Positions 1 to 64,000 of a stretch of DNA of 64,000 nt are shown piece after piece. The stretch is from an uncultured Clostridia bacterium. Its GTDB lineage: Bacteria; Bacillota; Clostridia; TANB77; CAG-508. The stretch spans positions 3,011-67,010 of the forward strand of contig CALXFG010000002.1 in NCBI GenBank assembly GCA_944387505.1, in the 5' to 3' direction. Every line of letters starts with the position of its first letter. The first letter of the stretch is position 1. The position numbers and the translations under genes were made by a program. The notes beneath the pieces are model-generated. The model had not been told where the DNA came from, did no database searches, and saw nothing but the letters and a program-made list of their open reading frames with translations.

Positions 1-3000
1 GTTTGTTGCTGTAATTTTGTAAGTTAATACATCTGTTTTATTAGCTTTATCATTATATGTGATTGTATTGGTTTCTTTATCTTCTACACCTAGTTTTGTT
101 GCTGTTTCATTGACCTTTGTGATTTCTTTCTTGATTGAAGGTTCAAGGTCATAATCTACCATAACGGTTGCTGTACTTTCTTCTTCATCAGGTGTTTCCG
201 TACTTGTAACAATTGCTGTATTAGACATCTTATCTGCATTAGCTACATCAAATAATTGTACTTTATAAGATACTGTTAAGATATAACCATCATTAGGTTC
301 TATGGTTGTTGGTACATTTGCTGTATTTAATAAGTTATCATTTACATTGACAGTTGCTTTATTAACATTTGTTGCTGTGCCAACTACACCATCATTGATA
401 GGTGTTACACTCATAATGTTCACTAGTCTTTCATCTGTTACATTTACATCATGTAATATGACATTTCCTTCATTTTTTACCACAATGTTATAAATGATGG
501 TATCTCCATTATTTACAGCTTGTGAATCATAGATTGTCTCTGTGTCGTTTTCCGTAATTGCTTCTTCACTTTGATCTATTTCAGTTGTTGTTTGTGTTCC
601 GTCAAGAATAACTTGTTCAGCTGTCTTTTTAATTGTAATATCTGGTATTTCACGTCTATTGGTTATGTCATAATCTGTTATTGTTGGTGTATATCCTACA
701 ACTTCATCTTCTGAAACTGTATACTCGATTGGTTCTCCCTTTGAATATTTTGGAACACCATTAAATGTATATTCCCAATTATTCTCTGCTGTTACGATTT
801 GTGATTTAACTTTAATTCCGTTTGCTAATAAATTAACGCTTATTTCTGTTGGTCTTTTTCCATCTTTATTATTTACGTCATCCCAAGTTTTTTGACCATG
901 AATATCGATTGTTTCTGGAGTATATGTATTAATCAAATTATATTTGTTATCTGGGTCTACTGATACTGTATATTCAGATCCAGGAATTGTTGCTTCTGCA
1001 ATTTGATATTCAATTTCTACTCCATTTTCATATTTTGGTACATTTTCAAAACTGTATTTCCATTCGCCATTTTTGTCTGCTTTTACGGTTGTTCTAGTAT
1101 ATTCTGTAAATTCTCCTTCTGTCCCAACTCTATAATTTAAAATAACTGTAATTTCACTAGGTCTCTTTCCATCTCTGTTACTATCATCATTCCATGTCTT
1201 AGTTCCTTCAATAGTTTGGCTTCCTGGTTTAATTGTATTTGTAAATCCATCTTCTGTTTGTTGACTTGTATATCCTTCTACTGGATCTTCTGTTACAGTG
1301 TATTGATAGATGTGTCCATCTGTTAAGTCATATTTTTCTAAGTCTTTAAATTCATATGTTGTTTCTCCGTTTTTTAATGTTACCTCTTTTATTTCTATTC
1401 CGTCTCTTAATAAGTTAATTGTAACATCTGGATGTACGGTTCCTTCTGGATCTATCCATGTTTTGGTTCCACTGATACTTTCTGATGTATCTTGTTTAAT
1501 TGTATTTGTAAATCCATTTTCTGTTTGTTGACTTGTATATCCTTCTACTGGATCTTCTGTTACAGTGTATTGATAGATGTGTCCATCTGTTAAGTCATAT
1601 TTTTCTAAGTCTTTAAATTCATATGTTGTTTCTCCGTTTTTTAATGTTACCTCTTTTATTTCTATTCCGTCTCTTAATAAGTTAATTGTAACATCTGGAT
1701 GTACGGTTCCTTCTGGATCTATCCATGTTTTGGTTCCACTGATACTTTCTGATGTATCTTGTTTAATTGTATTTGTAAATCCATTTTCTGTTTGTTGACT
1801 TGTATATCCTTCTACTGGATCTTCTGTTACAGTGTATTGATAGATGTGTCCATCTGTTAAGTCATATTTTTCTAAGTCTTTAAATTCATATGTTGTTTCT
1901 CCGTTTTTTAATGTTACCTCTTTTATTTCTATTCCGTCTCTTAATAAGTTAATTGTAACATCTGGATGTACGGTTCCTTCTGGATCTATCCATGTTTTGG
2001 TTCCACTGATACTTTCTGATGTATCTTGTTTAATTGTATTTGTAAATCCATTTTCTGTTTGTTGACTTGTATATCCTTCTACTGGATCTTCTGTTACAGT
2101 GTATTGATAGATGTGTCCATCTGTTAAGTCATATTTTTCTAAGTCTTTAAATTCATATGTTGTTTCTCCGTTTTTTAATGTTACCTCTTTTATTTCTATT
2201 CCGTCTCTTAATAAGTTAATTGTAACATCTGGATGTACGGTTCCTTCTGGATCTATCCATGTTTTGGTTCCACTGATACTTTCTGATGTATCTTGTTTAA
2301 TTGTATTTGTAAATCCATTTTCTGTTTGTTGACTTGTATATCCTTCTACTGGATCTTCTGTTACAGTGTATTGATAGATGTGTCCATCTGTTAAGTCATA
2401 TTTATCTAATTTTATAAATTCATATGTTGTTTCTCCGTTTTTTAATGTTACCTCATCTATTTCTATTCCATCTCTTAATAAGTTAATTGTAACATCTGGA
2501 TGTACAGTTCCTTCCGGATCTATCCATGTTTTGGTTCCTTCTATATTTTCATATTCTTTAACTACAGTATCGTCAGTTGGATTTGTTGGTGTTCCATCTA
2601 CTTTTGCATCAGCATTTCTAATAACTTTTGTATCTGCTCTTGTAAATGGATTTACACGAACTTGGAATGTTACAGTAGCTGTTCCACCGTTTTCTGCAAC
2701 AGTTACATCTATTCCCTCATTTAATTGTTTTTCTTCATAATTTCCTTCATTATTCACTTTGATTGAATTTGGAACAAGTGTTGTTCCTTCTGGTACTGTA
2801 TCAGATACTTTTACAGTTCCAGCTGCTTCTCCATGATTTGTTAATATAATTGTATATGTAATAACATCTAATTCATGAAGTTCTTCTCCTTCATAAGAAC
2901 TTGATTTTACTGCTGTTATATTAGCTACTTTTGTTTCTTCTGAAGGTATTGGTTCTTCAGGTGTATTTGGATCTTCTGTAATATATGCTATATTTTGAAC

Positions 3001-4644
3001 TTTTGATGTGTAATCATTTTCTGCTGTTTTTTGTACAGCTGTTACCACAATTTCTACTTTAACTGTTTTTTCACCTGGCACAGCAATAGAATAGTTTCCA
3101 CTTGTTAATTGTGCCTCTGTTATTGTAGCTTGTTTATTACCTTCACTATCAAACAATGTTGCAGTTTCAAATGTTGTTCCATTAGGTATTGGATCTCTTA
3201 ATACAACTGTTCCTTCTTTGTTTCCTTTATTGGTTAATTCAATTGTATAAGTAATTTGTTCTCCTACTTTAACTGATGTTTTATCAGCCTTTTTGGTTGC
3301 ATTGATATCTACTGTGTTTACTTCTTCTGGATCTGTTGGTTCTTCATTATCTCCCACCAATGCCACATTTGCTATTTCACCATCAATATTGGTTACTTCT
3401 ATTGAGAATACAACTTTTGCTGTTGAATTTTCTGCTACATCAACTAAAATTCCAGAAATTAATTCATCAGCTGAATATGTTTTATCTCCTACTGTCACAT
3501 TTCCGTTCATTTTTGCATTTTGTAATATGTTTGCTAAATCTTCATCTTTTACAATGATACTTCCTGGTACTTTACCTGTATTTTCTACAGATATTGTGTA
3601 TGTAATGATATCTCCCACTTTTGCTACATCAACTGGTGTTCCTTTTCTTGTAATCATACTGGTTTTATCTGTTTTAATGATTGATGTTTCTGTTTTGTTA
3701 CTTTCTTCACCATTGGCAATAGCAACATTTTCAATTGATCCTGTTGTACCTTCATTAACCATTACTGTAAAGTTTACTGATGTTGTTGAATTTGCTTCAA
3801 TATCTACCATCCATCTTAAAGATGTTACAACTGTTCCGTTATCAAATTCTTCTGCATTTGGTGTACTAGATACATATGTAGTCTTTTCTGGTATGTTATC
3901 TGTTACATAAATTCTTTCTATTTTTTCATTTGTATTGTTTTGTACGGTAATCGTATATGTAATGGTTTCTCCAACTTGAACCAATGTACTTCCTGATTGT
4001 GTTGTAGCTGTTTTGGTTACTGTAACATCTGTTGGTTCTACTGAATCAATGTTACTGTATGCACTAGCAAATGATGCATTTAATTCTGTTGGTGCCCATA
4101 CTTTATCTTCCCCTTCTGCTACTAATTGATCTGGATATACGATTGTTTCTTCTCTTGAAATCGTAGTTTCTTGAATCGTATCTGTTGTGGTTGTTCCAGC
4201 ATTTCCTGTTGTTGTGGTAGTTCCACCTGCTGTTGTTCCTCCTGTTGTTCTCCCTGTAGTGCTACCTGTTGTTCCTGTAACACCACCTGTTGCTGCTGTT
4301 CCAGCATTTCCTTGGTTTTGATTACCTCCAGCAGTTGTTGTGTCTGTATTATCTGTTTCTGTCGCATTGGCTGGTACTTCAGCTGGTTCCGTTGCTTCTG
4401 TTTCCTGTCCCTCAGCACTTTGTGTTGCTGGCTCTCCTGACTGCTCCTGTGTATCAGTCGTGGTTTGCTCTTCTTGTGTTGTTCCTGTTTGTTGTTCATT
4501 ATAGCTTGCTAAATCTGTAGCTTCTGTAGTACCTCTATTTTTTAAGAACACTACAGTACCTACAATGGCTGCAATTACTAATATGGCTACAATAATAATT
4601 GCGACAACTGTTTTCTTGTCTGGCCCTTTGGTATAACCTGCCAT
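1..4644 (-). CDS. Large cell-surface adhesin, 5' part only. It has an N-terminal TM/signal anchor, a T/G/Q/E-rich linker, DUF11-type repeat domains and tandem CnaB-type domains. The stop lies beyond the left edge.
   Basis: My own minus-strand translation from ATG 4644-4642, with an RBS (rc AGGGAGGA) at 4651-4658: MAGYTKGPDKKTVVAIIIVAILVIAAIVG... DUF11-like signatures: VGETITYTITVQNNTNEKIERIYVTDNIPEKTTYV and VGDIITYTISVENTGKVPG. CnaB-like signatures: GTKTWNDDSNRDGKRPSEITV and GQKTWDDVNNKDGKRPTEI. The track lists no minus-strand ORF ending in this frame, so the frame is open down to position 1. The plus-strand ORFs at 302-4520 are antisense artefacts. Confidence 0.85.
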   Translation of the reverse strand, partial: MAGYTKGPDKKTVVAIIIVAILVIAAIVGTVVFLKNRGTTEATDLASYNEQQTGTTQEEQTTTDTQEQSGEPATQSAEGQETEATEPAEVPANATETDNTDTTTAGGNQNQGNAGTAATGGVTGTTGSTTGRTTGGTTAGGTTTTTGNAGTTTTDTIQETTISREETIVYPDQLVAEGEDKVWAPTELNASFASAYSNIDSVEPTDVTVTKTATTQSGSTLVQVGETITYTITVQNNTNEKIERIYVTDNIPEKTTYVSSTPNAEEFDNGTVVTSLRWMVDIEANSTTSVNFTVMVNEGTTGSIENVAIANGEESNKTETSIIKTDKTSMITRKGTPVDVAKVGDIITYTISVENTGKVPGSIIVKDEDLANILQNAKMNGNVTVGDKTYSADELISGILVDVAENSTAKVVFSIEVTNIDGEIANVALVGDNEEPTDPEEVNTVDINATKKADKTSVKVGEQITYTIELTNKGNKEGTVVLRDPIPNGTTFETATLFDSEGNKQATITEAQLTSGNYSIAVPGEKTVKVEIVVTAVQKTAENDYTSKVQNIAYITEDPNTPEEPIPSEETKVANITAVKSSSYEGEELHELDVITYTIILTNHGEAAGTVKVSDTVPEGTTLVPNSIKVNNEGNYEEKQLNEGIDVTVAENGGTATVTFQVRVNPFTRADTKVIRNADAKVDGTPTNPTDDTVVKEYENIEGTKTWIDPEGTVHPDVTINLLRDGIEIDEVTLKNGETTYEFIKLDKYDLTDGHIYQYTVTEDPVEGYTSQQTENGFTNTIKQDTSESISGTKTWIDPEGTVHPDVTINLLRDGIEIKEVTLKNGETTYEFKDLEKYDLTDGHIYQYTVTEDPVEGYTSQQTENGFTNTIKQDTSESISGTKTWIDPEGTVHPDVTINLLRDGIEIKEVTLKNGETTYEFKDLEKYDLTDGHIYQYTVTEDPVEGYTSQQTENGFTNTIKQDTSESISGTKTWIDPEGTVHPDVTINLLRDGIEIKEVTLKNGETTYEFKDLEKYDLTDGHIYQYTVTEDPVEGYTSQQTENGFTNTIKQDTSESISGTKTWIDPEGTVHPDVTINLLRDGIEIKEVTLKNGETTYEFKDLEKYDLTDGHIYQYTVTEDPVEGYTSQQTEDGFTNTIKPGSQTIEGTKTWNDDSNRDGKRPSEITVILNYRVGTEGEFTEYTRTTVKADKNGEWKYSFENVPKYENGVEIEYQIAEATIPGSEYTVSVDPDNKYNLINTYTPETIDIHGQKTWDDVNNKDGKRPTEISVNLLANGIKVKSQIVTAENNWEYTFNGVPKYSKGEPIEYTVSEDEVVGYTPTITDYDITNRREIPDITIKKTAEQVILDGTQTTTEIDQSEEAITENDTETIYDSQAVNNGDTIIYNIVVKNEGNVILHDVNVTDERLVNIMSVTPINDGVVGTATNVNKATVNVNDNLLNTANVPTTIEPNDGYILTVSYKVQLFDVANADKMSNTAIVTSTETPDEEESTATVMVDYDLEPSIKKEITKVNETATKLGVEDKETNTITYNDKANKTDVLTYKITATN
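1231..2565. repeat. Five tandem 267-bp (89-codon) repeats inside the adhesin gene. Copies 1-4 are nearly identical and copy 5 has diverged. Each encodes one CnaB-like domain.
   Basis: Identical antisense ORFs at 1310, 1577, 1844, 2111 and 2378 give a period of 267. The unit translated on the minus strand contains ...GTKTWIDPEGTVHPDVTINLLRDGIEIKEVTLKNGETTYEFKDLEKYDLTDGHIYQYTVTEDPVEGY... Confidence 0.9.
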
Positions 4645-4659
4645 CTTAATTCCTCCCTT

Positions 4660-5250
4660 TTACTCAATAATTTGTTTTGCTTTTAGTATTAATCGTTCTC
4701 TATTTCCGTTTGTACATGTAATGAGTGTTACTTCTCTTATTGTTTCATCATTTGTGGCTAAAATACGAACATCATTTGGATCTGTAACAAATATATCGTA
4801 AATTTCATATTTCATTGTTGTTTTTGTTAAATCTGTTAATTCTACAATATCACCAATTTCTAGATTTTTTGTTTTTCCAAACATGGTTCCATTGTAGTTA
4901 TTATGTCCTGCAATTGACAAATTTCCATAATCGTTTACATTTCCTCCCCAGTATCTTACAATACCATATCGCATTGGTTCTTTTGTTTCTTCTGGGTTAG
5001 AAGTTTCTATTGCTAGTATTGGATATTGAATATCGATTTTAGGGATTGTAACAATTCCTATGACATCATATCCATTTAATTGTACTGTTTCACTATTTTG
5101 TATTTCTACATTTGAAAAAGTTTCTATTACTTCTTGATTTTCTTTTTCATTTTCCATGCTTTTCCATTGTTTCATTGCAATTAATGCAATTAAAATAATG
5201 GCACCTAATAATAATATGATAAATATGGCTCTATAAATTTTTAGTTTCAT
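4660..5250 (-). CDS. Sortase family transpeptidase
   Basis: N-terminal TM segment. Motifs: LSIAGHN (catalytic His), TLITC (catalytic Cys, TLxTC) and a downstream Arg (RERLILKA). Its start overlaps the upstream stop (ATGA at 5250). Confidence 0.85.
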   Translation of the reverse strand: MKLKIYRAIFIILLLGAIILIALIAMKQWKSMENEKENQEVIETFSNVEIQNSETVQLNGYDVIGIVTIPKIDIQYPILAIETSNPEETKEPMRYGIVRYWGGNVNDYGNLSIAGHNNYNGTMFGKTKNLEIGDIVELTDLTKTTMKYEIYDIFVTDPNDVRILATNDETIREVTLITCTNGNRERLILKAKQIIE

Positions 5251-6260
5251 TATTTATCCTCTTTTTTATTTAGCTTTTTCATTCTTGCAAAAACAATAAT
5301 TAAAGCGATTACTACCATTGCTAAAGCTACAAATAATACAATGCTATCTCCTGTAATCGGTAATTTAGCTGTTTCTTGTACGGTTCTTGTTTCTTGTACA
5401 TCTTCTCTTTCTTCATATGGTGTTAAATCTGATACCATTAATTTTGCGTCTGTTGTTACTGTTCCATCTTCTGCTGTTTTCTTAATGAAAACAACATATT
5501 GATCATTTATTTGTGCATCATTTGGTTGTCTGATTTCCATATTTTCAACCGCTGTCCATGTAGCTCCTTCTATTAATTGATTATATAAGGTATAGAATTC
5601 AGAGGTTAATTGAATCTTTGAATACATATCTTCTGCATTATAGCTTGCTTCATTTAATAATTGATTTGCTAATGCAAATAATCTACTATATGGTGTATCT
5701 TTTTCAACTTTTGTTAGTTGATATTCGTATGTTGCATTATCTGTATCTGTAATTTGTAATCCACCAACTGTAAGTTTTGTTTGCACACCATTAATTTCTT
5801 CGTCAATTTCTACTAAATCTTTGACGGTGTCTGTGCCAATCCTTTTGGTAGTGCTTTCAACATACTCCATATCTTTCTTATCTAGGGCTTTTGATAAATC
5901 AAGTGTAATCTTTTCTGTTTTTTCTTGATTATCTTGGTTGTATTTTACATAAAGATATGTAGTATCTCCTGTAACAGCATCTCCTTTTATTTGTGCTACA
6001 TAATTTCCTTCTTCATCTTTTGCTGTTACAAAGTTCAAATCTTGTTCTTGTGCATTATCTATATTAGATACTGCTGAAGCAAAATTTGTTCCCATTAAAT
6101 CTTGAATATATACAATATATTCTTCATTACCTTGCACATCAGTATTACTGATTATTTGTATATTTTCTTCATTCGTAACGGCTAAAACTATCATAGGTAC
6201 TAACATAAGCATAATGAACAAAACGATAGCACCCGTAAGTTTTGCTTTGAAATTTTTCAT
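5250..6260 (-). CDS. LPXTG-anchored surface protein (sortase substrate, possible pilin or accessory subunit)
   Basis: N-terminal signal peptide MKNFKAKLTGAIVLFIMLMLVPMIVLAV. C-terminal sorting signal LPITGDS, followed by a hydrophobic stretch and a basic tail (RMKKLNKKEDK). Confidence 0.8.
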   Translation of the reverse strand: MKNFKAKLTGAIVLFIMLMLVPMIVLAVTNEENIQIISNTDVQGNEEYIVYIQDLMGTNFASAVSNIDNAQEQDLNFVTAKDEEGNYVAQIKGDAVTGDTTYLYVKYNQDNQEKTEKITLDLSKALDKKDMEYVESTTKRIGTDTVKDLVEIDEEINGVQTKLTVGGLQITDTDNATYEYQLTKVEKDTPYSRLFALANQLLNEASYNAEDMYSKIQLTSEFYTLYNQLIEGATWTAVENMEIRQPNDAQINDQYVVFIKKTAEDGTVTTDAKLMVSDLTPYEEREDVQETRTVQETAKLPITGDSIVLFVALAMVVIALIIVFARMKKLNKKEDK

Positions 6261-6630
6261 AAATACTCCCCCTAAATAATATTTTTACAAATTTACGCCC
6301 ACATTATATCACAATTGTTTTCAAAAGTATACCTTTTTTTGAATTTTTTTCTATTTCCGTAAGGTTTTAGCGATTTTTTATGTCGAATTTTGTTGTTTCT
6401 TTGTATTTCTTTATGTAAAGTATTTTTGCAATTTTTTTGTATCTTTGTATCTTTTCCTATACCACAAAAAATCACAATGCTATTTCTATTCAATTCATAA
6501 CATCGTGATTTTATTCTAAATTTATTAATTGTTCTTTAATAAATGCTTTCTATTCTTTTATAAAATTTCAATTATCCTTTTTAATTTTGATATAACGATA
6601 TATTTCTCCTTTTTCGTTTCCATTAAACTT

Positions 6631-7692
6631 TTAAACCACTTCATAATCCAATAATTCTACTTGATTACTTATGAAACGCACATCTTTTACTATTTCCTTT
6701 CCTAAATCCGTCGATAAATATTTTTTATTATCATCTGCAAAAACCGTGACAATACTACCTTCCACATTTTCCTCAAATCTTTCTTGTATCAATACAGCAC
6801 CTATCAAATTTGCACCAGATGAAATGCCCACACCTAATCCTAATTCTTTTGCCAACTTTCTTGTCATATTGATGGCATCCTCGTCATTTATCAATAAAAT
6901 GTCTTTTTCTATAATATCTTTATTCCTATCAAATATATCTGGTACAAAATCGTCTCCAATCCCTTCTATCTTATGTTGTTCTACTAGTTTATCACTTGAC
7001 AACATTGGCTTTTTTTCTATCTGTAACGTTTCTTTACCTTGTTTTCCACTATTCATAGAATTTGACAAGATTGGCATGTTTTCTGGCTCTAATGCATATA
7101 TTTTTGTTTGATTATCTGCTTCTTTTAATCGTTTTCCGATTCCGATTAATGTACCTCCTGTTCCTACCCCAGAAACAAATCCTCCAATTTTCTTTCCTTT
7201 TAATTGCTCTAAAATTTCTTTTCCTGTTGTTTCATAATGTGCCAATATATTATCTTCGTTTTCAAATTGATTTGCCAAAAATCCATTTAATTTATTTGCT
7301 AATGTTTTAGCCTCTTCTACACATTTTATAAATCCTCCCTCTTCTTTTGATATTAATGTGATATTGGCACCATATAATTTCATTAACTCCATTCTTTCTT
7401 TACTTGCCCAATCTGGCATAAAAATATATACAGGATGTTTATAATAAGCACCTAAAGCAGATAAGGAAATACCTGTATTGCCACTTGTTGCTTCTATAAT
7501 AGGCATCCTGTCTTTTAATACACCTTTTTCTTTTGCATTTTTTATAATATAATAGGCTACCCTGTCCTTGATACTTCCTGTTACATTGAACATTTCTAAT
7601 TTTACATATACATTGTTTTCTTTTCCTTTGTATCTATATGTAATATTTATCATGGGTGTATTTCCAATTACTGTGCAATGATTCATAATCAT
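6631..7692 (-). CDS. PLP-dependent cysteine synthase / cystathionine beta-synthase family enzyme (CysK-like, with an internal insertion)
   Basis: Motifs: FNVTGSIKDRVAYYII (PLP-lysine), EATSGNTGISLS, GVGTGGTLIGIG. RBS GAGAGGAGAA lies upstream of ATGATTATG. Confidence 0.8.
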   Translation of the reverse strand: MIMNHCTVIGNTPMINITYRYKGKENNVYVKLEMFNVTGSIKDRVAYYIIKNAKEKGVLKDRMPIIEATSGNTGISLSALGAYYKHPVYIFMPDWASKERMELMKLYGANITLISKEEGGFIKCVEEAKTLANKLNGFLANQFENEDNILAHYETTGKEILEQLKGKKIGGFVSGVGTGGTLIGIGKRLKEADNQTKIYALEPENMPILSNSMNSGKQGKETLQIEKKPMLSSDKLVEQHKIEGIGDDFVPDIFDRNKDIIEKDILLINDEDAINMTRKLAKELGLGVGISSGANLIGAVLIQERFEENVEGSIVTVFADDNKKYLSTDLGKEIVKDVRFISNQVELLDYEVV

Positions 7693-7845
7693 TTCTCCTC
7701 TCTTATTTGTACATACTTTGTGAACTTCATATCTGATGATAGTATTCGTTTCTTTTGTGTATTATATTCCGGAAAATCATTTTAGGATACTCTTTCATTT
7801 TTAGTATGTGTCTCATAAGGTATAAAAATACTAGTTACAACTTTC

Positions 7846-7874
7846 TTGACATCTTTATATATTTATCGTATAAT
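7846..7874 (+). promoter_or_regulatory. Near-consensus sigma-A promoter: TTGACA, 17-nt spacer, TATAAT
   Basis: TTGACA at 7846-7851, an exact 17-nt spacer, TATAAT at 7869-7874. No plus-strand ORF lies downstream. Confidence 0.6.
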
Positions 7875-7880
7875 GATTAT

Positions 7881-8093
7881 GTTATCAGGCAGTAAACTCT
7901 GTTTCTGTTTGTTGACATTACCAACCTTTGGCTGAAAAATTTTTTTAACCATTGGATTGGTAAATTATGTTGGCATCTGTGGGAACCACATACTTACAAC
8001 TCCTTAAGATTTGATTTTCATCCATTTTTTTGCACACATTTACCCACAGATAACAACGCTAGAGCCGTACTATTTGTACGGCTCTCTTTTATT
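7881..8093 (+). ncRNA. Candidate stand-alone small RNA (~210 nt). The 5' and 3' ends pair into a closing helix, which makes it possibly 6S-like. The class is not established.
   Basis: Bounded by the consensus promoter and an intrinsic terminator. There is no ORF or RBS. It sits between two minus-strand genes. The 5' end GTTATC.GG..GTAAA pairs with the 3' end TTTAC.CC...GATAAC (8039-8054). Internal hairpins: TGTGG-GAA-CCACA and TTACCAA/TTGGTAA. Confidence 0.45.
8061..8093 (+). terminator. Rho-independent terminator
   Basis: AGAGCCGTAC-tattt-GTACGGCTCT (10-bp stem) followed by CTTTTATT. Confidence 0.7.
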
Positions 8094-8112
8094 ACACGTC
8101 CCTAACGTGGCA

Positions 8113-9342
8113 TTATTTTTCTCTTCTAATAATCCAATCCTTTTCACATTTGATTGGTAATTTCATTAACACCTTTTGTCCTTTAACACCTGGGCTAACA
8201 GATGGTATCTCTTCTTTGGTATCACTATCCCATAATTTCTCAATTGTAAATTGTACAGGTTCTAACTTATATGGAATTAAAATCTCCATTTTATCTCCCA
8301 CTTGAAGTTTGTTTTTGATTTCAATAACAGATTTCTCTTCATCATATTCTACTACTTTTCCACCAAACTCATATTTTTCGTTATATTGTCTTCCACCATA
8401 TTCTTGTATATCTTTGTTATTCCTATCATTAAAATAAAATGTGGTTAATCCTCTTGTTTTTACTTTCTCTAACTCTTTCAAATATTTTGTATAATCATAA
8501 TGCTCTGGATCTTTTTCATAATCATCAATCGCATTTCTATAAGCACCAATGACACTTGCTAGATAATATTCTGTTTTTAACCTTCCTTCTATTTTTAAGC
8601 TATCTACACCCATGTCAATAATTTCTGGGATTTCTTTAATTAGGCACAAATCTTTTGAGGAAAAAATACTTGTTCCATATTCACTAGTTTCAATTGGCAT
8701 CAATTCCCCTGGATTGTTTTTTTCTTCAGCATATAAGTTATATGACCATCTACAGCTTTGTGCACAATCTCCTAAATTCGCACTTCTGCATGACATGAAA
8801 TCACTTAAGAAACATCTTCCTGAAAAAGCAAAACAAATGGCACCATGGATAAAGATTTCAATTTCCATCCCTTCTGGTTTGTTTTCCATGATATATTTTA
8901 ACTGTTTCTTATTCATTTCTCTTGCCATAATCATTCTCTTGGCGCCATTATGATACCAAAAGTTTGCTGCATGTAGACTGACAATATTGGCCTGTGTACT
9001 TACATTAATTGCTACACTTGGTGCATATTGTTTTAATACTTCTATAACCCCTCCATCAGCTGCTATAATTCCATCTGGATTTAATACTTCTAATTTTTTT
9101 GCCATTTCTATGATTTCTTCATATTTTTCGTCCCAAGCAAAAATATTTAAAGTAACATATACTTTCTTTCCAATACTATGTGCATATTTAATTGTTTTTT
9201 CTAAATCATCATCTTTCATGTCAGCCCTTGTTCTTAAAGATAGTGATGAAGTTCCACAATATACAGCATCTGCTCCATACAAAAAGGCAATCTTTGCTTT
9301 TTCATAAGAACCTGCTGGTGCTAATAATTCTACTTTTTTCAT
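8113..9342 (-). CDS. Peptidase U32 family protein (YrrO/YrrN/TrhP-like, collagenase-like family)
   Basis: The N-terminus MKKVELLAPAGSYEKAKIAFLYGADAVYCG is typical of U32. Cys-rich motif: CAQSCRWSY. Confidence 0.85.
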   Translation of the reverse strand: MKKVELLAPAGSYEKAKIAFLYGADAVYCGTSSLSLRTRADMKDDDLEKTIKYAHSIGKKVYVTLNIFAWDEKYEEIIEMAKKLEVLNPDGIIAADGGVIEVLKQYAPSVAINVSTQANIVSLHAANFWYHNGAKRMIMAREMNKKQLKYIMENKPEGMEIEIFIHGAICFAFSGRCFLSDFMSCRSANLGDCAQSCRWSYNLYAEEKNNPGELMPIETSEYGTSIFSSKDLCLIKEIPEIIDMGVDSLKIEGRLKTEYYLASVIGAYRNAIDDYEKDPEHYDYTKYLKELEKVKTRGLTTFYFNDRNNKDIQEYGGRQYNEKYEFGGKVVEYDEEKSVIEIKNKLQVGDKMEILIPYKLEPVQFTIEKLWDSDTKEEIPSVSPGVKGQKVLMKLPIKCEKDWIIRREK

Positions 9343-9437
9343 ATATATCCTTCCTTTTATCTATATTTTCTCTTAATTTATTTTTCGCATCCATATTATA
9401 CCCTTAGAAAAAACTTATGTCAATCTTTTATTTTATG

Positions 9438-9466
9438 TTTACTTTTTCCTTATTTTCTAGTATAAT
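9438..9466 (+). promoter_or_regulatory. Putative sigma-A promoter for the RelA/SpoT-domain gene
   Basis: TTTACT, 17-nt spacer, TATAAT (9461-9466). Confidence 0.35.
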
Positions 9467-9517
9467 GAATTTGTTTAATCTATATTTGTCAAGAAAAAAG
9501 AAAGGGGCGTATAAAGG

Positions 9518-10444
9518 ATGACAAATAAGGAACAGTTACTCGGAAACTTATTTCGGGAGGCATTATACACAAATAGTACTACTCCTGAAATGCTAGAATT
9601 TTTTAGTAAAAAGATTTCTTCTAGCTTTTCGTCAGAGGATTTCTTACTTTTGCAGATGGCATCACAACTATTTGAATCTGCACAAATAAGGAAAAAAGCC
9701 TATGAGTACATGAGCATGACGGCAAAAATGAGCTCTAAATGCTTTGAAGTTATTGAGCAAAAGCATCCTGAACTATATTTTTGCACATCTCAACGTTTCA
9801 AAAGTGTTCAGAGTGAAATTTATAAGCGCTATGAACGAGTTCAAGATGGATTGTCTCCAGAAATTAAAGATTTACTTGCTGTACGGGTAATTCTTCTAAT
9901 GCCAGAGACACAGGAAGCACTCCAAACAGAGTACATCATTGCTAAAGAGATTATGGAAAACTTTTCTCTGCTAAATAGTGATGAGAATTTTCCTCTGTAT
10001 GTTAACTTATCTATGCCGGATAAGTCTGTATCTCAAAGTGATTTTGACCCTGAAAAACATCCAGAAGTTTTAATTCCTGATGATTCTATCTTAATTCCAG
10101 GACTAGAAAAACTAGGAAAGGATTATATGCATCATCCAAAAGGTGATGGATATCAGTCTTTTCATATTTCATTAGAGCTAGTAAAAAAATCTGAACCTAC
10201 ATTTAGATTTTTTTCTGAGGTTCAAATTCGGACGATTGCACAACATCAATACTCCGAATATGGCCCAGCAAGCCATAAGAAATATAAGGATAACAGAAAC
10301 AAAAAAATGCAGGAAATCTTCACTTATGAAAAAGACAAAGTTCATTTGTTTGGATATCATCCTGACGAAAATCCAGAACATGAAATTGATTTTTCTGGTT
10401 TTTCAAAACCAACGTTTATAACTGAACGTTCAAAAACTTTTTAG
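9518..10444 (+). CDS. RelA/SpoT-domain nucleotidyltransferase (small-alarmone-synthetase-like (p)ppGpp synthetase family)
   Basis: Synthetase-domain motifs: DLLAVRVIL, GYQSFHISLE, EVQIRTIAQHQYSEYG. RBS AAAGGGGCG lies upstream. Confidence 0.75.
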   Translation: MTNKEQLLGNLFREALYTNSTTPEMLEFFSKKISSSFSSEDFLLLQMASQLFESAQIRKKAYEYMSMTAKMSSKCFEVIEQKHPELYFCTSQRFKSVQSEIYKRYERVQDGLSPEIKDLLAVRVILLMPETQEALQTEYIIAKEIMENFSLLNSDENFPLYVNLSMPDKSVSQSDFDPEKHPEVLIPDDSILIPGLEKLGKDYMHHPKGDGYQSFHISLELVKKSEPTFRFFSEVQIRTIAQHQYSEYGPASHKKYKDNRNKKMQEIFTYEKDKVHLFGYHPDENPEHEIDFSGFSKPTFITERSKTF

Positions 10445-10484
10445 CTTATATTTGGCCCATTTGCCATAAATTAAGCAAATTGAC

Positions 10485-10516
10485 AAAAGCTCCCGAGTCA
10501 TTTCTCGGGAGCTTTT
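10485..10516 (+). terminator. Rho-independent terminator
   Basis: AAAAGCTCCCGAG-tcattt-CTCGGGAGCTTTT (13-bp stem including the A/T tracts). Confidence 0.75.
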
Positions 10517-10636
10517 CATTTATTGTCTTAGACAACAAGATTCTTATTGTTTCTTGATTTTATTTTCTTATCTTATCATGTCTGTTTATGATATTGTCAT
10601 TTAATTCTATTAACAGTTAATCCATCTTCTAGTTTT

Positions 10637-11224
10637 TTATTTGATTTTACTAACAGCTAATCCATCTCCTACTTCTAAGATTTCTGTTTCTAAGTCTGGA
10701 TTTTCACTTACCTCTTTTATATATTCTCTTAAATTTCTAACAGCTGTTCTTTGTTTATGTTTGTTATAGTCACTCATAACATAGCCTTTATATAAGATGT
10801 TATCTGCAAAAATAATTCCATCTTCATTAATCATCCTTAAAGCTTCTTTTAAGAAAAATGGATATTTTCCTTTCGCAGCATCAATAAATACCACATCATA
10901 TTGTTGATGTAATGTTGGCAAAATTTCTACTGCATCTCCTTGATAAATATTTATTTTATTTTCTACCTCTGCTAATTTAATATTCTTCTTTGCCTCTTCT
11001 ACTCTATCAGCTTCTCTTTCAATGGTATCAATGACACCATTTTCTGCTAAAAATTCTGTAAAACATATGGCAGAATATCCTACTGCTGTTCCAATTTCTA
11101 GTATTCTGTTAGGCTTATTTTTGCTTAAATATTTTTCAATAACTTCCAATGTTTCATCCATAATGATTGGAATATGTTCTTCTAATGCTTTTTGTTTTAT
11201 TTTTTTTAATTCTTGTTTATTCAT
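10637..11224 (-). CDS. Class I SAM-dependent O-methyltransferase, family 3 (YrrM/TrmR-like)
   Basis: SAM motif ILEIGTAVGYS, and VFIDAAKGKYPFF. The size of 195 aa is typical of YrrM-like proteins. Confidence 0.75.
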   Translation of the reverse strand: MNKQELKKIKQKALEEHIPIIMDETLEVIEKYLSKNKPNRILEIGTAVGYSAICFTEFLAENGVIDTIEREADRVEEAKKNIKLAEVENKINIYQGDAVEILPTLHQQYDVVFIDAAKGKYPFFLKEALRMINEDGIIFADNILYKGYVMSDYNKHKQRTAVRNLREYIKEVSENPDLETEILEVGDGLAVSKIK

Positions 11225-11270
11225 TTTTTTCCTCTTTTATCATAAATTATTATTACCTTGCAATACTAAC

Positions 11271-11834
11271 TTATTTGTAATATTTAAATAACTTATCATT
11301 TAATTTCTGATAAATTAGTACCATTTTCGGTTCATTGGTTACTTCTGTCACTTTGTCAATATCTATCCATTTTACACCACTATTTTCATCTTCTTTTATC
11401 TTAAGTGGTTCATTTTCATCAGCTTCTAGTAAATAGCAACAATCTAGATGTAAGTGAGATGGTACAAATTTTCCTCTTTTTATATGACTATCTACTGTAA
11501 GAATTTCTATACCATATATCTCTTGGTTTAGTACTTTTATATTTTTTAGTCCTGTTTCTTCTTCAGCTTCTTTCAAAGCAACATGTAGCAAATTTCCATC
11601 TCCATCTGCATGTCCACCTGTCCATGCCCAAGATTTGTAAATATTATGATAAATCATTAATACCTTTGTTCTTTCCTTATTCACAATCCAATTAGACGCT
11701 GTGAAATGACACATTTTATTTTCTCTGGTTAATACATCTGTAAATGTATTTATATATTCTAGCATCATTTCTTTATCTGCTCGTTCTTGCTCATTAAAAG
11801 GTATAAAACGTTCTATTTGTTCTTTTAGACTCAT
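11271..11834 (-). CDS. NUDIX hydrolase
   Basis: Nudix box: GGHADGDGNLLHVALKEAEEETGL. Confidence 0.8.
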   Translation of the reverse strand: MSLKEQIERFIPFNEQERADKEMMLEYINTFTDVLTRENKMCHFTASNWIVNKERTKVLMIYHNIYKSWAWTGGHADGDGNLLHVALKEAEEETGLKNIKVLNQEIYGIEILTVDSHIKRGKFVPSHLHLDCCYLLEADENEPLKIKEDENSGVKWIDIDKVTEVTNEPKMVLIYQKLNDKLFKYYK

Positions 11835-11869
11835 TTTTATTTTCCTGCCTTTTTATCTATTTCTATTTT

Positions 11870-11900
11870 GGGACAATTGGGATCAGATCCCAATTGTCCC
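11870..11900. repeat. Perfect 31-nt palindrome GGGACAATTGGGATCAGATCCCAATTGTCCC, a REP-related variant. Probable bidirectional hairpin between typA and the Nudix gene.
   Basis: Read directly from the sequence. The same element recurs at 28377-28406. Confidence 0.8.
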
Positions 11901-11905
11901 TGGCA

Positions 11906-13720
11906 CTATTTATTTCTATTAGCTCTTTCTCTTTCTTTTGTATCTAAGATTTTCTTTCTTAATCTGATTGATTTTGGTGTTACTTCTACTAATTCATCAT
12001 CTTGAATAAATTCGATTGCTTTTTCTAGTGACATTTGAATTGGTGGTACTAAACGTAATGCATCATCTGAACCAGAAGCTCTTGTATTTGTTAAATGTTT
12101 TTCTTTACATACATTGATTGCTAAATCTTCTCCTCTTGAGTTTAATCCAACAATCATTCCTTCATATACTTCTACACCAGGTCCGATGAATAAGTCACCT
12201 TTATCTTGTGCATTGTATAATCCATATGTGACAGATTTTCCTGCTTCAAATGCAACAATGGTTCCTCTAACACGCGCTTGGATATCTCCTTTATATGGTT
12301 GATATGAATCAAATATATGATTCATTGTTCCTTCACCTTTTGTGTCTGTTAAGAATTCTGTTCTATATCCAATTAATCCTCTTGCTGGAATCTTAAATTC
12401 AATTTTTGTATGTCCGTCTTCAGCAGGTTCCATATTTACCATTTCTGCTTTTCTTCTTCCTAATTTTTCAATAACATTTCCTACACAGTCATCTGGAACA
12501 TTAACCACTAAATCTTCAATTGGTTCACATTTGACACCATCAATTTCTTTAAAGATAACTTTTGGACGAGAAACTAGTAATTCGAATCCTTCTCTTCTCA
12601 TTGTTTCTATTAATACAGATAAGTGCAATTCTCCTCTTCCTGATACCTCAAAAGAATCTGGTGAATCTGTTTCTTTTACTCTTAATGATACATTTCTTTC
12701 TAGTTCTTTAAACAATCTATCACGAATATGACGAGAAGTAATAAATTGTCCTTCTTTTCCTGCAAATGGTCCATTATTAACACTAAATGTCATAGATACC
12801 GTTGGTTCATCTATATCTACAAATGGTATTTTTTCTGGATGATTAAAATCACAAATCGTATCTCCAATGTTGATATCTGGTAAACCTGCCAATTCGATAA
12901 TATCTCCAGCTTTTCCTTCTTCTACTTCTACTTTATTTAATCCAACATGTGTATATACTTTTGCCACTCTTCCTTGTGTCACTTTATCTTCTTTTCCACA
13001 GATGGCAACTGGCATTCCATCTTTTATAATTCCTCTTTCTACTCTTCCTATGGCAATTCTTCCAACATAATCATCATAATCAATATTTGATACTAACATT
13101 TGAGCTGGTCCTTCTTCATCACAATCTGGTGGTTGAATCGTATTGACAATGGTTTCAAATAAACAATGTAAATCTGTTGCATCATCTTCTAAATTCATTT
13201 TGGCAATTCCATTTTTAGCTGAAGCATATACAACTGGGAAATCTAATTGTTCATCATTGGCGTCTAACTCAATAAATAATTCGATAACTTGGTCTACAAC
13301 TTTTTCTGGAGTTGCCCCTGGTCTATCAATTTTATTAATAACAACAATTGGTTTTAATCCTAAAGCTAATGATTTTTTCAACACTTCTCTAGTTTGTGGC
13401 ATAGCACCTTCAAAAGCGTCAACTAATAAAAGTACTCCATCAACTGTTTTTAGTACTCTTTCTACTTCTCCACCAAAATCTGCATGTCCTGGTGTATCTA
13501 CAATATTGATTTTTATATCATGATACATAACAGATGTATTTTTAGAAAGTATCGTTATTCCTCTTTCTTTCTCTAAATCATTAGAATCCATGATTCTCTC
13601 TGCTACTTGTTCATTTTCTCTAAACACATGGCTTTGTTTTAACATGGCATCTACCAATGTCGTTTTTCCATGGTCAACGTGTGCAATAATTGCAATATTT
13701 CTAATGTTCTTGTTGTTCAT
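11906..13720 (-). CDS. typA: Translational GTPase TypA/BipA
   Basis: NIRNIAIIAHVDHGKTTLVD, DTPGHADFGGEV, NKIDR. The start is trimmed to MNNKNIRN (ATG 13720) behind the RBS GAAAGGGAG. The track ORF begins at 13738. Confidence 0.95.
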   Translation of the reverse strand: MNNKNIRNIAIIAHVDHGKTTLVDAMLKQSHVFRENEQVAERIMDSNDLEKERGITILSKNTSVMYHDIKINIVDTPGHADFGGEVERVLKTVDGVLLLVDAFEGAMPQTREVLKKSLALGLKPIVVINKIDRPGATPEKVVDQVIELFIELDANDEQLDFPVVYASAKNGIAKMNLEDDATDLHCLFETIVNTIQPPDCDEEGPAQMLVSNIDYDDYVGRIAIGRVERGIIKDGMPVAICGKEDKVTQGRVAKVYTHVGLNKVEVEEGKAGDIIELAGLPDINIGDTICDFNHPEKIPFVDIDEPTVSMTFSVNNGPFAGKEGQFITSRHIRDRLFKELERNVSLRVKETDSPDSFEVSGRGELHLSVLIETMRREGFELLVSRPKVIFKEIDGVKCEPIEDLVVNVPDDCVGNVIEKLGRRKAEMVNMEPAEDGHTKIEFKIPARGLIGYRTEFLTDTKGEGTMNHIFDSYQPYKGDIQARVRGTIVAFEAGKSVTYGLYNAQDKGDLFIGPGVEVYEGMIVGLNSRGEDLAINVCKEKHLTNTRASGSDDALRLVPPIQMSLEKAIEFIQDDELVEVTPKSIRLRKKILDTKERERANRNK

Positions 13721-13740
13721 TTTATTACTCCCTTTCATTT

Positions 13741-13808
13741 TGTCCCATTGAGATCGTTTTTCTGTGGGACATTTTTTTGTCCCATTGAGATCGTTTTTCT
13801 GTGGGACA
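13741..13808 (+). repeat. REP-like palindromic element, 2 tandem copies (13741-13771 and 13778-13808)
   Basis: TGTCCCATTGAGATCGTTTTTCTGTGGGACA occurs twice, separated by TTTTTT. Confidence 0.9.
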
Positions 13809-13904
13809 CGACATTTATTAAGACGTTTTCCAAATTCTTCTTGAAAAACGCCTAATTCTCTAAAAATCAGCTTATAAAATTATACACCTATTTGGTGGTT
13901 TTGT

Positions 13905-13974
13905 CAATTCATATTCCAACTATTATTCAATTCATATTCCAACTATTATTCAATTCCAACTATTATTCAATTCC
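13905..13974. repeat. Short tandem repeat: CAATTCATATTCCAACTATTATT x2, a 17-nt shortened copy, then a partial copy
   Basis: Read directly: 13905-13927, 13928-13950, 13951-13967, 13968-13974. Confidence 0.8.
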
Positions 13975-13977
13975 TCA

Positions 13978-14008
13978 TGTCGCATTAGGTTCGTTTGTCT
14001 ATGCGACA
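13978..14008 (+). repeat. REP-like element, variant B (TGTCGCATTAGGTTCGTTTGTCTATGCGACA)
   Basis: Both arms change together (CGC/GCG instead of CCC/GGG). An identical copy is at 14810-14840. Confidence 0.85.
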
Positions 14009-14070
14009 TGGTGATTTATTTCATTATTTTGCGCTTTTCACTTCATAAATTTCTATTTTATAAGTTTTAT

Positions 14071-14099
14071 TTGACAAGCATTACTATTTATGTTAAGTT
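14071..14099 (+). promoter_or_regulatory. Putative promoter of small-ORF cassette 1
   Basis: TTGACA (14071-14076), 17-nt spacer, TAAGTT, with an upstream TGT (extended -10). Confidence 0.45.
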
Positions 14100-14183
14100 T
14101 ATAGTAATGCTTTAAGCATTTGTAACTTTGGCAATGGTAAGCTTGCTAATAACCTTGATTCAATTGATAGAAAGGAAAGCTTT

Positions 14184-14381
14184 ATGGAATCTGTTGGATT
14201 AATAACAAAACAAAAAGAACCTATCAAGGATCCTTATATTCCTCATATGCCTGAAAGGCGGAGTGCCCTTACAGATATGATGGATGATGTAGTTCAGTCT
14301 CCAAAAGGAAAAATTGGATGCGTTTGGAGTGCCAGTTTTCTTGCACATTCGGCAGAAGATTGGCTGAATCGTTTAAAATAA
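14184..14381 (+). CDS. Small hypothetical protein (65 aa), paralog of 14576-14770
   Basis: RBS GAAAGGAAAG. Shares MES(V/I)GLITK.K.PIK..YIP and VWSA.F with the paralog. It has its own promoter, leader and terminator. Confidence 0.6.
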   Translation: MESVGLITKQKEPIKDPYIPHMPERRSALTDMMDDVVQSPKGKIGCVWSASFLAHSAEDWLNRLK

Positions 14382-14411
14382 AATTGAATTTTTTCTATAA
14401 CATAACAAAAT

Positions 14412-14439
14412 AAACCGAGTCGCTTACCACTCGGTTTTT
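14412..14439 (+). terminator. Rho-independent terminator, loop CGCTTACC
   Basis: AAACCGAGT-CGCTTACC-ACTCGGTTT followed by TT. Confidence 0.75.
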
Positions 14440-14463
14440 GTACATTTATGTTTACTCAAATAT

Positions 14464-14492
14464 TTGCTTATATTCCCGTTTTATGGTATATT
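14464..14492 (+). promoter_or_regulatory. Putative promoter of small-ORF cassette 2
   Basis: TTGCTT, 17-nt spacer, TATATT, with an extended -10 TG (14484-14485). Confidence 0.4.
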
Positions 14493-14575
14493 ATTTTTAA
14501 TGCATAAAGCATTATTTTGTAACTAGCAATGGTAAGCTTGCTAAAACTTTTTCTTGTAATTAAAAGGAGAAAAAT

Positions 14576-14770
14576 ATGGAATCTATTGGATTAATAACAA
14601 AACCTAAACTGCCTATAAAAAAGTTTTACATCCCAGATTCAAAAAAACAATTCTATTTTACAAGAAGCCCCGTTAGAGTCTGGAGTGCAGATTTTATGGA
14701 TAAAACAAATGATGAATTAATAGAAAATCTCAGAAAAGCTGTAGAGGATTGTTTGAAAAATTCAAAATAG
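14576..14770 (+). CDS. Small hypothetical protein (64 aa), paralog of 14184-14381
   Basis: RBS AAAAGGAGAA. Paralogous N-terminus MESIGLITKPKLPIKKFYIP. Confidence 0.6.
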   Translation: MESIGLITKPKLPIKKFYIPDSKKQFYFTRSPVRVWSADFMDKTNDELIENLRKAVEDCLKNSK

Positions 14771-14774
14771 AAAA

Positions 14775-14804
14775 AAAACAGATTCGCTTACCAATCTGTT
14801 TTTT
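14775..14804 (+). terminator. Rho-independent terminator, loop CGCTTACC
   Basis: AAAACAGATT-CGCTTACC-AATCTGTTTT followed by TT. Confidence 0.75.
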
Positions 14805-14809
14805 ATTAA

Positions 14810-14840
14810 TGTCGCATTAGGTTCGTTTGTCTATGCGACA
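14810..14840 (+). repeat. REP-like element, variant B
   Basis: TGTCGCATTAGGTTCGTTTGTCTATGCGACA. Confidence 0.85.
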
Positions 14841-14845
14841 TTCTC

Positions 14846-15442
14846 CTAACTAGCAAGTTCGATAATCTTGCTCATAATTTCTTCTGTTACTTTATCTAAC
14901 ACTTCTTTATCTTTGCTTCCTTTGTACTGACTATAATCTAATGGCTCACCATAAGTAATGGTAATTTTATGATGATCTTTTGTTCCACCTTTTATCCCAC
15001 AAGGGACAACTTTTGCACCACTTCTTATGGCAAAAAAGGCAACACCATCTTTTACTTTTTCTCCTTTTTCTAATCCATTTCTAGTTCCCTCTGGGAATAG
15101 AGCAATACATTTTCCTTCTTTTAAATCTTTTAAAGATGCTTTAATCGCAGAAATATCTTTTTCATCTCTTTTTACTGGTATTGCTTCAAATGCCCAACCC
15201 AAAAATGCTAAGAATTTATTTTTATATAACTCTTCTTTGGCTAAAAACTTCATATCTCTCTTAGCTGTTGCCACCATTAGTGGTGGATCCATGTAGCTTC
15301 TGTGGTTTCCACAAAATATAATTGGTCCATCTTTTGGTACATTTTCTACTCCTTTTATTTCTGCTTGATATACTATTTTAAACCATATATATATGGCGCC
15401 TCTTACTATCCATTTAATGATTTCTTTTAAAAATTTCTTCAT
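14846..15442 (-). CDS. plsC: 1-acyl-sn-glycerol-3-phosphate acyltransferase
   Basis: HX4D motif CGNHRSYMDPP, and FPEGTRN. The start is trimmed to MKKFLKEII behind the RBS AAAGGAG. The track ORF starts at 15472. Confidence 0.85.
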   Translation of the reverse strand: MKKFLKEIIKWIVRGAIYIWFKIVYQAEIKGVENVPKDGPIIFCGNHRSYMDPPLMVATAKRDMKFLAKEELYKNKFLAFLGWAFEAIPVKRDEKDISAIKASLKDLKEGKCIALFPEGTRNGLEKGEKVKDGVAFFAIRSGAKVVPCGIKGGTKDHHKITITYGEPLDYSQYKGSKDKEVLDKVTEEIMSKIIELAS

Positions 15443-15612
15443 TTTTTTCTCCTTTCTGAACTTTCGAAACATGTTTTATTGAATATTTTTCATTTCAAAG
15501 CATCTCCTCTTTTTATCTATATTATGGGTTCACACAAAGCTTAAATTGCAAAATGATTAAAAATATGATATAATAATTTAAGTAACCCGTGTGTAGATTC
15601 AAAGGAGGGCAT

Positions 15613-15807
15613 ATGAGAAAATTTCTCACTGTGATCATCTATTTATTCATCAGTGCAATGATGTTTGTTGCACTGTCATACGTTTTAGAGGACGAAGGCA
15701 TCCTTCTGAGCCTAAACGTTGTAGAAACACTTGTATTAGTCATTTTATCTCTCGGCTTAGGGGGGATATTTGGCGGTCCATTTCTGTATGATTTCTATGA
15801 GGGGTGA
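15613..15807 (+). CDS. Small two-TM membrane protein (hypothetical)
   Basis: RBS AAAGGAGGG 6 nt before ATG 15613. The product MRKFLTVIIYLFISAMMFVAL... has two hydrophobic segments. Confidence 0.55.
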   Translation: MRKFLTVIIYLFISAMMFVALSYVLEDEGILLSLNVVETLVLVILSLGLGGIFGGPFLYDFYEG

Positions 15808-15882
15808 TACAGAATACAGAATACAAAATCGAGAATTGCTATGGTTTTCGGACCATAGTAATTCTATTTTTTTTATTCATTT

Positions 15883-16539
15883 TTATCGTTTCTTCTCTAT
15901 GATTTCTATAATTTTTTCTACCGCTTGTTCAACATTCAAATTTGTAGAGTCCACATATATAGCATCTTCTGCTTTTTTTAGTGGCGCAATTTCTCTAGTA
16001 GAATCTCTTTTATCTCTGTCTTTTATTCCTGCTAACACTTCTTCATAAGAACACTCTATTCCTTTTTCTTGATTTTGCAAAACTCTTCTTCTGGCTCTTT
16101 CCTCAGCTGTTGCATCTAAATAGATTTTTACATCTGCATCTGGAAATACGACTGTCCCAATATCTCTTCCCTCCATGATGACATTTTTTCCTTTGGCAAT
16201 GTTTCTTTGTACTTCCAATAATTTATTTCTTACAACTGGTAAAACAGATACTGGTGAGACCAAATCGTTTACATCATTTTCTCTAATTCTGTGTGTTACC
16301 TCTTCTCCATTTAAAAATACTTTTCCATCAGGATACATCTCAATATGGATTTGATTCAACATTTCCTCTATTTTGTCTTCTTCTTGTATATCAATATGTT
16401 CTTGAATCATATTTAAAGCAACACATCGAAAGGTTGCTCCTGTATCAATATTAACTAATCCTAACTTTTCGCCTACCAATTTGGTAATTGTTCCTTTTCC
16501 TGCTCCTGCAGGTCCATCAATTGCAACTACAAATGACAT
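15883..16539 (-). CDS. cmk: Cytidylate kinase
   Basis: P-loop AIDGPAGAGKGT. The typical cmk C-terminal segment RDxRD is present (KDRDKRDSTREIAPL). Confidence 0.92.
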   Translation of the reverse strand: MSFVVAIDGPAGAGKGTITKLVGEKLGLVNIDTGATFRCVALNMIQEHIDIQEEDKIEEMLNQIHIEMYPDGKVFLNGEEVTHRIRENDVNDLVSPVSVLPVVRNKLLEVQRNIAKGKNVIMEGRDIGTVVFPDADVKIYLDATAEERARRRVLQNQEKGIECSYEEVLAGIKDRDKRDSTREIAPLKKAEDAIYVDSTNLNVEQAVEKIIEIIEKKR

Positions 16540-16556
16540 ATTCTTTCCTCTTTTCT

Positions 16557-16620
16557 TGTCCCATAGAGTTCGTTTGTTGATGGGACATTTGTCCCATAGA
16601 CATCGTTTGTTGATGGGACA
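16557..16620 (+). repeat. REP-like element, variant C, 2 tandem copies (16557-16587 and 16590-16620)
   Basis: TGTCCCATAGAGTTCGTTTGTTGATGGGACA and TGTCCCATAGACATCGTTTGTTGATGGGACA. Confidence 0.9.
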
Positions 16621-17562
16621 TTAATCTTGTTTTTCTGGCACATAAATATTTTTTGCAACCACATCTAATTCTACAACATTCATTGCAGTTAATTTTTCTA
16701 TTTCTTTTCTTGCTCTATCTTTAAAATCCTTTATTCCATTAATCACATTATATCCATACATAACTGTCACTTCTACATAAATTTTTGCACCTTCTCCATA
16801 GTTTTCTACCCTTGTTCTTGATATTTTGTAGATAGCTGGTGTTTTTACAGCAATATATTCTAATATTTGTCTAAATACCAAATCTGATATTGTAAATTTT
16901 CCAAGATAACTAAAAGTTGGTCTTATGATAGATTTTTCTGATATATATGGTTTTTGCCCTTTTCCTTTTGATTTAAAGATTTGTAATGGGTCTAATAAAT
17001 ACCCAGAAAAGTCTTTTTTTATTTGAAATGTTGGTACTGGTATAACATGTTTTCCTTCTGTTACACGAATTCTTCTGGCTGTTTCCATTTCCTGTTTTGT
17101 TGCAACATCTGTTATATAAATATATTCACTAATTTCAGGCAAGCCTAAATTAGCTGCAATTTTTTGTACCATTCCATCTGATGTTCCTAATATTAAAATA
17201 CTTTGTGGTCTTTCCTTTTTTAAGGCTTTTATAATTTTTTCTCTTTCTTCTTTTTCATAAAATAATGCATGTTTTACCGTTCCTACTTTGGTAGGTGCTT
17301 TTTTTGCTGATTCTCCTGCTAATACTTCATTATCTTTGATTAATAATCCATCATCAATAATATAGTTTATGTTTCTTTCACTTGCTACCATTTGTGCTCG
17401 ATAACTTTTTCCTGTTCCTGATGGTCCAACAAATGCATATACTTTTATTTTATTTCCAAATAGTTCATCTAATATCATATTGGTTTGTTGCTCGCCTTCT
17501 GCTACACAACTAACTCCTTTCTTTTTGAAATCTTTTGCTTTATGACATTCTGCATTTTTCAC
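16621..17562 (-). CDS. P-loop NTPase fused to a C-terminal Asp23/Gls24-like domain (hypothetical). The start is uncertain: GTG 17562 or ATG 17478.
   Basis: Walker A: GPSGTGKSYRAQ. The C-terminal segment ISDLVFRQILEYIAVKTPAIYKISRTRVENYGEGAKIYVEVTV resembles the Asp23 family. Confidence 0.6.
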   Translation of the reverse strand: MKNAECHKAKDFKKKGVSCVAEGEQQTNMILDELFGNKIKVYAFVGPSGTGKSYRAQMVASERNINYIIDDGLLIKDNEVLAGESAKKAPTKVGTVKHALFYEKEEREKIIKALKKERPQSILILGTSDGMVQKIAANLGLPEISEYIYITDVATKQEMETARRIRVTEGKHVIPVPTFQIKKDFSGYLLDPLQIFKSKGKGQKPYISEKSIIRPTFSYLGKFTISDLVFRQILEYIAVKTPAIYKISRTRVENYGEGAKIYVEVTVMYGYNVINGIKDFKDRARKEIEKLTAMNVVELDVVAKNIYVPEKQD

Positions 17563-17718
17563 TTTATAGTACTTTTTTCTTTTTGTATTCTTGATTTTTT
17601 ATCCTCAAACTTTTTATTTTCTTGCTTTAATTTCTCTATTTATCTTCCTTGTTCTATTCTCATCTTATTCATTCTGTTTCACTTTCATTTTTTGATTCAT
17701 TCTGTCTCACGTTCATCT

Positions 17719-18885
17719 TTAATTTGAATAACTTTCATAAGTTACATTTGGATAGCTAAATACTTTTCCATTTTCAGTAAATTGACCACTTGGACTATGG
17801 TCTTGATCAATCACTTCTCTTCCTACTAAGAAATATTTATATCGAGATTCTTCACTTGCACTTCCTCCACCTATAACAACTGGATCATCCCAAGTCGTAT
17901 CTACTGCATACCAATTTCCATTTAATTGTACATAATTCCAAGCATGGTTTTCTGTTTCTCCTTGTGAATTTGTTCCTGTTCCAATTACCATAACACAAGG
18001 AATATTTAGCTCATCTAATAGATATTTAAATGCTCTTGCATATCCTTCACAGACACATTCTCTATTTACCAATGCCCCATAAATACTATATATATTTTGT
18101 TTTGATAAACTACTATCATAATTGATGGTATCAACTAAATAGTCATGTACCATTTTAATATCTTCATAGGTATTTCCGGTTTTCTTTTGTACAATTTGAT
18201 TTTTCACCTGCTCGATTTGTGCAAAAGCTTGGTCAATTGCTTGTTTAGAATTAAATTCTTCTGTTAAATAATTTGCTTGATTTCCAGAATTGATATATAC
18301 ATTATATGTTGAATTTCCTGCTCTCGTAGTTGTTTCTATATTTAAAAACATTTTCTTAGGGCTCAAATAAAATATTTCTGGATTATCATATGTATAGGCC
18401 TCTATTGCAGATTGATAATATTCTCCCAATTTTTCTTGTCCATCACTTTGTGATAATATGTCTGAAAAACTGGTTCCTAATTCAATTTGATAAGTTCCTG
18501 TTTTCATTTGTTCTTTATTACTTTCAAATGCTCTATATATAATTCTTGATTTTTCGTCTAATTGATTATAAAAATATTTATCTACTTTGACACTTGAGTA
18601 GTCTGAATTTGTATTATTATTATTTTTTTCTATTGAACTAATCGGATTTTCAACAATTTCTGGTACTTCTATATCATCTTCTACTGTTTTTTCATCACTT
18701 GTTACAGTCGTAACATTTCCTGAATTTTCTACAAATGCTAATGCTTCGTCTCCTCCTGAAAATTCTTGGATTGCAATAATAGAAAAAACAATGATAACTG
18801 CAAAAATGCCCATAATTACTAAAAATAATATCACTGAAGTGATTTTATCGATTATTTCTTCTTTCATATATTGTTTTCCTTTCAT
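17719..18885 (-). CDS. Membrane-anchored transglutaminase-like (Cys-His-Asp) domain protein
   Basis: CVCEGYARAFKYLL (Cys), ENHAWNYVQL (His), AVDTTWDD (Asp). N-terminal TM segment. The start may instead be MKEEII at 18867. Confidence 0.8.
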   Translation of the reverse strand: MKGKQYMKEEIIDKITSVILFLVIMGIFAVIIVFSIIAIQEFSGGDEALAFVENSGNVTTVTSDEKTVEDDIEVPEIVENPISSIEKNNNNTNSDYSSVKVDKYFYNQLDEKSRIIYRAFESNKEQMKTGTYQIELGTSFSDILSQSDGQEKLGEYYQSAIEAYTYDNPEIFYLSPKKMFLNIETTTRAGNSTYNVYINSGNQANYLTEEFNSKQAIDQAFAQIEQVKNQIVQKKTGNTYEDIKMVHDYLVDTINYDSSLSKQNIYSIYGALVNRECVCEGYARAFKYLLDELNIPCVMVIGTGTNSQGETENHAWNYVQLNGNWYAVDTTWDDPVVIGGGSASEESRYKYFLVGREVIDQDHSPSGQFTENGKVFSYPNVTYESYSN

Positions 18886-18996
18886 AACACTATGCTTTTA
18901 TTATATCATTTTTATTATATAAAAACTAGTATAAATTTAAAAATTTTAGCAATACTAAAATAAATTACGTATCATTATGAATTAGGAGATTTCATT

Positions 18997-20694
18997 ATGA
19001 ATTTAAAAGATTTATTCTCTTCACTTTTTACTTATACACCTGATAATAAAGAAACTTACAATTTTAATTTAGTAGAAGATTTAAATACCAAAATCTATCC
19101 AGATAGCACATTAGGAAAAGAAGGAAACGAAAAAACAAAAATCTTTCCTAGTGTTTCGGTCAATACAGATTATTTGAAAACAAAATATAACTTATTAATT
19201 AATTCTGATATTGTTTTTCGTGATTTTATTTTAAATGCTAGAGGTAAACAATATCATGCACTTCTCATCTTTATAGATGGAATGATTAATACAGAAATCA
19301 TGAATGAATTCATTTTAGAACCACTGATGATGAGAAATCGCAATAATCTATATGACAGCTCTCAGAATAGAATCATTTCTGAATCTGTTACCAATCATAT
19401 TACCGTTCGAAAAGTCAAAAAATTTAATTTGGCAAACTATATTTCTAGCTGTCTTGTTCCTCAAAATGCGATTAAACAAGTCTCTACTTTTGAAGAAGCC
19501 ATTTCAGGTATTAATTCTGGAAATTGTGCTTTATTTGTGGATACCTTAAATATTGCTTTTGATATAGAGGTAAAAGGATTTAAGCAAAGAGGAATTGAAA
19601 AACCTAGCAATGAAATCGTCATCAAAGGACCTCATGAAGCATTTGTCGAAAATATTAGAACCAATACCTCACTTGTCAGAAGATTTGTTAATAATGAAAA
19701 TTTAGTTATTGAAAATATAAGTGTCGGAAATATCACAAAAACAAAATGTGGCATTTGTTATGTTTCAGGACTGGCTAATGAAGATTTAATTGCAGAAGTA
19801 AAATTTCGAATGAATAATTTAGATGTTGACTCTTTGCTTTCTGCTGGTCAATTAGAACAATTGATTTCAGATTCTAGTAATTTAAATACACCTCAGCTTA
19901 TCTCCACCGAAAGACCTGATAAAGCTGCTAGTTACTTACTAGATGGTAGAGTGATTATTCTAGTAAATGGTTCTCCTTATGCGATTATCACACCTGGTAT
20001 TTTATCCGATTTTTTAAGTTCACCTGATGACAAAAATCAAAAAGCGCTTTTTTCCAATTTCACAAAATTAATTAGACTAATCGCTGCCTTTATCACCTTA
20101 TTATTACCAGGACTTTATATTGCCGTTACCAGTTTCCACCAAGAGATTTTACCTACTGAACTATTATTCTCCATTTTAGCCTCTCGTGCCAATGTTCCCT
20201 TTCCCATTATTTTCGAATTATTAGTGTTAGAACTCTCTTTTGAATTAATCCGTGAAGCTGGTTTAAGAGTACCTTCTCCGATCGGACCTACGATTGGAAT
20301 TGTTGGAGCTTTGGTAATGGGGCAAGCTGCTGTTAGTGCAGGAATTGTAAGTCCAATCTTAATTATTGTAGTTGCTATAACAGGAACAGCCTCTTTTGCC
20401 ATTCCAGATTATGCATTTGGATTCCACCTAAGAGTTTATCGATTTGTTTTTATCTTTTTAGGATATCTATGTGGATTTTTAGGAATTGCACTTGGTCTAT
20501 TTGTATATATGATTGTTATGTGTGACTCAAAATCTTTTGGTGTTCCTTTTACAGTAGGTGTATCACCTCTTGAAAAAGTGAAAGGTAGCTCTTATTTCTT
20601 ACCACCTATGGAAAAAAGAGAATACCGTTCTGGGTTCTTGAATTCAAAAAAAGAAACCAAACAAGGTCATATTTCAATGAAATGGTCCCATTGA
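18997..20694 (+). CDS. Spore germination protein, GerA family A subunit
   Basis: Length and architecture fit: soluble N-domain plus C-terminal TM helices. GerAA/KA-like motifs: VKGFKQRGIEKPSNEIVIKGPHEAFVENIRTNTSLVRR and TERPDKAASYLLDGRVIILVNGSPYA. Confidence 0.88.
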   Translation: MNLKDLFSSLFTYTPDNKETYNFNLVEDLNTKIYPDSTLGKEGNEKTKIFPSVSVNTDYLKTKYNLLINSDIVFRDFILNARGKQYHALLIFIDGMINTEIMNEFILEPLMMRNRNNLYDSSQNRIISESVTNHITVRKVKKFNLANYISSCLVPQNAIKQVSTFEEAISGINSGNCALFVDTLNIAFDIEVKGFKQRGIEKPSNEIVIKGPHEAFVENIRTNTSLVRRFVNNENLVIENISVGNITKTKCGICYVSGLANEDLIAEVKFRMNNLDVDSLLSAGQLEQLISDSSNLNTPQLISTERPDKAASYLLDGRVIILVNGSPYAIITPGILSDFLSSPDDKNQKALFSNFTKLIRLIAAFITLLLPGLYIAVTSFHQEILPTELLFSILASRANVPFPIIFELLVLELSFELIREAGLRVPSPIGPTIGIVGALVMGQAAVSAGIVSPILIIVVAITGTASFAIPDYAFGFHLRVYRFVFIFLGYLCGFLGIALGLFVYMIVMCDSKSFGVPFTVGVSPLEKVKGSSYFLPPMEKREYRSGFLNSKKETKQGHISMKWSH

Positions 20695-20747
20695 GATCGT
20701 TTTTCTGTGGGACATTTGTCCCATTGAGATCGTTTTTCTGTGGGACA
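20685..20747 (+). repeat. REP-like element, 2 tandem copies (20685-20714 and 20717-20747)
   Basis: GTCCCATTGAGATCGTTTTTCTGTGGGACA occurs twice. The first copy contains the gerA-family stop codon (TGA 20692-20694). Confidence 0.9.
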
Positions 20748-20766
20748 CGACACGAAAGGAGTTTGT

Positions 20767-21870
20767 ATGGAAACATCTAAAATTACTGCAGCTGAAGCAA
20801 TCAGTATCGTTCTTGGAATTTTTGTTGCTTACACTTTGGTTGCTCTTCCAAGAAGTATGCTGGATGCCACAAAAACAGCTACTTTAATTAATCTTATTTA
20901 TGTAGGCTTGATTGCACTATTAATAACTTTTTTAATTTATAAATTACTGATTAAATTTCCTGGAAGCGATATTGTCGATATTGCAGAATACTTAGGTGGA
21001 AAAACATTAAAAACATTTATTGGTATTGTGTTTATTTTTTATTTTCTATTTAGTAGTAGTATTCTTCTTCGAAATTTTTGCGAATGTTTAAAAATTGTAT
21101 ATTATCCTATGACAAGTTTAATCTTTATTATATTAACTTTCATTGTTGTCATTTGTATTACTTTGCACCATCGTTTTTCTTCAATTGCTAAAGTAAATCT
21201 ATTGATTATTCCTTTAGTAATTATTAGTATCATTTTCTTATTTATTGCCAATATGAAAAACTTTTCTTTTGATAATATTTTTCCAGTTTTTGGAGATGGT
21301 TTATTTAATACATTTGTAACTGGATTAGGCAATTTAGGTGCTTTTGGTGGAATTACCTTATTATATTTTCTTCCACCTTATTTAAAAGAGCCTCAAAAGA
21401 TGAAAAAAATTTATCTAACATCCATTATTTTAGGAACGGTCTATTTCTTGTTATGTGTTTCTATTATCTTATTTATGTTTATCTCTTTGATGTATACAAA
21501 TCAAATTATGCCTTTATATTCTGCTGCAAGATATATTGAATTCGGAAACTTTTTTCAAAGGCTAGAATCCATTTTCCTTTTGATATGGATTTTGCAAATG
21601 GTCTGTTACTTAAGTATTGTTGCAAAAATATCTCTTTCTATATTTAAAAAAATCACGAATATCCGTGATGAAAAACCGCTGATTTTTGTATTTGGATTAT
21701 TGATTTTCGCTATTAGTCTATTACCAAAAAATTACGCAGTTTCAAAATTTATCGAGTATTATATTTATCATTATATGGTTATTATTGTTTCCATATTTTT
21801 AGGAATTTCTCTCCTAATCCTCGCATATTTCAAAAAAAGAAAGAAAAAGGAGTTGAAAGCAGATGCGTAA
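20767..21870 (+). CDS. Spore germination protein, GerAB-type permease subunit
   Basis: About 10 TM helices and APC-like. Operon position is between the A and C subunits. The start is trimmed to METSKITAAEA (RBS AAAGGAG). The track start 20740 lies inside a REP. Confidence 0.85.
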   Translation: METSKITAAEAISIVLGIFVAYTLVALPRSMLDATKTATLINLIYVGLIALLITFLIYKLLIKFPGSDIVDIAEYLGGKTLKTFIGIVFIFYFLFSSSILLRNFCECLKIVYYPMTSLIFIILTFIVVICITLHHRFSSIAKVNLLIIPLVIISIIFLFIANMKNFSFDNIFPVFGDGLFNTFVTGLGNLGAFGGITLLYFLPPYLKEPQKMKKIYLTSIILGTVYFLLCVSIILFMFISLMYTNQIMPLYSAARYIEFGNFFQRLESIFLLIWILQMVCYLSIVAKISLSIFKKITNIRDEKPLIFVFGLLIFAISLLPKNYAVSKFIEYYIYHYMVIIVSIFLGISLLILAYFKKRKKKELKADA

Positions 21871-23089
21871 AAATCTATTTAAAAAAATCTTTATTGTTAT
21901 TTTAATCATCATGCTTCTTCTTGCCTTTTCCAAGTCTTACTCTACTTTAAATATTGATAATTTAAGTGTTGTTGTTGCTATGGGAATTGATGTTTCTGAC
22001 AAAAATCATTTACAGATTAGTTTTCAATTTACCAATCCTTCTTCTGTTTCTGAGTCAGGAACTTCTGAACAAGCCCCTTCTATTATTTACTCTGTTGATG
22101 CTTCTTCCATTAGCTCAGGTATTAATTTAATTAATACGTATATAGGAAAATCTGTTAATCTTTCACATTGTAAAGTCATTACGTTTTCAGAAGAAGTCGC
22201 AAGTCAGGGAATTTCTGATGAAATCTATACTTTAATTAATGATACACAAATTAGACCTTCTACCAATATTGTGATTTCTAAAACCTCTGCTAGATATTAT
22301 TTAGAACATTCAAAACCCTTATTTGAAAACTTGATTACCAAATACTATGAAGTCTTTTCTGCCTCAGGTAGTTATACAGGATATACTGCAAATGCTACCA
22401 TCGGTGACTTTTTCGATAGCCTAATATGCCATTCTTGTGAGCCATTTGCGATATTAGGTGGCGTTACGAATAACTCCACAGAATATACCGGTAGCACCAA
22501 TTCAGAAAATGACTCTACCACAAAATCAAATGCCTCTTCTTTATCTGGTCAATCTACAGCTGAAAATACAGGGCTTGCTGTTTTTAAAGATGATGTTTTA
22601 GTTGGTGAATTAAATTCTATAGAAACCTTATGTTTCTCTATTCTTCGAAACCAAGTAGATGGATTCTTGATATCTGTTCCCAATCCCGGTAAATCCAACT
22701 CTTATATAGATTTACATGTCACTCCGTTAGTTACTCCAGAGATAAAAGTAGCTATTTTAGATGGAACACCATATATTACTGTAGATTGTCGTTTTACAGG
22801 AAGAATTTATTCTATGGAAGATGGTGCAGATTATTTGGATAACAATATGTTAAATCAGATTTCTAATTCTTGTAATAGTTATTTAGAATCCATTTTGACA
22901 GATTATTTATATAAAACATCTAAGGCTCTAAATTCTGATATCAATGGTTTTGGAAAAACTGCCAGAAATAACTTTTTAACACTTGATGAATTTTATGATT
23001 ACAATTGGAGTGAAAAATATAAAGATAGCTTTTTTAAAGTAACTGTTGATTCTTCAATCCGTTCTTCTTCATTGTTGACAGAAAGTTAA
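21863..23089 (+). CDS. Spore germination protein, Ger(x)C family lipoprotein subunit
   Basis: Overlaps the B subunit by 8 nt. It has an N-terminal signal/TM segment. VVVAMGID and a C-terminal region typical of the GerAC family. Confidence 0.8.
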   Translation: MRKNLFKKIFIVILIIMLLLAFSKSYSTLNIDNLSVVVAMGIDVSDKNHLQISFQFTNPSSVSESGTSEQAPSIIYSVDASSISSGINLINTYIGKSVNLSHCKVITFSEEVASQGISDEIYTLINDTQIRPSTNIVISKTSARYYLEHSKPLFENLITKYYEVFSASGSYTGYTANATIGDFFDSLICHSCEPFAILGGVTNNSTEYTGSTNSENDSTTKSNASSLSGQSTAENTGLAVFKDDVLVGELNSIETLCFSILRNQVDGFLISVPNPGKSNSYIDLHVTPLVTPEIKVAILDGTPYITVDCRFTGRIYSMEDGADYLDNNMLNQISNSCNSYLESILTDYLYKTSKALNSDINGFGKTARNNFLTLDEFYDYNWSEKYKDSFFKVTVDSSIRSSSLLTES

Positions 23090-23359
23090 CCAAAAAATCC
23101 TTATCTGTTAAATTTGTATTTGCTTGCATAAACATCTTAAATCTTGTGAAAGGACAAATCTCGCTTCGCGAGAACTTTTCTCTACTTTTCTAACTTAACT
23201 ATATATATTTAAGTTCTCGAAGAAGCGTAAAGATTTATCAACGCGAAAAATTGCATAGCAATTTTTCTGTGCAACGTTTTTTTGTGGTATAGGAAAAAGT
23301 CATTTTTCCTATACCATAAAAAACAATTTTACGTAGAAAATGATGGAGGTTTAGATAAA

Positions 23360-23536
23360 ATGATTAGTTTTTTAGAATTTGTTGTTTTTATTTTATTTTG
23401 TCTATATGTTTTTAAAGAAGCGATGAGTTATGGTATCTATGAATTTAAAAATGAAAATAAATTTGGTGGTGTATTTGTTATTGTCTTTTCTTTATTTTCT
23501 ATCATACTAAGTATTGTATCTATATGCATTTCTTGA
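23360..23536 (+). CDS. Small two-TM membrane protein (hypothetical, 58 aa)
   Basis: RBS GGAGG 9 nt before ATG 23360. Product begins MISFLEFVVFILFCLYVF... Confidence 0.5.
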   Translation: MISFLEFVVFILFCLYVFKEAMSYGIYEFKNENKFGGVFVIVFSLFSIILSIVSICIS

Positions 23537-23567
23537 TGTCGCATAGAGTTCGTTTGTTGATGGGACA
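23537..23567 (+). repeat. REP-like element with hybrid arms (TGTCGCAT...GATGGGACA)
   Basis: TGTCGCATAGAGTTCGTTTGTTGATGGGACA. The arms do not match: left CGC, right GGG. Confidence 0.8.
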
Positions 23568-23634
23568 AAAAAATGAACGATTTGGCCTTTTCCCTATCGT
23601 TCACCTATCGTTCATACTCAAAAAGGGAAAATGC

Positions 23635-23654
23635 GTCCGTCCCCAAAATCCCTT
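23635..23654 (+). repeat. Second dispersed repeat family, GTCCGTCCCCAAAATCCCTT
   Basis: An identical 20-mer is at 26009-26028 and a 2-mismatch copy is at 40121-40140. Confidence 0.8.
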
Positions 23655-25836
23655 AAATTTTCTCAAAATCAACTGTTCTCATTAATTTGCTAGCATCTTT
23701 TACTCTGATATTGATTTTGTCTCCTATTTTATAAGTTGTTCTTGTATGTTCTCCAATTAACATTTTTCTATCTTCATCATAAATAAAATATTCATCTCCT
23801 AAATCGTCAAATCGAATTAAGCCTTCGACTGTATTTTCTAGTTCTACAAAAATACCAAAAGAAGTTACAGATGAGATAATGCCTTCATATTCTTCTCCAA
23901 TTCTACTTTCCATATATTCTGCCTTTTTGATATCTTCACTTTCTCTTTCGACTTTTGTTGCTATGCTTTCTCTTTCAGAAGATTGTTTTGCTCTTTCTTC
24001 TGCTTGTTTTTTATATTCTTCCACAAAAGATTCTTCAACATCATAATTATCTTCTAAATATTTTGAAATGATTCTATGGATAAATAAGTCTGGATATCTC
24101 CTAATTGGTGATGTGAAATGACAATAATATTTACTAGCAATTCCAAAATGACCTTCATTAATTGCTTCATATCTTGCGACTTTCAATGTTCTCAATACCA
24201 AATTAGAAACTACTTTTTCCTCTTCTTTTCCTTGTACTTCCTCTAAAATTTTGGCAAATTCTTTTGGGTATATATTATCTTTATTTGCTTTAATTCTTAA
24301 CCCAAAATTAAATAAAAATTTATTTAATTCTTGCACTTTTTCATAATCTGGTTTTTCATGTACTCTATAGATAAATGGTGCATCTAGCCAAAAGAATTTT
24401 TCTGCGATGGTTTCATTTGCTGTTAGCATAAATTGTTCAATAATTTCATTGGCAAACGTTGTTTCATATTTTTTGATATTGGTAACTCTTCCGTCTATAT
24501 CTAATTCAATTTTACTCTCTGGAATGTCTAAATTCAAATAGCCTTGTTCTAATCGTTTCTGTTTTAAAATCAATGCCAATTCTTCCATTAACTTGAATTC
24601 TTGAAAATATGGTTCATATTGATTGATTATCTCTTCATCTTCATTATCTTGTGTATTTAATTCTTTTTGATCTGCATTGTTTGATACCTCTTGTTTATTT
24701 GTGTTCAGATAATCTAATATTTTTTGCACATTCGTATATGTCATTCTTTCTGTTACATTAATCACTGCTTTATAAACATCAGAAGAAACAACTTCTCCTT
24801 TTTCATTGATTTCCATACTACAAGATAGCGTAAATCTGTCTTCCCCTGCATTCAAACTACAAATTCCATTTGATAACTCTCTTGGTAGCATTGGAATTAC
24901 TCTTCCTAGCATATAGATACTCGTCCCTCTTAATAAAGCTTCTTGGTCTAATAAACTATTGGGTTTTACATAGTAACTAACATCAGCAATGTGTACATCT
25001 AACTTGTAATTTCCGTTATCTAATTTGGTTACTTTTACAGCATCATCTAAGTCTTTCGCATCTTCTCCATCAATTGTAAAAATAAGCTCTTCTCTTAAAT
25101 CTCTTCTGTTAGTAATATCATTTTCATCAATTTGATTTCCACATTTTTTAGCCTCTTCAACAACTGGTTCTGGAAATGTTGATGGTAAATGATGTTCTCT
25201 AATTAAAGATAACATATCTACACCAGCTTCATTGACATTTCCCAATACCTCTATAATTTTCCCTTCTGCCTTTTTCCCTTTTTCAGGATATTTTGTTATT
25301 TTTACTAACACCTTATGATTATTTCTAGCTTTTCCAAAATTCTTTTTAGAAATAAAGATATCTGTTCCAAAATTCTTATCATCTGGTACCACAAATCCAA
25401 AATTTTTATTATTTTCAAATCTGCCAACAATGGTATCTTTTTCATGTTTTAAAATCTTAACAACTTTACCTTCTGCCTTTTTTACTTTATTTTTCTCTTC
25501 AATAATTTCGATTAATACTCTATCTCCATTTAACGCATTTTTCGAATTTTCTTTAGCTATATAGATTTCATCTTCTTGGTCTTCTATTTTAACAAAACCA
25601 AAACCTTTTTGATTCTTTCTATAAATACCATCATAATAGACTGCATCTACTGGTCTATATTGATTTTTCCTATTTTTTTGGATTTTCATTTCCATTTCAA
25701 GCTTTCCTAAAATTCGTAAAAGCTCATTATATTCACTTTTTGGCACATGCATAATCATGGCAATTTCTTTTGCCTTCATTGGTGCATAATCCTTATCTTT
25801 AATTAAATTTAAAACTTTCAGTTCTTGCTCTTCCAT
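23653..25836 (-). CDS. rnr: Ribonuclease R
   Basis: RNB-domain motifs IDGEDAKDLDDAV and HFGIASKYYCHFTSPIRRYPDL, plus a C-terminal S1 domain. The start is trimmed to MEEQELKVLN (25836). The track start 25920 lies in an inverted repeat. Confidence 0.93.
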   Translation of the reverse strand: MEEQELKVLNLIKDKDYAPMKAKEIAMIMHVPKSEYNELLRILGKLEMEMKIQKNRKNQYRPVDAVYYDGIYRKNQKGFGFVKIEDQEDEIYIAKENSKNALNGDRVLIEIIEEKNKVKKAEGKVVKILKHEKDTIVGRFENNKNFGFVVPDDKNFGTDIFISKKNFGKARNNHKVLVKITKYPEKGKKAEGKIIEVLGNVNEAGVDMLSLIREHHLPSTFPEPVVEEAKKCGNQIDENDITNRRDLREELIFTIDGEDAKDLDDAVKVTKLDNGNYKLDVHIADVSYYVKPNSLLDQEALLRGTSIYMLGRVIPMLPRELSNGICSLNAGEDRFTLSCSMEINEKGEVVSSDVYKAVINVTERMTYTNVQKILDYLNTNKQEVSNNADQKELNTQDNEDEEIINQYEPYFQEFKLMEELALILKQKRLEQGYLNLDIPESKIELDIDGRVTNIKKYETTFANEIIEQFMLTANETIAEKFFWLDAPFIYRVHEKPDYEKVQELNKFLFNFGLRIKANKDNIYPKEFAKILEEVQGKEEEKVVSNLVLRTLKVARYEAINEGHFGIASKYYCHFTSPIRRYPDLFIHRIISKYLEDNYDVEESFVEEYKKQAEERAKQSSERESIATKVERESEDIKKAEYMESRIGEEYEGIISSVTSFGIFVELENTVEGLIRFDDLGDEYFIYDEDRKMLIGEHTRTTYKIGDKINIRVKDASKLMRTVDFEKI

Positions 25837-25850
25837 TAACCTTCCTTTCT

Positions 25851-25987
25851 TTTTGGGGTTGCCATTGGTTGCCATTGGGGACGGGGCATTTTGGCAACTT
25901 TTGTATCCAATTTGGAACATTTTTAAGATTTATAGTGAAGTTGCCAAAATGCCCCGTCCCCAATGGCAACCAATGGCAACCCCAAAA
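25851..25987. repeat. Perfect 50-bp inverted repeat (arms 25851-25900 and 25938-25987, 37-nt spacer) in the secG-rnr intergenic region
   Basis: The left arm TTTTGGGGTTGCCATTGGTTGCCATTGGGGACGGGGCATTTTGGCAACTT is the exact reverse complement of the right arm. Confidence 0.95.
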
Positions 25988-26008
25988 TTCAAAAAAAGGG
26001 AACAATGA

Positions 26009-26028
26009 GTCCGTCCCCAAAATCCCTT
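26009..26028 (+). repeat. Repeat family 2 copy (GTCCGTCCCCAAAATCCCTT)
   Basis: Identical to 23635-23654 and in the same orientation. Confidence 0.8.
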
Positions 26029-26036
26029 TTCTTTGT

Positions 26037-26285
26037 TTATGCCATATATAATATTCCTAATACAATCGTCAATACTGCAAATACGATTGATAATATAACT
26101 GTCCATCTTTTTTGTTTTCCTTCTTTGGTTCTGCTTTTATTTTTTTCAAAGAAGTTATTGGTTGATGAACCTGTAATTGTTGAAGATAGTCCTGAATCTT
26201 CTTTTGATTGTAATAATGCTAATATAATGATTGCTAATGCTATTATAAAATATATAACAACCAATATCCATTTTGCTATTTCCAT
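26037..26285 (-). CDS. secG: Preprotein translocase subunit SecG
   Basis: 82 aa with two TM helices. LLQSKEDSGLSSTITGSS is typical of the SecG loop. The secG-rnr synteny is common in Firmicutes. Confidence 0.8.
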   Translation of the reverse strand: MEIAKWILVVIYFIIALAIIILALLQSKEDSGLSSTITGSSTNNFFEKNKSRTKEGKQKRWTVILSIVFAVLTIVLGILYMA

Positions 26286-26633
26286 ATTGATTTCAATCCT
26301 TTCTCTAATTAAAAATTATTACATTTTTAACTATATCTCTGTTTCATTTTTTTAGTTCTTCAATGCTTTCATTCTCGAATGACTTCGTTCTTGAATTTCT
26401 TTCTTCTTGAATATTTGAGTTCTTAAATATCTTCCTTTTAAAATGTTTTTGTTGTTGAATGTTTTACTCTCATATAATATACTTTGCTATTTTAACATAT
26501 ATTTTTCTAAAATGCAAATATTTTTCATATAAATAGCAATTATTTTTCATGACATTTGGAATTTACTTTTTTCCTTTTTTCCTTACATTTGGAATTTACT
26601 TTCTCTTTTAAAAGTTACTTTTACAATTTACCA

Positions 26634-27590
26634 TTATTTTTCATTGATAATCTTGTCAATTGATTTTTCTCTCATTTCTTTTATGACTTTACAACTATTG
26701 TTTAATTTTTCTTGATCTTTCTCATTTAATTCTAAGTTTACCAATTCTCTTACACCATTTTTATTAATAATAGCTGGTATTCCAATATAAATATCATTTT
26801 GTCCATATTGATTTTCTAGATACGTAGATACAGTTAAAATTGAATTTTCGTCATCTAAAATAGCTCTTACCAATCTATTTAATGCCATACCAATTCCATA
26901 ATAGGTTGCTTTTTTCTTTTCAATAATTTCATATGCAGCATTAACAACTTCTTCATGCATCTTATTTAATTTATCCATTGGATGATGGTTATCTTTCATA
27001 ACATCTGTAATTTTCTTACATCCTACATAACAATGTTCCCATGGTACAAATGAAGAATCACCATGTTCTCCCATAATATAAGCATGTATATTTTTACTAG
27101 ATATTTTTAAATATTGTCCTACAATATATCTTAATCTTGCTGTATCTAAAACTGTTCCTGAACCAATTACTTGATTTTTTGGTAATCCTGATACTTTTGC
27201 TACAACATAAGTCATCAAATCTACTGGGTTACTTGCTACAACGATAATTCCGTTAAATCCACTTGCCATAATGCTTTTTGTAATATCTTTCATGATTTTG
27301 GCATTTACTTCTGCTAATTCTAATCTTGTTTGTCCTGGTTTTTGTGCAATACCTGCAGTAATAACAACTACTTGTGCATCTTTACATTCATCATAATCCC
27401 CTGCTCTAATAATCATTTTTTGTGGTGCATATGGTAATCCATGTGCCAAATCCATTTCTTCTCCGATAGTTTTATCTTTATTAATATCTATTAAGATAAG
27501 TTCTTGTATTCCTCCTCTGTTTAACATTGAGTAAGCCATACTCATTCCAACAAATCCTGTCCCTACTAAAACAATTTTTCCTTTTTTCAT
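26634..27590 (-). CDS. ldh: L-lactate dehydrogenase
   Basis: KIVLVGTGFVGMSMAYS (NAD fold), catalytic GEHGDS, and SGTVLDTARLRY. The start is trimmed to MKKGKIVLVG behind the RBS AAAGGAAGGA. The track start 27629 is in a REP. Confidence 0.92.
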   Translation of the reverse strand: MKKGKIVLVGTGFVGMSMAYSMLNRGGIQELILIDINKDKTIGEEMDLAHGLPYAPQKMIIRAGDYDECKDAQVVVITAGIAQKPGQTRLELAEVNAKIMKDITKSIMASGFNGIIVVASNPVDLMTYVVAKVSGLPKNQVIGSGTVLDTARLRYIVGQYLKISSKNIHAYIMGEHGDSSFVPWEHCYVGCKKITDVMKDNHHPMDKLNKMHEEVVNAAYEIIEKKKATYYGIGMALNRLVRAILDDENSILTVSTYLENQYGQNDIYIGIPAIINKNGVRELVNLELNEKDQEKLNNSCKVIKEMREKSIDKIINEK

Positions 27591-27621
27591 ACAAATCCTT
27601 CCTTTATCTATAAATTTATCT

Positions 27622-27677
27622 TGTCCCATTGAGTTCGTTTGTCTATGGTCCCATTGAGATCGTTTGTCTATGCGACA
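27622..27677 (+). repeat. REP-like elements, two fused copies (27622-27648 truncated; 27649-27677 with hybrid arms)
   Basis: TGTCCCATTGAGTTCGTTTGTCTATGG followed directly by TCCCATTGAGATCGTTTGTCTATGCGACA. Confidence 0.85.
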
Positions 27678-27791
27678 TTAATAGTATACTACTTTTTTCT
27701 TGAAATTAAAAGTTTTTTTATATAATTTATTTTACTTTTTTCTATACTTATGATATAATTTAGCAAATTATCAAAGTAAGGAGTGCTATTT

Positions 27792-28334
27792 ATGAGTTCA
27801 AATTCAAATAATAATACTACTACTTTGGCTGAAAATAAGGTATTAATCCTATATATTTTAAATCTAATTGATGGAGATATTATACAAGATGGATTGTTTA
27901 AAATTATTTCTTCGATTAATAACTTGAATTATTTTTATTTTAAACAAATCTTGACAGATTTAATTGATTCAAAGCTAGTAGGTGTTTATACAAAAGAAGA
28001 TGAACAAGTATTAAGAATCACTAGTGAAGGAAAAAATGCGTACACTTTAACAAAAGATGTTATGCCTGGAATATTAAAATTAAAAGCAGATAGTGTTTTC
28101 AAAAAAGAGTTTTCTAATATTGAGGAGGCTTCTTCAGTAATTGCTGAATTTACTCCAAAGGATGAAAACAATTATACTGTAACCTTAAAAATTGTGGAAA
28201 ATAATGAAACTATTTTTGAAGTTAAAACTTATGCCGGTTCAAGAGAAAGAGCAAAGAAAATTGTGGAAAATTGGAAAAATCATGCTAATACGATTTATCC
28301 AAATATTTTAAGTATTTTATTTGAAGAAAATTAA
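27792..28334 (+). CDS. DUF4364-family protein (putative wHTH regulator)
   Basis: RBS AAGGAG before ATG 27792. LAENKVLILYILNLIDGDI resembles the DUF4364 N-terminus. This is from memory and was not searched. Confidence 0.55.
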   Translation: MSSNSNNNTTTLAENKVLILYILNLIDGDIIQDGLFKIISSINNLNYFYFKQILTDLIDSKLVGVYTKEDEQVLRITSEGKNAYTLTKDVMPGILKLKADSVFKKEFSNIEEASSVIAEFTPKDENNYTVTLKIVENNETIFEVKTYAGSRERAKKIVENWKNHANTIYPNILSILFEEN

Positions 28335-28340
28335 ACCAAA

Positions 28341-28406
28341 TGTCGCATTAGGATCTGATCCCAATGCGACATTTTTGGGACAATTGGGATCAGATCCCAA
28401 TTGTCC
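28341..28406. repeat. REP-related palindromes: TGTCGCATTAGGATCTGATCCCAATGCGACA (28341-28371) and GGGACAATTGGGATCAGATCCCAATTGTCC (28377-28406)
   Basis: Read directly. They lie between convergent genes and are probably a bidirectional terminator. Confidence 0.85.
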
Positions 28407-28418
28407 TTTTTCCTATTC

Positions 28419-30098
28419 CTAGAATATCGTCATTCTAAATCCAATACTCCAATAAGTTTGATCACTAGTATTATTGCTTCTACTATTTACACTTAGTTCA
28501 GAAGAAGAACTACTCTCATATGATCCACCTCTGATGACACATGGTTGAGAACTTATATTTGAATTTTCCAAAGTCCATTCCCAAACATTTCCTGCTAAGT
28601 CGAATATACTTTGTTTGCCAAATGCACTATTTGCTCCTGTTGATAATAAGACAGATCTTGCTGAAGTTTTATCATAAGGTGCCTCTTGCCACTGCGAACC
28701 ATTATTTAATGAATATTGTGCACCTGCATTTACAATAGTATATATACTTGATTGATAATTTCCCCAAGATGTACTATTATTCCTTAATTGTGATTGAATT
28801 GTACCAATTGCGGTTCCTTGGTCTACTGCTTTTGCTTCTATATATTTTTGTACTAAATCCCATTGAATACCAAATAGTAAACTTCCTGAATATCCATTGG
28901 TTCCAGCTTTACTTGCCAAAGTCTGTGCCTCACTACAAGTTACCCAATTGATTGGATATTGATTTGCTTTTGACATTGGAACGATATCTGCAATAGATGT
29001 ATGTCCATTTCTCTTTACACTTGTTCCTGCTTCATATCTTGATATGTAGAAACCTCCATGTTGATAAACACTCTTTAACATTTTATGTTTCAATTCTGTA
29101 TATTCACTGCTTGATAATCCTGTTGCCCCATCTGAAGAATATGTATCACTTGCAGAAGTTCCATTTCTATATGTTGAAGCATAAGTATGTAAATCATTTT
29201 CAATATTTTGATAATCTTCATCTGTAAAATCTTTTATACTGATACCTGCTGTTGGATATACACTTGCTAGTTTTGGTACCTCTATCCATACATATTCATT
29301 TCCAGCTGAATCTTGAATAATTAATCCTGTTTCTAATGTTGTTCCTTCTACTTGTTTAAAATCAGAACTTGGTAAATATGGTCTCGTACCAGGTCCATTT
29401 GGTAGATTTCCTGTTCCTCCAATAATTTCATCATTAGCTTGATATGAATCAATACTTAATTTAATGTCCATAGCTGAAACAGCATCTGGATTATCTGTAA
29501 AGTATTTTCCTACTATATAGCCCCACTCTGTATCTAATTCATCATTATCACCAGGCCATTTAGCTGTAACCTTTAAATAGGCATCATCCTTTGCTGCTAC
29601 TTGCAGAGAATGTTCAATTTCCAATGTGAATGGGAATTTATCCGGATCATTTATGATAATACCTTTGGATATGAGTTCTCCTGTTTCTGGGTCTGACTCC
29701 AATGTTGGTTCTGCTATCGTGATATAATTCTCTGTCGTAGGTTGTTCCCCTTCTTGTACTAATTCATAAGATACCCCCACAATCGATATTGCTTGTATTC
29801 GGTAACTTAAATCTACTAATGCCTCTCCCTTATTTAAAATATCAACTGTAACGATTTGATCATCCATCTGAGGATATAATGTTGGAAACTCGATTCCAAT
29901 CGGATTTTCCTTTTTCTCTCCATTTATGTAATATTCCATGTCCCATGCTGCCACATGTATGTTTAAGCTTGGATTTAGTAGCTTTGTGTAGGCAAACCAT
30001 GCAAATGTTGTTAAAATAAGGGTAAAAATAAGTAATAAAGATTTTTTGATTCTATTATTTTGATTTGACTTTCTATGCTTACGCAATATATTACTCAT
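28419..30098 (-). CDS. Secreted fusion protein: SipW-cognate-like signal, then a TasA/camelysin-like N-domain, then a C-terminal FGE-sulfatase (SUMF1) family domain
   Basis: Signal: SLLLIFTLILTTFAWFAYTK. The N-domain is paralogous to 33041-33733 (WDMEYYI/WDVRYYV; LYPQMDD/LYPGMPD). C-terminal FGE-family motifs: GGFYISRYEAG, AGNVWEWTLE, VIRGGSYESS, IGFRMTIF. The start is trimmed to MSNILRKH behind the RBS AAAGGAGGG. The track start 30158 is in a REP. Confidence 0.75.
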   Translation of the reverse strand: MSNILRKHRKSNQNNRIKKSLLLIFTLILTTFAWFAYTKLLNPSLNIHVAAWDMEYYINGEKKENPIGIEFPTLYPQMDDQIVTVDILNKGEALVDLSYRIQAISIVGVSYELVQEGEQPTTENYITIAEPTLESDPETGELISKGIIINDPDKFPFTLEIEHSLQVAAKDDAYLKVTAKWPGDNDELDTEWGYIVGKYFTDNPDAVSAMDIKLSIDSYQANDEIIGGTGNLPNGPGTRPYLPSSDFKQVEGTTLETGLIIQDSAGNEYVWIEVPKLASVYPTAGISIKDFTDEDYQNIENDLHTYASTYRNGTSASDTYSSDGATGLSSSEYTELKHKMLKSVYQHGGFYISRYEAGTSVKRNGHTSIADIVPMSKANQYPINWVTCSEAQTLASKAGTNGYSGSLLFGIQWDLVQKYIEAKAVDQGTAIGTIQSQLRNNSTSWGNYQSSIYTIVNAGAQYSLNNGSQWQEAPYDKTSARSVLLSTGANSAFGKQSIFDLAGNVWEWTLENSNISSQPCVIRGGSYESSSSSELSVNSRSNNTSDQTYWSIGFRMTIF

Positions 30099-30131
30099 AT
30101 GTATTTTTCCCTCCTTTTTTCCTTTGTGTTT

Positions 30132-30214
30132 TGTCCTATTGAGATCGTTTTGTCCCATTGAGTTCGTTTTTCAACGGGACATTAATCCCATTGAGTTCGT
30201 TTTTCAACGGGACA
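30132..30214 (+). repeat. REP-like array: one truncated plus two full copies
   Basis: TGTCCTATTGAGATCGTTT, then TGTCCCATTGAGTTCGTTTTTCAACGGGACA (30151-30181), then TCCCATTGAGTTCGTTTTTCAACGGGACA (30186-30214). Confidence 0.9.
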
Positions 30215-30402
30215 TTAATCATTTGTCACTTTTAATTGTACTTCTTTATTCAATAAATTTCCTCTTTCATTTTACTAAATTTTTCTTTTTTCTTCAACTA
30301 TTTCTTGTCATTTTTTGAAATTTTATATAGCTTTTTCTTACTGCTTAAGACTAATGAATCATAAATTTTTGATTAAGTGAAAACTTAATATTTTGACAAA
30401 AA

Positions 30403-30464
30403 CCCACAGAAAAACGATCTCTATGGGACAAAATGTCCCGCAGAAAAACGATCTCTATGGGACA
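30403..30464 (-). repeat. REP-like array, 2 copies in the opposite orientation
   Basis: CCCACAGAAAAACGATCTCTATGGGACA (30403-30430) and TGTCCCGCAGAAAAACGATCTCTATGGGACA (30434-30464). Confidence 0.9.
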
Positions 30465-30556
30465 AAAAGAACCATAATTACCAATCATATTTGGTAATTA
30501 CAGTTCTTTTAATAGTATAATAACTTAAATAACTTTAATAACTTTATAATTTACTA

Positions 30557-31810
30557 TTATGTTGATTCTTCATCATCTTCATCATCTGCTGATCCTGGTT
30601 TGCTTAATCCAACGTCAATTGTTAATCCTCCACCTAGTGAAGCATAGTTGATACAGTCAACGTCTTGTCCTTCTAGCCATACATACATTCTCATGTGGAT
30701 ATATTTACCTGGTGCTATTGCAAAATCAGTTGAACCGTCTGTAACACTCTTTAATTGAACTGGACTTGCACCTACACCTGTATTAGGTGTTGTAACTGTG
30801 TTTTGTTTTACTAATCCATTCGTTGCTGCTCCTGTATCCCAATCATATATATTTGTTATAGTTTTTCCAACAGATGTTGTTGTTAAAGCATAAGTAGGTA
30901 ATTTTGCCTCTGCTGTAAATTTGCCATTTGCACCTACAATAGTGTTGCTTGGGTTATCTGCACTTGAAAGTTTTAGTCTGTTATTGTTTTGTACAATGTA
31001 ATCAACATGTGCTGCATATTTTGTTACTGCTGGACTAGGCTCTCCACTTGTTTGTTGTGCACCACTTGCATTTGGTTCCCAAATAGCTACATCTGTTATT
31101 GTACGAGCATCACCAGTAGTAGCTGCTAATATTTTAGCTTGATCTGGTGTGTTACTAACTAATGTATCATTAGCTAAAGATGATTCTTCATCATATATAG
31201 CAAATGCTACTCTTAGTGTGTTTTGTAAACCTGTTGCTTCTTTTGCTAATCCGCCATCTAATGTAATTGCTGAATTTGTTTCAAGTCTAAGTAAGTCATT
31301 TTGGTTGCCTGTAATAGCTGTTTGTGATGAAGAGTTTTGTAAGAAGAAGTCAATTGCATAAAATCCTTTTTCCGCTCCAGTCTCATCTGTTGTCATATTT
31401 TTTATATCCTTTAATACAATTCCTGATTCGTTTGTTCCCCTATACATGTTTAAGTCTTTTTCTCCAATACCTTCATCTTGTTTTGCTGTTGTAGAAACTG
31501 GTAGTAATTCAGTTGGTATTAAATTTGTACGACCATCATAAGGGTTTGCTAGTGATTTTCCATCTTCTAGGAATTTTTCTACTTCACCTTCTGTTAAACT
31601 AATTTCATTTGCCCAGTTTAAAGCATCTAATGAAATTTGTAAACCTTCAGCTACATTTACTTTACCTTTTAGTCCACTTAATGTTACGTTTTTCTGCGTA
31701 GAGAACCACGCATATGTTGATACAATCAATAAGATTGCTGTAAATGCTACTAATAAAATTAATGCATTTAATCTTTTTCTTGAGTTTCTTTGAATGTTTT
31801 CTTCTCTCAT
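30557..31810 (-). CDS. Secreted protein with a SipW-cognate-like signal (417 aa). Paralog of 31899-32684. Acidic C-terminal tail.
   Basis: Signal: ALILLVAFTAILLIVSTYAWFSTQKN. C-terminal motif MRMYVWLEGQDVDCINYASLGGGLTIDV, shared with its neighbour. Confidence 0.7.
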   Translation of the reverse strand: MREENIQRNSRKRLNALILLVAFTAILLIVSTYAWFSTQKNVTLSGLKGKVNVAEGLQISLDALNWANEISLTEGEVEKFLEDGKSLANPYDGRTNLIPTELLPVSTTAKQDEGIGEKDLNMYRGTNESGIVLKDIKNMTTDETGAEKGFYAIDFFLQNSSSQTAITGNQNDLLRLETNSAITLDGGLAKEATGLQNTLRVAFAIYDEESSLANDTLVSNTPDQAKILAATTGDARTITDVAIWEPNASGAQQTSGEPSPAVTKYAAHVDYIVQNNNRLKLSSADNPSNTIVGANGKFTAEAKLPTYALTTTSVGKTITNIYDWDTGAATNGLVKQNTVTTPNTGVGASPVQLKSVTDGSTDFAIAPGKYIHMRMYVWLEGQDVDCINYASLGGGLTIDVGLSKPGSADDEDDEEST

Positions 31811-31898
31811 TTCTTTTTCCCTTTCTTTCTTTAATTTTTAATTTATATAAAAAACTTATAAACATTTTCATCTTTTGTGGTTTATTCACAAAAGTTTT

Positions 31899-32684
31899 TT
31901 ATCTTTCATCTTGTGGTGTTTCGTCTTCTTGTAAGATATGTTCTTCTGTAAGGGTCATATGCATTTTGATTTCTCCACCTATCAAGTCATCTAAACACTC
32001 AGGATCATCTCCCTCTACCCAAATGACAACTGTCCATTTATCGACATCTCCCACCTCAAAATTTTCTGTAAAATCTAACATGACGGTATCTTCATCTTTA
32101 AAAGGTGTTGTTTCTGGTTCAGGTTCTCCTGTTTCTCTGTTATTTTTCGCATAAACCGTTCTTTCGCCATTTTTAAAGACCATAACTCTGATTGCTTCAT
32201 CTACATTTTTTACGACATCATCTATTTTTATGGTTGTCCAGTAATTAATCGTGTCTTGTCCCATATTTTCCGCATAAAATGTATATGCTATATAATTTCT
32301 ACCATTATGTGATCCATTTCCTTCATTGTCTATATCTTCTGGCAACCAATCTATTGAAATGTCTGTGAAAAACTCTATATCTTGTGATCTTAAAAATGTT
32401 CTTGTATATTTATTATTAGGGTCTTCATATATGACCAATCCACTTTCTCTTCCATATTCACTATCCAGTGTTACAGTAAAGTTTTCTCCCCTATAAAATA
32501 TGGCCAATATGATATATACATTAATTAAGAGTAATACAATCAGTACTAAAAATATTTCAAAAGCAATACGTCTTTTATTTTTTCTTTTTTCCTTTTTTGC
32601 CTTCTTTTCTAGTTTTTCACCAATTGTTGCTTCATCAATTTGTTCTTCTAATGTTGGTGTATTGGTTGTTTCTTCATTTGCCAT
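31899..32684 (-). CDS. Membrane-anchored paralog of 30557-31810 (261 aa) with a cytoplasmic K/E-rich N-tail
   Basis: RBS AGGTGAG. TM segment: IAFEIFLVLIVLLLINVYIILAIF. Shared motifs: IRVMVF / LRVAFA, and VVIWVEGDDPECLDDLIGGEIKMHM. Confidence 0.7.
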   Translation of the reverse strand: MANEETTNTPTLEEQIDEATIGEKLEKKAKKEKRKNKRRIAFEIFLVLIVLLLINVYIILAIFYRGENFTVTLDSEYGRESGLVIYEDPNNKYTRTFLRSQDIEFFTDISIDWLPEDIDNEGNGSHNGRNYIAYTFYAENMGQDTINYWTTIKIDDVVKNVDEAIRVMVFKNGERTVYAKNNRETGEPEPETTPFKDEDTVMLDFTENFEVGDVDKWTVVIWVEGDDPECLDDLIGGEIKMHMTLTEEHILQEDETPQDER

Positions 32685-32835
32685 AATCTCACCTAGCTTT
32701 TCAAAATACTTTTTCTACATATTATACTAAAATTATACCCAGTCTTCTATTTTTTGTCAACGAATTTGTTATTACATTTTTATTACATTTTTGTTACAAT
32801 TTTCCTGTTTATTTACCATTTTATTACTTCTTTAT

Positions 32836-33023
32836 CAGTCAACGGATTGTATATTTATTTTGAATAAATGGCGAATGCGATTGGAGTACTTGTAGCCTTT
32901 CTTATGATAAATTAAATGAGGAAGCGCGAGCAGCGAGAGGCTCGTTTAATTTATCGCTAGAAAGGCTAAAGTATGTATTGAGCCGAGGAATTTATGAAAA
33001 ATAAATATACAATACGTTGACTG
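32836..33023. repeat. 188-nt composite palindrome (rod-like hairpin, or MITE-like with 26-nt terminal inverted repeats)
   Basis: The outer arms 32836-32861 and 32998-33023 match 25/26. The inner stems are TAGCCTTTCT/TAGAAAGGCTA and GATAAATTAAA/TTTAATTTATC (11/11). The apex is GC-rich: GAAGCGCGAGCAGCGAGAGG. Confidence 0.75.
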
Positions 33024-33040
33024 TAAGCAATTGTCATGTA

Positions 33041-33733
33041 TTATGGATGAATCATTGAACTTGTTATTTTTACTGTTATTTCTATTGCCTTTGAAGGATC
33101 ATTTGCTTCATCTTGATAATACGCATAAGCCCCTTTACCAAATTGTGTATCCAATATATCTTTCGCTAGATTTTCATCCTCTGTTCCATTTCCTTGATAT
33201 TCCCAACTAGCATGGAACTGAAAAGTTCCTCCAGCAGCTGGTGTTGTTGTATCATCAACATATTCTCCGTCTAATCTTGTTTTATCATATGTATAGCTGA
33301 TATTAAAAGGATATTTGGTATCATCTGCAAATATATTGATTGTATTACCATCAGTCTGAATGATACCATCTTCTTTTAGTTTGTCTAACACATCTTGACC
33401 AAAAACCTTAACTGAGGTTAATTCATATTTTATACTAGTACTTGTTGTACTCATGTTAAAAATTCGTACGGTATCTTCTCTATCAGGCATTCCTGGATAT
33501 AATTGATCTATGGTGAATGTAACTGTTTCGTCTAATACTTCTTTATCATCTACATAATATCGAACATCCCATGGTGTTATGTTCGCCTCTAATCCACTCA
33601 TATTAACTGGTTGATTTGCTTGAAACCACGCAAAGGTATTTATTATTAATATTACAGAAAATACCGAAATTAGTAAAATTCTAGCTGGTAAACTTCGCTT
33701 TTTAATTCGTCTAAATTCACGTAATATATTCAT
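33041..33733 (-). CDS. TasA/camelysin-like secreted protein with a SipW-cognate-like signal (230 aa)
   Basis: RBS GGAGG. Signal: ILLISVFSVILIINTFAWFQANQP. Paralogous to the N-domain of 28419-30098. Confidence 0.7.
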   Translation of the reverse strand: MNILREFRRIKKRSLPARILLISVFSVILIINTFAWFQANQPVNMSGLEANITPWDVRYYVDDKEVLDETVTFTIDQLYPGMPDREDTVRIFNMSTTSTSIKYELTSVKVFGQDVLDKLKEDGIIQTDGNTINIFADDTKYPFNISYTYDKTRLDGEYVDDTTTPAAGGTFQFHASWEYQGNGTEDENLAKDILDTQFGKGAYAYYQDEANDPSKAIEITVKITSSMIHP

Positions 33734-33762
33734 AAAACCTCCATCCTATCATTTGTTTTTTT

Positions 33763-34794
33763 CTAGTTTTCCCCTTTTTTCTTTTGTGTGTTTGTGTTCT
33801 TCTTTGTAGATTTCCTTGTGCTGGTATTCTTCTTTGTCCCTGTATTTGTATTCTTTTTGGTAGTCGACTTTGTATTTGTATTTGTCTTTTTGTTTTTCCT
33901 AGTGTTTGTTTTTGTATGTACATTTGTTGTCTTGGTTCCTGTTTTTGTATGGGTTGTCTTTGTATTTGTCGTCTTTGTGTTATTTGTTTTCTTATCGTCA
34001 CTTAACATCTGTTTCATTTGTTCATATATCATTTGTTCATGTGTGCTCTTTTCCAAATCTTCCTGATTATCTTTTGATTCTTCTTCCATGTAGATTTCAT
34101 GATCAGAGATGTCCTCTGTTTCTTCTATATCATCATTTTCCTCTTCATCATAATCTTCTATCTCTTCCTCTGTTTCTTCATCATAAAACGCCTCATCTAT
34201 ATCATTGCTTATATTGGCAATTCGTTTTACTTTGCGTTTTTTGGTTTTTTTAGGTGTATTAAATGCTATAAATACATTCAATACCAAAATGATAATGATG
34301 AAAAATATAGAATATATATTTGTTGCTAAATTATACAATACTGTCAAAATATTAGATTTATATTTTACAACACCATATACTTGTTCTTCACTAATTTGAG
34401 GGTCTTCAACACTATTACTTTGTAAACCTTTAGCATGGAAAGTCAAATTTCCATTTTCATCTGTATCAATTCCAACAACATTGTGCATGATGATTTTTCC
34501 TGCATATTCGCCAGTTTTACCTAAATACACAATATCATCTCCTACTTGAATATTTTTAGGATTCACTTCTTTACTGATTACCACTTCTCCTACTTCATAT
34601 TCAGGCTCCATACTTCCAGTAACAACTCTAAATATTTTATATCCACCTATTGATCCATTACTATTTGTCACTCTTTGCAGAACAATTACCATTGTTAAAA
34701 TTAACGCCATGACAACAATTATTTGGTATAATATAATGAATACAATCTTTATGATATTTTTTGTATTACGTTTTGATTTATTATCCTCCCTCAT
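33763..34794 (-). CDS. SipW-type (S26B, ER/archaeal-type) signal peptidase I paralog with a ~170-aa acidic plus K/T/N-rich C-terminal tail
   Basis: Boxes: FRVVTGSMEPEYEVGEVV, IIMHNVVGI, and HAKGLQSNSVEDP. After the C-terminal TM segment (IFFIIIILVLNVFIAF) come EETEEEIEDYDEEENDDIEETED and KKTNNTKTTNTKTTHTKTGTKTTN... Confidence 0.75.
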   Translation of the reverse strand: MREDNKSKRNTKNIIKIVFIILYQIIVVMALILTMVIVLQRVTNSNGSIGGYKIFRVVTGSMEPEYEVGEVVISKEVNPKNIQVGDDIVYLGKTGEYAGKIIMHNVVGIDTDENGNLTFHAKGLQSNSVEDPQISEEQVYGVVKYKSNILTVLYNLATNIYSIFFIIIILVLNVFIAFNTPKKTKKRKVKRIANISNDIDEAFYDEETEEEIEDYDEEENDDIEETEDISDHEIYMEEESKDNQEDLEKSTHEQMIYEQMKQMLSDDKKTNNTKTTNTKTTHTKTGTKTTNVHTKTNTRKNKKTNTNTKSTTKKNTNTGTKKNTSTRKSTKKNTNTQKKKGEN

Positions 34795-34797
34795 AGC

Positions 34798-35421
34798 TTA
34801 ACCTTCTATCTTATAATTATCTCTCAATTTTTTTATTTCATATTTTTTTCTTTTGATTTTACGATTATTTATCTTATTGTCTCTAGAATTAACAAGTATG
34901 CATATAATCACGATCAGAATACATATATTCATAAATCCTCTTACATTTTGTATGTAATTGACGAATTTTCCTATTTTCGGAATAATCCAGACAACTTTAC
35001 CATATATATTCTGTATATCTACTGGTTCTGTATCTACTACTTTATTATTATCCCCCTTAGTAATAATCTGTTTTTCTCCTTTTTCTGCTATCATTTCTGA
35101 TATCCTATGTGAAATGATTCTATCTTCTTGTTTAAATGTGATAATATCTCCAACTTTTAAATCTTCTATATTACAACTTTTTACAATTGCTAAATCATCC
35201 TTGCAAAATGTCGGCTCCATACTTTCAGAAATGATATTAAACATATATATTCCAAAAATATGTGTTTTTTCTTCTACTGATAATATTAAATTCACGATAA
35301 AAAGAACGATTAAACTAGTCAGTATAACAAATTTTATTACCTTTTTGGTTCTTTTTTTATTTCTTATTTTGTGAGAAATTTTTTCAACATCATATTCCAA
35401 TTTTGCTCTCAGCTCCATCAT
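34798..35421 (-). CDS. sipW: SipW-type signal peptidase I (canonical boxes)
   Basis: ISESMEPTFCKDDLAIV, RIISHRISEM, TKGDNNKVVDTEP. The start is set at MMELRAKL (35421) because the track N-terminus (35422-35514) is the translation of a REP array. The RBS is weak, so the start is uncertain. Confidence 0.75.
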   Translation of the reverse strand: MMELRAKLEYDVEKISHKIRNKKRTKKVIKFVILTSLIVLFIVNLILSVEEKTHIFGIYMFNIISESMEPTFCKDDLAIVKSCNIEDLKVGDIITFKQEDRIISHRISEMIAEKGEKQIITKGDNNKVVDTEPVDIQNIYGKVVWIIPKIGKFVNYIQNVRGFMNICILIVIICILVNSRDNKINNRKIKRKKYEIKKLRDNYKIEG

Positions 35422-35427
35422 TTTCTT

Positions 35428-35526
35428 TTGTCTTATTGAGATCGTTTTTGTCCTATTGAGATCGTTTTTCTGTGGGACATTTTGTCCTATTAAGATCGTT
35501 TTTCTGTGGGACATGTCTATGCGACA
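35428..35526 (+). repeat. REP-like array: two full copies (35449-35479 and 35483-35513) plus two partial copies
   Basis: TGTCCTATTGAGATCGTTTTTCTGTGGGACA and TGTCCTATTAAGATCGTTTTTCTGTGGGACA, flanked by truncated copies. Confidence 0.9.
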
Positions 35527-35527
35527 T

Positions 35528-37147
35528 TTATTTTTTTAGCATTTCTTTGACATTCATGATATATTCTAAGTCTTTGATAGAAAATTTGCTTTTTTGGATA
35601 TTATTATAATTGTTTATAATTCTTACTTTTCTGATTAAATCTTCTATACTATCTTCTTCAAAGTTTTCTTTTGAAAGTTGCATTCCTAATAATTTGTATT
35701 TATCCTTTATGATAATAGATAATTCTTTTGTATCACTTATTTTTACATGATTGATGACTGTAAAGTTAGAAAAATTAATAAAGTTTCTTATTTTTTCAGC
35801 ATTTTCTCCAATTTCTTTGTCTGTTATGTCTTCATTATTTTTTATCATCGCTTTAGCCATGTATCCATAATAACTACTTGCAAATTTTAGTACATCAAAT
35901 AATGATGATGTTTCATCTAAATTTTGAAGTATCTTTTGATTGATGATTTCTTCATCTAATTGCATATATGCTTTTTTCAAGTCTAAAACAAGATTATTTC
36001 TTTGTAAAATAGAGATACTATCTTTCTTGTCCTCTGCTTTTTTACGTTCAAAAAATCCTTTACTTGGCTTTTCAATTTTAGAGTTTAATTTAAATATCTC
36101 TGTTTGCAATTTTTTGATTTCTTCTTTTGTTAACTCATATTGTGTTTTTTTAACTTTTTTATCTTTGTTTGCTTCTGCATTTTTTAATAATTCTTGTCTA
36201 GTTTGTAATACTTGTTCAACTAAAAATTTATATTCTAAGTATTTTGCATATTCTGTTAAATTCGTGTTTAATTTGTCAATATTTTCATCTATCTCATTTT
36301 TTTCGATATCTGATAACTTCGTAACATCTTTATCAGTTAATTCTGTATATATTCTTTTATAGTTATCTTCTTTATAATCATTGATATTTAAGCTACCTGT
36401 ATAGAATTTATCAAGAATGTTTTTGTTATCTGTTTCTTCTATTTGATTTTTCTTTTTAATCAGATCAGCCTTTCTTTCTTCGACATCTTCTACTGTTAAA
36501 GAAAGACCTTTTAAAATTTCTTGTGCTTTTTCATTATAAAATCTATCGATTTGACTTTCATATTTGTCATAAATATATCTTATATTTACATACAAATGTG
36601 ATACCACTTCTGAACATTCCCAATATACTTTTTCAAACTGATTTTTTACAGCTTCTGAATTGATATCTCCATTATAGGCTTCTCTTAATAGAACTTCCAT
36701 ATATTTCTTTGCATATTCACTGATACAAAAATCATCTGCTGTTAATTTGATTCCCACTTTTTCAAATTGTTTGATACTGAAAATCAGTTCCTTATTTAAC
36801 CTTTCTAAATTGCTCTTATAATAGCCATTTACATTGTATATAACGCGGTCTAATCCCATTTTTTCAAATGAAGAACGTGTATCTGTATTTTTTTCAGCAA
36901 TATCATATTTTAATATTTCTTGCTCTATTTGAGGAATCTCTGTATTTTCTTCAACAGTTGTAAGATTATCATATCTTTCTTCTATTTCTTTTAACAATTT
37001 TTCATTTAGATTTTCATATTTTTCAGTCATTTCTTGTATGGTTTTTAATAATGTTTTAATTGCTTTTATGCCATTTCTTGGCAATACTGAAATAACTTCT
37101 TTATCTGTTGTGATTTGTTTTTCTATATTTTCTACTAACTCTTTCAC
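35528..37147 (-). CDS. Cytoplasmic K/E-rich, predominantly helical/coiled-coil protein (539 aa, unknown function)
   Basis: No TM segment or signal. The heptad-like composition is a judgement by eye. The GTG start overlaps the stop of an upstream sORF (GTGA). Confidence 0.6.
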   Translation of the reverse strand: MKELVENIEKQITTDKEVISVLPRNGIKAIKTLLKTIQEMTEKYENLNEKLLKEIEERYDNLTTVEENTEIPQIEQEILKYDIAEKNTDTRSSFEKMGLDRVIYNVNGYYKSNLERLNKELIFSIKQFEKVGIKLTADDFCISEYAKKYMEVLLREAYNGDINSEAVKNQFEKVYWECSEVVSHLYVNIRYIYDKYESQIDRFYNEKAQEILKGLSLTVEDVEERKADLIKKKNQIEETDNKNILDKFYTGSLNINDYKEDNYKRIYTELTDKDVTKLSDIEKNEIDENIDKLNTNLTEYAKYLEYKFLVEQVLQTRQELLKNAEANKDKKVKKTQYELTKEEIKKLQTEIFKLNSKIEKPSKGFFERKKAEDKKDSISILQRNNLVLDLKKAYMQLDEEIINQKILQNLDETSSLFDVLKFASSYYGYMAKAMIKNNEDITDKEIGENAEKIRNFINFSNFTVINHVKISDTKELSIIIKDKYKLLGMQLSKENFEEDSIEDLIRKVRIINNYNNIQKSKFSIKDLEYIMNVKEMLKK

Positions 37148-37281
37148 GAATTTTCCTCCTCTAATTTTTTTACAGTTTCATATTCCCCATTTAAAAACTT
37201 TAAAAAGCTTTCTACTTGTTTTTGGGTATCTAGTAATTCATCATTTTCTAAATTAGATGTTTTTATATTTTTTAATTCCAT
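37144..37281 (-). CDS. Unlisted small ORF (45 aa): MELKNIKTSNLENDELLDTQKQVESFLKFLNGEYETVKKLEEENS
   Basis: My own translation. An RBS GAGGGGTGA lies 5 nt upstream. Its stop overlaps the next gene's GTG start. It fills an otherwise empty 139-nt gap in a tightly coupled operon. Confidence 0.4.
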   Translation of the reverse strand: MELKNIKTSNLENDELLDTQKQVESFLKFLNGEYETVKKLEEENS

Positions 37282-37286
37282 ACAGT

Positions 37287-38027
37287 TCACCCCTCTTCTC
37301 CTGTTTCTTCCTCTGGTGGTATATATTGTGTAAATGTCATTGTTGCTTTATAGTTTAATACTGTGTGTAAATCATTTACAGAAGTATTATCTTCCACTTG
37401 ATTTGTGTCATCTGTATTCGTTGTTTTTTGTTCTTCCCCTCTAAATTGTGTATCTGCCTTATTGTCCATAGTGCTACCTTCACCATCATTCCATCTAAAT
37501 AAGACTCTGATTTCTCTTTTCTTTTCACCTGCACTATTGACTTCTGTTGCTGGATCAATAACACCTTTTATTTCTTTTGTTTCTGTTATGGTATGTGTAT
37601 CTCCATCAATGACTTCATATCCATATATTTCAAAATCTTCTAATGGTGTCTCGTTTAATTGTTCAATCGAAAATTGATACTCAAATGCAACATCTACTTC
37701 TGTATAATCAATCAACATTTCAAAATATCCAGTTTGCCCAGGTACTAAAATATTTTCATTAATATTTTCATTTTCTGTAAGGATGGGTTCCATAACCTCA
37801 TTCAGTGTTTCTGCTTCATGTATAATTGTATCATTTACTTTCACTAACCAGCTTTTGATATTGGTATTATATGTCGTATCGACCTGTTCAAAATATCTTG
37901 CATAGGTTCTTTGTATAGAAAAAATGGTAATGATTAAAGAAATAATACATAATATTTCAATAATTCTTATTCTATTTTCTTCTTTCTTTAAATTTCCCTT
38001 TTCATTTTCTTTACTGTTTTCCTTCAT
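37287..38027 (-). CDS. TasA/camelysin-like protein with an N-terminal anchor/signal (246 aa). Paralog of 44018-44662.
   Basis: Signal region: IIEILCIISLIITIFSIQRTYARYFEQ. Shared with the paralog: LVPGQTGYFEMLIDYTEVDVAFEY, IRVLFRWNDGEG and TMTFTQY. Confidence 0.7.
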   Translation of the reverse strand: MKENSKENEKGNLKKEENRIRIIEILCIISLIITIFSIQRTYARYFEQVDTTYNTNIKSWLVKVNDTIIHEAETLNEVMEPILTENENINENILVPGQTGYFEMLIDYTEVDVAFEYQFSIEQLNETPLEDFEIYGYEVIDGDTHTITETKEIKGVIDPATEVNSAGEKKREIRVLFRWNDGEGSTMDNKADTQFRGEEQKTTNTDDTNQVEDNTSVNDLHTVLNYKATMTFTQYIPPEEETGEEG

Positions 38028-38043
38028 CCATTTTCCTCTCTAT

Positions 38044-38910
38044 TTATTCATTTTCCCTTTCTGCTCTCTTCACTTTTTTCCCTTTGAAAATTCTAAAGGC
38101 AACATATATCGTTAATGGCAATATTCCACAGAAATAGAAAACATATTTATTATTTAATAACATACAAATCCATGATAAAATATACATTTTCGTTTGCACA
38201 ACTCCATTGATTTGGTCTTCACCAACAACAGGGTCTTCTTGGTTATTGGCAATACCTTTTGTATGAAAAACTTTTTTTCCATCCACTTCTTCAATATCTA
38301 CAACCCTGTGGGTAATAAGCAAGCCATTCATTGATCCTGCTTTTCCTTCATATGTTACATCATCACCAATTTTAATTTTGTCTGGATCTGTTTCTTTAAC
38401 AATAATAACATCACCAATTTGATATTTGGGAATCATACTTCCTGTTTGTACTCTAAATATCCTAAATCCTAAAAATGATTCTTGGTTATTGGTAACTTTT
38501 TGTACAACGATGACAATAGAAATAAATAAGATAATAAGCATTAAAATTTTAACAATTAGATTCCAAATCATTCTAAATGGTTTGCTGGCAACTCTTCTTC
38601 CTATGTTTTTTCCTGAAATGGTTTCTGTATATTCTTGCACTTTTGGCTCTTCTTTTTTTACATTACTTACTTTTTTTTCAATTTTTGGCACATCTTTTTT
38701 TACTGTATCTGCTCTTTTTGTTGTGGTTGATGGCTTTTGATTTTTTGTTTCCGTTTTTTTCTTTGTGCTTGCTGTCTTTTGTGTTTTTAGTTCTATTTTT
38801 GGAATAGTGCTTACTTTTTTTTGAGCTTTGGTTTCTTTTTTGGTTTTTGTTTCTTTTTTTTCACCAGTTTTTATGCTCTCTTCTTCTCTTTCGTCATTCT
38901 TGCTCTTCAT
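38044..38910 (-). CDS. SipW-type signal peptidase I paralog with a ~110-aa K/T/E-rich N-terminal (cytoplasmic) tail
   Basis: Boxes: FRVQTGSMIPKYQIGDVIIV, LLITHRVVDI, HTKGIANNQEDP. The N-terminus reads KSKNDEREEESIKTGEKKETKTKKETKAQKK... before the TM segment. Confidence 0.75.
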   Translation of the reverse strand: MKSKNDEREEESIKTGEKKETKTKKETKAQKKVSTIPKIELKTQKTASTKKKTETKNQKPSTTTKRADTVKKDVPKIEKKVSNVKKEEPKVQEYTETISGKNIGRRVASKPFRMIWNLIVKILMLIILFISIVIVVQKVTNNQESFLGFRIFRVQTGSMIPKYQIGDVIIVKETDPDKIKIGDDVTYEGKAGSMNGLLITHRVVDIEEVDGKKVFHTKGIANNQEDPVVGEDQINGVVQTKMYILSWICMLLNNKYVFYFCGILPLTIYVAFRIFKGKKVKRAERENE

Positions 38911-40032
38911 TTATTTTAACCTCACTTCTTTTGCTTGTATCATGAATTTCTCAATTCGATCTTTAAATCTATCTTCTATCGGTTTTAAAGAAATTAGTTT
39001 CTTCGTTTTCATTACTAAAATTTTTTCTGAAATCAATTTATTTAGTTCTTTTTCTGTCATCTCTGGATTTAATTCTATAATTCTTTCAATCATAGCATCT
39101 GTTAATTCTTTTGCCATTTTCTTGTCTTCAATTGCTGATTTTGCCTTTCCTTTTAATGTATTACTATTGTCTGTCATTTTCAAAACAGAGTGTAGCAAAA
39201 ATATATCTTCATCTACTAATTCTTTTACGATACCTTTTTCTTCATACTCACTACTTTCATTAATCGTTTTATCACTTAATTCCATTTGTTCACTTAAATA
39301 GTTCCATAGTTTTACAGCATATTGAAAGTTTACATTTTTTAATAAAACATTTGTCATCTTTAATGGTGCTTTTACATATGTTGCTTTTTTGGCAACTAAG
39401 GTTTGATAAACCTCAGTTTGCTTTAACATTTTTATAGATTTTTCGATATCTGCTATTTTCTCAGATGTTTTTTCTGACTTTGTGATTTCTGTTGTTCTCT
39501 CAGAATGATATTCCAAATTCACATTAATTTTTTCTTTATTTAATTTAACTTCTGCTTCATAATTTGCTTTTTGGCGATTTTTGCCTTTATATTCCTCATC
39601 AGCCTCTTTTTTTCTTAAATACATGTAATCTTCAATCAATTTTATTAAAGTATACAAAAATCGATTTTCATAAGTCAGAAAAGTTTCTTCTTTATAGGCA
39701 TTTAAAATCTTTTTAGGTGTTACTTCTCCACTTTTTTGATTATATTTATCGACAAGATTGACATGTTTCGATAAATGTTTTACACTTTCTACTGTCACTT
39801 TCTTAATTAATTCTATCTTTATAATTTCTTCTTCTGTGACAATATTTTTTATTTCTTTTGTCAATGCTTTTTCTAAATATGGAATGGTAAATAAAACCAT
39901 GTCTATCCATTCATCATTCTCAACAAGATGACTTCTATCCACATCCATCATTAACTTTGAATCAATTTTACTAAGAAATTTAGTTGATTTTTCTTTTTCC
40001 ATATTCGCAAATTTCACAATATTTAAGTCCAT
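38911..40032 (-). CDS. Cytoplasmic hypothetical protein (373 aa), downstream partner of the McrB-like ATPase
   Basis: No TM segment. K/E-rich helical protein. It directly abuts the next gene (stop 38911, start 38910). No nuclease motif was recognised. Confidence 0.6.
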   Translation of the reverse strand: MDLNIVKFANMEKEKSTKFLSKIDSKLMMDVDRSHLVENDEWIDMVLFTIPYLEKALTKEIKNIVTEEEIIKIELIKKVTVESVKHLSKHVNLVDKYNQKSGEVTPKKILNAYKEETFLTYENRFLYTLIKLIEDYMYLRKKEADEEYKGKNRQKANYEAEVKLNKEKINVNLEYHSERTTEITKSEKTSEKIADIEKSIKMLKQTEVYQTLVAKKATYVKAPLKMTNVLLKNVNFQYAVKLWNYLSEQMELSDKTINESSEYEEKGIVKELVDEDIFLLHSVLKMTDNSNTLKGKAKSAIEDKKMAKELTDAMIERIIELNPEMTEKELNKLISEKILVMKTKKLISLKPIEDRFKDRIEKFMIQAKEVRLK

Positions 40033-40054
40033 TTTCTATCCTCCTGTCTCATTG

Positions 40055-40119
40055 TGTCCCATTGAGTTCGTTTGTCTATGGGACATTTTGTCCTATAGAG
40101 TTCGTTTGTCTATGGGACA
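40055..40119 (+). repeat. REP-like element, 2 tandem copies (40055-40085 and 40089-40119)
   Basis: TGTCCCATTGAGTTCGTTTGTCTATGGGACA and TGTCCTATAGAGTTCGTTTGTCTATGGGACA. Confidence 0.9.
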
Positions 40120-40120
40120 A

Positions 40121-40177
40121 GTCCGTCCTCAAAATCCCTCAAAAATGTCCCAAACAGAAACGTCCCCAATTGGACAC
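40121..40177 (+). repeat. Repeat family 2 copy (GTCCGTCCTCAAAATCCCTC) plus related GTCCC-containing words
   Basis: Two mismatches to the 23635 and 26009 copies. It is followed by TGTCCCAAACAGAAACGTCCCCAATTGGACAC. Confidence 0.6.
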
Positions 40178-40184
40178 TTTTTAT

Positions 40185-41738
40185 TTAAGACATCTTTTTA
40201 AGTCTTAATAAGAATTCTATACATTCGCCCATTTTTCCTTTTCCAAAGTTTTTGTCTAAGAAATCTATATATCCGTCGATTTCATCTCTAATTAATGTTA
40301 AGTTTAGTCCTTCAAATTTTCTTAATACTTTTTTTGCCATGAAATAGTCTACAGCTTCTGTTTCATCTCCACCACATGCTACATATACTGGTACAAATTT
40401 TTTCATGTGTTTTACAATACGGTTACCAAATGCAACTCTAAAGTGTTTGATGGTATAGTTATCCATATCTTCTATTTTTTTCAAAGTTGCTGGTGATATT
40501 GCATAGTCTACCATTGCTTTATCAAATAATCCATTTAAATATGAATAGTTTACATCAAGTGCATCAACATCATCTGCTTCAAATGCTACACCTTTTTCAT
40601 TGATATCGATTGGCATCGCTCTATCGTATACCTTATCTGTTACCATGAATGTTGAGTCGTCATTGTTGATGGTTCCGATATACCATGCATTAGGTGGAAT
40701 TTGTAATTTTCCTTTGATTAATTTCTTTGGATCTGTTGGCCATGAACTTTGTACAATTTCAATTTTCCAATCTTTTGTACTGTGCATTTCTAGAATAGAT
40801 AGCATTTCTGCAAAATAGTATTCCACACGAGCTAAGTTCATCTCGTCTAAGATAACTGTATAAATTTCATCCGTATATCCTGCTTCATATAAATATGCTA
40901 AGAAGTCTGTTTCATTAAATTTCTTAGTGAATTCATTTAAGTATCCAAATATATCTGTTCTATCTCTCCAAGATGGTTGTACAGATGCAACACATGATGG
41001 ATGTTTTACAAAGTTACCCCATGCAAGAGATATAGATGTTTTACCTGTACCAGAAATACCTTGTAAGATAACTAGTTTAGTTGATGCAATAGCTGATACA
41101 AATAACCTTATCATTTTTTCACTATAATATAATTTCAACTTGCTTGCAGCAAAATTTCTAAACATATAGCAAAACTCTGGTAATGTAAAGCTATTGTGAT
41201 AATCTTTTTGTTTATATTTTGCAAATTCTTCATCTATCATTGTTAATTTAGAGAATCTGCTTTGGCTATTTGGATCAATTTGTTCTTCATTATTTGCTTC
41301 TGATTGAGCAGCAGCAAGCGCAGCTTTATCCATACCTGTACTGATACCATTTGGATTAACACCTAATTCTGGTGACTTCATATTTAATAATTTTAATTTT
41401 TCGTCTACTAATTCTTCTACTTGTCCATTTAAGGTATCAATTTGTTTTAATAATTCTTCTTGATCTACAATCTTTTTCCTCCATTTCATATGTCTTTTCA
41501 AGAAAAAGATTAAAATTCCAACAATTCCTCCAATAACAATAAGCATGCAGATAATGGCTAATCCTGTTAAAAACCATTCTGAAACCTTAAAATCATTGGC
41601 ATAATTTTGGATAATTCCCCAATATCTTGGTATATTAAATATATTTACAATCCCATTCCAAAGTCCACCAAAAATATCTCCAAATCCAGAGAAAAATTGG
41701 CTTAAAAATTCAAATAAAAATCTTCCATATGTTTCCAT
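40185..41738 (-). CDS. Membrane-anchored McrB-family AAA+ (AAA_5) NTPase
   Basis: N-terminal TM segment (WFLTGLAIICMLIVIGGIVGILIFFL) plus a coiled coil. Walker A: LQGISGTGKTS. McrB-type Walker B signature: VILDEMNLARVEYYFAEMLSILE. Also YIGTINNDDSTFMVTDKVYDRAM (compare GTMNxxDRS...D.A..RR). Confidence 0.75.
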   Translation of the reverse strand: METYGRFLFEFLSQFFSGFGDIFGGLWNGIVNIFNIPRYWGIIQNYANDFKVSEWFLTGLAIICMLIVIGGIVGILIFFLKRHMKWRKKIVDQEELLKQIDTLNGQVEELVDEKLKLLNMKSPELGVNPNGISTGMDKAALAAAQSEANNEEQIDPNSQSRFSKLTMIDEEFAKYKQKDYHNSFTLPEFCYMFRNFAASKLKLYYSEKMIRLFVSAIASTKLVILQGISGTGKTSISLAWGNFVKHPSCVASVQPSWRDRTDIFGYLNEFTKKFNETDFLAYLYEAGYTDEIYTVILDEMNLARVEYYFAEMLSILEMHSTKDWKIEIVQSSWPTDPKKLIKGKLQIPPNAWYIGTINNDDSTFMVTDKVYDRAMPIDINEKGVAFEADDVDALDVNYSYLNGLFDKAMVDYAISPATLKKIEDMDNYTIKHFRVAFGNRIVKHMKKFVPVYVACGGDETEAVDYFMAKKVLRKFEGLNLTLIRDEIDGYIDFLDKNFGKGKMGECIEFLLRLKKMS

Positions 41739-41760
41739 GTTTTACTTCTCCTATTTTTTA

Positions 41761-41823
41761 TTCCCATTAAGTTCGTTTTTCTATGGGACATTTGTCCCGT
41801 TGAGATCGTTTTTCTATGGGACA
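41761..41823 (+). repeat. REP-like element, 2 tandem copies (41761-41790 and 41793-41823)
   Basis: TTCCCATTAAGTTCGTTTTTCTATGGGACA and TGTCCCGTTGAGATCGTTTTTCTATGGGACA. The second copy encodes the last codons and the stop of gene 41814-42863. Confidence 0.9.
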
Positions 41824-42863
41824 AATATTACGTTATTGAACATCTCTTTATTGCTTTTTATGTCTTTATATAATGACAATTTTTGAGGTACAATCACCAT
41901 TTTAAACATTTTTAATTGTTCCACATCTTCTATACTTTTTGCTTCATTATCTAATGTAATTGTAAAGTTGTAACCTTTTTTCGTGTATTCTAATACACTT
42001 TTTTGATTTTTTATATAGTCAGAATATAGAATATTTAAACTGATTTTATCTTGTAATTCTTGATTTCCAAGAATCGATAAAATACTATCTAATTTTTGTT
42101 TCTTTTTGAATAGTGTGCTTGTAAATTCTGCAATATATTTATCATTAAAATTTCCATTGATGATATCTGAAATGACAACAACACTTAATAATATATATTC
42201 TACTTGCAATTTATCTTCTGCTATAATTCCCTCATGATATACTTTTTCGATAGCAGTTTCGCTATATTGCATTGGCATTTTCACTTTCTGTTCTAGTGTA
42301 GCAAAATATATGTCATCTTTAGATTTGCAATTTTCAAATTGTAATACAAATTCATCTGTATCAAATTTTTCCAAAAATATTTCTTTTTCTAGCATATCAT
42401 TTTTGATTTCTTCATACAGTTTTTTTTCTGCACTTTGTGAAATTCCTGTCTGAAATAATTCATTTGCTGTTTGTATCATTTTACTAACAATTTCTTTTAT
42501 ATTATCAATCGTCTTAAAATTTTCTACATTTCTAACATTATCAAAAAATAAAATATATGCAAATAATTCTTTCAAATTGTGAATGGTATTTAATTTGCTT
42601 TGCTTTTCATTTAAGTTTTCAGATTCTTCTTCGCATTTTTTCATTAAAATATCTTCTTTATATTCTAGCTCTTCTAATATTCTTAAATAAAAAGCTCTTG
42701 CAGGCTTGTCTGCATTCTGAATATTATAATATCTAGCATTTATATATGTTTTTAAATATTCATCCACTAACTTTTCGTCATATTGTTTCGCCAATAATGT
42801 CTTCATATATTTTTTTATTTTCTTTTCTGTAAATGTTATATATGTATCCATTAAGTTGTTCAT
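41814..42863 (-). CDS. Cytoplasmic hypothetical protein (349 aa), upstream partner of the McrB-like ATPase
   Basis: RBS GGAGG. No TM segment and no recognisable motif. Confidence 0.6.
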   Translation of the reverse strand: MNNLMDTYITFTEKKIKKYMKTLLAKQYDEKLVDEYLKTYINARYYNIQNADKPARAFYLRILEELEYKEDILMKKCEEESENLNEKQSKLNTIHNLKELFAYILFFDNVRNVENFKTIDNIKEIVSKMIQTANELFQTGISQSAEKKLYEEIKNDMLEKEIFLEKFDTDEFVLQFENCKSKDDIYFATLEQKVKMPMQYSETAIEKVYHEGIIAEDKLQVEYILLSVVVISDIINGNFNDKYIAEFTSTLFKKKQKLDSILSILGNQELQDKISLNILYSDYIKNQKSVLEYTKKGYNFTITLDNEAKSIEDVEQLKMFKMVIVPQKLSLYKDIKSNKEMFNNVIFVP

Positions 42864-42875
42864 TTTTACCTCCTG

Positions 42876-42937
42876 TGTCCCATTGAGATCGTTTGTCTAT
42901 GGGACATTTCCCATTGAGATCGTTTTTCTATGGGACA
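42876..42937 (+). repeat. REP-like element, 2 tandem copies
   Basis: TGTCCCATTGAGATCGTTTGTCTATGGGACA (42876-42906) and TTCCCATTGAGATCGTTTTTCTATGGGACA (42908-42937). Confidence 0.9.
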
Positions 42938-42944
42938 TTTTGCC

Positions 42945-43529
42945 CTAAATGATTTGTTTAGCATCAATATCTAATTTTATATATTCTATCAAATCAGAAA
43001 ATTCTGCATTTGTATCATTTTCTTTTGGAAATGTTACTTTTATCACATAATTATCTGTCAAATCTTCTCCTTGTATCATTTGTGAAGGCTCTATCGATAT
43101 TTCTCTGTAATAAGTCCCATCTTCATCTGTGGTTATTTTTTGTTGTGTAGTTAAGATTTCGCCATTTTTTTCTATTGCATATTCTAATGGTAAATTGGTT
43201 GTTGTTGTTATGGTTAATGCATATTCCAAATCTGTTTCTGCTCTTTTATTGATTGTTCCATCTTCATCTGCCTCAAAATTTGATACGGAAAAAGAATAAT
43301 CAAATGAATTATTTGATGGATATATATCTTTTATAATCATATTTGCTGATTGAAAATCATCATGAAGCATCCAGAAAGCAACATCTACATCTTTTTCTGA
43401 CGTTGCTACTGTTTGATATCTTGATAATGTTCTTACTATAAAAATAATCGCAATAATGATAATTGCTATTAAAAAAAGTATAAGCATACTTTTTTTCAAT
43501 TTTTTCTTATCCAACATCTTTTTTCTCAC
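42945..43529 (-). CDS. Small N-terminally anchored/secreted beta-rich protein (194 aa). Paralog of the frameshifted gene 47251-48127.
   Basis: TM segment: MLILFLIAIIIIAIIFIVRTLSRYQTV. The DLEYALTITT motif is shared with DLEYQLSCET. It overlaps the upstream sipW by 23 nt. Confidence 0.65.
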   Translation of the reverse strand: MRKKMLDKKKLKKSMLILFLIAIIIIAIIFIVRTLSRYQTVATSEKDVDVAFWMLHDDFQSANMIIKDIYPSNNSFDYSFSVSNFEADEDGTINKRAETDLEYALTITTTTNLPLEYAIEKNGEILTTQQKITTDEDGTYYREISIEPSQMIQGEDLTDNYVIKVTFPKENDTNAEFSDLIEYIKLDIDAKQII

Positions 43530-44031
43530 CTATTTTTTCTTTATATGCTATCATCACTATAAATAATATAATGGTTATCACTAGTGGTATGATAACATGC
43601 ATATCTGTAAATACTTTTTTCCAAACTTCTACATGATTGATAATATACACTGCTTTACCTATCACTTGACTTTTTTCTATTGGCTCATCTTGAGTATTAT
43701 TATTATCTCCTTTTGTGATGATGGTATCTCCATCAATTTGTTCTATTCTATGTGTAATAAGTGCATTGTCCTGTTTGTATGTTATAATATCATTTTCCTT
43801 GATTTCATCACTTATTTTGATAATTATAATATCACCTATTTCAATGGTTGGTGACATACTTCCAGTTTCTGTACTAAGTATAGAATAGCCAAATATATTT
43901 ACATATTCTTTATTTTGAATATTTAATTGTATAAATCCCCATATGACAAGAATAGCAATGATACTTAATACTAAAATTATTAATTCTACTACAACTTTTT
44001 TAATAATGTTTAATACCTTATGTTGTTTCAT
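43507..44031 (-). CDS. sipW: SipW-type signal peptidase I (canonical boxes, no tail)
   Basis: STETGSMSPTIEIGDIIII, ALITHRIEQI, TKGDNNNTQDEP. N- and C-terminal TM segments. It overlaps both neighbouring genes. Confidence 0.8.
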   Translation of the reverse strand: MKQHKVLNIIKKVVVELIILVLSIIAILVIWGFIQLNIQNKEYVNIFGYSILSTETGSMSPTIEIGDIIIIKISDEIKENDIITYKQDNALITHRIEQIDGDTIITKGDNNNTQDEPIEKSQVIGKAVYIINHVEVWKKVFTDMHVIIPLVITIILFIVMIAYKEKIGEKKDVG

Positions 44032-44662
44032 TGCCTATCTCCTCTCCTGTATATTGTTTTAAATTAATTTCTAATGGAATGTTTATCTTTGCATTTTGTG
44101 TTTGACCTAATGCTGAATCTGCTTCATTATTTTCTTCTATATTTTCCCATTCAAAATATAATCTGATATGATTTAAATATTTGTCATTTATTCTTGCAAG
44201 AGGAATGATAGCCTCATGCATATTTGTTTCATTATTTGTATATACATCATCATTTGTAAATTGTTCTGTTTCATCAGTTTTTTGGAAATAATTTTCCACA
44301 TTCACTAACTTTAATTTTGCTGTTGTTACAGCATCTAATTTTATATTTAATGTATATAAAACAGATACATCTGTGGTTGTTGGATCGATAATAATTTCAA
44401 AATACGCCTGTGTCCCTGGTGCTATTTTTTGGCTTTTAACATGTTCAGAATCCAGATACACAAGATTGTCTTCTGTCATGTTAAAAGTCAAATTTTCATC
44501 ACCTGAAGATATGTCTGTTTCATTTACTTTAATTGACCATACACCTAATAGATTTGTATATTCTCCTTCTAATTGGTCTTTATATAAAGCATACATATTT
44601 GCTATTTCAAATAAGGTTATAATTAACATTATTAATACTAAAATTCTTAATAATTTTTTCAT
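44018..44662 (-). CDS. TasA/camelysin-like secreted protein (214 aa). Paralog of 37287-38027.
   Basis: Signal: LRILVLIMLIITLFEIANMYALYKDQ. Shared motifs: IAPGTQAYFEIIIDPTTTDVSVLY, IRLYFEWENIEE, INLKQY. Confidence 0.7.
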   Translation of the reverse strand: MKKLLRILVLIMLIITLFEIANMYALYKDQLEGEYTNLLGVWSIKVNETDISSGDENLTFNMTEDNLVYLDSEHVKSQKIAPGTQAYFEIIIDPTTTDVSVLYTLNIKLDAVTTAKLKLVNVENYFQKTDETEQFTNDDVYTNNETNMHEAIIPLARINDKYLNHIRLYFEWENIEENNEADSALGQTQNAKINIPLEINLKQYTGEEIGNETT

Positions 44663-45556
44663 TTATTCTTCCTCTTTTGATTTTGTAGTTCTTGGCTTAC
44701 GAGTTGTTGTTGTAGCTTTAGCTGTTGTTTTTCTTGTTGTACCTGTTTTTCTCGCTGTACTAGCTTTTGAAGTTGTTCCTGCTTTTTTTGTAGTACTTGT
44801 TTTCCTCGTTGTACTAGCCTTAGAACCTGCACTTGTCTTTGAACCTGCTCTTGTTCTTGTGCTTGTACTTGCTCTAGTTGTGGTTTTTGGACTTGATTTT
44901 TTCGTTGTTGTTCTGGTAGTTTTCTTTGGCCTTACAACAACCTCTTCCTCTTCGTAGACCTCATCCTCATCCTCGTCATATTCATCATCATCGTACTCTT
45001 CCTCTTCTTCTGCTTCTACTTCTAGTGCTTGTTTTTTCTTTTGCTTATTAAGATATTTGATTTCCATTACTAATTCAAATACTTCTTGTAAGAATAGTAA
45101 TAATGATACTACTACGATACAGAATAAGTATCCCCATCTAGATTCTAGTAGGCTTAATATATATCCCCATCCTTCTATAACAATTGTGTCATCTACTTTT
45201 CCGATAAAGTAATCATTTGCATAACTTTCTTCATTATCTACAACATATACCGTATGGGTTCCTTGTTGTGTTTTTGCTTGTAAAGTTGTGGTAATAACTT
45301 CATATTCTGAGCTATTTAATACTTTATACATGAATATTTTGTCTCCAACTTGTACATTTCTATCATTTGTTTCTTTTATTAATAGTATAGAACCTTGTTT
45401 ATATTCAGGCTCTAAAGAGTCATCATTAACTATATAAACCGTATAATCTCCAATTACACTATTATTATAATCATTATATGATAATAGTAATACTGTAACT
45501 GTAATAGCAATAATAGCATATAATACAAATAATATAGTTCCTAGTACTTTTTTCAT
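44663..45556 (-). CDS. SipW-like paralog with degenerate catalytic boxes and an acidic plus T/K/R/S-rich C-terminal tail. Probable pseudo-peptidase.
   Basis: The Ser box reads NDDSLEPEYKQGSILLI. There is no xHRx box at the homologous position (VITTTLQ) and no KGDNN box. After the C-terminal TM segment come EVEAEEEEEYDDDEYDEDEDE and KKTTRTTTKKSSPKTTTRASTSTRTRAGSK... Confidence 0.65.
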   Translation of the reverse strand: MKKVLGTILFVLYAIIAITVTVLLLSYNDYNNSVIGDYTVYIVNDDSLEPEYKQGSILLIKETNDRNVQVGDKIFMYKVLNSSEYEVITTTLQAKTQQGTHTVYVVDNEESYANDYFIGKVDDTIVIEGWGYILSLLESRWGYLFCIVVVSLLLFLQEVFELVMEIKYLNKQKKKQALEVEAEEEEEYDDDEYDEDEDEVYEEEEVVVRPKKTTRTTTKKSSPKTTTRASTSTRTRAGSKTSAGSKASTTRKTSTTKKAGTTSKASTARKTGTTRKTTAKATTTTRKPRTTKSKEEE

Positions 45557-45616
45557 TTTTTCTCTTCCTTGTATTCTAATATTTAGGTTTTTATATGGTT
45601 ATACCTATAAACCTTC

Positions 45617-46054
45617 TTATTGTGTTATTGGTTGTAGTTGTATTGATTGTGTACCTGTTAAATTTCCTTTTAATACAACACTGATGTCATATTGTTCTCC
45701 AACAGCTAAACTTTGTATCCAAGTTTGCATTTGTCCTAATACTTCTCCATCAGCACCAACCAAAATGGCATTTAAACTTTCATTTTCTACTGGATTATCT
45801 GTTGTGTTTAATATAGACATAGATACCATTGTTTCATCTTGACTATCTAAATATTCCATTGATACATTTGTTACTTCCATACTTTTATAGCTTGTATCTG
45901 GTAAAGCAACTACTGTTTGTTGTGGCTCCTCTTGTGTTTTATCTTTATTAACATTTCTAACTATTAAAACAACAGCAACAACTACTATAATAATCGCGAT
46001 AATTGCAATTAATAGTATTCCCAACATTTTTTTACCTTTTCTTACTTTTCTCAT
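45617..46054 (-). CDS. N-terminally anchored small beta-rich extracytoplasmic protein (145 aa, hypothetical)
   Basis: RBS GGAGGAG. TM segment: MLGILLIAIIAIIIVVVAVVLIV. Confidence 0.6.
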   Translation of the reverse strand: MRKVRKGKKMLGILLIAIIAIIIVVVAVVLIVRNVNKDKTQEEPQQTVVALPDTSYKSMEVTNVSMEYLDSQDETMVSMSILNTTDNPVENESLNAILVGADGEVLGQMQTWIQSLAVGEQYDISVVLKGNLTGTQSIQLQPITQ

Positions 46055-46149
46055 ATTCTCCTCCTTCTTTTCTACATTTTTTTATACTTTTCTACTATAT
46101 TTTATACCATAACTTTTTTTTAAAGTCTATACTTTTCCGAAAACTTTTT

Positions 46150-46272
46150 TGTCGCATTAGGTTCATTTGTCAATGTCCCGTTGAGATCGTTTTTCTGTGG
46201 GACATTTTCTCCCGTTGAGATCGTTTTTCTGCGGGACATTTTCTCCCGTTGAGATCGTTTTTCTATGGGACA
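46150..46272 (+). repeat. REP-like array of 4 copies (1 variant-B fragment plus 3 at a 35-nt period), abutting the RAYT stop codon
   Basis: TGTCGCATTAGGTTCATTTGTCAA, then TGTCCCGTTGAGATCGTTTTTCTGTGGGACA (46174-46204), TCCCGTTGAGATCGTTTTTCTGCGGGACA (46210-46238) and TCCCGTTGAGATCGTTTTTCTATGGGACA (46244-46272). Confidence 0.92.
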
Positions 46273-47046
46273 TTAACTTTGCATTGCTTTTTCTACTATT
46301 TTTCTATTAATTCCTAATACTCTTGATATTTGTGCTTTTGAGGTTCCTTTAATAATTTTTAATTCCTTCAATTTTGCATCTCTTGTATCTTTATCATACA
46401 TGCGAAATAGTCTCACGTTTTTTATTTTTAAAATCTGCTGGATTTTTTCTTTTACCTGTTCGTCTGTAATTTTATAGGCAAATTCATATTCTACTTCTTC
46501 ATTTATTAGATTTTCTTTACGACTATGATATATGATAAAATTTTTTATTGCTTCTTTTTTTGTTTGACCAAACATGGATAAAATAGGATTTGGATTTATA
46601 ATTTTAGAATTAAATAAAAACTCTTTATAACTGCTCCATTGATAATCTTCAGTTCTTGCAATATTCGCTTTTAATGGATTTTGATGAATATATCTACATA
46701 ATGTATACAAATATTCTCTAGTTTCAACACTTTTACTTAAAAATCTACCTTGAAATAAATGACCTTCTTTTTTATATTTTTTAGCAAAATATAATGAATA
46801 TGATATTGCCAAACTTTGCATTATTTTTGATAATACATCTTGACGATCAAAAATAATTATATGTACATGGTTGGTCATTAAACAATATTCATATATTTCG
46901 CAATGGTATTTCTCTTTTATTATCTTAAGTATTTTTAAAAACTTGCAATAATCTTGATGATCATAAAAAATATCTTGCTTATCATTTCCTCGTAGCATGA
47001 CATGATATATCTTTGTCATACTACCTTTTCTTATTTTATAGGGCAT
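46273..47046 (-). CDS. REP-associated tyrosine transposase (RAYT; IS200/IS605-type Y1 HUH transposase family) with a C-terminal HTH extension
   Basis: HUH motif: CLMTNHVHIIIF. Catalytic-Tyr motif: LCRYIHQNPLKANIA (RAYT-type YxxxNP). YHVMLRGN at the N-terminus. C-terminal HTH-like segment: GTSKAQISRVLGINRKIVEKA. RBS AAGGAGAG. Confidence 0.85.
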   Translation of the reverse strand: MPYKIRKGSMTKIYHVMLRGNDKQDIFYDHQDYCKFLKILKIIKEKYHCEIYEYCLMTNHVHIIIFDRQDVLSKIMQSLAISYSLYFAKKYKKEGHLFQGRFLSKSVETREYLYTLCRYIHQNPLKANIARTEDYQWSSYKEFLFNSKIINPNPILSMFGQTKKEAIKNFIIYHSRKENLINEEVEYEFAYKITDEQVKEKIQQILKIKNVRLFRMYDKDTRDAKLKELKIIKGTSKAQISRVLGINRKIVEKAMQS

Positions 47047-47170
47047 TTGCGTCTCTCCTTACTATATTTTTTTATTTTCCCCTATTTGCCCCCTAAAGTA
47101 TAGACAGTATAGCATATTTCTTTTCATTTTGCCATACTTTTCAATTAATTTGCTTAAATTTTTCAAAAAA

Positions 47171-47245
47171 GTCCCACAGAAAAACGATCTCAATGGGACA
47201 CACAAATGTCCCACAGAAAAACGATCTCAATGGGACATTGCGACA
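47171..47245 (-). repeat. REP-like array, 2 copies in reverse orientation plus a variant-B arm fragment
   Basis: GTCCCACAGAAAAACGATCTCAATGGGACA (47171-47200), TGTCCCACAGAAAAACGATCTCAATGGGACA (47207-47237), then TTGCGACA. Confidence 0.92.
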
Positions 47246-47250
47246 AATGA

Positions 47251-48127
47251 TTATTCATCATTTACAGTAATAACAGAAGTTGCATCACCCAATGGATAGG
47301 TATAATCTTGAGACATATCTACTTTATAAAATTTAATATTTTTAGCAGATTCCTTATCCATTGTAAAAGTAAATTTTTCTACATATCCATCACCATTTAC
47401 TTCTTCACTGCCTTCTACTCTATTTAGATAAGCTTCATCATTTAAGTCTATTCTTACAACATTTGGATTAAATTGTAATGAAACATTGCCTCCTGTTTCA
47501 TGGATATTTACCATTTTCAAAATCAAATAGTTCCTATTTGCAACATCTTCTATTTCATAACTATTGGCTAAAACTTGTTGTATTCTTAATGAAATCTCAC
47601 AAGAAATTTCTTTCTGATATGGTTCTTGTGTACTAGCTTTTATTCTTATCGTAATAATATCGTTTTGCTCTATTTGCGTTTTTGGTGTTACCACAATCTT
47701 GATTCTGCTAACATTATTAGCAGTGTCTCCATTTTTTGCATATATGATTCCTGTTGTTTCTGTAGGTCCACCAGCTTCATTGATTCCGCAATGTTACTTT
47801 ATCTGTATCTGGTGTTTCACACGAAAGTTGATATTCTAAGTCATAATCTAATCTTAATAATGTATTTTGATAACTATATAAATCAAAATTGATTTCATAA
47901 TTGTCTACACCACCCCAATTTTCATATTGGTATGTTGCATTATCAAGCGTTAATAAATCACTTGTAAAGTAAAATGCTTTTGAAGTGAAATAGGCTTCTC
48001 TTGCTTGGAAATATACATATCTACCAAATACTGAAAATGTAATGACTAGTATTAATAAAATAAACAGCAATATGATTTTTTTGATTCTTTTTTCTTTTTT
48101 TCTAATTCTTGCATGTTTTCTTTCCAT
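47251..48127 (-). pseudogene. N-terminally anchored beta-rich protein split by a +1 frame change near 47775-47795. Either a frameshifted gene or two ORFs. Paralog of 42945-43529.
   Basis: ORF 47777-48127 ends ...DKVTLRNQ*. The frame of ORF 47251-47694 is open upstream to ...HCGINEAGGPTETTGIIYAKNGDTANNVSRIKIVVTPKTQ..., overlapping the first ORF's end. There is no ATG or RBS for the second part (the track start is an internal GTG). Confidence 0.55.
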
Positions 48128-48159
48128 ATCTTATCCTTTCTTGTTTTAGCTTTTGTCTA

Positions 48160-48188
48160 ATTATTTTTTTGTTTTCATTATTTTTCAA
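48160..48188 (-). promoter_or_regulatory. Putative sigma-A promoter for the locus downstream of the giant gene
   Basis: On the minus strand: TTGAAA (rc 48183-48188), 17-nt spacer, AATAAT (rc 48160-48165), about 30 nt before ATG 48127. Confidence 0.3.
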
Positions 48189-48444
48189 GTAGACTGAGGG
48201 TGATTGTTCTGAATTTATCGCCAAATGCACTATAAAGTTAGCGTTTATCATCAAATGCACTATGGAATTAGCATTTAATCTATGTAGCTAGTTAAGGAGA
48301 TAATAAAAAAACAACCTTCCTCAACCTACTTAAAATAAATATTAAAATTTAAACATGATAGACATACCACCCGGGACATTACCGTCCCAGGTTGTATGTT
48401 AGTTCTACCATTGTTATTCTGCTGTTACATCAATCAGCCCCAAA

Positions 48445-48523
48445 TGTCCCATCAACAAACGAACTCAATGGGAGGAATGTCCCATCAACAAACGAACTCA
48501 ATGGGACAAATGGGACAGGACAC
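48445..48523 (-). repeat. REP-like array (variant C, reverse orientation), 2 copies plus a fragment, immediately after the giant gene's stop
   Basis: TGTCCCATCAACAAACGAACTCAATGGGA (48445-48473), TGTCCCATCAACAAACGAACTCAATGGGACA (48478-48508), then AATGGGACAGGACAC. Confidence 0.9.
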
Positions 48524-48524
48524 A

Positions 48525-51500
48525 TTAAGGAACTACGATGAATGATTTTCTGATGGTTTGTATTAATGTATTGTTGTAGTATGCCTTAAATACAATTTTA
48601 TACTCACCTGTACTGATGCCTTCTTTTATTGCCTTTTTGAATTCAATGTTCTCAATGTTTTCTCCTTCTGTTACTGTTGGATGTTGTTTTTTCTCCATGA
48701 TGACATATTCTTTACATCCATCTGCTGTTACTAAGCCTTGTCCTTCATAGTCTTCTGGTGTTTTCCATTCTGTACCATCTAGATTTTCCAAATAGTCTTT
48801 TAGGTCTACTGGTGTATATTCTATTGGATTATAACTACTTGTTCCATCTTCTGCTGATGTATATGTATCATTTCGTTTATACAATTCTACTCTTATATTT
48901 GTTTCATCTGTAGGTGATCCGACTTTTACATTTAAGTCTAAGCCGTCTCCTCCAACAAGGTTCATACGAGTTGTTTTATTAATAATTCTACTTCCATCAA
49001 CTGATTCTACTCCTGCTAGTCCTAATAGTTTATTAATAAATGTGATACGAATTTCTTGTTCTTGTTTTACTTCTCCTCCATAATGTGATCCATCATCTGA
49101 TGCGAAGAAGTAAATTTTTGCAATATATACACCGGCTGGTACACTGTTTTGGCTTAGTGCTAATTGATATTGATTTTGTATTGTAGATAATCCTGCTGAT
49201 AATGGAATTCTGATAACACCATCTGCGCCAACTCCATAAACGGTTGATGTTGTTTGATCAATGACTCTTAAGTTTTGGACTGCTGGTGCTTTGATTCTTT
49301 CTCCATGTTCATCTACAATTTCAACTGCCATACCTGTATATTTATCATAATATTTTGTATCTTTAATTGTTTCTCCCTCACTAGTTGTTTGTTCTATTAT
49401 GCTTGCATTAAATGTGAATGGAATTGCTAAATTATTATATACAGAATATGCTGTTTTACCATCGTTTGTTGTAACGGTTTCTGTCATAATAGCATTTTTG
49501 TTATACAAGTCATAAACAATTTGTGTGTCTCCATTATCATATTTAACTGCTCCTGATTGATTTCTCAACTCTAAGTAGGTTTCTTGTCCTAATTGATCTG
49601 CACTTATGTTAGAATCTTTGAAATCGATTGAAACATCATATTTCTCTAATGCATATCCAAAGTTTGGCTCAATATCATGATAATATAGACTATTATTATT
49701 TGCATATTTATCTGTTGTAGCTGTTCCACCCATTTCTACAAAGTCAGATAAGTTGTATAAGTATCTTGTTGTTCCAGATGTATTATCTGTTGCATCATAA
49801 TCGGTATCACTTGCTACTTGATAATAATATACTTTGTTTAGATTATCACCTTGTCCATAATCTCTTATGGTAATTCCTGTACCTTGTGGTAAAGGCATAG
49901 TGGTTGATAATACTCTATAATCTCCATTTGCATAGAAGTCTGATTGCCCACCATGTACTTCTTTGTACAATACATAAGTGATATCTACTTGGCTATCTGT
50001 TGTGTAGCTTAATTTTGTCTTACTACTATTTGTAAATGTTGGAATATAGTTTTCTATATTTGGTGTTTGTTCTGTTTGAAGATTTACTGCAATCACTACT
50101 TTAAAGGTATTTCCCATGCTTGCATCTTCACCTGATTTGGCTTTTCCAGTTAAGACAATATTGACATATCCTAAATCTTTTGTTTCAGAGATATTTACAG
50201 AACTAAATATCTTGAATAGTAAGGTTCCTGCTGTATTTGAATTGTCTGTCTTAAATACGGTATCTCCATCAAATGAACCATCTCCATCTGTATAGATGTT
50301 TGTTTCACCTGATTGTTGCCATCCAGAATTTGATGTTTGCATTGTTAATCCAAATGTGTTATTTGCATTTTCACTATAAATTGGTATTTGTAGTTTGTTA
50401 ATCAAGTTAACATCTGTATTTAATGCATTTGAGGTAATTCTATCAACGCTAAATGTTGTACCATTATATATTGCATTATCCACAAATGAATTGAAATCTA
50501 ATGTTAATTCTGCTGTTGATTCTGTTCCAAATATAGATGCAATGACTTGTGTATTATAGTTTACAATTTGTGCTCCTACAATCCAATCATAATAAGTTCC
50601 ATAGTCTGTTACTTCTATCACTTGTGGTGTCGCTGTGGTTGAACCATCACTTACCACATTTGTATAGAAGCCATCTACTGTTATATCATGATTTGATTTA
50701 TGTCTTCCTTCTATGTAGGTACCTGCTGCAAACATATTGGTTGTTGCTGCTCCTGCATAATCTGGTGCATAGATATCATATTCTTTATTTCCTGTAGTTC
50801 TATTATGTCTATACATTCCAAAGAATGCCATACCATTAACATCTCCCCAAATATCTTCGCTATTTCTATCGCTTAAATCTCCTTCTGCTTTTGCAAAGAT
50901 TAGGTTGACACCTTCAAAGGTATATATTCTGTTATCAACATTTCTTGTTACTGATCCATCGGCAATTGTTGCTGTTTCTTTTGTCGTACTTCCATCAGCA
51001 TTTGTTAATAAGCTTTCAAATCCTCCAACCATATTAAATCCGCGCTGTGTATATAGGGTTGTATTATTTTGTAAAGCTAATCCATTGGTAATTCTATTTA
51101 ATGTATAACTTGTTTTTTGATAGTAATTATTTTTATCTTGTGCACCAATTAACTCTAAATATGAATTATCAATTGTAACTTTACCAGTGCGTTCGATTGA
51201 AGTCATTGTATAACTTTGTGATGAAGTTCCAAAGTCTTTTATCATGACTGTTGATTTATCTGTTCCATCACTTGCTGTTGATGAATAGGTTGCATCTTTT
51301 CCAGCTCCGAAGATTCTTCCACTAAATGTGATTGGAGATTCTGTACTATTATCCATTAAGATATGTGTTTCTCCATAAACACTGACTGTATTGTAATCTT
51401 CGTTATCTGAATCGCCTGAACCATAAATGTTTCCATTGATAACAATATTTCCAGCTGTGAATGATTGATCGGTTACTGCATCTTTACCAATGTTGATATT

Positions 51501-54500
51501 GGTTGTTCCATAAACCGTTGAATTCTTTGAACCTCCATTGATGTCATTCTTGATTGTTCCACCTGTTATGTTGATGGTTGTAGAACCGACTGCATTATTT
51601 CTTCCAATGTCAGTTCCAAGTCCTCCACCATAAAGTTCTCCATTTATAGTTGCATTTCCTTTAATATTGATAGTTGTATTTCTTGTAATACCTTTGATTT
51701 TGTTTCCACCATAGATGTTTTGTGCAGTTGTTCCTTCAATGTTGATGGTTGCATTTGTAGTTTCTCCACCATCACCTGTTCCACCTTGGTTTCCACCAAA
51801 GATGTTGGTTACAGTTGCTCCATTTTGTGTCACATTTGCATTGGTTACACCTACATCATATCCTCCACCAAATACATTGTTTACGGTTCCAGAGTTTAAT
51901 TGTACATTTGTATTTGTTGTAACTCCTGCATTTTTAGAACCACCAAAGATTGTGTCAATTGTAATACCGTCTAAATTTACATTGGCTGTTCCGACTCCTG
52001 CACTATTACCACCGCCAAATACATTTGTTACATTTCCCATACTTAAGTTAACATTTGATGTTCCAACTGTTCCATTTGTGTTTGAACCTCCATAGATGTT
52101 GGTTACATTTGCTGTACCACTCTCTTCATCTCCTAAGTAAATGTTGGCTGTTGTGGTTGTTCCACCATAACCTCCACCATACACATCTGTTACCGTTCCG
52201 GTTACTAGATAGATATTTGAAGTTGTGACTGTTCCATCACCTTTTGAACCACCATAAATGGTACCTGCTGTCATTCCAACTAAGCTAATATTTACCTGAT
52301 TTGTAATTCCAGCCCCGTCTGATCCACCATAAATAGTTGGTGCAGTTGTACAATAGTTTAATTGAATATCAACCGTTCCTACTCTGTCATAAATTCCGCT
52401 ACCATAGATAGTTCCATTTATCGTTGGTTTAACAGTATCATCACCATAATAATTTCCTATGATAATCTGGACATCTTGGTTTGATGTATCTGCATTTAGT
52501 TGTGCTTGTGTGGTTAAATGATTTCCACCATAAATGTCATTAACAATTCCACCTAATATTTGAATTAGTGCTTCTTCTCTAACTTGATTTTGGTAAGCAC
52601 CACCATAAATGGTTCCCATAACTTGTCCATTATCGATTGTTATCGTACTACTTGTAGTGATTTCTCCAGTTGCATTATTGGTTACACCACAGTTATTACC
52701 TCCACCATAGATATCTCCTGTAATAATTGCTCCATTGTTTAATACAATATTCGTATTACCTGTAATTAATCCTGTATTTAGATTAATGTTTGTTCCATCA
52801 ATTACACCATTGCTTCCACCATAAATGTTTCCATTTACAGTTATCGCACTGTTAACATTTATATAGGTACTTCCTGTTACTTTTCCTTGTGCGGTTGTTG
52901 TTGCATTTGAACCACCATAAATATTTCCGGTTATCTGTAAAGCTCCTTGAAGATTAATGCTTGCACTTCCTGTTGAAGTATCATTTCCACCATGTCCAAA
53001 TACATTACCATTGATTTGACCACCGTAGAAGTATAATCTATTGGCCAATGGTTCTTCTTCAGTACTTGAATCCTTCGTCGTTGCCATTCTAGCGCCACCA
53101 TAGATATTGCCTGTGATATTTCCACCATACATATCTAATTGTGATACACCATCATTAAATCCATTGATTGATCTTAAATACATTACTGCATCTTCAGAAG
53201 CTCTATGGAATTTATTTTCACCTGTAAAGGTTCCACTCAAGATGGTCGTCACTGCATAATTTCTACTATAACCTGATGTAGTATCTTGTGCACCATTAGC
53301 ATTATATGGATAACATCTGTCTTCAAGTTCTCCCATTGCTAAATATCCTGTTATCTCTAATTTGTCATTTCTAGCAATCGCAGATTCTTTCATGGTACCA
53401 ATAATGACTTCATGAGAAACATATTTTTCCTTTGATGTTTGTCCAGCAAAATCCAAACTACTTCCTGCAATAATGTCATTATACTTACCTGCTTCTACAA
53501 TCACTCTGTGATTTCCGATAGTGCCTGTTGTTTCTTCCTCTTTATAGTTACCTCCAACAACACTTCCGAAAGTATACTTACCTTCTGGTGTTGAGATTCC
53601 TCTTCCAAGAGTTACATCTCCGTAGTTGGTAATTAAGATATTTGAATAATTGCCTGTTGCTAAGTAATCACTACCATCACTAACATTTGTAGAATCTGCA
53701 TATAATTTGATATTATCAAATGTGATGTCACCTTGTACATCCATATTAGATGAAACTTTTAGTTCTGCACCACTTGTTCTGTAATCTACACCTGCATATA
53801 AGCTTGTGATTGTAGCATTTCCTACTAATCTTTCACTACTGTTCCATTCGATAGCATCCATAATAACAATCATGTTATTTGTTGCATTTCCTGAAGCATT
53901 TAGTTTGCTATATGCAGTAGTTAAATTTTGAACTGGTGTTGTAGGTGATAAACCATTATTTGTGTTATTTCCATTGCTAGATACGAATATGACAGTTGCT
54001 TCTTGCCATACAGCTCTTAAGTTGGTTACTGTGTTTGGAATATCTGTATATAGGTCATAAACCTTACCATTTTCGAGAGCAACACCTCTTTCATCTGCCT
54101 CTGCCCATCCTGCAAAGCTATATGCAGTTTGTTCACCATTTTCGTATTTGAATGGTTCTGCAAATAAGTTGTTATCTCCGTTACCATAGATTTCTCCAAT
54201 TGAACTTGCTCTATATACGCTGCTTCCTTCATTTGTACCACTTGATGTTACATTCATTAACTCATGTACATAGCTTTGATGCATTTGTTCAAAATCAGGT
54301 GTTACATGATAGGTTACATTTGTATAATTTTCTGTATTACTACTAATTGCTGATTTAGAGAAACTAATCGTTGTTGCATTACTGTAATTATCAAATTCAT
54401 CTACTAATGTATCTTTTGCAATTACTAATGAATAGGTTCCGATTTCTGTTAGACCTGTTACATCAATTTGGTAAGTTTTTGAAATTTCATTTGCATCTTC

Positions 54501-57500
54501 TCCAACAGGTTGTACGGTAATGTTATCAGCATTGGTGATATCCACACCATCTTTGATGATGCGAATATCTCCTGCCTCTAAATTACTTTCCTCTGGTACT
54601 AAGAATGTATCTTTTCCTTTTACAGTAAAGCTAATCTTACCATTTGACTCAAATTCTGAAGTATCTGCTTGCTCGTATCTCCATACTGGTTTCTTATTGT
54701 CTAAGTCGACATAGATATCTGTTGCTTCATTTGAATGTCCTTCTGTATCACTAATCTTGCCAGCTGGTATACTAATTTTTAATTGCTTAAATTCTTCTTC
54801 AAATTCGTCAAGTCTGATAACAAAATCATATCCATAAGCATTTCTTACAGGTGTGATGGTAATTGGTAAATCTGTTCTTTGGATATACTCACCATCTCTA
54901 TTTAGTTCATAAATAGAAATGTCTTCTGGTGCTAATGTTGTATTAAAGTCATAGAATCTATCTGTACCTGAAATAGTTACTGTTGCATACCTTTCAGCAT
55001 AACTGATAAATTTATCTTTATAGAACAATTTTGGATTGATAAAGTCTGCAATAATATAGTTGTTTTCATCATCACCATCATCATTATCTACTACTATTTT
55101 TGTTTCAATGTTCGCGTTTCCAGATGTATCTCTTACTTTATTTTCTGCAATCACAAATTCAATCTTACCACTATGTCTTCTAAAGATTTCATTTTCTAAG
55201 TTTTCTGGTAATTCAAAGTTAGATAATTTTAATGTGTATCTAACACCATTTCCTTCATCCTCTGGTATGTCAGAACTTGTTAATTCCTTCGTTAAAGTAT
55301 TTGTTACATCCATTCCATCAACAAGTATTTGTTTAATATCATCAGCAGTTAAAATATCACTTTCTAAGAAGTTTGTATCTACTGCCTCAAAGTAAATCGT
55401 TACTTGTTTATTTTCTTGGTCGATAACTGGATTTGTTCCTTCTGCATACTTATATGTAATTGTAGGTTTTATAAAGTCTACAATGTTATTTCTAAATGCT
55501 GTATATTTAGGATTATCCGCACTATCTCCCACATCTGTTTCAACCCAATTTGGATTTCCAACAGGTATTTGGGTTACTTTATTTCCGATTCCAGAAGTAT
55601 CTCTCATCGTATTTTCTGCAATTTCAATTTTTACTGCTCCATCATAGGTTCCGAAGTTTCCTAAAGTTAATGTATAACCTGTATCTGCACCATTTAATTC
55701 TGTCTCATCTGTTATTTTTGTTAATTGTTTTGTAATCGTTGTGATTGGTGCTTCTGGATCTTCAGCGTTATCTACATAAACATTGATATTATCTGCTGTT
55801 AATGTATCTTTTAAGTAGTAATCATCATGTCCTAGTATCTTAACGGTTACGGTTCCTGTTTCTCCGTCTCTATCTCTTGTGATACTACTATCTGCATATT
55901 CCCAAACAGGTCTTGTGAAATCTACAATGCTATTTTTAAATGCTGTATATTCACCATTTGCATCTCCTGGTTCTACCCATGTTGCATTTCCTACCAAAAT
56001 TTCTGTTTCTTTATTTGTATTTCCATATTGGTCTGTGATAACCCCTTCTGGAATAATGATACTTGTTATACCTTGATTATCTTCAAAATTACTTAAATCA
56101 ATTTGATAGATAACGGCTGTTGCTGTTTTACTTACTTGTGCTACTTGTTTTACAATCGTATCTGGGTAAACCGTTTCGCCATCAGGTTTTACGACTTTTA
56201 CTTTCATCTTAGCAACATTTTCTGCATCTTGCAAAGTAGTTTGTCCTAAATATTTATCTGTTGCTCTAATTCTAACAGATACACTTCCTGTTTCTGTGTC
56301 TAAGTCTCTTGTAATTCCATTGTTTGCATTTAAGATACTTAAATTGTCTTCTGTTTTTTCAACTAATGGATCGATAACATCGACAATTACTGGGTTATCT
56401 GTATCATCACCATCATCATAATCTAATGTAATGGTTGTTGCTGTATTTTTATTTCCAGATGTATCATCTACTTTTCCTCCTGCAAATACAAAGTCTACTG
56501 CACCACTATAATCTTGGTATTTATTTTCTTCATTATATACTAATTCGAAGTTTGATACGACAAATGTATATTCTGTTCCATTAGGTATTTCGCTTGATGT
56601 TACCGTTGTATGTAATTGGTCTGTTAAGTCTGTTCCTGCTACTTTAATTCTGATATTTTCTGCATTCATGGTTCCATCAGGATTCATGATTGCATTTTCT
56701 CTAATGTATTTATCTGTTACTGTAAACTTAACCGTTAATGTTTTTGCTTCATAATCAATGTCTGGGTTTTCTGCATTAGCAACATCTGAATATGTGTATT
56801 TAATCTTAGGGCTAATAAAGTCTACAATATTATTTCTAAATGCTGTATAGATTGGGTTCTCTGGGTCATCCCCTTCTTCTACCCATTCTGGATTTCCTAC
56901 TGGAATCTCTGTTTCGATATTCGTGTTTCCACTTATATCTGTAATGGTTCCTGCATCTAATACCACTTTTGTAGCACCACTTAATTCTCCATAATCACCT
57001 AATGTCAATTTATAAATGACTCCAATATTGTCTAGTCCTTTGCCTTGTGCTTGTGTTAAAAGTTGTGTGTATTCTTGGCTTGCTGGATCTACTTTTACTA
57101 AATTCTTAGATATTGTTGTCACTTCTTCATCTGGTGTTTCACTATCTGTTAAGTATACATGAATCTTATCTGTGGTTAATGTGTTTTCTTGATAGTATTT
57201 ATCTGTTCCAAGTATGGTTACGGTTACAGTTTCGTTTTCTCTATCAATACTACTGGTTAGGTATTCCCAAAGTGGATTTACCACATCGACAATCATTTCT
57301 TCATTATGGTCTGGATGATCTGGATTTTCTGGTTCATCGATACCTAGTGTAATGGTTTTTGCATTATTTTGGTTTCCAGATGTATCTGTTACGATACCTG
57401 CTGGGAAGCTTAATGACATTGGTCCACTATAGCCTTCTCCATTTTCTGATTCTAATCCTTCTACCAATAATTGATATCTTTCTCCGACTTTTTTCTCCAC

Positions 57501-60500
57501 ACCATCTACGGTGTAGTAGATGTCTCCGTTTGCCTTATAGGTAATGTTTCCATCTACTACATCGGCATCTAGTGTAACTTTTGATAAAGTCTTTGTAATG
57601 GTTGCATCTTCTGGTAGTTGTGTTTCATCCACTGTGATGGTTATCATGTCTTGTGTTAATGTTGTGCTTTCGAAATATTTATCTGTTACATCAAATATAA
57701 TGTTTACATTCTTTTGGTCATAATCGATGGTTGTATCATAGGTTTCATATGTAAATTCTGGTTTGATGTAATCAGCAAACATGGTTCCGTCTGTGTTTCT
57801 GTCAGTATCGGCATCTTTTAATTCAATGTTAATCCATTCGAATTCTTCTCCGTCAGGTCCTTGTGTATGTTCTGTATCCATTGCTTCCATGTTTTTGTTT
57901 CCATAATCATCAATTAAGGTTCCTTTTGCTAGTTGAAGGGCAATGTTACCACTCCATTCTTTGAAGTTCTTTCCTACTTGACGTAGTGCTTCTTCAAAGT
58001 TTGATAAGGTAATGGTGTATTGTACAGATTTCATTCCTGTTGTTCCATCTGTTGTTTCTGTTACTGCGCTGATTGATTTTGTAATGTCTTCTGCCAATTC
58101 TCCATCGATATATACATTTAGTAAGTTTGCTTGCTCACCGGTTAATTCGCCTTCTGGGAATTGTCCGTTTACATTACTTGTGTATACACTTGGATCTACT
58201 TGTCCTTTTACAACGATGCTAACTTCTTTGGTTTCTTCATTGATGCTACTTGATACTTTTTGCCATTCTGGTTTGTATTTAGGATTGATGGTTCCATAGG
58301 TTGTGGTGTCTGCTCCAGTATTATCTGTCCATCCAATGGTTGTACTAGAGTCTGTGTTTAGTTTGAAGTGTGTTCTGTCATTGTAGATAGATTCTGGTGC
58401 TTGGATGATAATTTCTCCAGATTTTCCTGTTTCACCGAACGTGTATTCATATGCTAAATGTGTCTCCGTTTGAATAATACCATCTACTGTTACTTTTACT
58501 TCTACATTGCCATCTGGTATTTGTATAAAGGCTGGTCCTAAGTCGAGAGTTGTCATCGATGTATATCCTGTTCGGTAGAACATTCTATACATATTGGTTA
58601 CATTCCTTGTGTCAAATTTGTCTCCTAAGTCTAAGCTTGTCATAGATTGTCGTCCTGTAGCATAGAACATTTCATACATATCTATTACATTGCTAGTATC
58701 AAATTTGTCTCCTAAGTCTAAAGTGGTCATAGATGTATATCCTGTATAACCAAACATCCTATTCATGTCTTTTACATTGTTTGTATCAAATTTATCTCCT
58801 AATTCTAAACTTGTCATCGCTGTAGATCCTGTAGAATAGAACATTCTACTCATATTGGTTACATTGCTTGTATCAAATTTATCTCCCAAGTCTAAACTGG
58901 TCATGGATGTATATCCTGTATAATCGAACATTCCTATCATAACGGTTACATGACTTGTATCAAAATTGTTTCCTAAATTTAAACTTGTCATCTTCGTATA
59001 TCCTGTATTGCTAAACATATAATTCATATCTGTTACATTGCTTGTGTCAAATTTGTCTCCTAAGTCTAAACTTGTCATCGCTGTTCTTCCTGTATAACCA
59101 AACATACCCATCATATCTGTTACATTACTTGTATCGAAATGATCTCCTAAGTCTAAACTTGTCATGGCTGTATACCCTGTTCTAGAGAACATTCTATTCA
59201 TATTGGTTACATTACTTACATTTAATAATCCTATATTTGTTATCGTTTCTGTTGACGTACAATTTTCTCCATAACCAATAAATGCAAATAAATAAGTTGA
59301 ATCTACATTTCCAAAGATTTCATCATTGCTTCCAATGTACATTTTATATGTTCCATTTGCATTTGTATCATACCATGCAATGATTGAATTATCTTTTTGT
59401 GCAGATACATCCCATGCTGTGCTATCGACATATTCTTTAGTAGCTACATCATATACATCTGACGGAATATTGTCTACAAATGTAATATTATCTATATTTT
59501 CTCTTTCTATATTTGTATTTCCTAAAAATGCTAATGTATCATAAATATTTTGACCAGTTTCTGAAACACCTGTATATTCTATATCTGAAGCAGCACTTAC
59601 TAATGTATTATACAAGATAATATCTGTTGCCTTATTACCATTTCCAGACTGGTCTGTTGCCACACCTTCCGCAATTTGGATTTTAATTTGATTACAATTC
59701 AAGTAATCTAGTCCATCTCCGCTAAGGGTTATGGTATATTGGTCTCCAATCACATCTGTTCCGTTGCTAGCATATGCTGTCGTTTTTCCTTCAACATTTA
59801 CAGAAATATTTGCTGTTGAAACCTCTGCACCATTTACTAGCACTTTAATGTTATTTGCTGTTAAATTACTGCTTGCAAAGAACTTATCTGTCGTTCTAAC
59901 CACTGCAGTTGCTGTCTTAGCATTTACATCTACTGATGAGCTTACTTTCTCCCAGATTGGATCAACTACATCAACTACTGTTGCCTCTCCTGGGTCACCT
60001 GCTAAGATGTTCAATCCTGATGTAATGGTTGTTGCATTATTTCCATTTCCTGTTGTATCTGTAATTTTGTTTGCTGGAATTGCTACTGTAATGATACCAC
60101 TATAATCCATAGTTTCTTTACCTTGTAGTTTTTCTAGTTGTTCTAGATGTGATAGTTTCAAAGTATAACGTTTTCCAACCACTTTGTTGGTTCCATTAAC
60201 TGTTCCTGTTATATCTTGTTCAGTTAATTCTCTTACCACTCCATGAACACCTGTATCATCCCAATTTGGTTCTTCTCCATCAATTAAAATATTCAAATCA
60301 TCTATTGTCAATGTACCTGTATTGTAGTATTTATCTACAATATTGAATTCCATTGTAAATGTTTTTCCATCATAATCAATATCTGAAGTATTATATGTAT
60401 ATCTTACTTCTGGTTTGATGAAATCTACAAAATCTGTAATCGTTGTGGTTTCCTCATTGATTTTGTTTCCTCTAATATCTCTTGATGCGTTTGGATCAAT

Positions 60501-63500
60501 TCTAACTTCTAAGTTACCACTTAGCTCTCTGTAGTCTCTTCCAGAACCGATGAATTCTTCGTCTGTTTCTACAATTTGACTGATTTCTAATGTATATTGA
60601 TGTCCTAAAACTTGTATTTCTCCATTAACATTTGCTTTGATTGGTACTGTACTTACAAGATTTCTTATAACTTGATCATCTATTGATACACCATCCATCC
60701 ATGTTGTAATCTCATCTAATGTAACTGTATCACCTTCATAATAGTTTTTATCTGTTACGTTAAAGACAATCGTTTCTTTTCCATTTTCAGCATCTTGTGT
60801 TTTTTGTACATCATATACTTCTGGTCCTGTTCCATCGATGTTACCTAAGTCAAATTCTTGTTTATTTGTCGTGTTGTCATATTGGTCTGTAACAACTCCT
60901 GCTGCAATTTCGATTAATACATGACCACCATTTTCATTTTTATATTGTGCTGTTCCACCAACAATTGGCTCAACTGGTGTAAATTCTGTATATCCTTCTA
61001 CTTCTGGTACGATATCAGTTAAGGTTAATGTGTACTCATATTCTTCATTTGGTATGATTTCTACTGGTTCACTTAATTGCTTACCTACTTCAGTTGATAC
61101 TTGTCCATTAACGGTAATGGTGATATCATCAATGGTTAAATCAAAACTGCTTTCATCTTTATTTAAGAATTTATCTTTTACTCTTAATTTGATGATTCCA
61201 TTATCTCTATCCACATCTCCTAATGTCCAGATAGGGTCTACAACATCGACTACTTCTTCGTCTCCATCTTGTCCTCCTGGATCATCTTTTCCAATACTGA
61301 TAGATTTTGCTGGGCTGATGTTTCCAGATTTATCTGTCACTGCACCTTGTGCAAATGATAATGTCATGTATCCACTATATGTGTATCCATCTCCATTACC
61401 ATCTGCATCTTCTTGGTCTAGTCCAGTGATAACTAATTGATATCTTTCTCCGATTTTTGTATTTTCCACGCCTTCTACTGTTCCTGTGATGTCTTGTACT
61501 TTTGTCAATTCTTTTGTGATGGCGTTATTTAATTCGGTTACATCATAGTCATCTATTTGTACAGTGATTTGACTTGCATCTAAGTTTGATAATGTTGTAC
61601 TTTCAAAGAATTTATCTACTACATCGAATACGATTGTTACTTTTTCTTCATCTCCATGGATGATTTCTGTGTCTTGGCTTCTATATGTAAATTCTGGATT
61701 GATGAAGTCTGTGAACATGGTATTATCTGTGTTTTTGTCGACTTTTGTTGTATCTTCGATGATATTGTCAATTCTTGCTCCTATTTCTGTAACTGCTCCT
61801 GCACCTGTTGTTGCTCCTGTTTGTGTATCTGCGCTTGCTACTTCCATGTTACTGTTTCCATAGGTTGTTCTGTTTCCTTCTTCATCTGCTGGTCCTGTTG
61901 TATCTGATAAGCTGCCTTGAGCGACTTCTACACGGATATTACCACTCCATTCTTTGTATGGTATTCCCGTTCTTCTTACTGCTTCTTCGAAGTTTGATAG
62001 TGTTACAATTTGTAATACATCTTGTGCTCCTGTTCTTGTGTTTGGAGTTTGTGTTGCAGTTCCTACTGTTTTTGTTACAACATCTGTGATTTCTGTGTCA
62101 TCTATAAATACTTTAATGTCATTTGATGTCAATGTACTTGTTACATCACTGATATATTCAGCTGGGTCTACTTCTTGGTTTGTTGTTCCTCTTAATGTGA
62201 TGTTTAGTTTTGGATTGTTTGCGTCTGTTTCATCAATTTGTGCTCTTTCTTTTAGCCATTCTGTTCTGTATTTTGGATTGATGGTTCCATTTGTGAATTC
62301 TATTGTTGTACTTGAGCTTGTATTTAGTTTGAAGTTTGTACTGTTTTGATAAATTGCTTCTGGTGCTTGGATGACAATTTTTCCTTGCTCACCTGTTTTG
62401 TCGAACATGCCTGTATGGGTTGATGCTATGTTTGTAAAGGCTGGTCCTAAGTCTAAACTGGTCATTGAAGAAGTCTCTCCTGTATATCTAAACATAAAAC
62501 TCATATCTGTTACACTACTTGTGTCAAATTTATCTCCCAAATCTAGAGTTTTCATTGATATACATCCCGTACTTTGGAACATATAACTCATGTCAGTTAC
62601 TGCACTTGTATCAAATTTATCTCCTAAGTCCAAACTTGTCATAGAACTATATCCTGTAGCTGAGAACATATAACTCATGTTTGTTACATTGCCCGTATCA
62701 AATTTATCTCCTAAATCTAGATTAGTTAATTTATTTCGTCCGCATTGTTCAAACATATATGTCATAGTTATTACATTACTTGTATCAAATTTATCCCCTA
62801 AATTTAATGTTGTCATTTCTGTTTCGCCAGTACTATCAAACATATTGTTCATTCTTGTTACCTTTGAAGTATCAAAGTTTTCTCCTAAATCCAAACTTGT
62901 CATGGCTGTATATCCTGTTTTTGCAAACATACACTCCATATTTGTTACATTACTTGTGTCAAAATTATCTCCTAGGTCTAAACTTGTCATAGCTGTATAT
63001 CCTGTATTTTCAAACATATAACTCATATCAGTTACATTGCTTGTATCAAAATGATCTCCTAAGTCTAAACTTGTCATGGCTGTATATCCTGTATTATAGA
63101 ACATATTACTCATATTTGTTATATTACTAACATTTAATAAGCCAATATTCGTAATCGTTTCTGTCGATGTACAATTTTCTGAATAACCTATATAGCTAAA
63201 TAAATAACTTGAATCCACATTTCCAAATATTTCATCATTACTTCCAATATACACTTTTACTGTTCCATTGGCGCTTGGTTCAGACCAAGCAATAATTGAA
63301 TTATCTCCTTGTGCAGATACATCCCATGCTGTGTCATCCACATATGCTTTTGCTGAGAAATCATATACATCTGATGGAATATTGTCCACAAATGTAACAT
63401 TATCTACATTTTGTCTTTGGATATTGGTATTTCCTAAGAAAGCACTTGTTGTATCTGTTTCTGTACTCGTATTTCTTAACGTATTATACAAGATAATATC

Positions 63501-64000
63501 TGTTGCCTTATTGGTATTTCCAGACTTGTCTGTTGCCGTACCCTCTGCAATTTGGATCTTAATTTGATTGCTATTAAAGTTCAAACCATCTCCACTTAAG
63601 GTAATGGTGTATTGGTCTCCAATCACATCTTGTCCGTCTGTTGTAGAAGCTGCTGATTTTGTTCCTACATTAATAGAAATGTTATCTTTTGAAACTTCTG
63701 CTCCATTTATTAGCACTTTAATATTATCAGCCGTTAAATTACTATTTGCGAAATATTTATCTGTCACTTTTACAGTTGCAGTTGCTGTCTTGTTATTTAC
63801 ATCAACTGATGAGCTTACTTTCTCCCATACTGGGTCTACTACATCGACTACAGTTGCCTCTCCTGGGTCACCAGCTAAAATGTTCAATCCTGATGTAATG
63901 GTTGTTGCAACATTTCCATGTCCTGTTGTATCCATGATTTTATTTGCTGGAATGGCTACTGTAATGATACCACTGTAATCCATGGTTTCTTTGCCTTCAA
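48525..64000 (-). CDS. Giant surface protein, >5152 aa. The 5' end lies beyond the right edge. It has Ig-like domains, two DUF285/BspA-type leucine-rich repeat blocks, a long GG-rich parallel beta-helix region and an uncharacterised C-terminal ~850 aa. There is no LPXTG.
   Basis: One frame is open from 48525 to the window edge. DUF285-like units: NMFYNTGYTAMTSLDLGDHFDTSNVTDMSYMF. Beta-helix units: IYGGSKGDGTVTTSNIYL, VFGGGNSAGVGTANVNL. The C-terminus ...TIRKSFIVVP has no sorting signal. Confidence 0.9.
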   Translation of the reverse strand, partial: EGKETMDYSGIITVAIPANKIMDTTGHGNVATTITSGLNILAGDPGEATVVDVVDPVWEKVSSSVDVNNKTATATVKVTDKYFANSNLTADNIKVLINGAEVSKDNISINVGTKSAASTTDGQDVIGDQYTITLSGDGLNFNSNQIKIQIAEGTATDKSGNTNKATDIILYNTLRNTSTETDTTSAFLGNTNIQRQNVDNVTFVDNIPSDVYDFSAKAYVDDTAWDVSAQGDNSIIAWSEPSANGTVKVYIGSNDEIFGNVDSSYLFSYIGYSENCTSTETITNIGLLNVSNITNMSNMFYNTGYTAMTSLDLGDHFDTSNVTDMSYMFENTGYTAMTSLDLGDNFDTSNVTNMECMFAKTGYTAMTSLDLGENFDTSKVTRMNNMFDSTGETEMTTLNLGDKFDTSNVITMTYMFEQCGRNKLTNLDLGDKFDTGNVTNMSYMFSATGYSSMTSLDLGDKFDTSAVTDMSYMFQSTGCISMKTLDLGDKFDTSSVTDMSFMFRYTGETSSMTSLDLGPAFTNIASTHTGMFDKTGEQGKIVIQAPEAIYQNSTNFKLNTSSSTTIEFTNGTINPKYRTEWLKERAQIDETDANNPKLNITLRGTTNQEVDPAEYISDVTSTLTSNDIKVFIDDTEITDVVTKTVGTATQTPNTRTGAQDVLQIVTLSNFEEAVRRTGIPYKEWSGNIRVEVAQGSLSDTTGPADEEGNRTTYGNSNMEVASADTQTGATTGAGAVTEIGARIDNIIEDTTKVDKNTDNTMFTDFINPEFTYRSQDTEIIHGDEEKVTIVFDVVDKFFESTTLSNLDASQITVQIDDYDVTELNNAITKELTKVQDITGTVEGVENTKIGERYQLVITGLDQEDADGNGDGYTYSGYMTLSFAQGAVTDKSGNISPAKSISIGKDDPGGQDGDEEVVDVVDPIWTLGDVDRDNGIIKLRVKDKFLNKDESSFDLTIDDITITVNGQVSTEVGKQLSEPVEIIPNEEYEYTLTLTDIVPEVEGYTEFTPVEPIVGGTAQYKNENGGHVLIEIAAGVVTDQYDNTTNKQEFDLGNIDGTGPEVYDVQKTQDAENGKETIVFNVTDKNYYEGDTVTLDEITTWMDGVSIDDQVIRNLVSTVPIKANVNGEIQVLGHQYTLEISQIVETDEEFIGSGRDYRELSGNLEVRIDPNASRDIRGNKINEETTTITDFVDFIKPEVRYTYNTSDIDYDGKTFTMEFNIVDKYYNTGTLTIDDLNILIDGEEPNWDDTGVHGVVRELTEQDITGTVNGTNKVVGKRYTLKLSHLEQLEKLQGKETMDYSGIITVAIPANKITDTTGNGNNATTITSGLNILAGDPGEATVVDVVDPIWEKVSSSVDVNAKTATAVVRTTDKFFASSNLTANNIKVLVNGAEVSTANISVNVEGKTTAYASNGTDVIGDQYTITLSGDGLDYLNCNQIKIQIAEGVATDQSGNGNKATDIILYNTLVSAASDIEYTGVSETGQNIYDTLAFLGNTNIERENIDNITFVDNIPSDVYDVATKEYVDSTAWDVSAQKDNSIIAWYDTNANGTYKMYIGSNDEIFGNVDSTYLFAFIGYGENCTSTETITNIGLLNVSNVTNMNRMFSRTGYTAMTSLDLGDHFDTSNVTDMMGMFGYTGRTAMTSLDLGDKFDTSNVTDMNYMFSNTGYTKMTSLNLGNNFDTSHVTVMIGMFDYTGYTSMTSLDLGDKFDTSNVTNMSRMFYSTGSTAMTSLELGDKFDTNNVKDMNRMFGYTGYTSMTTLDLGDKFDTSNVIDMYEMFYATGRQSMTSLDLGDKFDTRNVTNMYRMFYRTGYTSMTTLDLGPAFIQIPDGNVEVKVTVDGIIQTETHLAYEYTFGETGKSGEIIIQAPESIYNDRTHFKLNTDSSTTIGWTDNTGADTTTYGTINPKYKPEWQKVSSSINEETKEVSIVVKGQVDPSVYTSNVNGQFPEGELTGEQANLLNVYIDGELAEDITKSISAVTETTDGTTGMKSVQYTITLSNFEEALRQVGKNFKEWSGNIALQLAKGTLIDDYGNKNMEAMDTEHTQGPDGEEFEWINIELKDADTDRNTDGTMFADYIKPEFTYETYDTTIDYDQKNVNIIFDVTDKYFESTTLTQDMITITVDETQLPEDATITKTLSKVTLDADVVDGNITYKANGDIYYTVDGVEKKVGERYQLLVEGLESENGEGYSGPMSLSFPAGIVTDTSGNQNNAKTITLGIDEPENPDHPDHNEEMIVDVVNPLWEYLTSSIDRENETVTVTILGTDKYYQENTLTTDKIHVYLTDSETPDEEVTTISKNLVKVDPASQEYTQLLTQAQGKGLDNIGVIYKLTLGDYGELSGATKVVLDAGTITDISGNTNIETEIPVGNPEWVEEGDDPENPIYTAFRNNIVDFISPKIKYTYSDVANAENPDIDYEAKTLTVKFTVTDKYIRENAIMNPDGTMNAENIRIKVAGTDLTDQLHTTVTSSEIPNGTEYTFVVSNFELVYNEENKYQDYSGAVDFVFAGGKVDDTSGNKNTATTITLDYDDGDDTDNPVIVDVIDPLVEKTEDNLSILNANNGITRDLDTETGSVSVRIRATDKYLGQTTLQDAENVAKMKVKVVKPDGETVYPDTIVKQVAQVSKTATAVIYQIDLSNFEDNQGITSIIIPEGVITDQYGNTNKETEILVGNATWVEPGDANGEYTAFKNSIVDFTRPVWEYADSSITRDRDGETGTVTVKILGHDDYYLKDTLTADNINVYVDNAEDPEAPITTITKQLTKITDETELNGADTGYTLTLGNFGTYDGAVKIEIAENTMRDTSGIGNKVTQIPVGNPNWVETDVGDSADNPKYTAFRNNIVDFIKPTITYKYAEGTNPVIDQENKQVTIYFEAVDTNFLESDILTADDIKQILVDGMDVTNTLTKELTSSDIPEDEGNGVRYTLKLSNFELPENLENEIFRRHSGKIEFVIAENKVRDTSGNANIETKIVVDNDDGDDENNYIIADFINPKLFYKDKFISYAERYATVTISGTDRFYDFNTTLAPEDISIYELNRDGEYIQRTDLPITITPVRNAYGYDFVIRLDEFEEEFKQLKISIPAGKISDTEGHSNEATDIYVDLDNKKPVWRYEQADTSEFESNGKISFTVKGKDTFLVPEESNLEAGDIRIIKDGVDITNADNITVQPVGEDANEISKTYQIDVTGLTEIGTYSLVIAKDTLVDEFDNYSNATTISFSKSAISSNTENYTNVTYHVTPDFEQMHQSYVHELMNVTSSGTNEGSSVYRASSIGEIYGNGDNNLFAEPFKYENGEQTAYSFAGWAEADERGVALENGKVYDLYTDIPNTVTNLRAVWQEATVIFVSSNGNNTNNGLSPTTPVQNLTTAYSKLNASGNATNNMIVIMDAIEWNSSERLVGNATITSLYAGVDYRTSGAELKVSSNMDVQGDITFDNIKLYADSTNVSDGSDYLATGNYSNILITNYGDVTLGRGISTPEGKYTFGSVVGGNYKEEETTGTIGNHRVIVEAGKYNDIIAGSSLDFAGQTSKEKYVSHEVIIGTMKESAIARNDKLEITGYLAMGELEDRCYPYNANGAQDTTSGYSRNYAVTTILSGTFTGENKFHRASEDAVMYLRSINGFNDGVSQLDMYGGNITGNIYGGARMATTKDSSTEEEPLANRLYFYGGQINGNVFGHGGNDTSTGSASINLQGALQITGNIYGGSNATTTAQGKVTGSTYINVNSAITVNGNIYGGSNGVIDGTNINLNTGLITGNTNIVLNNGAIITGDIYGGGNNCGVTNNATGEITTSSTITIDNGQVMGTIYGGAYQNQVREEALIQILGGIVNDIYGGNHLTTQAQLNADTSNQDVQIIIGNYYGDDTVKPTINGTIYGSGIYDRVGTVDIQLNYCTTAPTIYGGSDGAGITNQVNISLVGMTAGTIYGGSKGDGTVTTSNIYLVTGTVTDVYGGGYGGTTTTANIYLGDEESGTANVTNIYGGSNTNGTVGTSNVNLSMGNVTNVFGGGNSAGVGTANVNLDGITIDTIFGGSKNAGVTTNTNVQLNSGTVNNVFGGGYDVGVTNANVTQNGATVTNIFGGNQGGTGDGGETTNATINIEGTTAQNIYGGNKIKGITRNTTINIKGNATINGELYGGGLGTDIGRNNAVGSTTINITGGTIKNDINGGSKNSTVYGTTNINIGKDAVTDQSFTAGNIVINGNIYGSGDSDNEDYNTVSVYGETHILMDNSTESPITFSGRIFGAGKDATYSSTASDGTDKSTVMIKDFGTSSQSYTMTSIERTGKVTIDNSYLELIGAQDKNNYYQKTSYTLNRITNGLALQNNTTLYTQRGFNMVGGFESLLTNADGSTTKETATIADGSVTRNVDNRIYTFEGVNLIFAKAEGDLSDRNSEDIWGDVNGMAFFGMYRHNRTTGNKEYDIYAPDYAGAATTNMFAAGTYIEGRHKSNHDITVDGFYTNVVSDGSTTATPQVIEVTDYGTYYDWIVGAQIVNYNTQVIASIFGTESTAELTLDFNSFVDNAIYNGTTFSVDRITSNALNTDVNLINKLQIPIYSENANNTFGLTMQTSNSGWQQSGETNIYTDGDGSFDGDTVFKTDNSNTAGTLLFKIFSSVNISETKDLGYVNIVLTGKAKSGEDASMGNTFKVVIAVNLQTEQTPNIENYIPTFTNSSKTKLSYTTDSQVDITYVLYKEVHGGQSDFYANGDYRVLSTTMPLPQGTGITIRDYGQGDNLNKVYYYQVASDTDYDATDNTSGTTRYLYNLSDFVEMGGTATTDKYANNNSLYYHDIEPNFGYALEKYDVSIDFKDSNISADQLGQETYLELRNQSGAVKYDNGDTQIVYDLYNKNAIMTETVTTNDGKTAYSVYNNLAIPFTFNASIIEQTTSEGETIKDTKYYDKYTGMAVEIVDEHGERIKAPAVQNLRVIDQTTSTVYGVGADGVIRIPLSAGLSTIQNQYQLALSQNSVPAGVYIAKIYFFASDDGSHYGGEVKQEQEIRITFINKLLGLAGVESVDGSRIINKTTRMNLVGGDGLDLNVKVGSPTDETNIRVELYKRNDTYTSAEDGTSSYNPIEYTPVDLKDYLENLDGTEWKTPEDYEGQGLVTADGCKEYVIMEKKQHPTVTEGENIENIEFKKAIKEGISTGEYKIVFKAYYNNTLIQTIRKSFIVVP
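58500..59230 (-). repeat. DUF285/BspA-type LRR block 2 (about 9 units)
   Basis: Same consensus as block 1, one duplication period downstream in the protein. Coordinates are approximate. Confidence 0.75.
62438..63128 (-). repeat. DUF285/BspA-type LRR block 1 (about 9 units of ~26 aa)
   Basis: Repeated consensus: (T/S)G(Y)T(A/S)MTSLDLGD(K/H/N)FDTSNVT(N/D)M(S)YMF. Confidence 0.8.

Follow-up and report, generated by a model that had tools for sequence, protein, structure and literature searches.

A CoCoPALM locus of gut Firmicutes encoding SipW-type signal peptidases, small secreted proteins and a membrane-anchored McrB-family GTPase

Relation to described systems and conservation of the locus

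The closest described systems are those for which Bell et al. (eLife 2024; PMC11090510) coined the name CoCoPALM, in two sentences and without analysis. As described there, the architecture comprises a transmembrane (TM)-anchored GTPase, a DUF2357 partner and neighbours of the signal peptidase family, and the N-terminal part of the GTPase, with its TM segment and coiled coil, was reported to be homologous to FtsB. All three elements are present in a cluster of ~20 kb (28419–48127, minus strand) in the window, i.e. the 64,000-nucleotide stretch of DNA from an uncultured Clostridia bacterium analysed here. Since the locus fits this description and its GTPase belongs to the NxD clade, it is assigned to CoCoPALM, a known but unexplored class. 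The architecture is thus not new, contrary to the initial annotation, which presented it as a candidate undescribed system.

The listed ORFs are all present and co-directional, overlapping or abutting one another, as originally reported; every protein-coding gene for which coordinates are given below lies on the minus strand. Among its products are five SipW-type proteins, of which four are catalytically intact signal peptidases and the fifth is a conserved but inactive paralogue. The cluster further encodes seven N-terminally anchored β-sandwich proteins (the gene for one being interrupted by a frameshift), an McrB-family GTPase with a TM anchor, a partner that corresponds to the McrC N-terminal domain (McrC-N, DUF2357) and has no detectable nuclease domain, and cytoplasmic accessory proteins; a giant DUF285 adhesin adjoins the cluster. 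Its most likely function, to which we assign a probability of roughly 0.55, is that of an apparatus coupling a GTPase to the assembly of surface fibres or adhesins; encoded on the chromosome, this apparatus would span the envelope of monoderm gut Firmicutes.

Conservation of the cluster extends over hundreds of species of gut Firmicutes, the GTPase being carried by at least 595 species-level genomes. Among the 39 loci with full flanks, on which all co-occurrence counts are based, the GTPase is accompanied by the DUF2357 protein in 39, by the core active SipW peptidase (o38044) in 34, by the dead SipW paralogue (o44663) in 33 and by the various subunit families in 24–32. Both kinds of genes, peptidase/TasA-like and McrBC-like, occur at first sight independently elsewhere, as would be expected if an ordinary sipW/TasA-like matrix operon had landed by chance beside an unrelated McrBC-like pair. 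This reading is effectively refuted by synteny: gene set and order recur in related and distant genomes, including loci in which the GTPase has diverged to 51–65% identity, which marks the genes as a single conserved system. The overlapping or abutting genes point the same way, as does a representative (P0478) in which a SipW-like N-terminal region is fused to a domain of subunit family A.

Signal peptidases and their candidate substrates

Four of the five genes initially annotated as SipW-type peptidases pass the TIGR02228 cutoff of 51.85 bits: o33763 (33763–34794; 63.0 bits), with a long C-terminal tail that is first acidic and then basic; o34798 (34798–35514; 102.8 bits), which also matches PF00717 and PF10502; o38044 (38044–38910; 85.2 bits), the core type, which carries a K/T-rich N-terminal extension and is a paralogue of o33763 (blastp 2e-42); and o43507 (43507–44031; 72.6 bits). 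The catalytic Ser and His are kept, respectively, in 27 and 28 of the 28 sequences of the o33763 lineage, in 34 and 35 of 37 for o34798, in all 96 for o38044 and in 54 and 55 of 56 for o43507. Judged by their residues, these four SipW/Sec11-type enzymes are therefore catalytically intact. The fifth, o44663 (44663–45556), has two TM segments and, after the second, a low-complexity tail that is expected on the cytoplasmic side under the usual SipW topology. It scores only 40.3 bits, and its orthologues retain the His column in 7/84 and the Ser column in 31/84 cases. Because the lineage mostly lacks the catalytic His and often the Ser, and o44663 itself fails TIGR02228, it is, judged by its residues, a catalytically dead pseudo-peptidase, conserved as a core component. 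Among solved structures, the nearest to o43507 are Streptococcus pyogenes SipA (4n31, E 2e-4) and SEC11A/C; the nearest solved relative of the locus peptidases is thus a pilus-assembly factor. By analogy with SipA/LepA in streptococcal pili, the dead peptidase might act as a non-cleaving, signal-peptide-binding assembly factor.

The peptidase genes mostly lie directly upstream of a subunit gene. In six paralogous subunit families, the N-terminal, Sec-type hydrophobic segment ends in the motif [T/S]-[F/Y]-[A/S/G]↓[W/K/R/L]-[F/Y] (arrow, putative cleavage site), which resembles that of TasA. The form T(F/Y)AWF noted initially in three proteins is indeed found directly behind the hydrophobic core of o28419 (TTFAWF), o30557 (STYA↓WF) and o33041 (NTFA↓WF). 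Family A, to which o33041 (33041–33733) belongs, forms 716 clusters at 50% identity, with the motif in at least 131 of 150 representatives; C-terminal add-ons in a set of 60 representatives include FGE-sulfatase, fn3, Big_2, CHB_HEX and DUF6273 domains. The FGE-sulfatase type of fusion, present in four of the 60, is that of o28419 (28419–30158), in which a family A module (blastp 5e-12 to o33041) precedes an FGE-sulfatase/C-type-lectin-like domain (PF03781, residues 471–576, 27.6 bits, cutoff 23.3), making it a candidate adhesive or tip subunit. The secreted 417-aa protein o30557 (30557–31810), a candidate major structural subunit, belongs to a family with strongly conserved alignment blocks; in support of the suggestion that the secreted proteins carry a SipW-cognate-like signal end, eight of 13 family members match TIGR04088 (best E 2.9e-4), o30557 itself scoring 15.3 bits. 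In 27/39 loci its family is found together with that of o31899 (31899–32684; TM 44–62), a membrane-anchored β-rich protein with I-L-S-I-I-Y in the motif columns instead of a cleavage motif; this protein probably remains uncleaved, as an anchor or partner for o30557.

The four paralogous pairs initially proposed fared unequally. Besides o28419 and o33041, the pairing stands for o37287 (family B′; 37287–38027; RTYA↓RY; own family alignment; 32/39 loci) and o44018 (family B; 44018–44662; NMYA↓LY; signal peptide or anchor, then a β-sandwich), which match at blastp 2e-14. Between o30557 and o31899 the relationship is weak (hhalign 86%, blastp only 0.15) and includes a common C-terminal motif, W(L/V)EG(Q/D)DxxC. 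The pairing of o42945 (family C; 42945–43529; RTLS↓RY; TM 14–32; 25/39 loci) with o47251 is unsupported, o42945 being nearest to the o37287 family (hhalign 95%).

AlphaFold2 models of o33041 (pLDDT 72.9; helix 15–38, disordered 40–51, β-sandwich 57–177) and o44018 (pLDDT 75.8) show Ig-like/jelly-roll sandwiches, predicted at pLDDT 73–76 from shallow alignments and with a best structural match of E only ~1e-3. Foldseek aligned the o44018 model weakly with CNA/RspB/Cnm Ig-like adhesin domains, Gram-positive pilins and CanA (9hdi), a cannula subunit of the TasA superfamily that polymerizes by donor-strand exchange; the CanA match was a single one amid many Ig-like adhesin domains. The proposed membership of the TasA/camelysin (Peptidase_M73) family was not borne out by sequence, profile or fold. 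PF12389 matched neither the window proteins nor 13 + 60 homologues, profiles of the subunit families retrieved nothing among PDB sequences, hhalign against a genuine Bacillus TasA alignment gave probabilities below 2%, and TasA was absent from the best 50 Foldseek matches of either model. The lack of a strong structural match for either model and of a TasA placement speaks against assembly into fibres. Nevertheless, the β-sandwich models, the CNA-type, pilin and CanA matches and the adhesin-type C-terminal add-ons suggest a surface-adhesive character. Likewise, retention of Ser and His in four peptidase lineages, the motif in six families and the TIGR04088 matches favour processing by the peptidases of the locus. 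The SipW paralogues would then cut behind the small motif residue, and the freed subunits, predicted to be disordered in the N-terminal segment past the cleavage site, could join on the external side of the membrane, possibly by donor-strand polymerization, into a heteromeric filament or stalk. The best candidate for its major subunit is the o30557 family; candidate adhesive elements are o28419, by virtue of its lectin/FGE-like domain, and the giant adhesin.

This adhesin, noted initially as an adjoining protein of >5152 aa, is encoded by a partial ORF of that length (48525–63983) running past the window edge; on a longer contig the protein reaches 7952 aa and contains PF03382 (DUF285). Its C-terminal ~1500 aa are 25–33% identical to giant proteins beside distant loci, and a homologue is found ≤10 kb from the GTPase gene in 34/75 loci. 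No LPXTG motif or C-terminal anchor was found in the window protein or in ten homologues inspected. A conserved neighbour of this kind could be cargo, the subunits forming, instead of a standing fibre, a short, GTPase-driven pseudopilus or piston that pushes the adhesin and other proteins through the thick peptidoglycan, as in type II secretion (T2SS). Indeed, 5–7 small subunit families with one NTPase and dedicated peptidases mirror the logic of T2SS and type IV pili (T4P), and in Clostridium perfringens release of the SipW-dependent BsaA/BsaC past the wall requires T4P proteins (PMC11580942). We nonetheless find such an export device unlikely: nothing in the locus is homologous to a T2SS or T4P component, no cargo recognition element was identified, and the adhesin-type C-terminal domains of some subunits suggest that these are themselves displayed.

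The GTPase and its DUF2357 partner

As initially annotated, o40185 (40185–41738) is a TM-anchored McrB-family NTPase, with one strong TM segment (residues 62–80) and matches to PDB McrB (6hz4, E 3e-5) and to PADLOC PDC-M26A (E 1.8e-36). It contains Walker A (GISGTGKTS), Walker B (ILDEMN) and an invariant GTINNDDSTF. Its 36% identity to a CoCoNuT-like plasmid GTPase (E 1e-56), in which NHDE aligns without gaps to NNDD, places it in the NxD clade. Of all genes in the locus, that of the GTPase is conserved best (dN/dS 0.046): the protein is 57% identical where the remaining proteins drop to 24–40%, and it exceeds 50% identity in every match listed, across Clostridia and Bacilli; the NTPase is thus integral to the system, as first supposed. 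Its constant companion o38911 (38911–40032), not recognized previously as an McrC-N protein, matches PF09823 over residues 61–173 (34 bits, cutoff 23.3); a profile search revealed no domain besides DUF2357 and no detectable nuclease.

If fibre or adhesin assembly is energized, the McrC-N protein may activate a GTPase hexamer, whose GTP hydrolysis could be coupled, via its TM segment and the juxtamembrane helix, to building the structure, extruding it through the wall or turning it over. Against this, McrB hexamers are not known to us to perform mechanical work on proteins or membranes, and the systems related to this GTPase, namely CoCoNuT, McrBC and PADLOC PDC-M26, act in defence or are candidates for it.

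This ancestry raises the alternative of a conflict system, in which surface proteins sense or block contact with phages or conjugative elements and the membrane GTPase transduces a signal or triggers a response. Both the GTPase and the DUF2357 protein derive from components of type IV restriction systems, within the NxD clade that includes CoCoNuTs (PMC11090510); PDC-M26A, the top PADLOC match, is a defence candidate, the locus has received a transposase insertion, and some genomes (L026, L074) carry two divergent copies. We consider a defence role quite improbable, however, since profile and PADLOC searches found no nuclease or other effector domain in any component, the McrC homologue included, and the GTPase is unusually conserved. 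Moreover, the locus behaves like a housekeeping one: dN/dS of the GTPase is low, the plasmid and phage collections searched contained no full-length GTPase homologue, and the locus is flanked not by defence islands but by housekeeping genes, namely uvrA in L032/L033 and, in the window, ldh and a gene for an RNB-family exoribonuclease.

In Staphylococcus aureus the division site is positioned by PcdA, which shows that NTPases of the McrB family can be exapted to envelope functions and is thereby also a precedent for the assembly apparatus. By comparison, an FtsB-like anchored GTPase could organize septal or polar wall-associated proteins in a division or envelope-remodelling module, in line with the FtsB homology reported by Bell et al. 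(PMC11090510) and with retention of the system in very small genomes (~1.26 and ~1.55 Mb). FtsB similarity was, however, not detectable in our analysis of the N-terminus; the link to adhesin-like proteins, the variable gene content and copy number and a neighbourhood devoid of division or peptidoglycan-synthesis genes render this role very unlikely.

Accessory genes and the split family D gene

The cytoplasmic location initially assigned to o35528, o38911 and o41814 agrees with the lack of any predicted TM segment. The o41814 protein (41814–42863), encoded directly upstream of the GTPase gene in the window and found in 28/39 loci, matched no Pfam family and has no assigned fold, the MazG-like 2q73 giving a weak profile match (E 0.002). 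The K/E-rich, 539-aa o35528 (35528–37147), without family match in profile searches, is restricted to expanded loci (10/39). Overlapping its start, the cytoplasmic sORF at 37144–37290 (45–48 aa) noted previously is conserved (87% identity in L026, 46–54% in L023/L024), and public contigs annotate it as a gene of 45 aa. A small, N-terminally anchored FxLYD-domain protein (45617–46054; NF038353 25 bits, cutoff 23; TM 13–31) is an accessory of close relatives, found in 1/39 distant loci. The Y1/REP-associated tyrosine transposase gene (46273–47046; PF01797 58.5 bits, NF047646 62.2 bits) has no counterpart at the same position in the relative L026 and is an insertion, not part of the system. A perfect σ70 consensus promoter (TTGACA-17-TATAAT; 32732–32760, minus strand), matching at 12/12 positions and ranking first in a scan of the 20 kb, lies upstream of o31899–o30557; o30557 is flanked by this promoter and a terminator (30403–30427), and another terminator (28338–28374) lies by o28419.

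In place of the initial estimate of about eight anchored β-rich proteins, seven are counted here. The ORF o47251 is not a separate anchored protein: together with o47777, which carries the TM anchor and SVFG↓RY, it forms one family D gene (47251–48127), interrupted where the frame shifts by +1, at an invariant CGG codon (~47786–47788). The gene is a single ORF of 283–325 aa in 11 relatives; in the window and in 14 further genomes the split falls at the identical residue, with dN/dS values of 0.12 and 0.22 for the two halves. CGG is rare (4/16003 codons), and this invariant codon is a candidate site of programmed +1 frameshifting.

A co-inherited gene set on the minus strand

All genes between 28419 and 63983 lie on the minus strand, and most of their starts and stops abut or overlap, in agreement with the tightly packed, co-directional arrangement of the initial annotation; the G+C content of the window is ~30%. 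Minus-strand ORFs are designated here by their lower coordinate. The first gene in the 5′ to 3′ direction encodes the giant adhesin (48525–63983), which exceeds 5152 aa in the window and reaches 7952 aa, with DUF285, on a longer public contig. It is followed by o47777 and o47251, which belong to subunit family D, and, beyond an inserted gene for a Y1 tyrosine transposase (IS200-like, REP-associated; 46273–47046), by o45617, a small anchored protein with an FxLYD domain. The transposase gene is missing from that site in the related locus L026 and was found in near-identical metagenome contigs. Next come o44663 (SipW-like), o44018 (family B), o43507 (SipW) and o42945 (family C), then o41814, o40185 (the McrB-like GTPase), o38911 (its DUF2357 partner), o38044 (SipW) and o37287 (family B′), and finally a sORF of 45–48 aa, o35528, o34798 and o33763 (both SipW) and o33041 (family A). 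A perfect promoter (TTGACA-17-TATAAT, 32732–32760) lies on the same strand between o33041 and the genes for the putative anchor o31899 and the candidate major subunit o30557, which are followed by a terminator (30403–30427). The system closes with o28419, the second family A gene, and a terminator at 28338–28374. Two neighbouring long G+C-rich hairpins on opposite strands (28338–28407; stems of 17 and 14 bp) separate o28419 from a divergent DUF4364 gene (27783–28334) and look like a bidirectional terminator. An ORF of 45 aa (o30351, 30351–30488) was rejected as a gene, as it overlaps the terminator at 30403–30427 and has no conserved homolog.

The window also carries a gerA/gerB/gerC-type spore germination receptor operon on the plus strand (18997–23089; GerA 529.6 bits, Spore_permease, GerAC), which identifies the host as a walled Firmicute that forms spores, in spite of a genome of ~1.5 Mb. 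The window itself is from a lineage of uncultured gut 'Clostridia'; a related complete chromosome, whose GTPase is 91% identical to that of the window, measures 1.55 Mb.

The gene set has been retained over considerable divergence. In relatives with a GTPase 57% identical to o40185, the other proteins fall to 24–40% identity, and the same genes are found in the same order, with the giant protein and uvrA at the borders. A pattern scan with two GTPase motifs recovered at least 595 species-level genomes with the GTPase; among the matches listed, all are more than 50% identical and carry the labels Clostridia, Acutalibacteraceae, Bacilli, Erysipelotrichaceae or 'Tenericutes'/'Mollicutes' MAGs. 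Among the candidate relatives are a Thomasclavelia sp. MAG, Ruminococcus sp. CAG:488, Clostridium sp. CAG:567 and MAGs of Acutalibacteraceae. Co-occurrence was scored in 39 new loci, each with at least 19 kb of sequence. DUF2357 was present in 39/39, an active SipW of the o38044 type in 34, the dead SipW in 33, the o37287 type in 32, family D in 31, family A in 30, o41814 in 28, o31899 with o30557 in 27, o42945 in 25 and o44018 in 24. Of 75 loci, many of them incomplete, 34 have a homolog of the C-terminal 1600 aa of the giant protein no more than 10 kb away. This recurrence of content and order bears out the view that the genes form one system. Chance juxtaposition, under which the genes would merely be neighbours, is scarcely credible in the light of these counts. 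The original observation is thus real and non-random, with several corrections that are given below.

The locus studied here is an expanded version, with five SipW paralogues and seven subunit genes, as compared with about two and about five in the minimal core. The 1.55-Mb complete chromosome OV788638.1 contains two full divergent copies, L026 and L074, whose GTPases are 58% identical; both copies are equipped with peptidases and subunits of their own. Of the GTPase relatives retrieved, that of locus L037 (Bacillales bacterium UBA7278, 8446–17342) is the most distant, at 40% identity. This locus has retained a DUF2357 partner of 484 aa and a gene with weak likeness to SipW, after which come EAL-like, PNP_UDP_1 and GGDEF/EAL genes. 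This variant hints at a link to c-di-GMP.

The GTPase and its DUF2357 partner

The GTPase o40185 has invariant Walker A (GISGTGKTS), Walker B (ILDEMN) and GTINNDDSTF motifs. It matches E. coli McrB with an E value of 3e-5 and the PADLOC model PDC-M26A with 1.8e-36. Taken alone, the NNDD signature is ambiguous and may be read as NxD+D or as NxxD. On sequence grounds, o40185 is nevertheless assigned to the NxD clade of McrB-like GTPases, because it is 36% identical (E 1e-56) to the CoCoNuT-like GTPase of a Deinococcus plasmid, which has a DUF2357 gene next to it and whose N-H-D-E aligns without gaps to N-N-D-D of o40185, while the match to E. coli McrB is far weaker. The N-terminal region holds one strong transmembrane segment (residues 62–80), followed by K/R-rich and E/L/K-rich stretches that are kept in orthologs. 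With a dN/dS of 0.046, as against 0.12–0.27 for its neighbours, the GTPase is very strongly constrained.

In the partner protein o38911, PF09823 (DUF2357, the McrC N-terminal domain) is the sole domain detected, at 34 bits for a cutoff of 23.3. The assignment is based on this Pfam match, a profile of the McrC-like family having found no match among PDB sequences. No transmembrane segment was found in o38911, o35528, o41814 or the sORF o37144, in line with the cytoplasmic location initially proposed for the first three. The family profile of o41814 gave a marginal match (E 0.002, residues 52–128) to the MazG-like all-alpha NTP pyrophosphohydrolases 2q73 and 2q5z, and no consistent Pfam family backs it.

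The kinship of the pair with E. coli McrBC and with CnuB/CnuC of the CoCoNuT systems, with which it shares the AAA+ GTPase fold and motifs and the DUF2357 activator partner, raises the possibility of a defence or conflict system. However, where these systems would have a DNA- or RNA-binding N-terminal domain, none was detected and o40185 has a transmembrane anchor; nor was a PD-(D/E)xK nuclease detected in o38911, so that the features of type IV restriction by McrBC are lacking. Indeed, scans of the locus proteins with Pfam, NCBIfam and PADLOC found no nuclease, including PD-(D/E)xK and HEPN. Weighing the ancestry against these features, we consider a role in defence or conflict quite unlikely. 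The more specific idea of a mobile defence island was rejected, given the housekeeping flanks and the absence from plasmid and phage collections, in which the search returned no full-length GTPase homolog and only AAA+ domain matches of at most 36% identity.

The locus had been presented as undescribed. This was too strong, since Bell, Makarova, Wolf & Koonin (eLife 2024, PMC11090510) have already named the architecture CoCoPALM, in two sentences and a supplementary figure and without characterizing it. As described there, an NxD-clade GTPase is accompanied by an adjacent DUF2357 McrC homolog, usually with a coiled-coil, and by genes of the signal peptidase family, and in the CoCoPALM clade the GTPase is fused to an FtsB-homologous domain with transmembrane and coiled-coil helices. 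The present locus shares with CoCoPALM the NxD-clade McrB-like GTPase with an N-terminal transmembrane segment, the DUF2357 partner, the association with signal peptidase genes and the occurrence in Bacillota. In that publication the subject was deferred to a forthcoming one, which we did not find, and our literature search returned no later paper with the term CoCoPALM. The main texts of Bell et al. and two supplementary files searched contain no mention of the subunit families and their motif, the dead peptidase, the linkage to a giant adhesin, the accessory cytoplasmic proteins or the frameshifted subunit. Their wording 'pilus assembly factors' probably reflects the likeness of the peptidases to S. 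pyogenes SipA/LepA.

The FtsB homology reported for the clade also bears on whether the locus could be a division or envelope module. In this respect, S. aureus PcdA provides an example of a McrB-family NTPase exapted from restriction to a function in the cell envelope (PMC12272431). PcdA is soluble, has a degraded nucleotide pocket and acts with FtsZ and DivIVA, whereas Walker A, Walker B and NxD of o40185 do not vary and the neighbours are secreted proteins and peptidases. The N-terminus of o40185 gave no FtsB or DivIC match in Pfam or among PDB sequences, and its heptad score, by a crude home-made measure, was no better than that of shuffled sequence. A division or envelope module appears very improbable to us.

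Peptidases and secreted subunits

Five SipW-type peptidases had been counted. Four of them (o33763, o34798, o38044 and o43507) indeed pass the TIGR02228 (S26B) cutoff of 51.85 bits, with scores of 63–103, but o44663 fails with 40.3. The four active lineages retain the catalytic pair of Ser and His (28–96 orthologs per lineage; both in 96/96 for o38044), while in the o44663 lineage Ser is left in 31 and His in 7 of 84 orthologs. The locus accordingly encodes a conserved pseudo-enzyme beside four enzymes, each of the five with one transmembrane segment at the N-terminus and another at the C-terminus. By NCBIfam, the peptidases are of the ER/archaeal (SipW) type and not of the bacterial P-type. 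Most lie next to a subunit gene: o43507 is directly upstream of o42945, o38044 precedes o37287, and o33763 precedes o33041, with o34798 just upstream of o33763; the dead paralogue o44663 is upstream of o44018.

The closest solved relative of o43507 is S. pyogenes SipA (4n31, E 2e-4), with SEC11A/C next. SipA has the signal-peptidase fold, lacks the catalytic residues and is required for pilus assembly, and the o44663 lineage may be regarded as analogous to it. The sortase-dependent pili of the SipA/LepA type (PDB 4n31, 4k8w) differ in that the present locus also has active paralogues and that no sortase gene was identified in it. Sortase-type pili were discarded as an explanation: Pfam and NCBIfam scans of the locus proteins found no sortase family, and inspection by eye found no LPXTG or C-terminal anchor in the C-termini read, such as those of the subunits o33041 (...ITSSMIHP) and o44018 (...EEIGNETT), or in those of the giant adhesin and ten of its homologs.

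Three of the SipW paralogues have long extensions of low complexity. C-terminal tails, with an acidic block followed by a T/K/R-rich block, are present in o33763 (33763–34794) and o44663 (44663–45556), and o38044 (38044–38910) has a K/T-rich N-terminal extension; all three are far shorter in the L026 orthologs. If the usual SipW topology holds, they would be on the cytoplasmic side. In a search of representative proteins, P0478 (456 aa) joins a SipW-like N-terminal region to a family A domain (residues 273–452); this may be a fusion of the Rosetta-stone type, unless two genes were merged in the call.

The β-rich proteins have one N-terminal hydrophobic segment each. They had been arranged in four paralog pairs, of which o28419/o33041 (family A; 5e-12) and o37287/o44018 (families B′ and B; 2e-14) stand, o30557/o31899 is weak and o42945/o47251 finds no support. 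Comparison of the families with hhalign gave probabilities of 97% for A with o30557, 86–90% for A with o42945, 73–80% for A with B, 95% for B with o42945 and 86% for o30557 with o31899, values that may be inflated by the common transmembrane segment.

A motif marks the end of the hydrophobic segment. Computed over 35–85 sequences per family, it reads N-T-(F/Y)-A-W-F in family A (A and W in 62/62), S-T-Y-A-W-F in the o30557 family, T-Y-A-(K/R)-Y in B′, (T/M/S)-Y-A-L-(Y/F) in B, T-(L/Y/F)-(S/A)-(R/K)-Y in C and (T/V)-F-(G/A/S)-(R/K)-Y in D, that is, with a small residue at −3 and −1 and an aromatic one at −2 and +2. This pattern fits the signal peptidase I rule, TasA (T-W-A|A-F) and the TIGR04088 pattern. 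Against the TIGR04088 cutoff of 19 bits, o30557 itself scores 15.3, and 8 of 13 members of its family match at E ≤ 1 (best 2.9e-4). The model detects none of the other subunit families, which still show [T/S]-aromatic-[A/S/G]|x-aromatic. The motif is absent from o31899, which is probably an uncleaved anchor. The proteins o30557 (30557–31810) and o31899 (31899–32684) have in common a strongly conserved C-terminal motif, W(L/V)EGQDxDCxNxAS(xGG), of which the E, G, Q, D, D, C, N, A and S positions are invariant in the o30557 family; its lone conserved Cys could be a metal site or form an intermolecular disulfide.

Family A is large: a profile search of 1.84 billion representative proteins returned 716 clusters, 308 of them at E ≤ 1e-10, and at least 131 of the 150 representatives listed carry the motif. 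Its core has no Pfam family in any member checked. Longer members add FGE-sulfatase (four members), DUF6273, fn3, Big_2 or CHB_HEX domains at the C-terminus, the pattern to be expected of modular adhesins. A homolog search with the family B alignment returned, among the matches listed, only close relatives without Pfam domains.

The locus resembles the tapA-sipW-tasA operon of B. subtilis and the sipW-tasA-calY operon of B. cereus in several respects: a gene for a dedicated SipW/Sec11-type peptidase lies beside genes for secreted β-rich substrates in a monoderm host, and the signal of Bacillus TasA likewise ends in T-aromatic-A followed by x-aromatic (the TasA query matched Bacillus genomes at up to 99%). 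We take cleavage of TasA to occur at the position marked in T-W-A|A-F. In contrast to the Bacillus operons, the locus has multiple paralogues of both the peptidase and the subunits, and it lacks detectable TasA/Peptidase_M73 homology; its dead peptidase, its cytoplasmic proteins and the GTPase/McrC-N pair have no counterpart in those operons. The proposal that the small proteins are TasA/camelysin-like is not established. PF12389 (Peptidase_M73) was not found in the window proteins (E ≤ 0.1), in 13 family A homologs (E ≤ 1) or in 60 family representatives (E ≤ 0.01). Alignment with hhalign to 11 real Bacillus TasA sequences gave probabilities of at most 1.9%, a weak negative as the TasA alignment is narrow (82–99% identity). 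Profiles searched against PDB sequences gave no match for families A and B, and one meaningless match for the o30557 family.

AlphaFold2 models, of medium confidence as they were built from shallow alignments (≥60% identity), show a β-sandwich in both proteins modelled. In o33041 (pLDDT 72.9) it follows a transmembrane helix (15–38) and a disordered stretch (40–51), and Foldseek found nothing at E ≤ 1e-3. The model of o44018 (pLDDT 75.8) gave weak Foldseek matches (E 7e-4 to 1e-2), including the collagen-binding domains of CNA, RspB, Cnm and Ace, RetS, the pilins RrgB and LrpA, and CanA. The cannula subunit CanA is assigned to the TasA superfamily in a recent preprint (bioRxiv 10.1101/2024.12.30.630787); its match (9hdi; E 2.5e-3, probability 0.98, TM 0.36/0.42) is level with those of many CNA-type adhesin domains, and TasA itself is outside the top 50 for both models. 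The segment directly after the motif has pLDDT <50 in both (residues 40–51 of o33041 and 32–37 of o44018), which is at most an indirect hint of a possible polymerization by donor-strand complementation through the mature N-terminus. In view of the weak adhesin, pilin and CanA matches and the lack of a TasA match, we refer to the secreted proteins as SipW-substrate-like, putatively Ig/jelly-roll proteins, which by the sequence comparisons used would be outside the TasA family and may be related to the wider TasA superfamily.

A possible assembly mechanism and a split subunit gene

The locus is best read as a fibre or adhesin assembly apparatus, to which we give a probability of about 0.55. This retains the initial proposal of surface-fibre assembly with dedicated peptidases and an NTPase, as far as function can be inferred, and agrees with the sole published remark on the class. 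The parts, the topology-relevant features, the catalytic status of the peptidases and the co-inheritance are observed; from them the following workings may be proposed. Sec would export the subunits, which would be held by their hydrophobic segment until the SipW paralogues cut after A/S/G of the motif, while the dead paralogue o44663 might bind without cutting and serve, like SipA, as an assembly chaperone or platform. From the mature subunits a heteromeric fibre or stalk would arise. Its major subunit is most likely o30557, which is bordered by a perfect promoter and a terminator of its own and, judged by sequence blocks, is better conserved than any other subunit; the giant adhesin and o28419, whose C-terminus is lectin/FGE-like, could provide the adhesive elements. 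At the cytoplasmic side of the membrane, the nuclease-less McrC-N protein would activate the GTPase, which, with o41814 (and o35528 and the sORF in expanded loci), may couple GTP hydrolysis to assembly, wall extrusion or turnover.

Precedents by analogy would be PcdA, for an envelope role of the McrB family, and BsaA of C. perfringens, for a fibre protein that needs an NTPase-driven machine to leave the wall. In the sipW-bsaA-bsaB-bsaC system, SipW-dependent Ig-like subunits form surface-anchored polymers, wall crossing requires type IV pilus (T4P) proteins as the NTPase-driven machine, BsaC is a VWA adhesin-type partner, and BsaA was placed in the TasA family by iterative HMM searches (PMC11580942). 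There, unlike in the arrangement proposed here, the energizing machine is a canonical T4P encoded outside the operon.

A similar logic is found in the type IV filament superfamily (T4P, T2SS, Com, archaella), where small subunits of several kinds carry a hydrophobic N-terminal helix and a conserved processing motif, a membrane peptidase is dedicated to them, a hexameric NTPase works in the cytoplasm, and the subunits divide into major, minor and tip-adhesin-like ones. The components are non-homologous, since the NTPase is of the McrB and not the PilB type, no PilC-like platform is found here, and a Ser/His peptidase would act at the C-terminal end of the hydrophobic segment whereas the aspartyl prepilin peptidase cuts before it. 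The same likenesses, together with the giant ORF at the head of the gene run, could be read in favour of a T2SS-like exporter for the giant adhesin; set against the differences in NTPase, platform and peptidase, this seems unlikely. Returning to the assembly apparatus, it is tempting to speculate, though we hold this only as a tentative idea, that CoCoPALM is a third, non-homologous NTPase-powered filament or secretion machine of monoderms, analogous to type IV filaments. The McrB GTPase with McrC-N would stand for the PilB-type ATPase, ER-type peptidases, including a dead paralogue, for the prepilin peptidase, and a new T-Φ-A|W/K-Φ β-sandwich 'pilin' superfamily would build a heteromeric fibre on which the giant adhesin is displayed. 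In one clade, the relative amount of one subunit would be adjusted by ribosomal +1 frameshifting at a hungry codon.

Should the proposed function be correct, a GTPase of DNA restriction has come to drive or regulate an assembly machine on the cell surface, a surprising mechanism in a class that is widespread in gut Firmicutes. At least ~600 species of gut Clostridia and Bacilli, mostly uncultured and with small genomes, would possess this machine, which would represent an unrecognized route to pili or adhesins in Gram-positives and a likely determinant of adhesion and colonization in the human and animal gut. CoCoPALM had a name without an analysis; to the name can now be added an inventory of the components, a signal motif of diagnostic value, a pseudo-peptidase that is conserved, the linkage to a giant adhesin, and candidates for the major and tip subunits, and the question has thereby become directly testable.

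The family D gene (47251–48127, minus strand) deserves separate mention. The ORF o47251 had been taken for a separate anchored protein, but o47777 and o47251 are one gene, found as a single ORF of 283–325 aa in 11 related genomes. In the window and in 14 other species-level genomes the reading frame passes from 0 to +1 at the same residue, within GAT AAA GTN ACN (T/C/A)T(A/G) CGG (T/A)AT (T/A/C)AA, with CGG at about 47786–47788. This codon is invariant in 15/15 genomes, yet it belongs to the rarest class, with 4 occurrences in 16003 codons of the window ORFs (0.25 per 1000), as compared with 343 for AGA. In the 0 frame CGG is an Arg codon, for which AGA would be the expected choice, and when read in the +1 frame its C falls on a wobble position, so that neither frame alone explains the invariance. 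Most genomes have a +1-frame stop just upstream and a 0-frame stop 2–3 codons downstream. The 28 codons from the 0-frame stop to the first GTG of o47251 show 61% protein identity between the window and L026 in the +1 frame, and the two halves have dN/dS values of 0.12 and 0.22, indicating purifying selection on both. The site looks like a candidate programmed hungry-codon +1 ribosomal frameshift of the Ty1 or Ty3 type; if true, this would be, apart from prfB, a rare instance of such programmed recoding in bacteria. Alternatively, the gene is split into two ORFs and the split is kept stably. Besides the family D site, the other three CGG codons are all in an ORF of 308 aa on the plus strand (9518–10444), which may be foreign, or no real gene.

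Follow-up and report, generated by a model that had tools for sequence, protein, structure and literature searches.

A RAYT-type transposase gene between inverted arrays of hairpin REPs in a Clostridia genome

The transposase gene and its flanking hairpins

The window, i.e. the whole 64-kb stretch of DNA analysed here, has a GC content of 31%, contains GerA/GerAC spore-germination genes and has Clostridia MAGs as its nearest relatives, which agrees with the low-GC Firmicute host named in the initial annotation. Our genomic comparisons covered this window and 20-kb loci of sister species. A gene for a 257-aa protein is enclosed by two inverted arrays of a 29-nt hairpin repeat (REP), and the features of this locus are as follows:

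46151..46174, minus strand: truncated older GTCGC-type REP (positions 6–29), adjoining the downstream array on its outer side
46175..46271, minus strand: three full REPs 3' of the gene (46243–46271, 46209–46237 and 46175–46203)
46273..47046, minus strand: RAYT-type Y1/HUH transposase gene (257 aa), assigned by domain, motif and fold evidence
47106..47135, minus strand: promoter-like site (ATGGCA, 18 nt, TATACT; extended -10 TG) in the stretch from the upstream REPs to the ATG
47171..47236, plus strand: two perfect REPs (47171–47199 and 47208–47236), inverted relative to the 3' array
47237..47244, plus strand: ATTGCGAC, what is left of the 3' end of an older GTCGC-type REP, adjoining the upstream array on its outer side

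The nearest 3' REP ends at position 46271, one base short of the stop codon (46273–46275), and the upstream inverted pair lies 124 nt from the ATG. The two reverse-complement copies that had been placed about 125 nt 5' of the gene are both perfect. The four copies reported 3' of it do share one orientation, but only three are full, the fourth (46151–46174) being truncated. Both arrays are identical or nearly identical in 10 samples of the same species, and the proposed REP-RAYT-REP geometry was retained not only across these samples but also in three sister species, at the syntenic locus. The core of the promoter-like site, ATGCTATACT, is kept in homologues of 51–65% identity (flanks of loci L011, L013 and L105).

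The Y1/HUH transposase motifs noticed initially were confirmed by a match of Pfam Y1_Tnp (PF01797) to residues 13–123 (E 9e-16) and by the invariance of H60, H62 and Y119, along with N123-P124, in 98 homologues. H60 and H62 form the HUH motif (NHVHIII), Y119 is the predicted catalytic tyrosine in RYIHQNP, and the serine motif that follows the core, WSSY (residues 137–140), is likewise invariant among the 98 homologues. The residues Y119-I-H-Q-N123-P124 present the Y---NP tyrosine motif, which is the signature of class 2 TnpA-Y1 (PMC6006769). According to Nunvar 2010, RAYTs are marked by NP(L/V)(R/K)xG beside the tyrosine and by a conserved N-terminal threonine. NPLKAN agrees with the former at 5/6 positions and several homologues have NPVKAG; T11, which is at least 90% conserved among the 98 homologues, is a candidate for Nunvar's threonine.

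That the protein stands closer to TnpA-REP than to IS200 transposases was upheld by the NCBIfam profiles and by the best PDB fold match. REP_Tyr_transpos (NF047646) scored 62.2 bits, below its equivalog cut-off of 80, versus 18.3 bits for transpos_IS200 with a cut-off of 55. The AlphaFold model of the protein (pLDDT 91.8) had E. coli TnpA-REP (4ER8) as its top PDB fold match (TM 0.71, rmsd 2.7 Å), ranked above ISDra2 and IS608; the Foldseek matches to 4ER8, 2XMA and 2VJV had E-values of 1e-6 to 1e-4. A search of PDB sequences with the family profile returned 4ER8 alone, at E 0.12.

The C-terminus of the model consists of three short helices (219–231, 237–244 and 248–256), and 14 of the 98 homologues gave weak matches to HTH_23 (best E 0.0012). 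When the C-terminal part was modelled separately, the fold search yielded no significant match (E of at least 1.1); the better-superposing matches included DnaA domain IV (E 1.4–1.7) and small HTH domains, and a profile of the domain found nothing meaningful among PDB sequences. The C-terminal HTH of the initial annotation is therefore plausible, not proven. The likeness of the modelled domain to DnaA domain IV is a weak resemblance only; a DnaA-domain-IV-like C-terminus has been discussed as a possible link to replication (PMC6006769).

The REP itself is a hairpin of the form (AAT)GTCCCA-17 nt loop-TGGGAC(A), and pairing in its stem reaches 92%, compared with 20–47% for slid partners. At stem pair 7:29, C:G occurs in 24 copies, G:C in 15 and U:A in 2, and GTCCCA/TGGGAC in the window is replaced by a compensatory change to GTCGCA/TGCGAC in sister species; as read from these copies, the stem differs from lineage to lineage. 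Within the loop, the core AAACGAWC (opposite strand GWTCGTTT) represents a divergent version of GGGGACGKTTCT, a loop motif which flanks homologous genes across Bacillota. Most of the ~65 Bacillota relatives with enough flanking sequence have the gene between inverted hairpins of variable stem and conserved loop, and in some of them the hairpins are dispersed (11–12 copies in 6.7 kb at L016 and L082). The 5' flank of the REP is AATG in about 90% of the copies, and the GTAG tag is absent 5' of the hairpins. Since canonical RAYTs need GTAG for REP recognition (PMC8266576), recognition must differ here. A scan of the whole window against Rfam at gathering thresholds gave no match, so the REP does not belong to any curated RNA family.

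The REP population and its turnover between species

At up to three mismatches, 18 REPs were counted in the 64 kb versus 0.00 expected (100 shuffles), looser patterns found 29–31 full copies, and about 10 more truncated copies abut arrays. The more than 35 occurrences initially reported are therefore reached if partial copies are counted, but not by full copies only. Although the non-coding share of the window is 15%, 27 of 29 REPs are essentially intergenic; the 29 copies occupy 17 sites at a density of 0.45 copies per kb of window, and they make up about 9% of the intergenic sequence. At 11/17 sites the REPs form same-strand doublets or triplets spaced by 31–37 nt, the sole inverted arrangement besides the gene cassette is at 30133–30463, and a REPIN or BIME organisation, with inverted or alternating pairs as the unit, was not found among the window REPs. 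Most REPs stand directly after stop codons within strings of co-oriented genes and in the same sense as the mRNA. This co-orientation of REPs and genes is equally consistent with selection on mRNA. The sites outside the gene locus are:

13742..13807, minus strand: REP doublet with the same sequence as the copies upstream of the gene
13979..14007, minus strand: single GTCGC-type REP; this type predominates in the sister species
14811..14839, minus strand: single GTCGC-type REP
16558..16619, minus strand: REP doublet of the TCAAC loop subtype
20685..20746, minus strand: REP doublet equal to the master sequence, between plus-strand gerA-family genes
23538..23566, minus strand: single hybrid REP (GTCCCA...TGCGAC)
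27623..27676, minus strand: one full hybrid REP and an abutting truncated copy
30133..30213, minus strand: REP doublet and an abutting truncated copy (30133–30151)
30401..30463, plus strand: REP doublet, inverted relative to 30133–30213 across a 187-nt gene-less spacer
35430..35527, minus strand: two full REPs nested in an older REP whose loop they interrupt (left part 35514–35527, right part 35430–35449)
40056..40118, minus strand: REP doublet, the orthologous gap being empty in one sister species
40147..40175, plus strand: single REP of a second 29-nt family, related to the first, with the loop GGGGACGTTTCT
41761..41822, minus strand: REP doublet
42877..42936, minus strand: REP doublet
48446..48507, plus strand: REP doublet, present in 1, 2 or 3 copies depending on the sample of the same species

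Six identical 29-mers occur at three distant loci, and nested and truncated REPs have precise G1/C29 ends. The core of the second-family copy (40147–40170) recurs as an identical 24-mer in a repeat of L101, which carries a 66%-identical RAYT. This second family hints at a second RAYT paralogue that might also act on the window repeats.

Three other patterns were considered and rejected. A flank shared by two arrays, AATAATCATTTGTC, gave 3 matches, a number reached by 3/100 shuffles and thus attributable to chance. A CRISPR-like array does not fit the spacers of only 2–8 nt, the 2–3 units per site and the lack of cas genes nearby, and REPs as intrinsic terminators were discarded with no terminator-like site in 45900–47400. 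Two scans of JGI metagenome contigs with degenerate REP patterns returned no match and then one short match.

The gene was seen at a single locus. The identical protein has the same neighbours in all 10 metagenome places listed (23 contigs read), and neither tblastn nor blastn found a second or decayed copy in the window, the 187-nt spacer within 30133–30463 included; the copy number, which bears on the proposed RAYT identity, is thus one in the window, in one context. In three sister species the syntenic site is occupied by orthologues of 86, 85 and 79% identity, and a dN/dS of 0.14–0.24 at a dS of 0.34–0.49 against the syntenic orthologues indicates purifying selection. A 66%-identical homologue resides at another chromosomal locus with the same inverted flanking geometry, adjoined by radA, a gene absent from the 64-kb window.

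The REPs have changed around this stable gene. Sister species carry GTCGC-type REPs both in inverted arrays on the two gene flanks and at dispersed sites, and orthologous gaps hold 0, 1 or 2 REPs depending on the species, with one site empty. The suggested comparison of REP positions thus revealed differences in occupancy between species and in copy number (1–3) between samples, the latter to be read in light of the fact that short-read metagenome assemblies can miscount tandem REP copies. Changes in array size could also come from slippage or recombination without any transposase. Repeats of the window type probably break metagenome assemblies.

Relationship to known systems

REP/RAYT pairs are the standard example of transposase domestication in prokaryotes, and to our knowledge all of their biochemistry and nearly all of their population genetics come from GTAG-tagged REPs of Proteobacteria. 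With these REPtrons (TnpA-REP/RAYT groups 2 and 3 of E. coli, Pseudomonas and Stenotrophomonas; 4ER8) the locus shares the Y1/HUH, Y---NP and NP(L/V)(R/K)x motifs, a single-copy gene (here one copy seen within the 64-kb window) and inverted flanking copies of a hairpin repeat also found in large numbers in extragenic DNA (here within 64 kb), as well as vertical inheritance, co-evolution of gene and REP, and the best fold match. However, identity in the 4ER8 fold alignment is 15% and the NCBIfam score stays below the equivalog cut-off, and the window protein is extended at its C-terminus by about 110 residues that finish in an HTH-like unit. Its REPs carry 5' AATG and no GTAG, with the family-conserved element in the loop, and they form same-strand tandem doublets, whereas BIMEs and REPINs alternate in orientation. 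The host, too, is different, being a Firmicute. On sequence grounds, the 257-aa protein is not a canonical group 2/3 RAYT.

By shared features the protein matches the long HTH-bearing TIRYT/subclass 2.1 proteins, especially those of 2.1.2 (TIRYT/TIRtron, Di Nocera 2013, PMC3733652; TnpA-Y1 subclass 2.1, Quentin 2018, PMC6006769), a grouping which probably overlaps RAYT Group 1, noted in Clostridia by Bertels 2017 (PMC5581495). The common features are the length of the protein, a C-terminal HTH-type extension, which in subclass 2.1 is of the Bac_DnaA_C, HTH_23 or HTH_28 type (PMC3733652, PMC6006769), the post-core serine motif (WSSY) and a low copy number (here one in the window). The TIRYT flank motif GGGGWSAS has possible counterparts in GGGGACGG/GGGGACAG of relatives and in TGGGACAT of the window REP, the latter agreeing at 6/8 positions. 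TIRYT flanks have been described as non-palindromic TIRs in families that are at most 'moderately abundant' (PMC3733652), and Quentin 2018 reported no REP-like sequences near subclass 2.1 genes (PMC6006769). In contrast, the window flanks are true hairpin REPs, at ~0.45 per kb, whose stems covary and which turn over between species. IS200/IS605 TnpA (IS608, ISDra2) resembles the window protein in its HUH/Y1 fold, small hairpin substrates and likely single-strand action on the lagging strand, but these ISs are multi-copy and horizontally mobile with ends on one strand, whereas the window gene stays at one syntenic site between inverted hairpins.

Interpretation of the locus

We consider the locus best explained, with a probability of roughly three in four, by a domesticated single-locus RAYT of the long HTH-bearing class 2 TnpA-Y1 type (TIRYT/subclass 2.1) together with a REP family kept by this RAYT. 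The initial annotation had called the system active or recently active, and it is the recent activity that the comparisons bear out: as read from the sequence record, the REP-RAYT system is recently active because of the identical distant 29-mers, the differences in occupancy (0–2 copies per orthologous gap, 1–3 per sample) and the nested copies with precise ends. We infer catalysis, single-strand recognition, the strand used and the role of the RAYT as the agent that moves the REPs. The RAYT would be made from its own conserved promoter and would recognise the REP hairpin as single-stranded DNA, most likely on the lagging-strand template, on which 23/29 REPs share one sense. The HUH motif and Tyr119 would cut at the hairpin borders, and the unit would be rejoined elsewhere, often beside or inside a resident REP, which would give rise to same-strand tandem arrays in intergenic gaps. 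Binding to double-stranded DNA, for targeting or autoregulation, is the probable contribution of the HTH-like C-terminal domain.

It is possible, and we put it forward only tentatively, that the TIRYT/subclass 2.1 family constitutes a distinct, Bacillota-wide REP system. Its enzyme would read the family-conserved loop GGGGACGKTTCT and derivatives of it on a freely covarying stem, akin to origin recognition by rolling-circle Rep proteins. A single hairpin with precise ends would be what moves, and new copies would prefer the exposed loop (near ACA^AAACGA, to judge by the nested copies), or the 3' arm, of resident REPs, so that nested and truncated copies and same-strand tandem arrays result and whole REP populations may be replaced within a single species. 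If this were true, the window would be the highest-density example among the loci examined.

A domesticated RAYT that keeps its REPs has to be weighed against the view, in our estimate an improbable one, that the REPs are host-selected structures (protectors of mRNA 3' ends, attenuators or protein-binding sites) spread by recombination, gene conversion or slippage, and that the Y1 gene is a passenger or a mere binder. The position of most REPs after stop codons of co-oriented genes, in the mRNA sense, fits such a function, and so do the copy-number changes, which occur in tandem arrays and hence in slippage-prone DNA. Moreover, with REPs in about 17 of the roughly 45 window gaps, it is not unusual for two adjacent gaps both to be occupied. 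Chance adjacency cannot, however, explain that the inverted geometry recurs at another locus in the 66%-identical homologue and in most of the distant Bacillota relatives, each with the stem of its own lineage. The loop motif is conserved along with the protein family, the scan of 45900–47400 offers nothing terminator-like, and a host function of the REPs would in any case be compatible with their mobilisation by the RAYT.

The long vertical inheritance, the purifying selection and the conserved promoter of the gene would suit a host DNA-processing factor that acts at hairpins (at stalled forks, or in the control of recombination or replication) and does not spread REPs. The DnaA-domain-IV-like C-terminus with its possible replication link (PMC6006769) points the same way, with the fold resemblance of the window protein itself being weak. 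We regard this as quite unlikely, as it leaves unexplained the replacement of REP types at orthologous gaps, the identical distant copies and the precise-ended nested copies; the species-specific replacement together with the identical distant and the nested copies calls for some copying mechanism. That hairpins and gene form an autonomous IS200/IS605-like IS or 'TIRtron' that moves as a unit, with the REPs as decayed solo ends, is very unlikely. In its favour are the Y1 transposase fold, the homologue of 66% identity at another locus and the older-REP remnants at both outer ends, which could mean that a 1.06-kb block was inserted into one REP. Against it are the single context of the identical protein (all 10 places listed, 23 contigs read), synteny over a dS of 0.34–0.49 with purifying selection, the inverted hairpins, where an IS200/IS605 element has both ends on the same strand, the lack of a neighbouring tnpB, a transpos_IS200 score of 18 bits versus the cut-off of 55, and REPs that vastly outnumber the gene.

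If the locus is a domesticated RAYT with its REP family, a true hairpin REP population can belong to the long HTH-bearing branch, for which the literature describes TIRs or no REPs (PMC3733652, PMC6006769). REP/RAYT would thereby be extended to a protein class and a phylum in which it has barely been described, here in a spore-forming gut Firmicute. The four syntenic species form a natural series with differing REP alleles, a compensatory stem change, one empty gap and nested insertions, which opens GTAG-less REP recognition, the role of the HTH and the turnover of REP populations to testing.

As a further observation, many homologues of the protein were found only on contigs of ~1 kb, and the one such contig that was inspected begins and ends in flanking repeats.

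A RAYT gene framed by inverted REP arrays

The gene at 46273–47046 (− strand) encodes a RAYT protein of 257 aa, whose residues 13–123 match the Pfam family Y1_Tnp (PF01797; E = 9e-16). In NCBIfam, it scored 62 bits for REP_Tyr_transpos (cut-off 80) and 18 bits for transpos_IS200 (cut-off 55). Residues H60 and H62 (HUH), Y119, N123-P124, and W137-S138-S139-Y140 were invariant in a set of 98 homologues sharing 50–92% identity. The signature Y---NP characterizes class 2 (TnpA-REP-like) Y1 proteins (PMC6006769), and NPLKAN of this protein agrees with five of the six positions of the RAYT motif NP(L/V)(R/K)xG (Nunvar et al.), the final G of which is present in several homologues. The top PDB fold match of an AlphaFold model based on the 98-sequence alignment (mean pLDDT 91.8) was 4ER8, the E. 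coli TnpA-REP with a REP hairpin (E = 1.4e-6, TM 0.71 on target, rmsd 2.7 Å, 147 columns), followed by the ISDra2, IS200, and IS608 transposases. A PDB sequence search also returned 4ER8 as the sole, marginal match (E = 0.12). According to the predicted model, residues ~140–257 form a helical domain with three short helices at its end, and weak HTH_23 matches occurred in 14 of the 98 homologues. A fold search with a separate model of this C-terminal domain (pLDDT 81) gave no significant match; the better-superposing structures, among them DnaA domain IV and small HTH domains, had E ≥ 1. With its length, helical HTH-like C-terminus, and serine motif after the core, the protein agrees with the description of subclass 2.1, whose long members have a C-terminus resembling Bac_DnaA_C, HTH_23, or HTH_28 and share a conserved serine motif past the core (PMC6006769). 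The authors of that study consider subclass 2.1 equivalent to the ‘TIRYT’ proteins that Di Nocera et al. described.

The associated REP unit has 29 nt and reads GTCCCAYAGAAAAACGATCTCAAYGGGAS on the strand of the gene; its first copy lies one base past the RAYT stop codon.

46243–46271, 46209–46237, and 46175–46203, − strand: three full REPs 3′ of RAYT
46151–46174, − strand: shortened copy of a REP variant, following the three full 3′ REPs
47171–47199 and 47208–47236, inverted relative to the 3′ array: two perfect REPs, 124 nt 5′ of the RAYT ATG

The REP-RAYT-REP layout proposed in the initial annotation was confirmed, except that the fourth copy on the 3′ side, next to three full ones, is shortened. 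With up to three mismatches allowed, the REP consensus matched 18 times in the window (0.00 expected from 100 shuffles), and looser patterns retrieved 29–31 full copies; the more than 35 copies counted initially are reached only if partial copies are included. Full REPs were spread over 17 sites, 11 of which were same-strand doublets or triplets with a start-to-start spacing of 31–37 nt, and 27 of 29 copies lay essentially in non-coding DNA (15% of the window). Six REPs from three distant loci (13742/13779, 20685/20718, and 47171/47208) were identical across all 29 nt. The extended unit is AAT-GTCSCA-loop-TGSGAC-A, with flanking A2, T3, and A33 conserved in ≥90%, and folding predictions for single-stranded DNA gave a stem of 6–7 bp per unit and a z-score of −5.8 for a doublet.

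Other repeats and neighbouring features were also noted. At 30133–30463, two outward-pointing REP doublets surround a gene-less spacer of 187 nt, a geometry like that of the RAYT cassette, and the spacer has no similarity to the RAYT locus. A second, related REP family with units of 29 nt (GTCCCAAACAGAAACGTCCCCAATTGGAC) is represented by one copy at 40147–40175. A third palindrome family, with a GTCGCA/TGCGAC stem and a self-complementary loop (GGATCTGATCC), adjoins a related GGGACAATTGGGATCAGATCCCAATTGTCC palindrome at 28345–28400 and has several copies in sister species, including intergenic gaps of loci L091 and L094. The region 13808–14845 contains two small paralogous ORFs (14186–14381 and 14577–14770), each beginning with MES[VI]GLITK, each with a similar leader and a terminator-like hairpin of its own; GTCGC-type REPs at 13979 and 14811 flank this pair, and a ATTCCAACTATTATTCAATTC-like tandem repeat (period ~23 nt) occupies ~13909–13975.

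Inheritance of RAYT and turnover of its REPs

The window has a GC content of 31% and encodes GerA and GerAC spore-germination proteins, RNase R, lactate dehydrogenase, and TypA/BipA; judging from these genes, it belongs to the core chromosome of a Firmicute that forms spores. The nearest RAYT relatives in GTDB representative genomes belong to uncultured Clostridia MAGs. An identical RAYT protein was found on at least 23 metagenome contigs, with the same neighbours in all 10 places displayed. Its flanks, including the REPs, were identical among those samples with two exceptions: one sample carried a partial duplication of 16 nt, and another showed a 2-nt change. Syntenic orthologues (P0002, P0005, and P0008, with 86%, 85%, and 79% identity, respectively) all have the same small genes on either side, with a giant DUF285 gene upstream and an S24-peptidase/DUF2357 gene string downstream, and showed pairwise dN/dS of 0.14–0.24 at dS of 0.34–0.49. 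No second RAYT copy or remnant was found within the window. The single context, the synteny, the low dN/dS, and the lack of a second copy in the window together form the pattern of a domesticated gene rather than an insertion sequence.

A promoter-like site with an extended −10 element (47106–47135) is located between the upstream REPs and the RAYT ATG, and its ATGCTATACT core is recognizable in homologues of 51–65% identity. Between promoter and start codon, the RAYT leaders of sister species contain ~18–19-nt, GCAAATATTGAATAGSTG-like tandem repeats (L094, ~9810–9960; L095, ~9760–9960), of which L095 has ~3 copies more than L094 and L096 as counted by eye in the printed flanks; the leader in the window retains just a short AGGGGGCAAATAGGGG remnant. 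The giant DUF285/BspA-like ORF (48525–63983, >5152 aa) extends past the window end (7952 aa as called on the longer contig L001) and contains no REP. The unannotated gene string at 38911–45556 is syntenic in four of four species and possibly forms an operon for secreted or fibre proteins. Its members include:

38911–40032: DUF2357 protein
43507–44031: S24/S26 signal-peptidase-like gene
44663–45556: low-complexity T/K-rich protein

Inverted REP arrays surround RAYT in all three sister species, with 2–3 copies upstream and 1–3 downstream, the latter beginning 1–2 bases past the stop codon. The sister REP is GTCGCA...TGCGAC with the loop TAGACAAACGAACYYAA. Among 50 distinct copies from the four species, stem pair 7:29 was C:G in 24, G:C in 15, and U:A in 2. 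Pairing held in 92% of cells of the 7-bp stem, compared with 20–47% when the partner was slid by 1–3 columns, and the loop core AAACGA was invariant. Over the 20 kb of synteny, all REPs of the window species were of GTCCC type and those of the sisters exclusively of GTCGC and GTCTC types, often in the same intergenic gaps. The RAYT gene and its REP change together.

REP content of three orthologous gaps compared base by base
Gap between the 517-aa gene and the DUF2357 gene
Window: REP doublet and second-family copy
L091: one REP and third-family palindrome
L094: empty, 18-nt spacer
L098: one REP
Two other orthologous gaps
Window: two full REPs each
L091: one full REP each, plus truncated or third-family units; inverted pair in one gap
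L094: two full REPs each; also a third-family unit in one gap
L098: one and two full REPs, plus truncated copies

Samples of the window species differed at site 48446–48507, with one, two, or three REPs, a count in which short-read assemblies can err for tandem units.

Full REPs have precise ends (G1 and C29) and are often adjoined by truncated older copies. At 35430–35527, an older REP is split in its loop by two full GTCCC units (ATGTCGCATAGACA / two units / AAAAACGATCTCAATAAGAC), and in the sister locus L098 a full unit parts positions 1–18 from 10–29 of another, resulting in a 9-nt loop duplication. Full-then-truncated junctions occur at 46151–46174, 47237–47244, 27623–27647, 30133–30151, after 40056, and after 48507, and the RAYT cassette carries 3′-terminal remnants of GTCGC-type units at both outer ends. 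We read the nested copies, junctions, and precise ends as evidence that new units were joined into or beside resident REPs. Hairpin-driven deletion or slippage is another possible source of the nested and truncated copies, whose break points (positions 5/6, 6, 10, 10/11, 11, 14, 18, 20/21, 21/22, and 22) revealed no single shared site.

A possible mode of action

In E. coli, S. maltophilia, and Marinomonas, TnpA-REP binds REP hairpins in single-stranded form and makes its cut next to the hairpin (PMC8266576). By analogy, RAYT would most likely bind the REP hairpin in single-stranded DNA, cut its borders via HUH and Tyr119, and move the unit to another single-stranded site, so that the protein itself would cause the spread of REPs. 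For IS608 and ISDra2, the lagging-strand template is the site of action (PMC6006769). In the window, 23 of 29 REPs have one sense on the − strand, which is the lagging-strand template judging from the GC skew, negative throughout on the + strand, and from the genes, which lie mainly on the − strand. This bias hints at single-strand action on that template. The doublet 20685–20746, located between + strand genes, keeps the replication-related and not the transcriptional sense, a further hint at a link to replication from this one doublet. Since the REP lacks GTAG and has its conserved element in the loop, its recognition must differ from that of canonical RAYTs. Anatomy, conservation, covariation, and turnover at this locus were observed directly, and catalysis, the strand used, and a causal role of the protein in REP spread are inferred.

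Relatives in Bacillota and relation to known systems

REP-RAYT systems (REPtrons) are already known, as is the class of this protein (TIRYT, subclass 2.1) from genome surveys. The class is probably RAYT Group 1, which has been recorded in Clostridia with flanking 16-mers of just ~12 occurrences (PMC5581495). TIRYT flanks have been described as TIRs of at most moderately abundant families (PMC3733652). In the literature searched, REP-RAYT systems were not described for either Clostridia or Bacillota. What appears to be new is a dense population of true hairpin REPs owned by this class, their organization as same-strand arrays without GTAG, a rule of conserved loop and variable stem across Bacillota, and a series across four species that shows a compensatory switch in the stem as well as nested copies. 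The system is a solid, testable extension of known ones, not a new principle.

We compared 80 homologue loci (34–65% identity) in GTDB representative genomes of Clostridia, Syntrophomonadaceae, Peptococcaceae, Bacillaceae, and others. Most loci with enough flank had a hairpin or inverted repeat 35–80 nt upstream and 0–25 nt downstream of the gene. Each lineage had a stem of its own, with conservation of the core GGGGACG(G)TTCT, which in the upstream copy always lay on the coding strand; this core resembles the GGGGWSAS motif of TIRYT flanks (PMC3733652). The window REP aligns with the family motif as ATTGAGATCGTTTTTCTGTGGGACA versus ATTGGGGACGTTTCTTTTTGGACA (from a 65%-identical homologue). 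Dispersed hairpin copies numbered 11 in 6.7 kb at L016, as doublets 32–34 nt apart, and 12 in 6.7 kb at L082.

The species of a 66%-identical homologue has a 29-nt palindromic intermediate, GTCCCATTGGGGACGTTTCTGTTTGGGAC, from which the second-family copy at 40147–40175 differs by one stem base. This homologue is fixed elsewhere, upstream of radA-disA (four of four places displayed; 22 contigs read). The 24-nt core 40147–40170 exactly matches a dispersed repeat in its radA-linked locus (L101), and near-identical variants are scattered over other loci of that species, also around its RAYT gene. Given these matches, a second RAYT paralogue may be present elsewhere in the genome, beyond the window.

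Many RAYT homologues are known solely from contigs of ~1 kb. The one inspected (L105, a 994-bp Logan contig) has both of its termini precisely in the flanking repeats, which suggests that RAYT-flanking repeats break assemblies.
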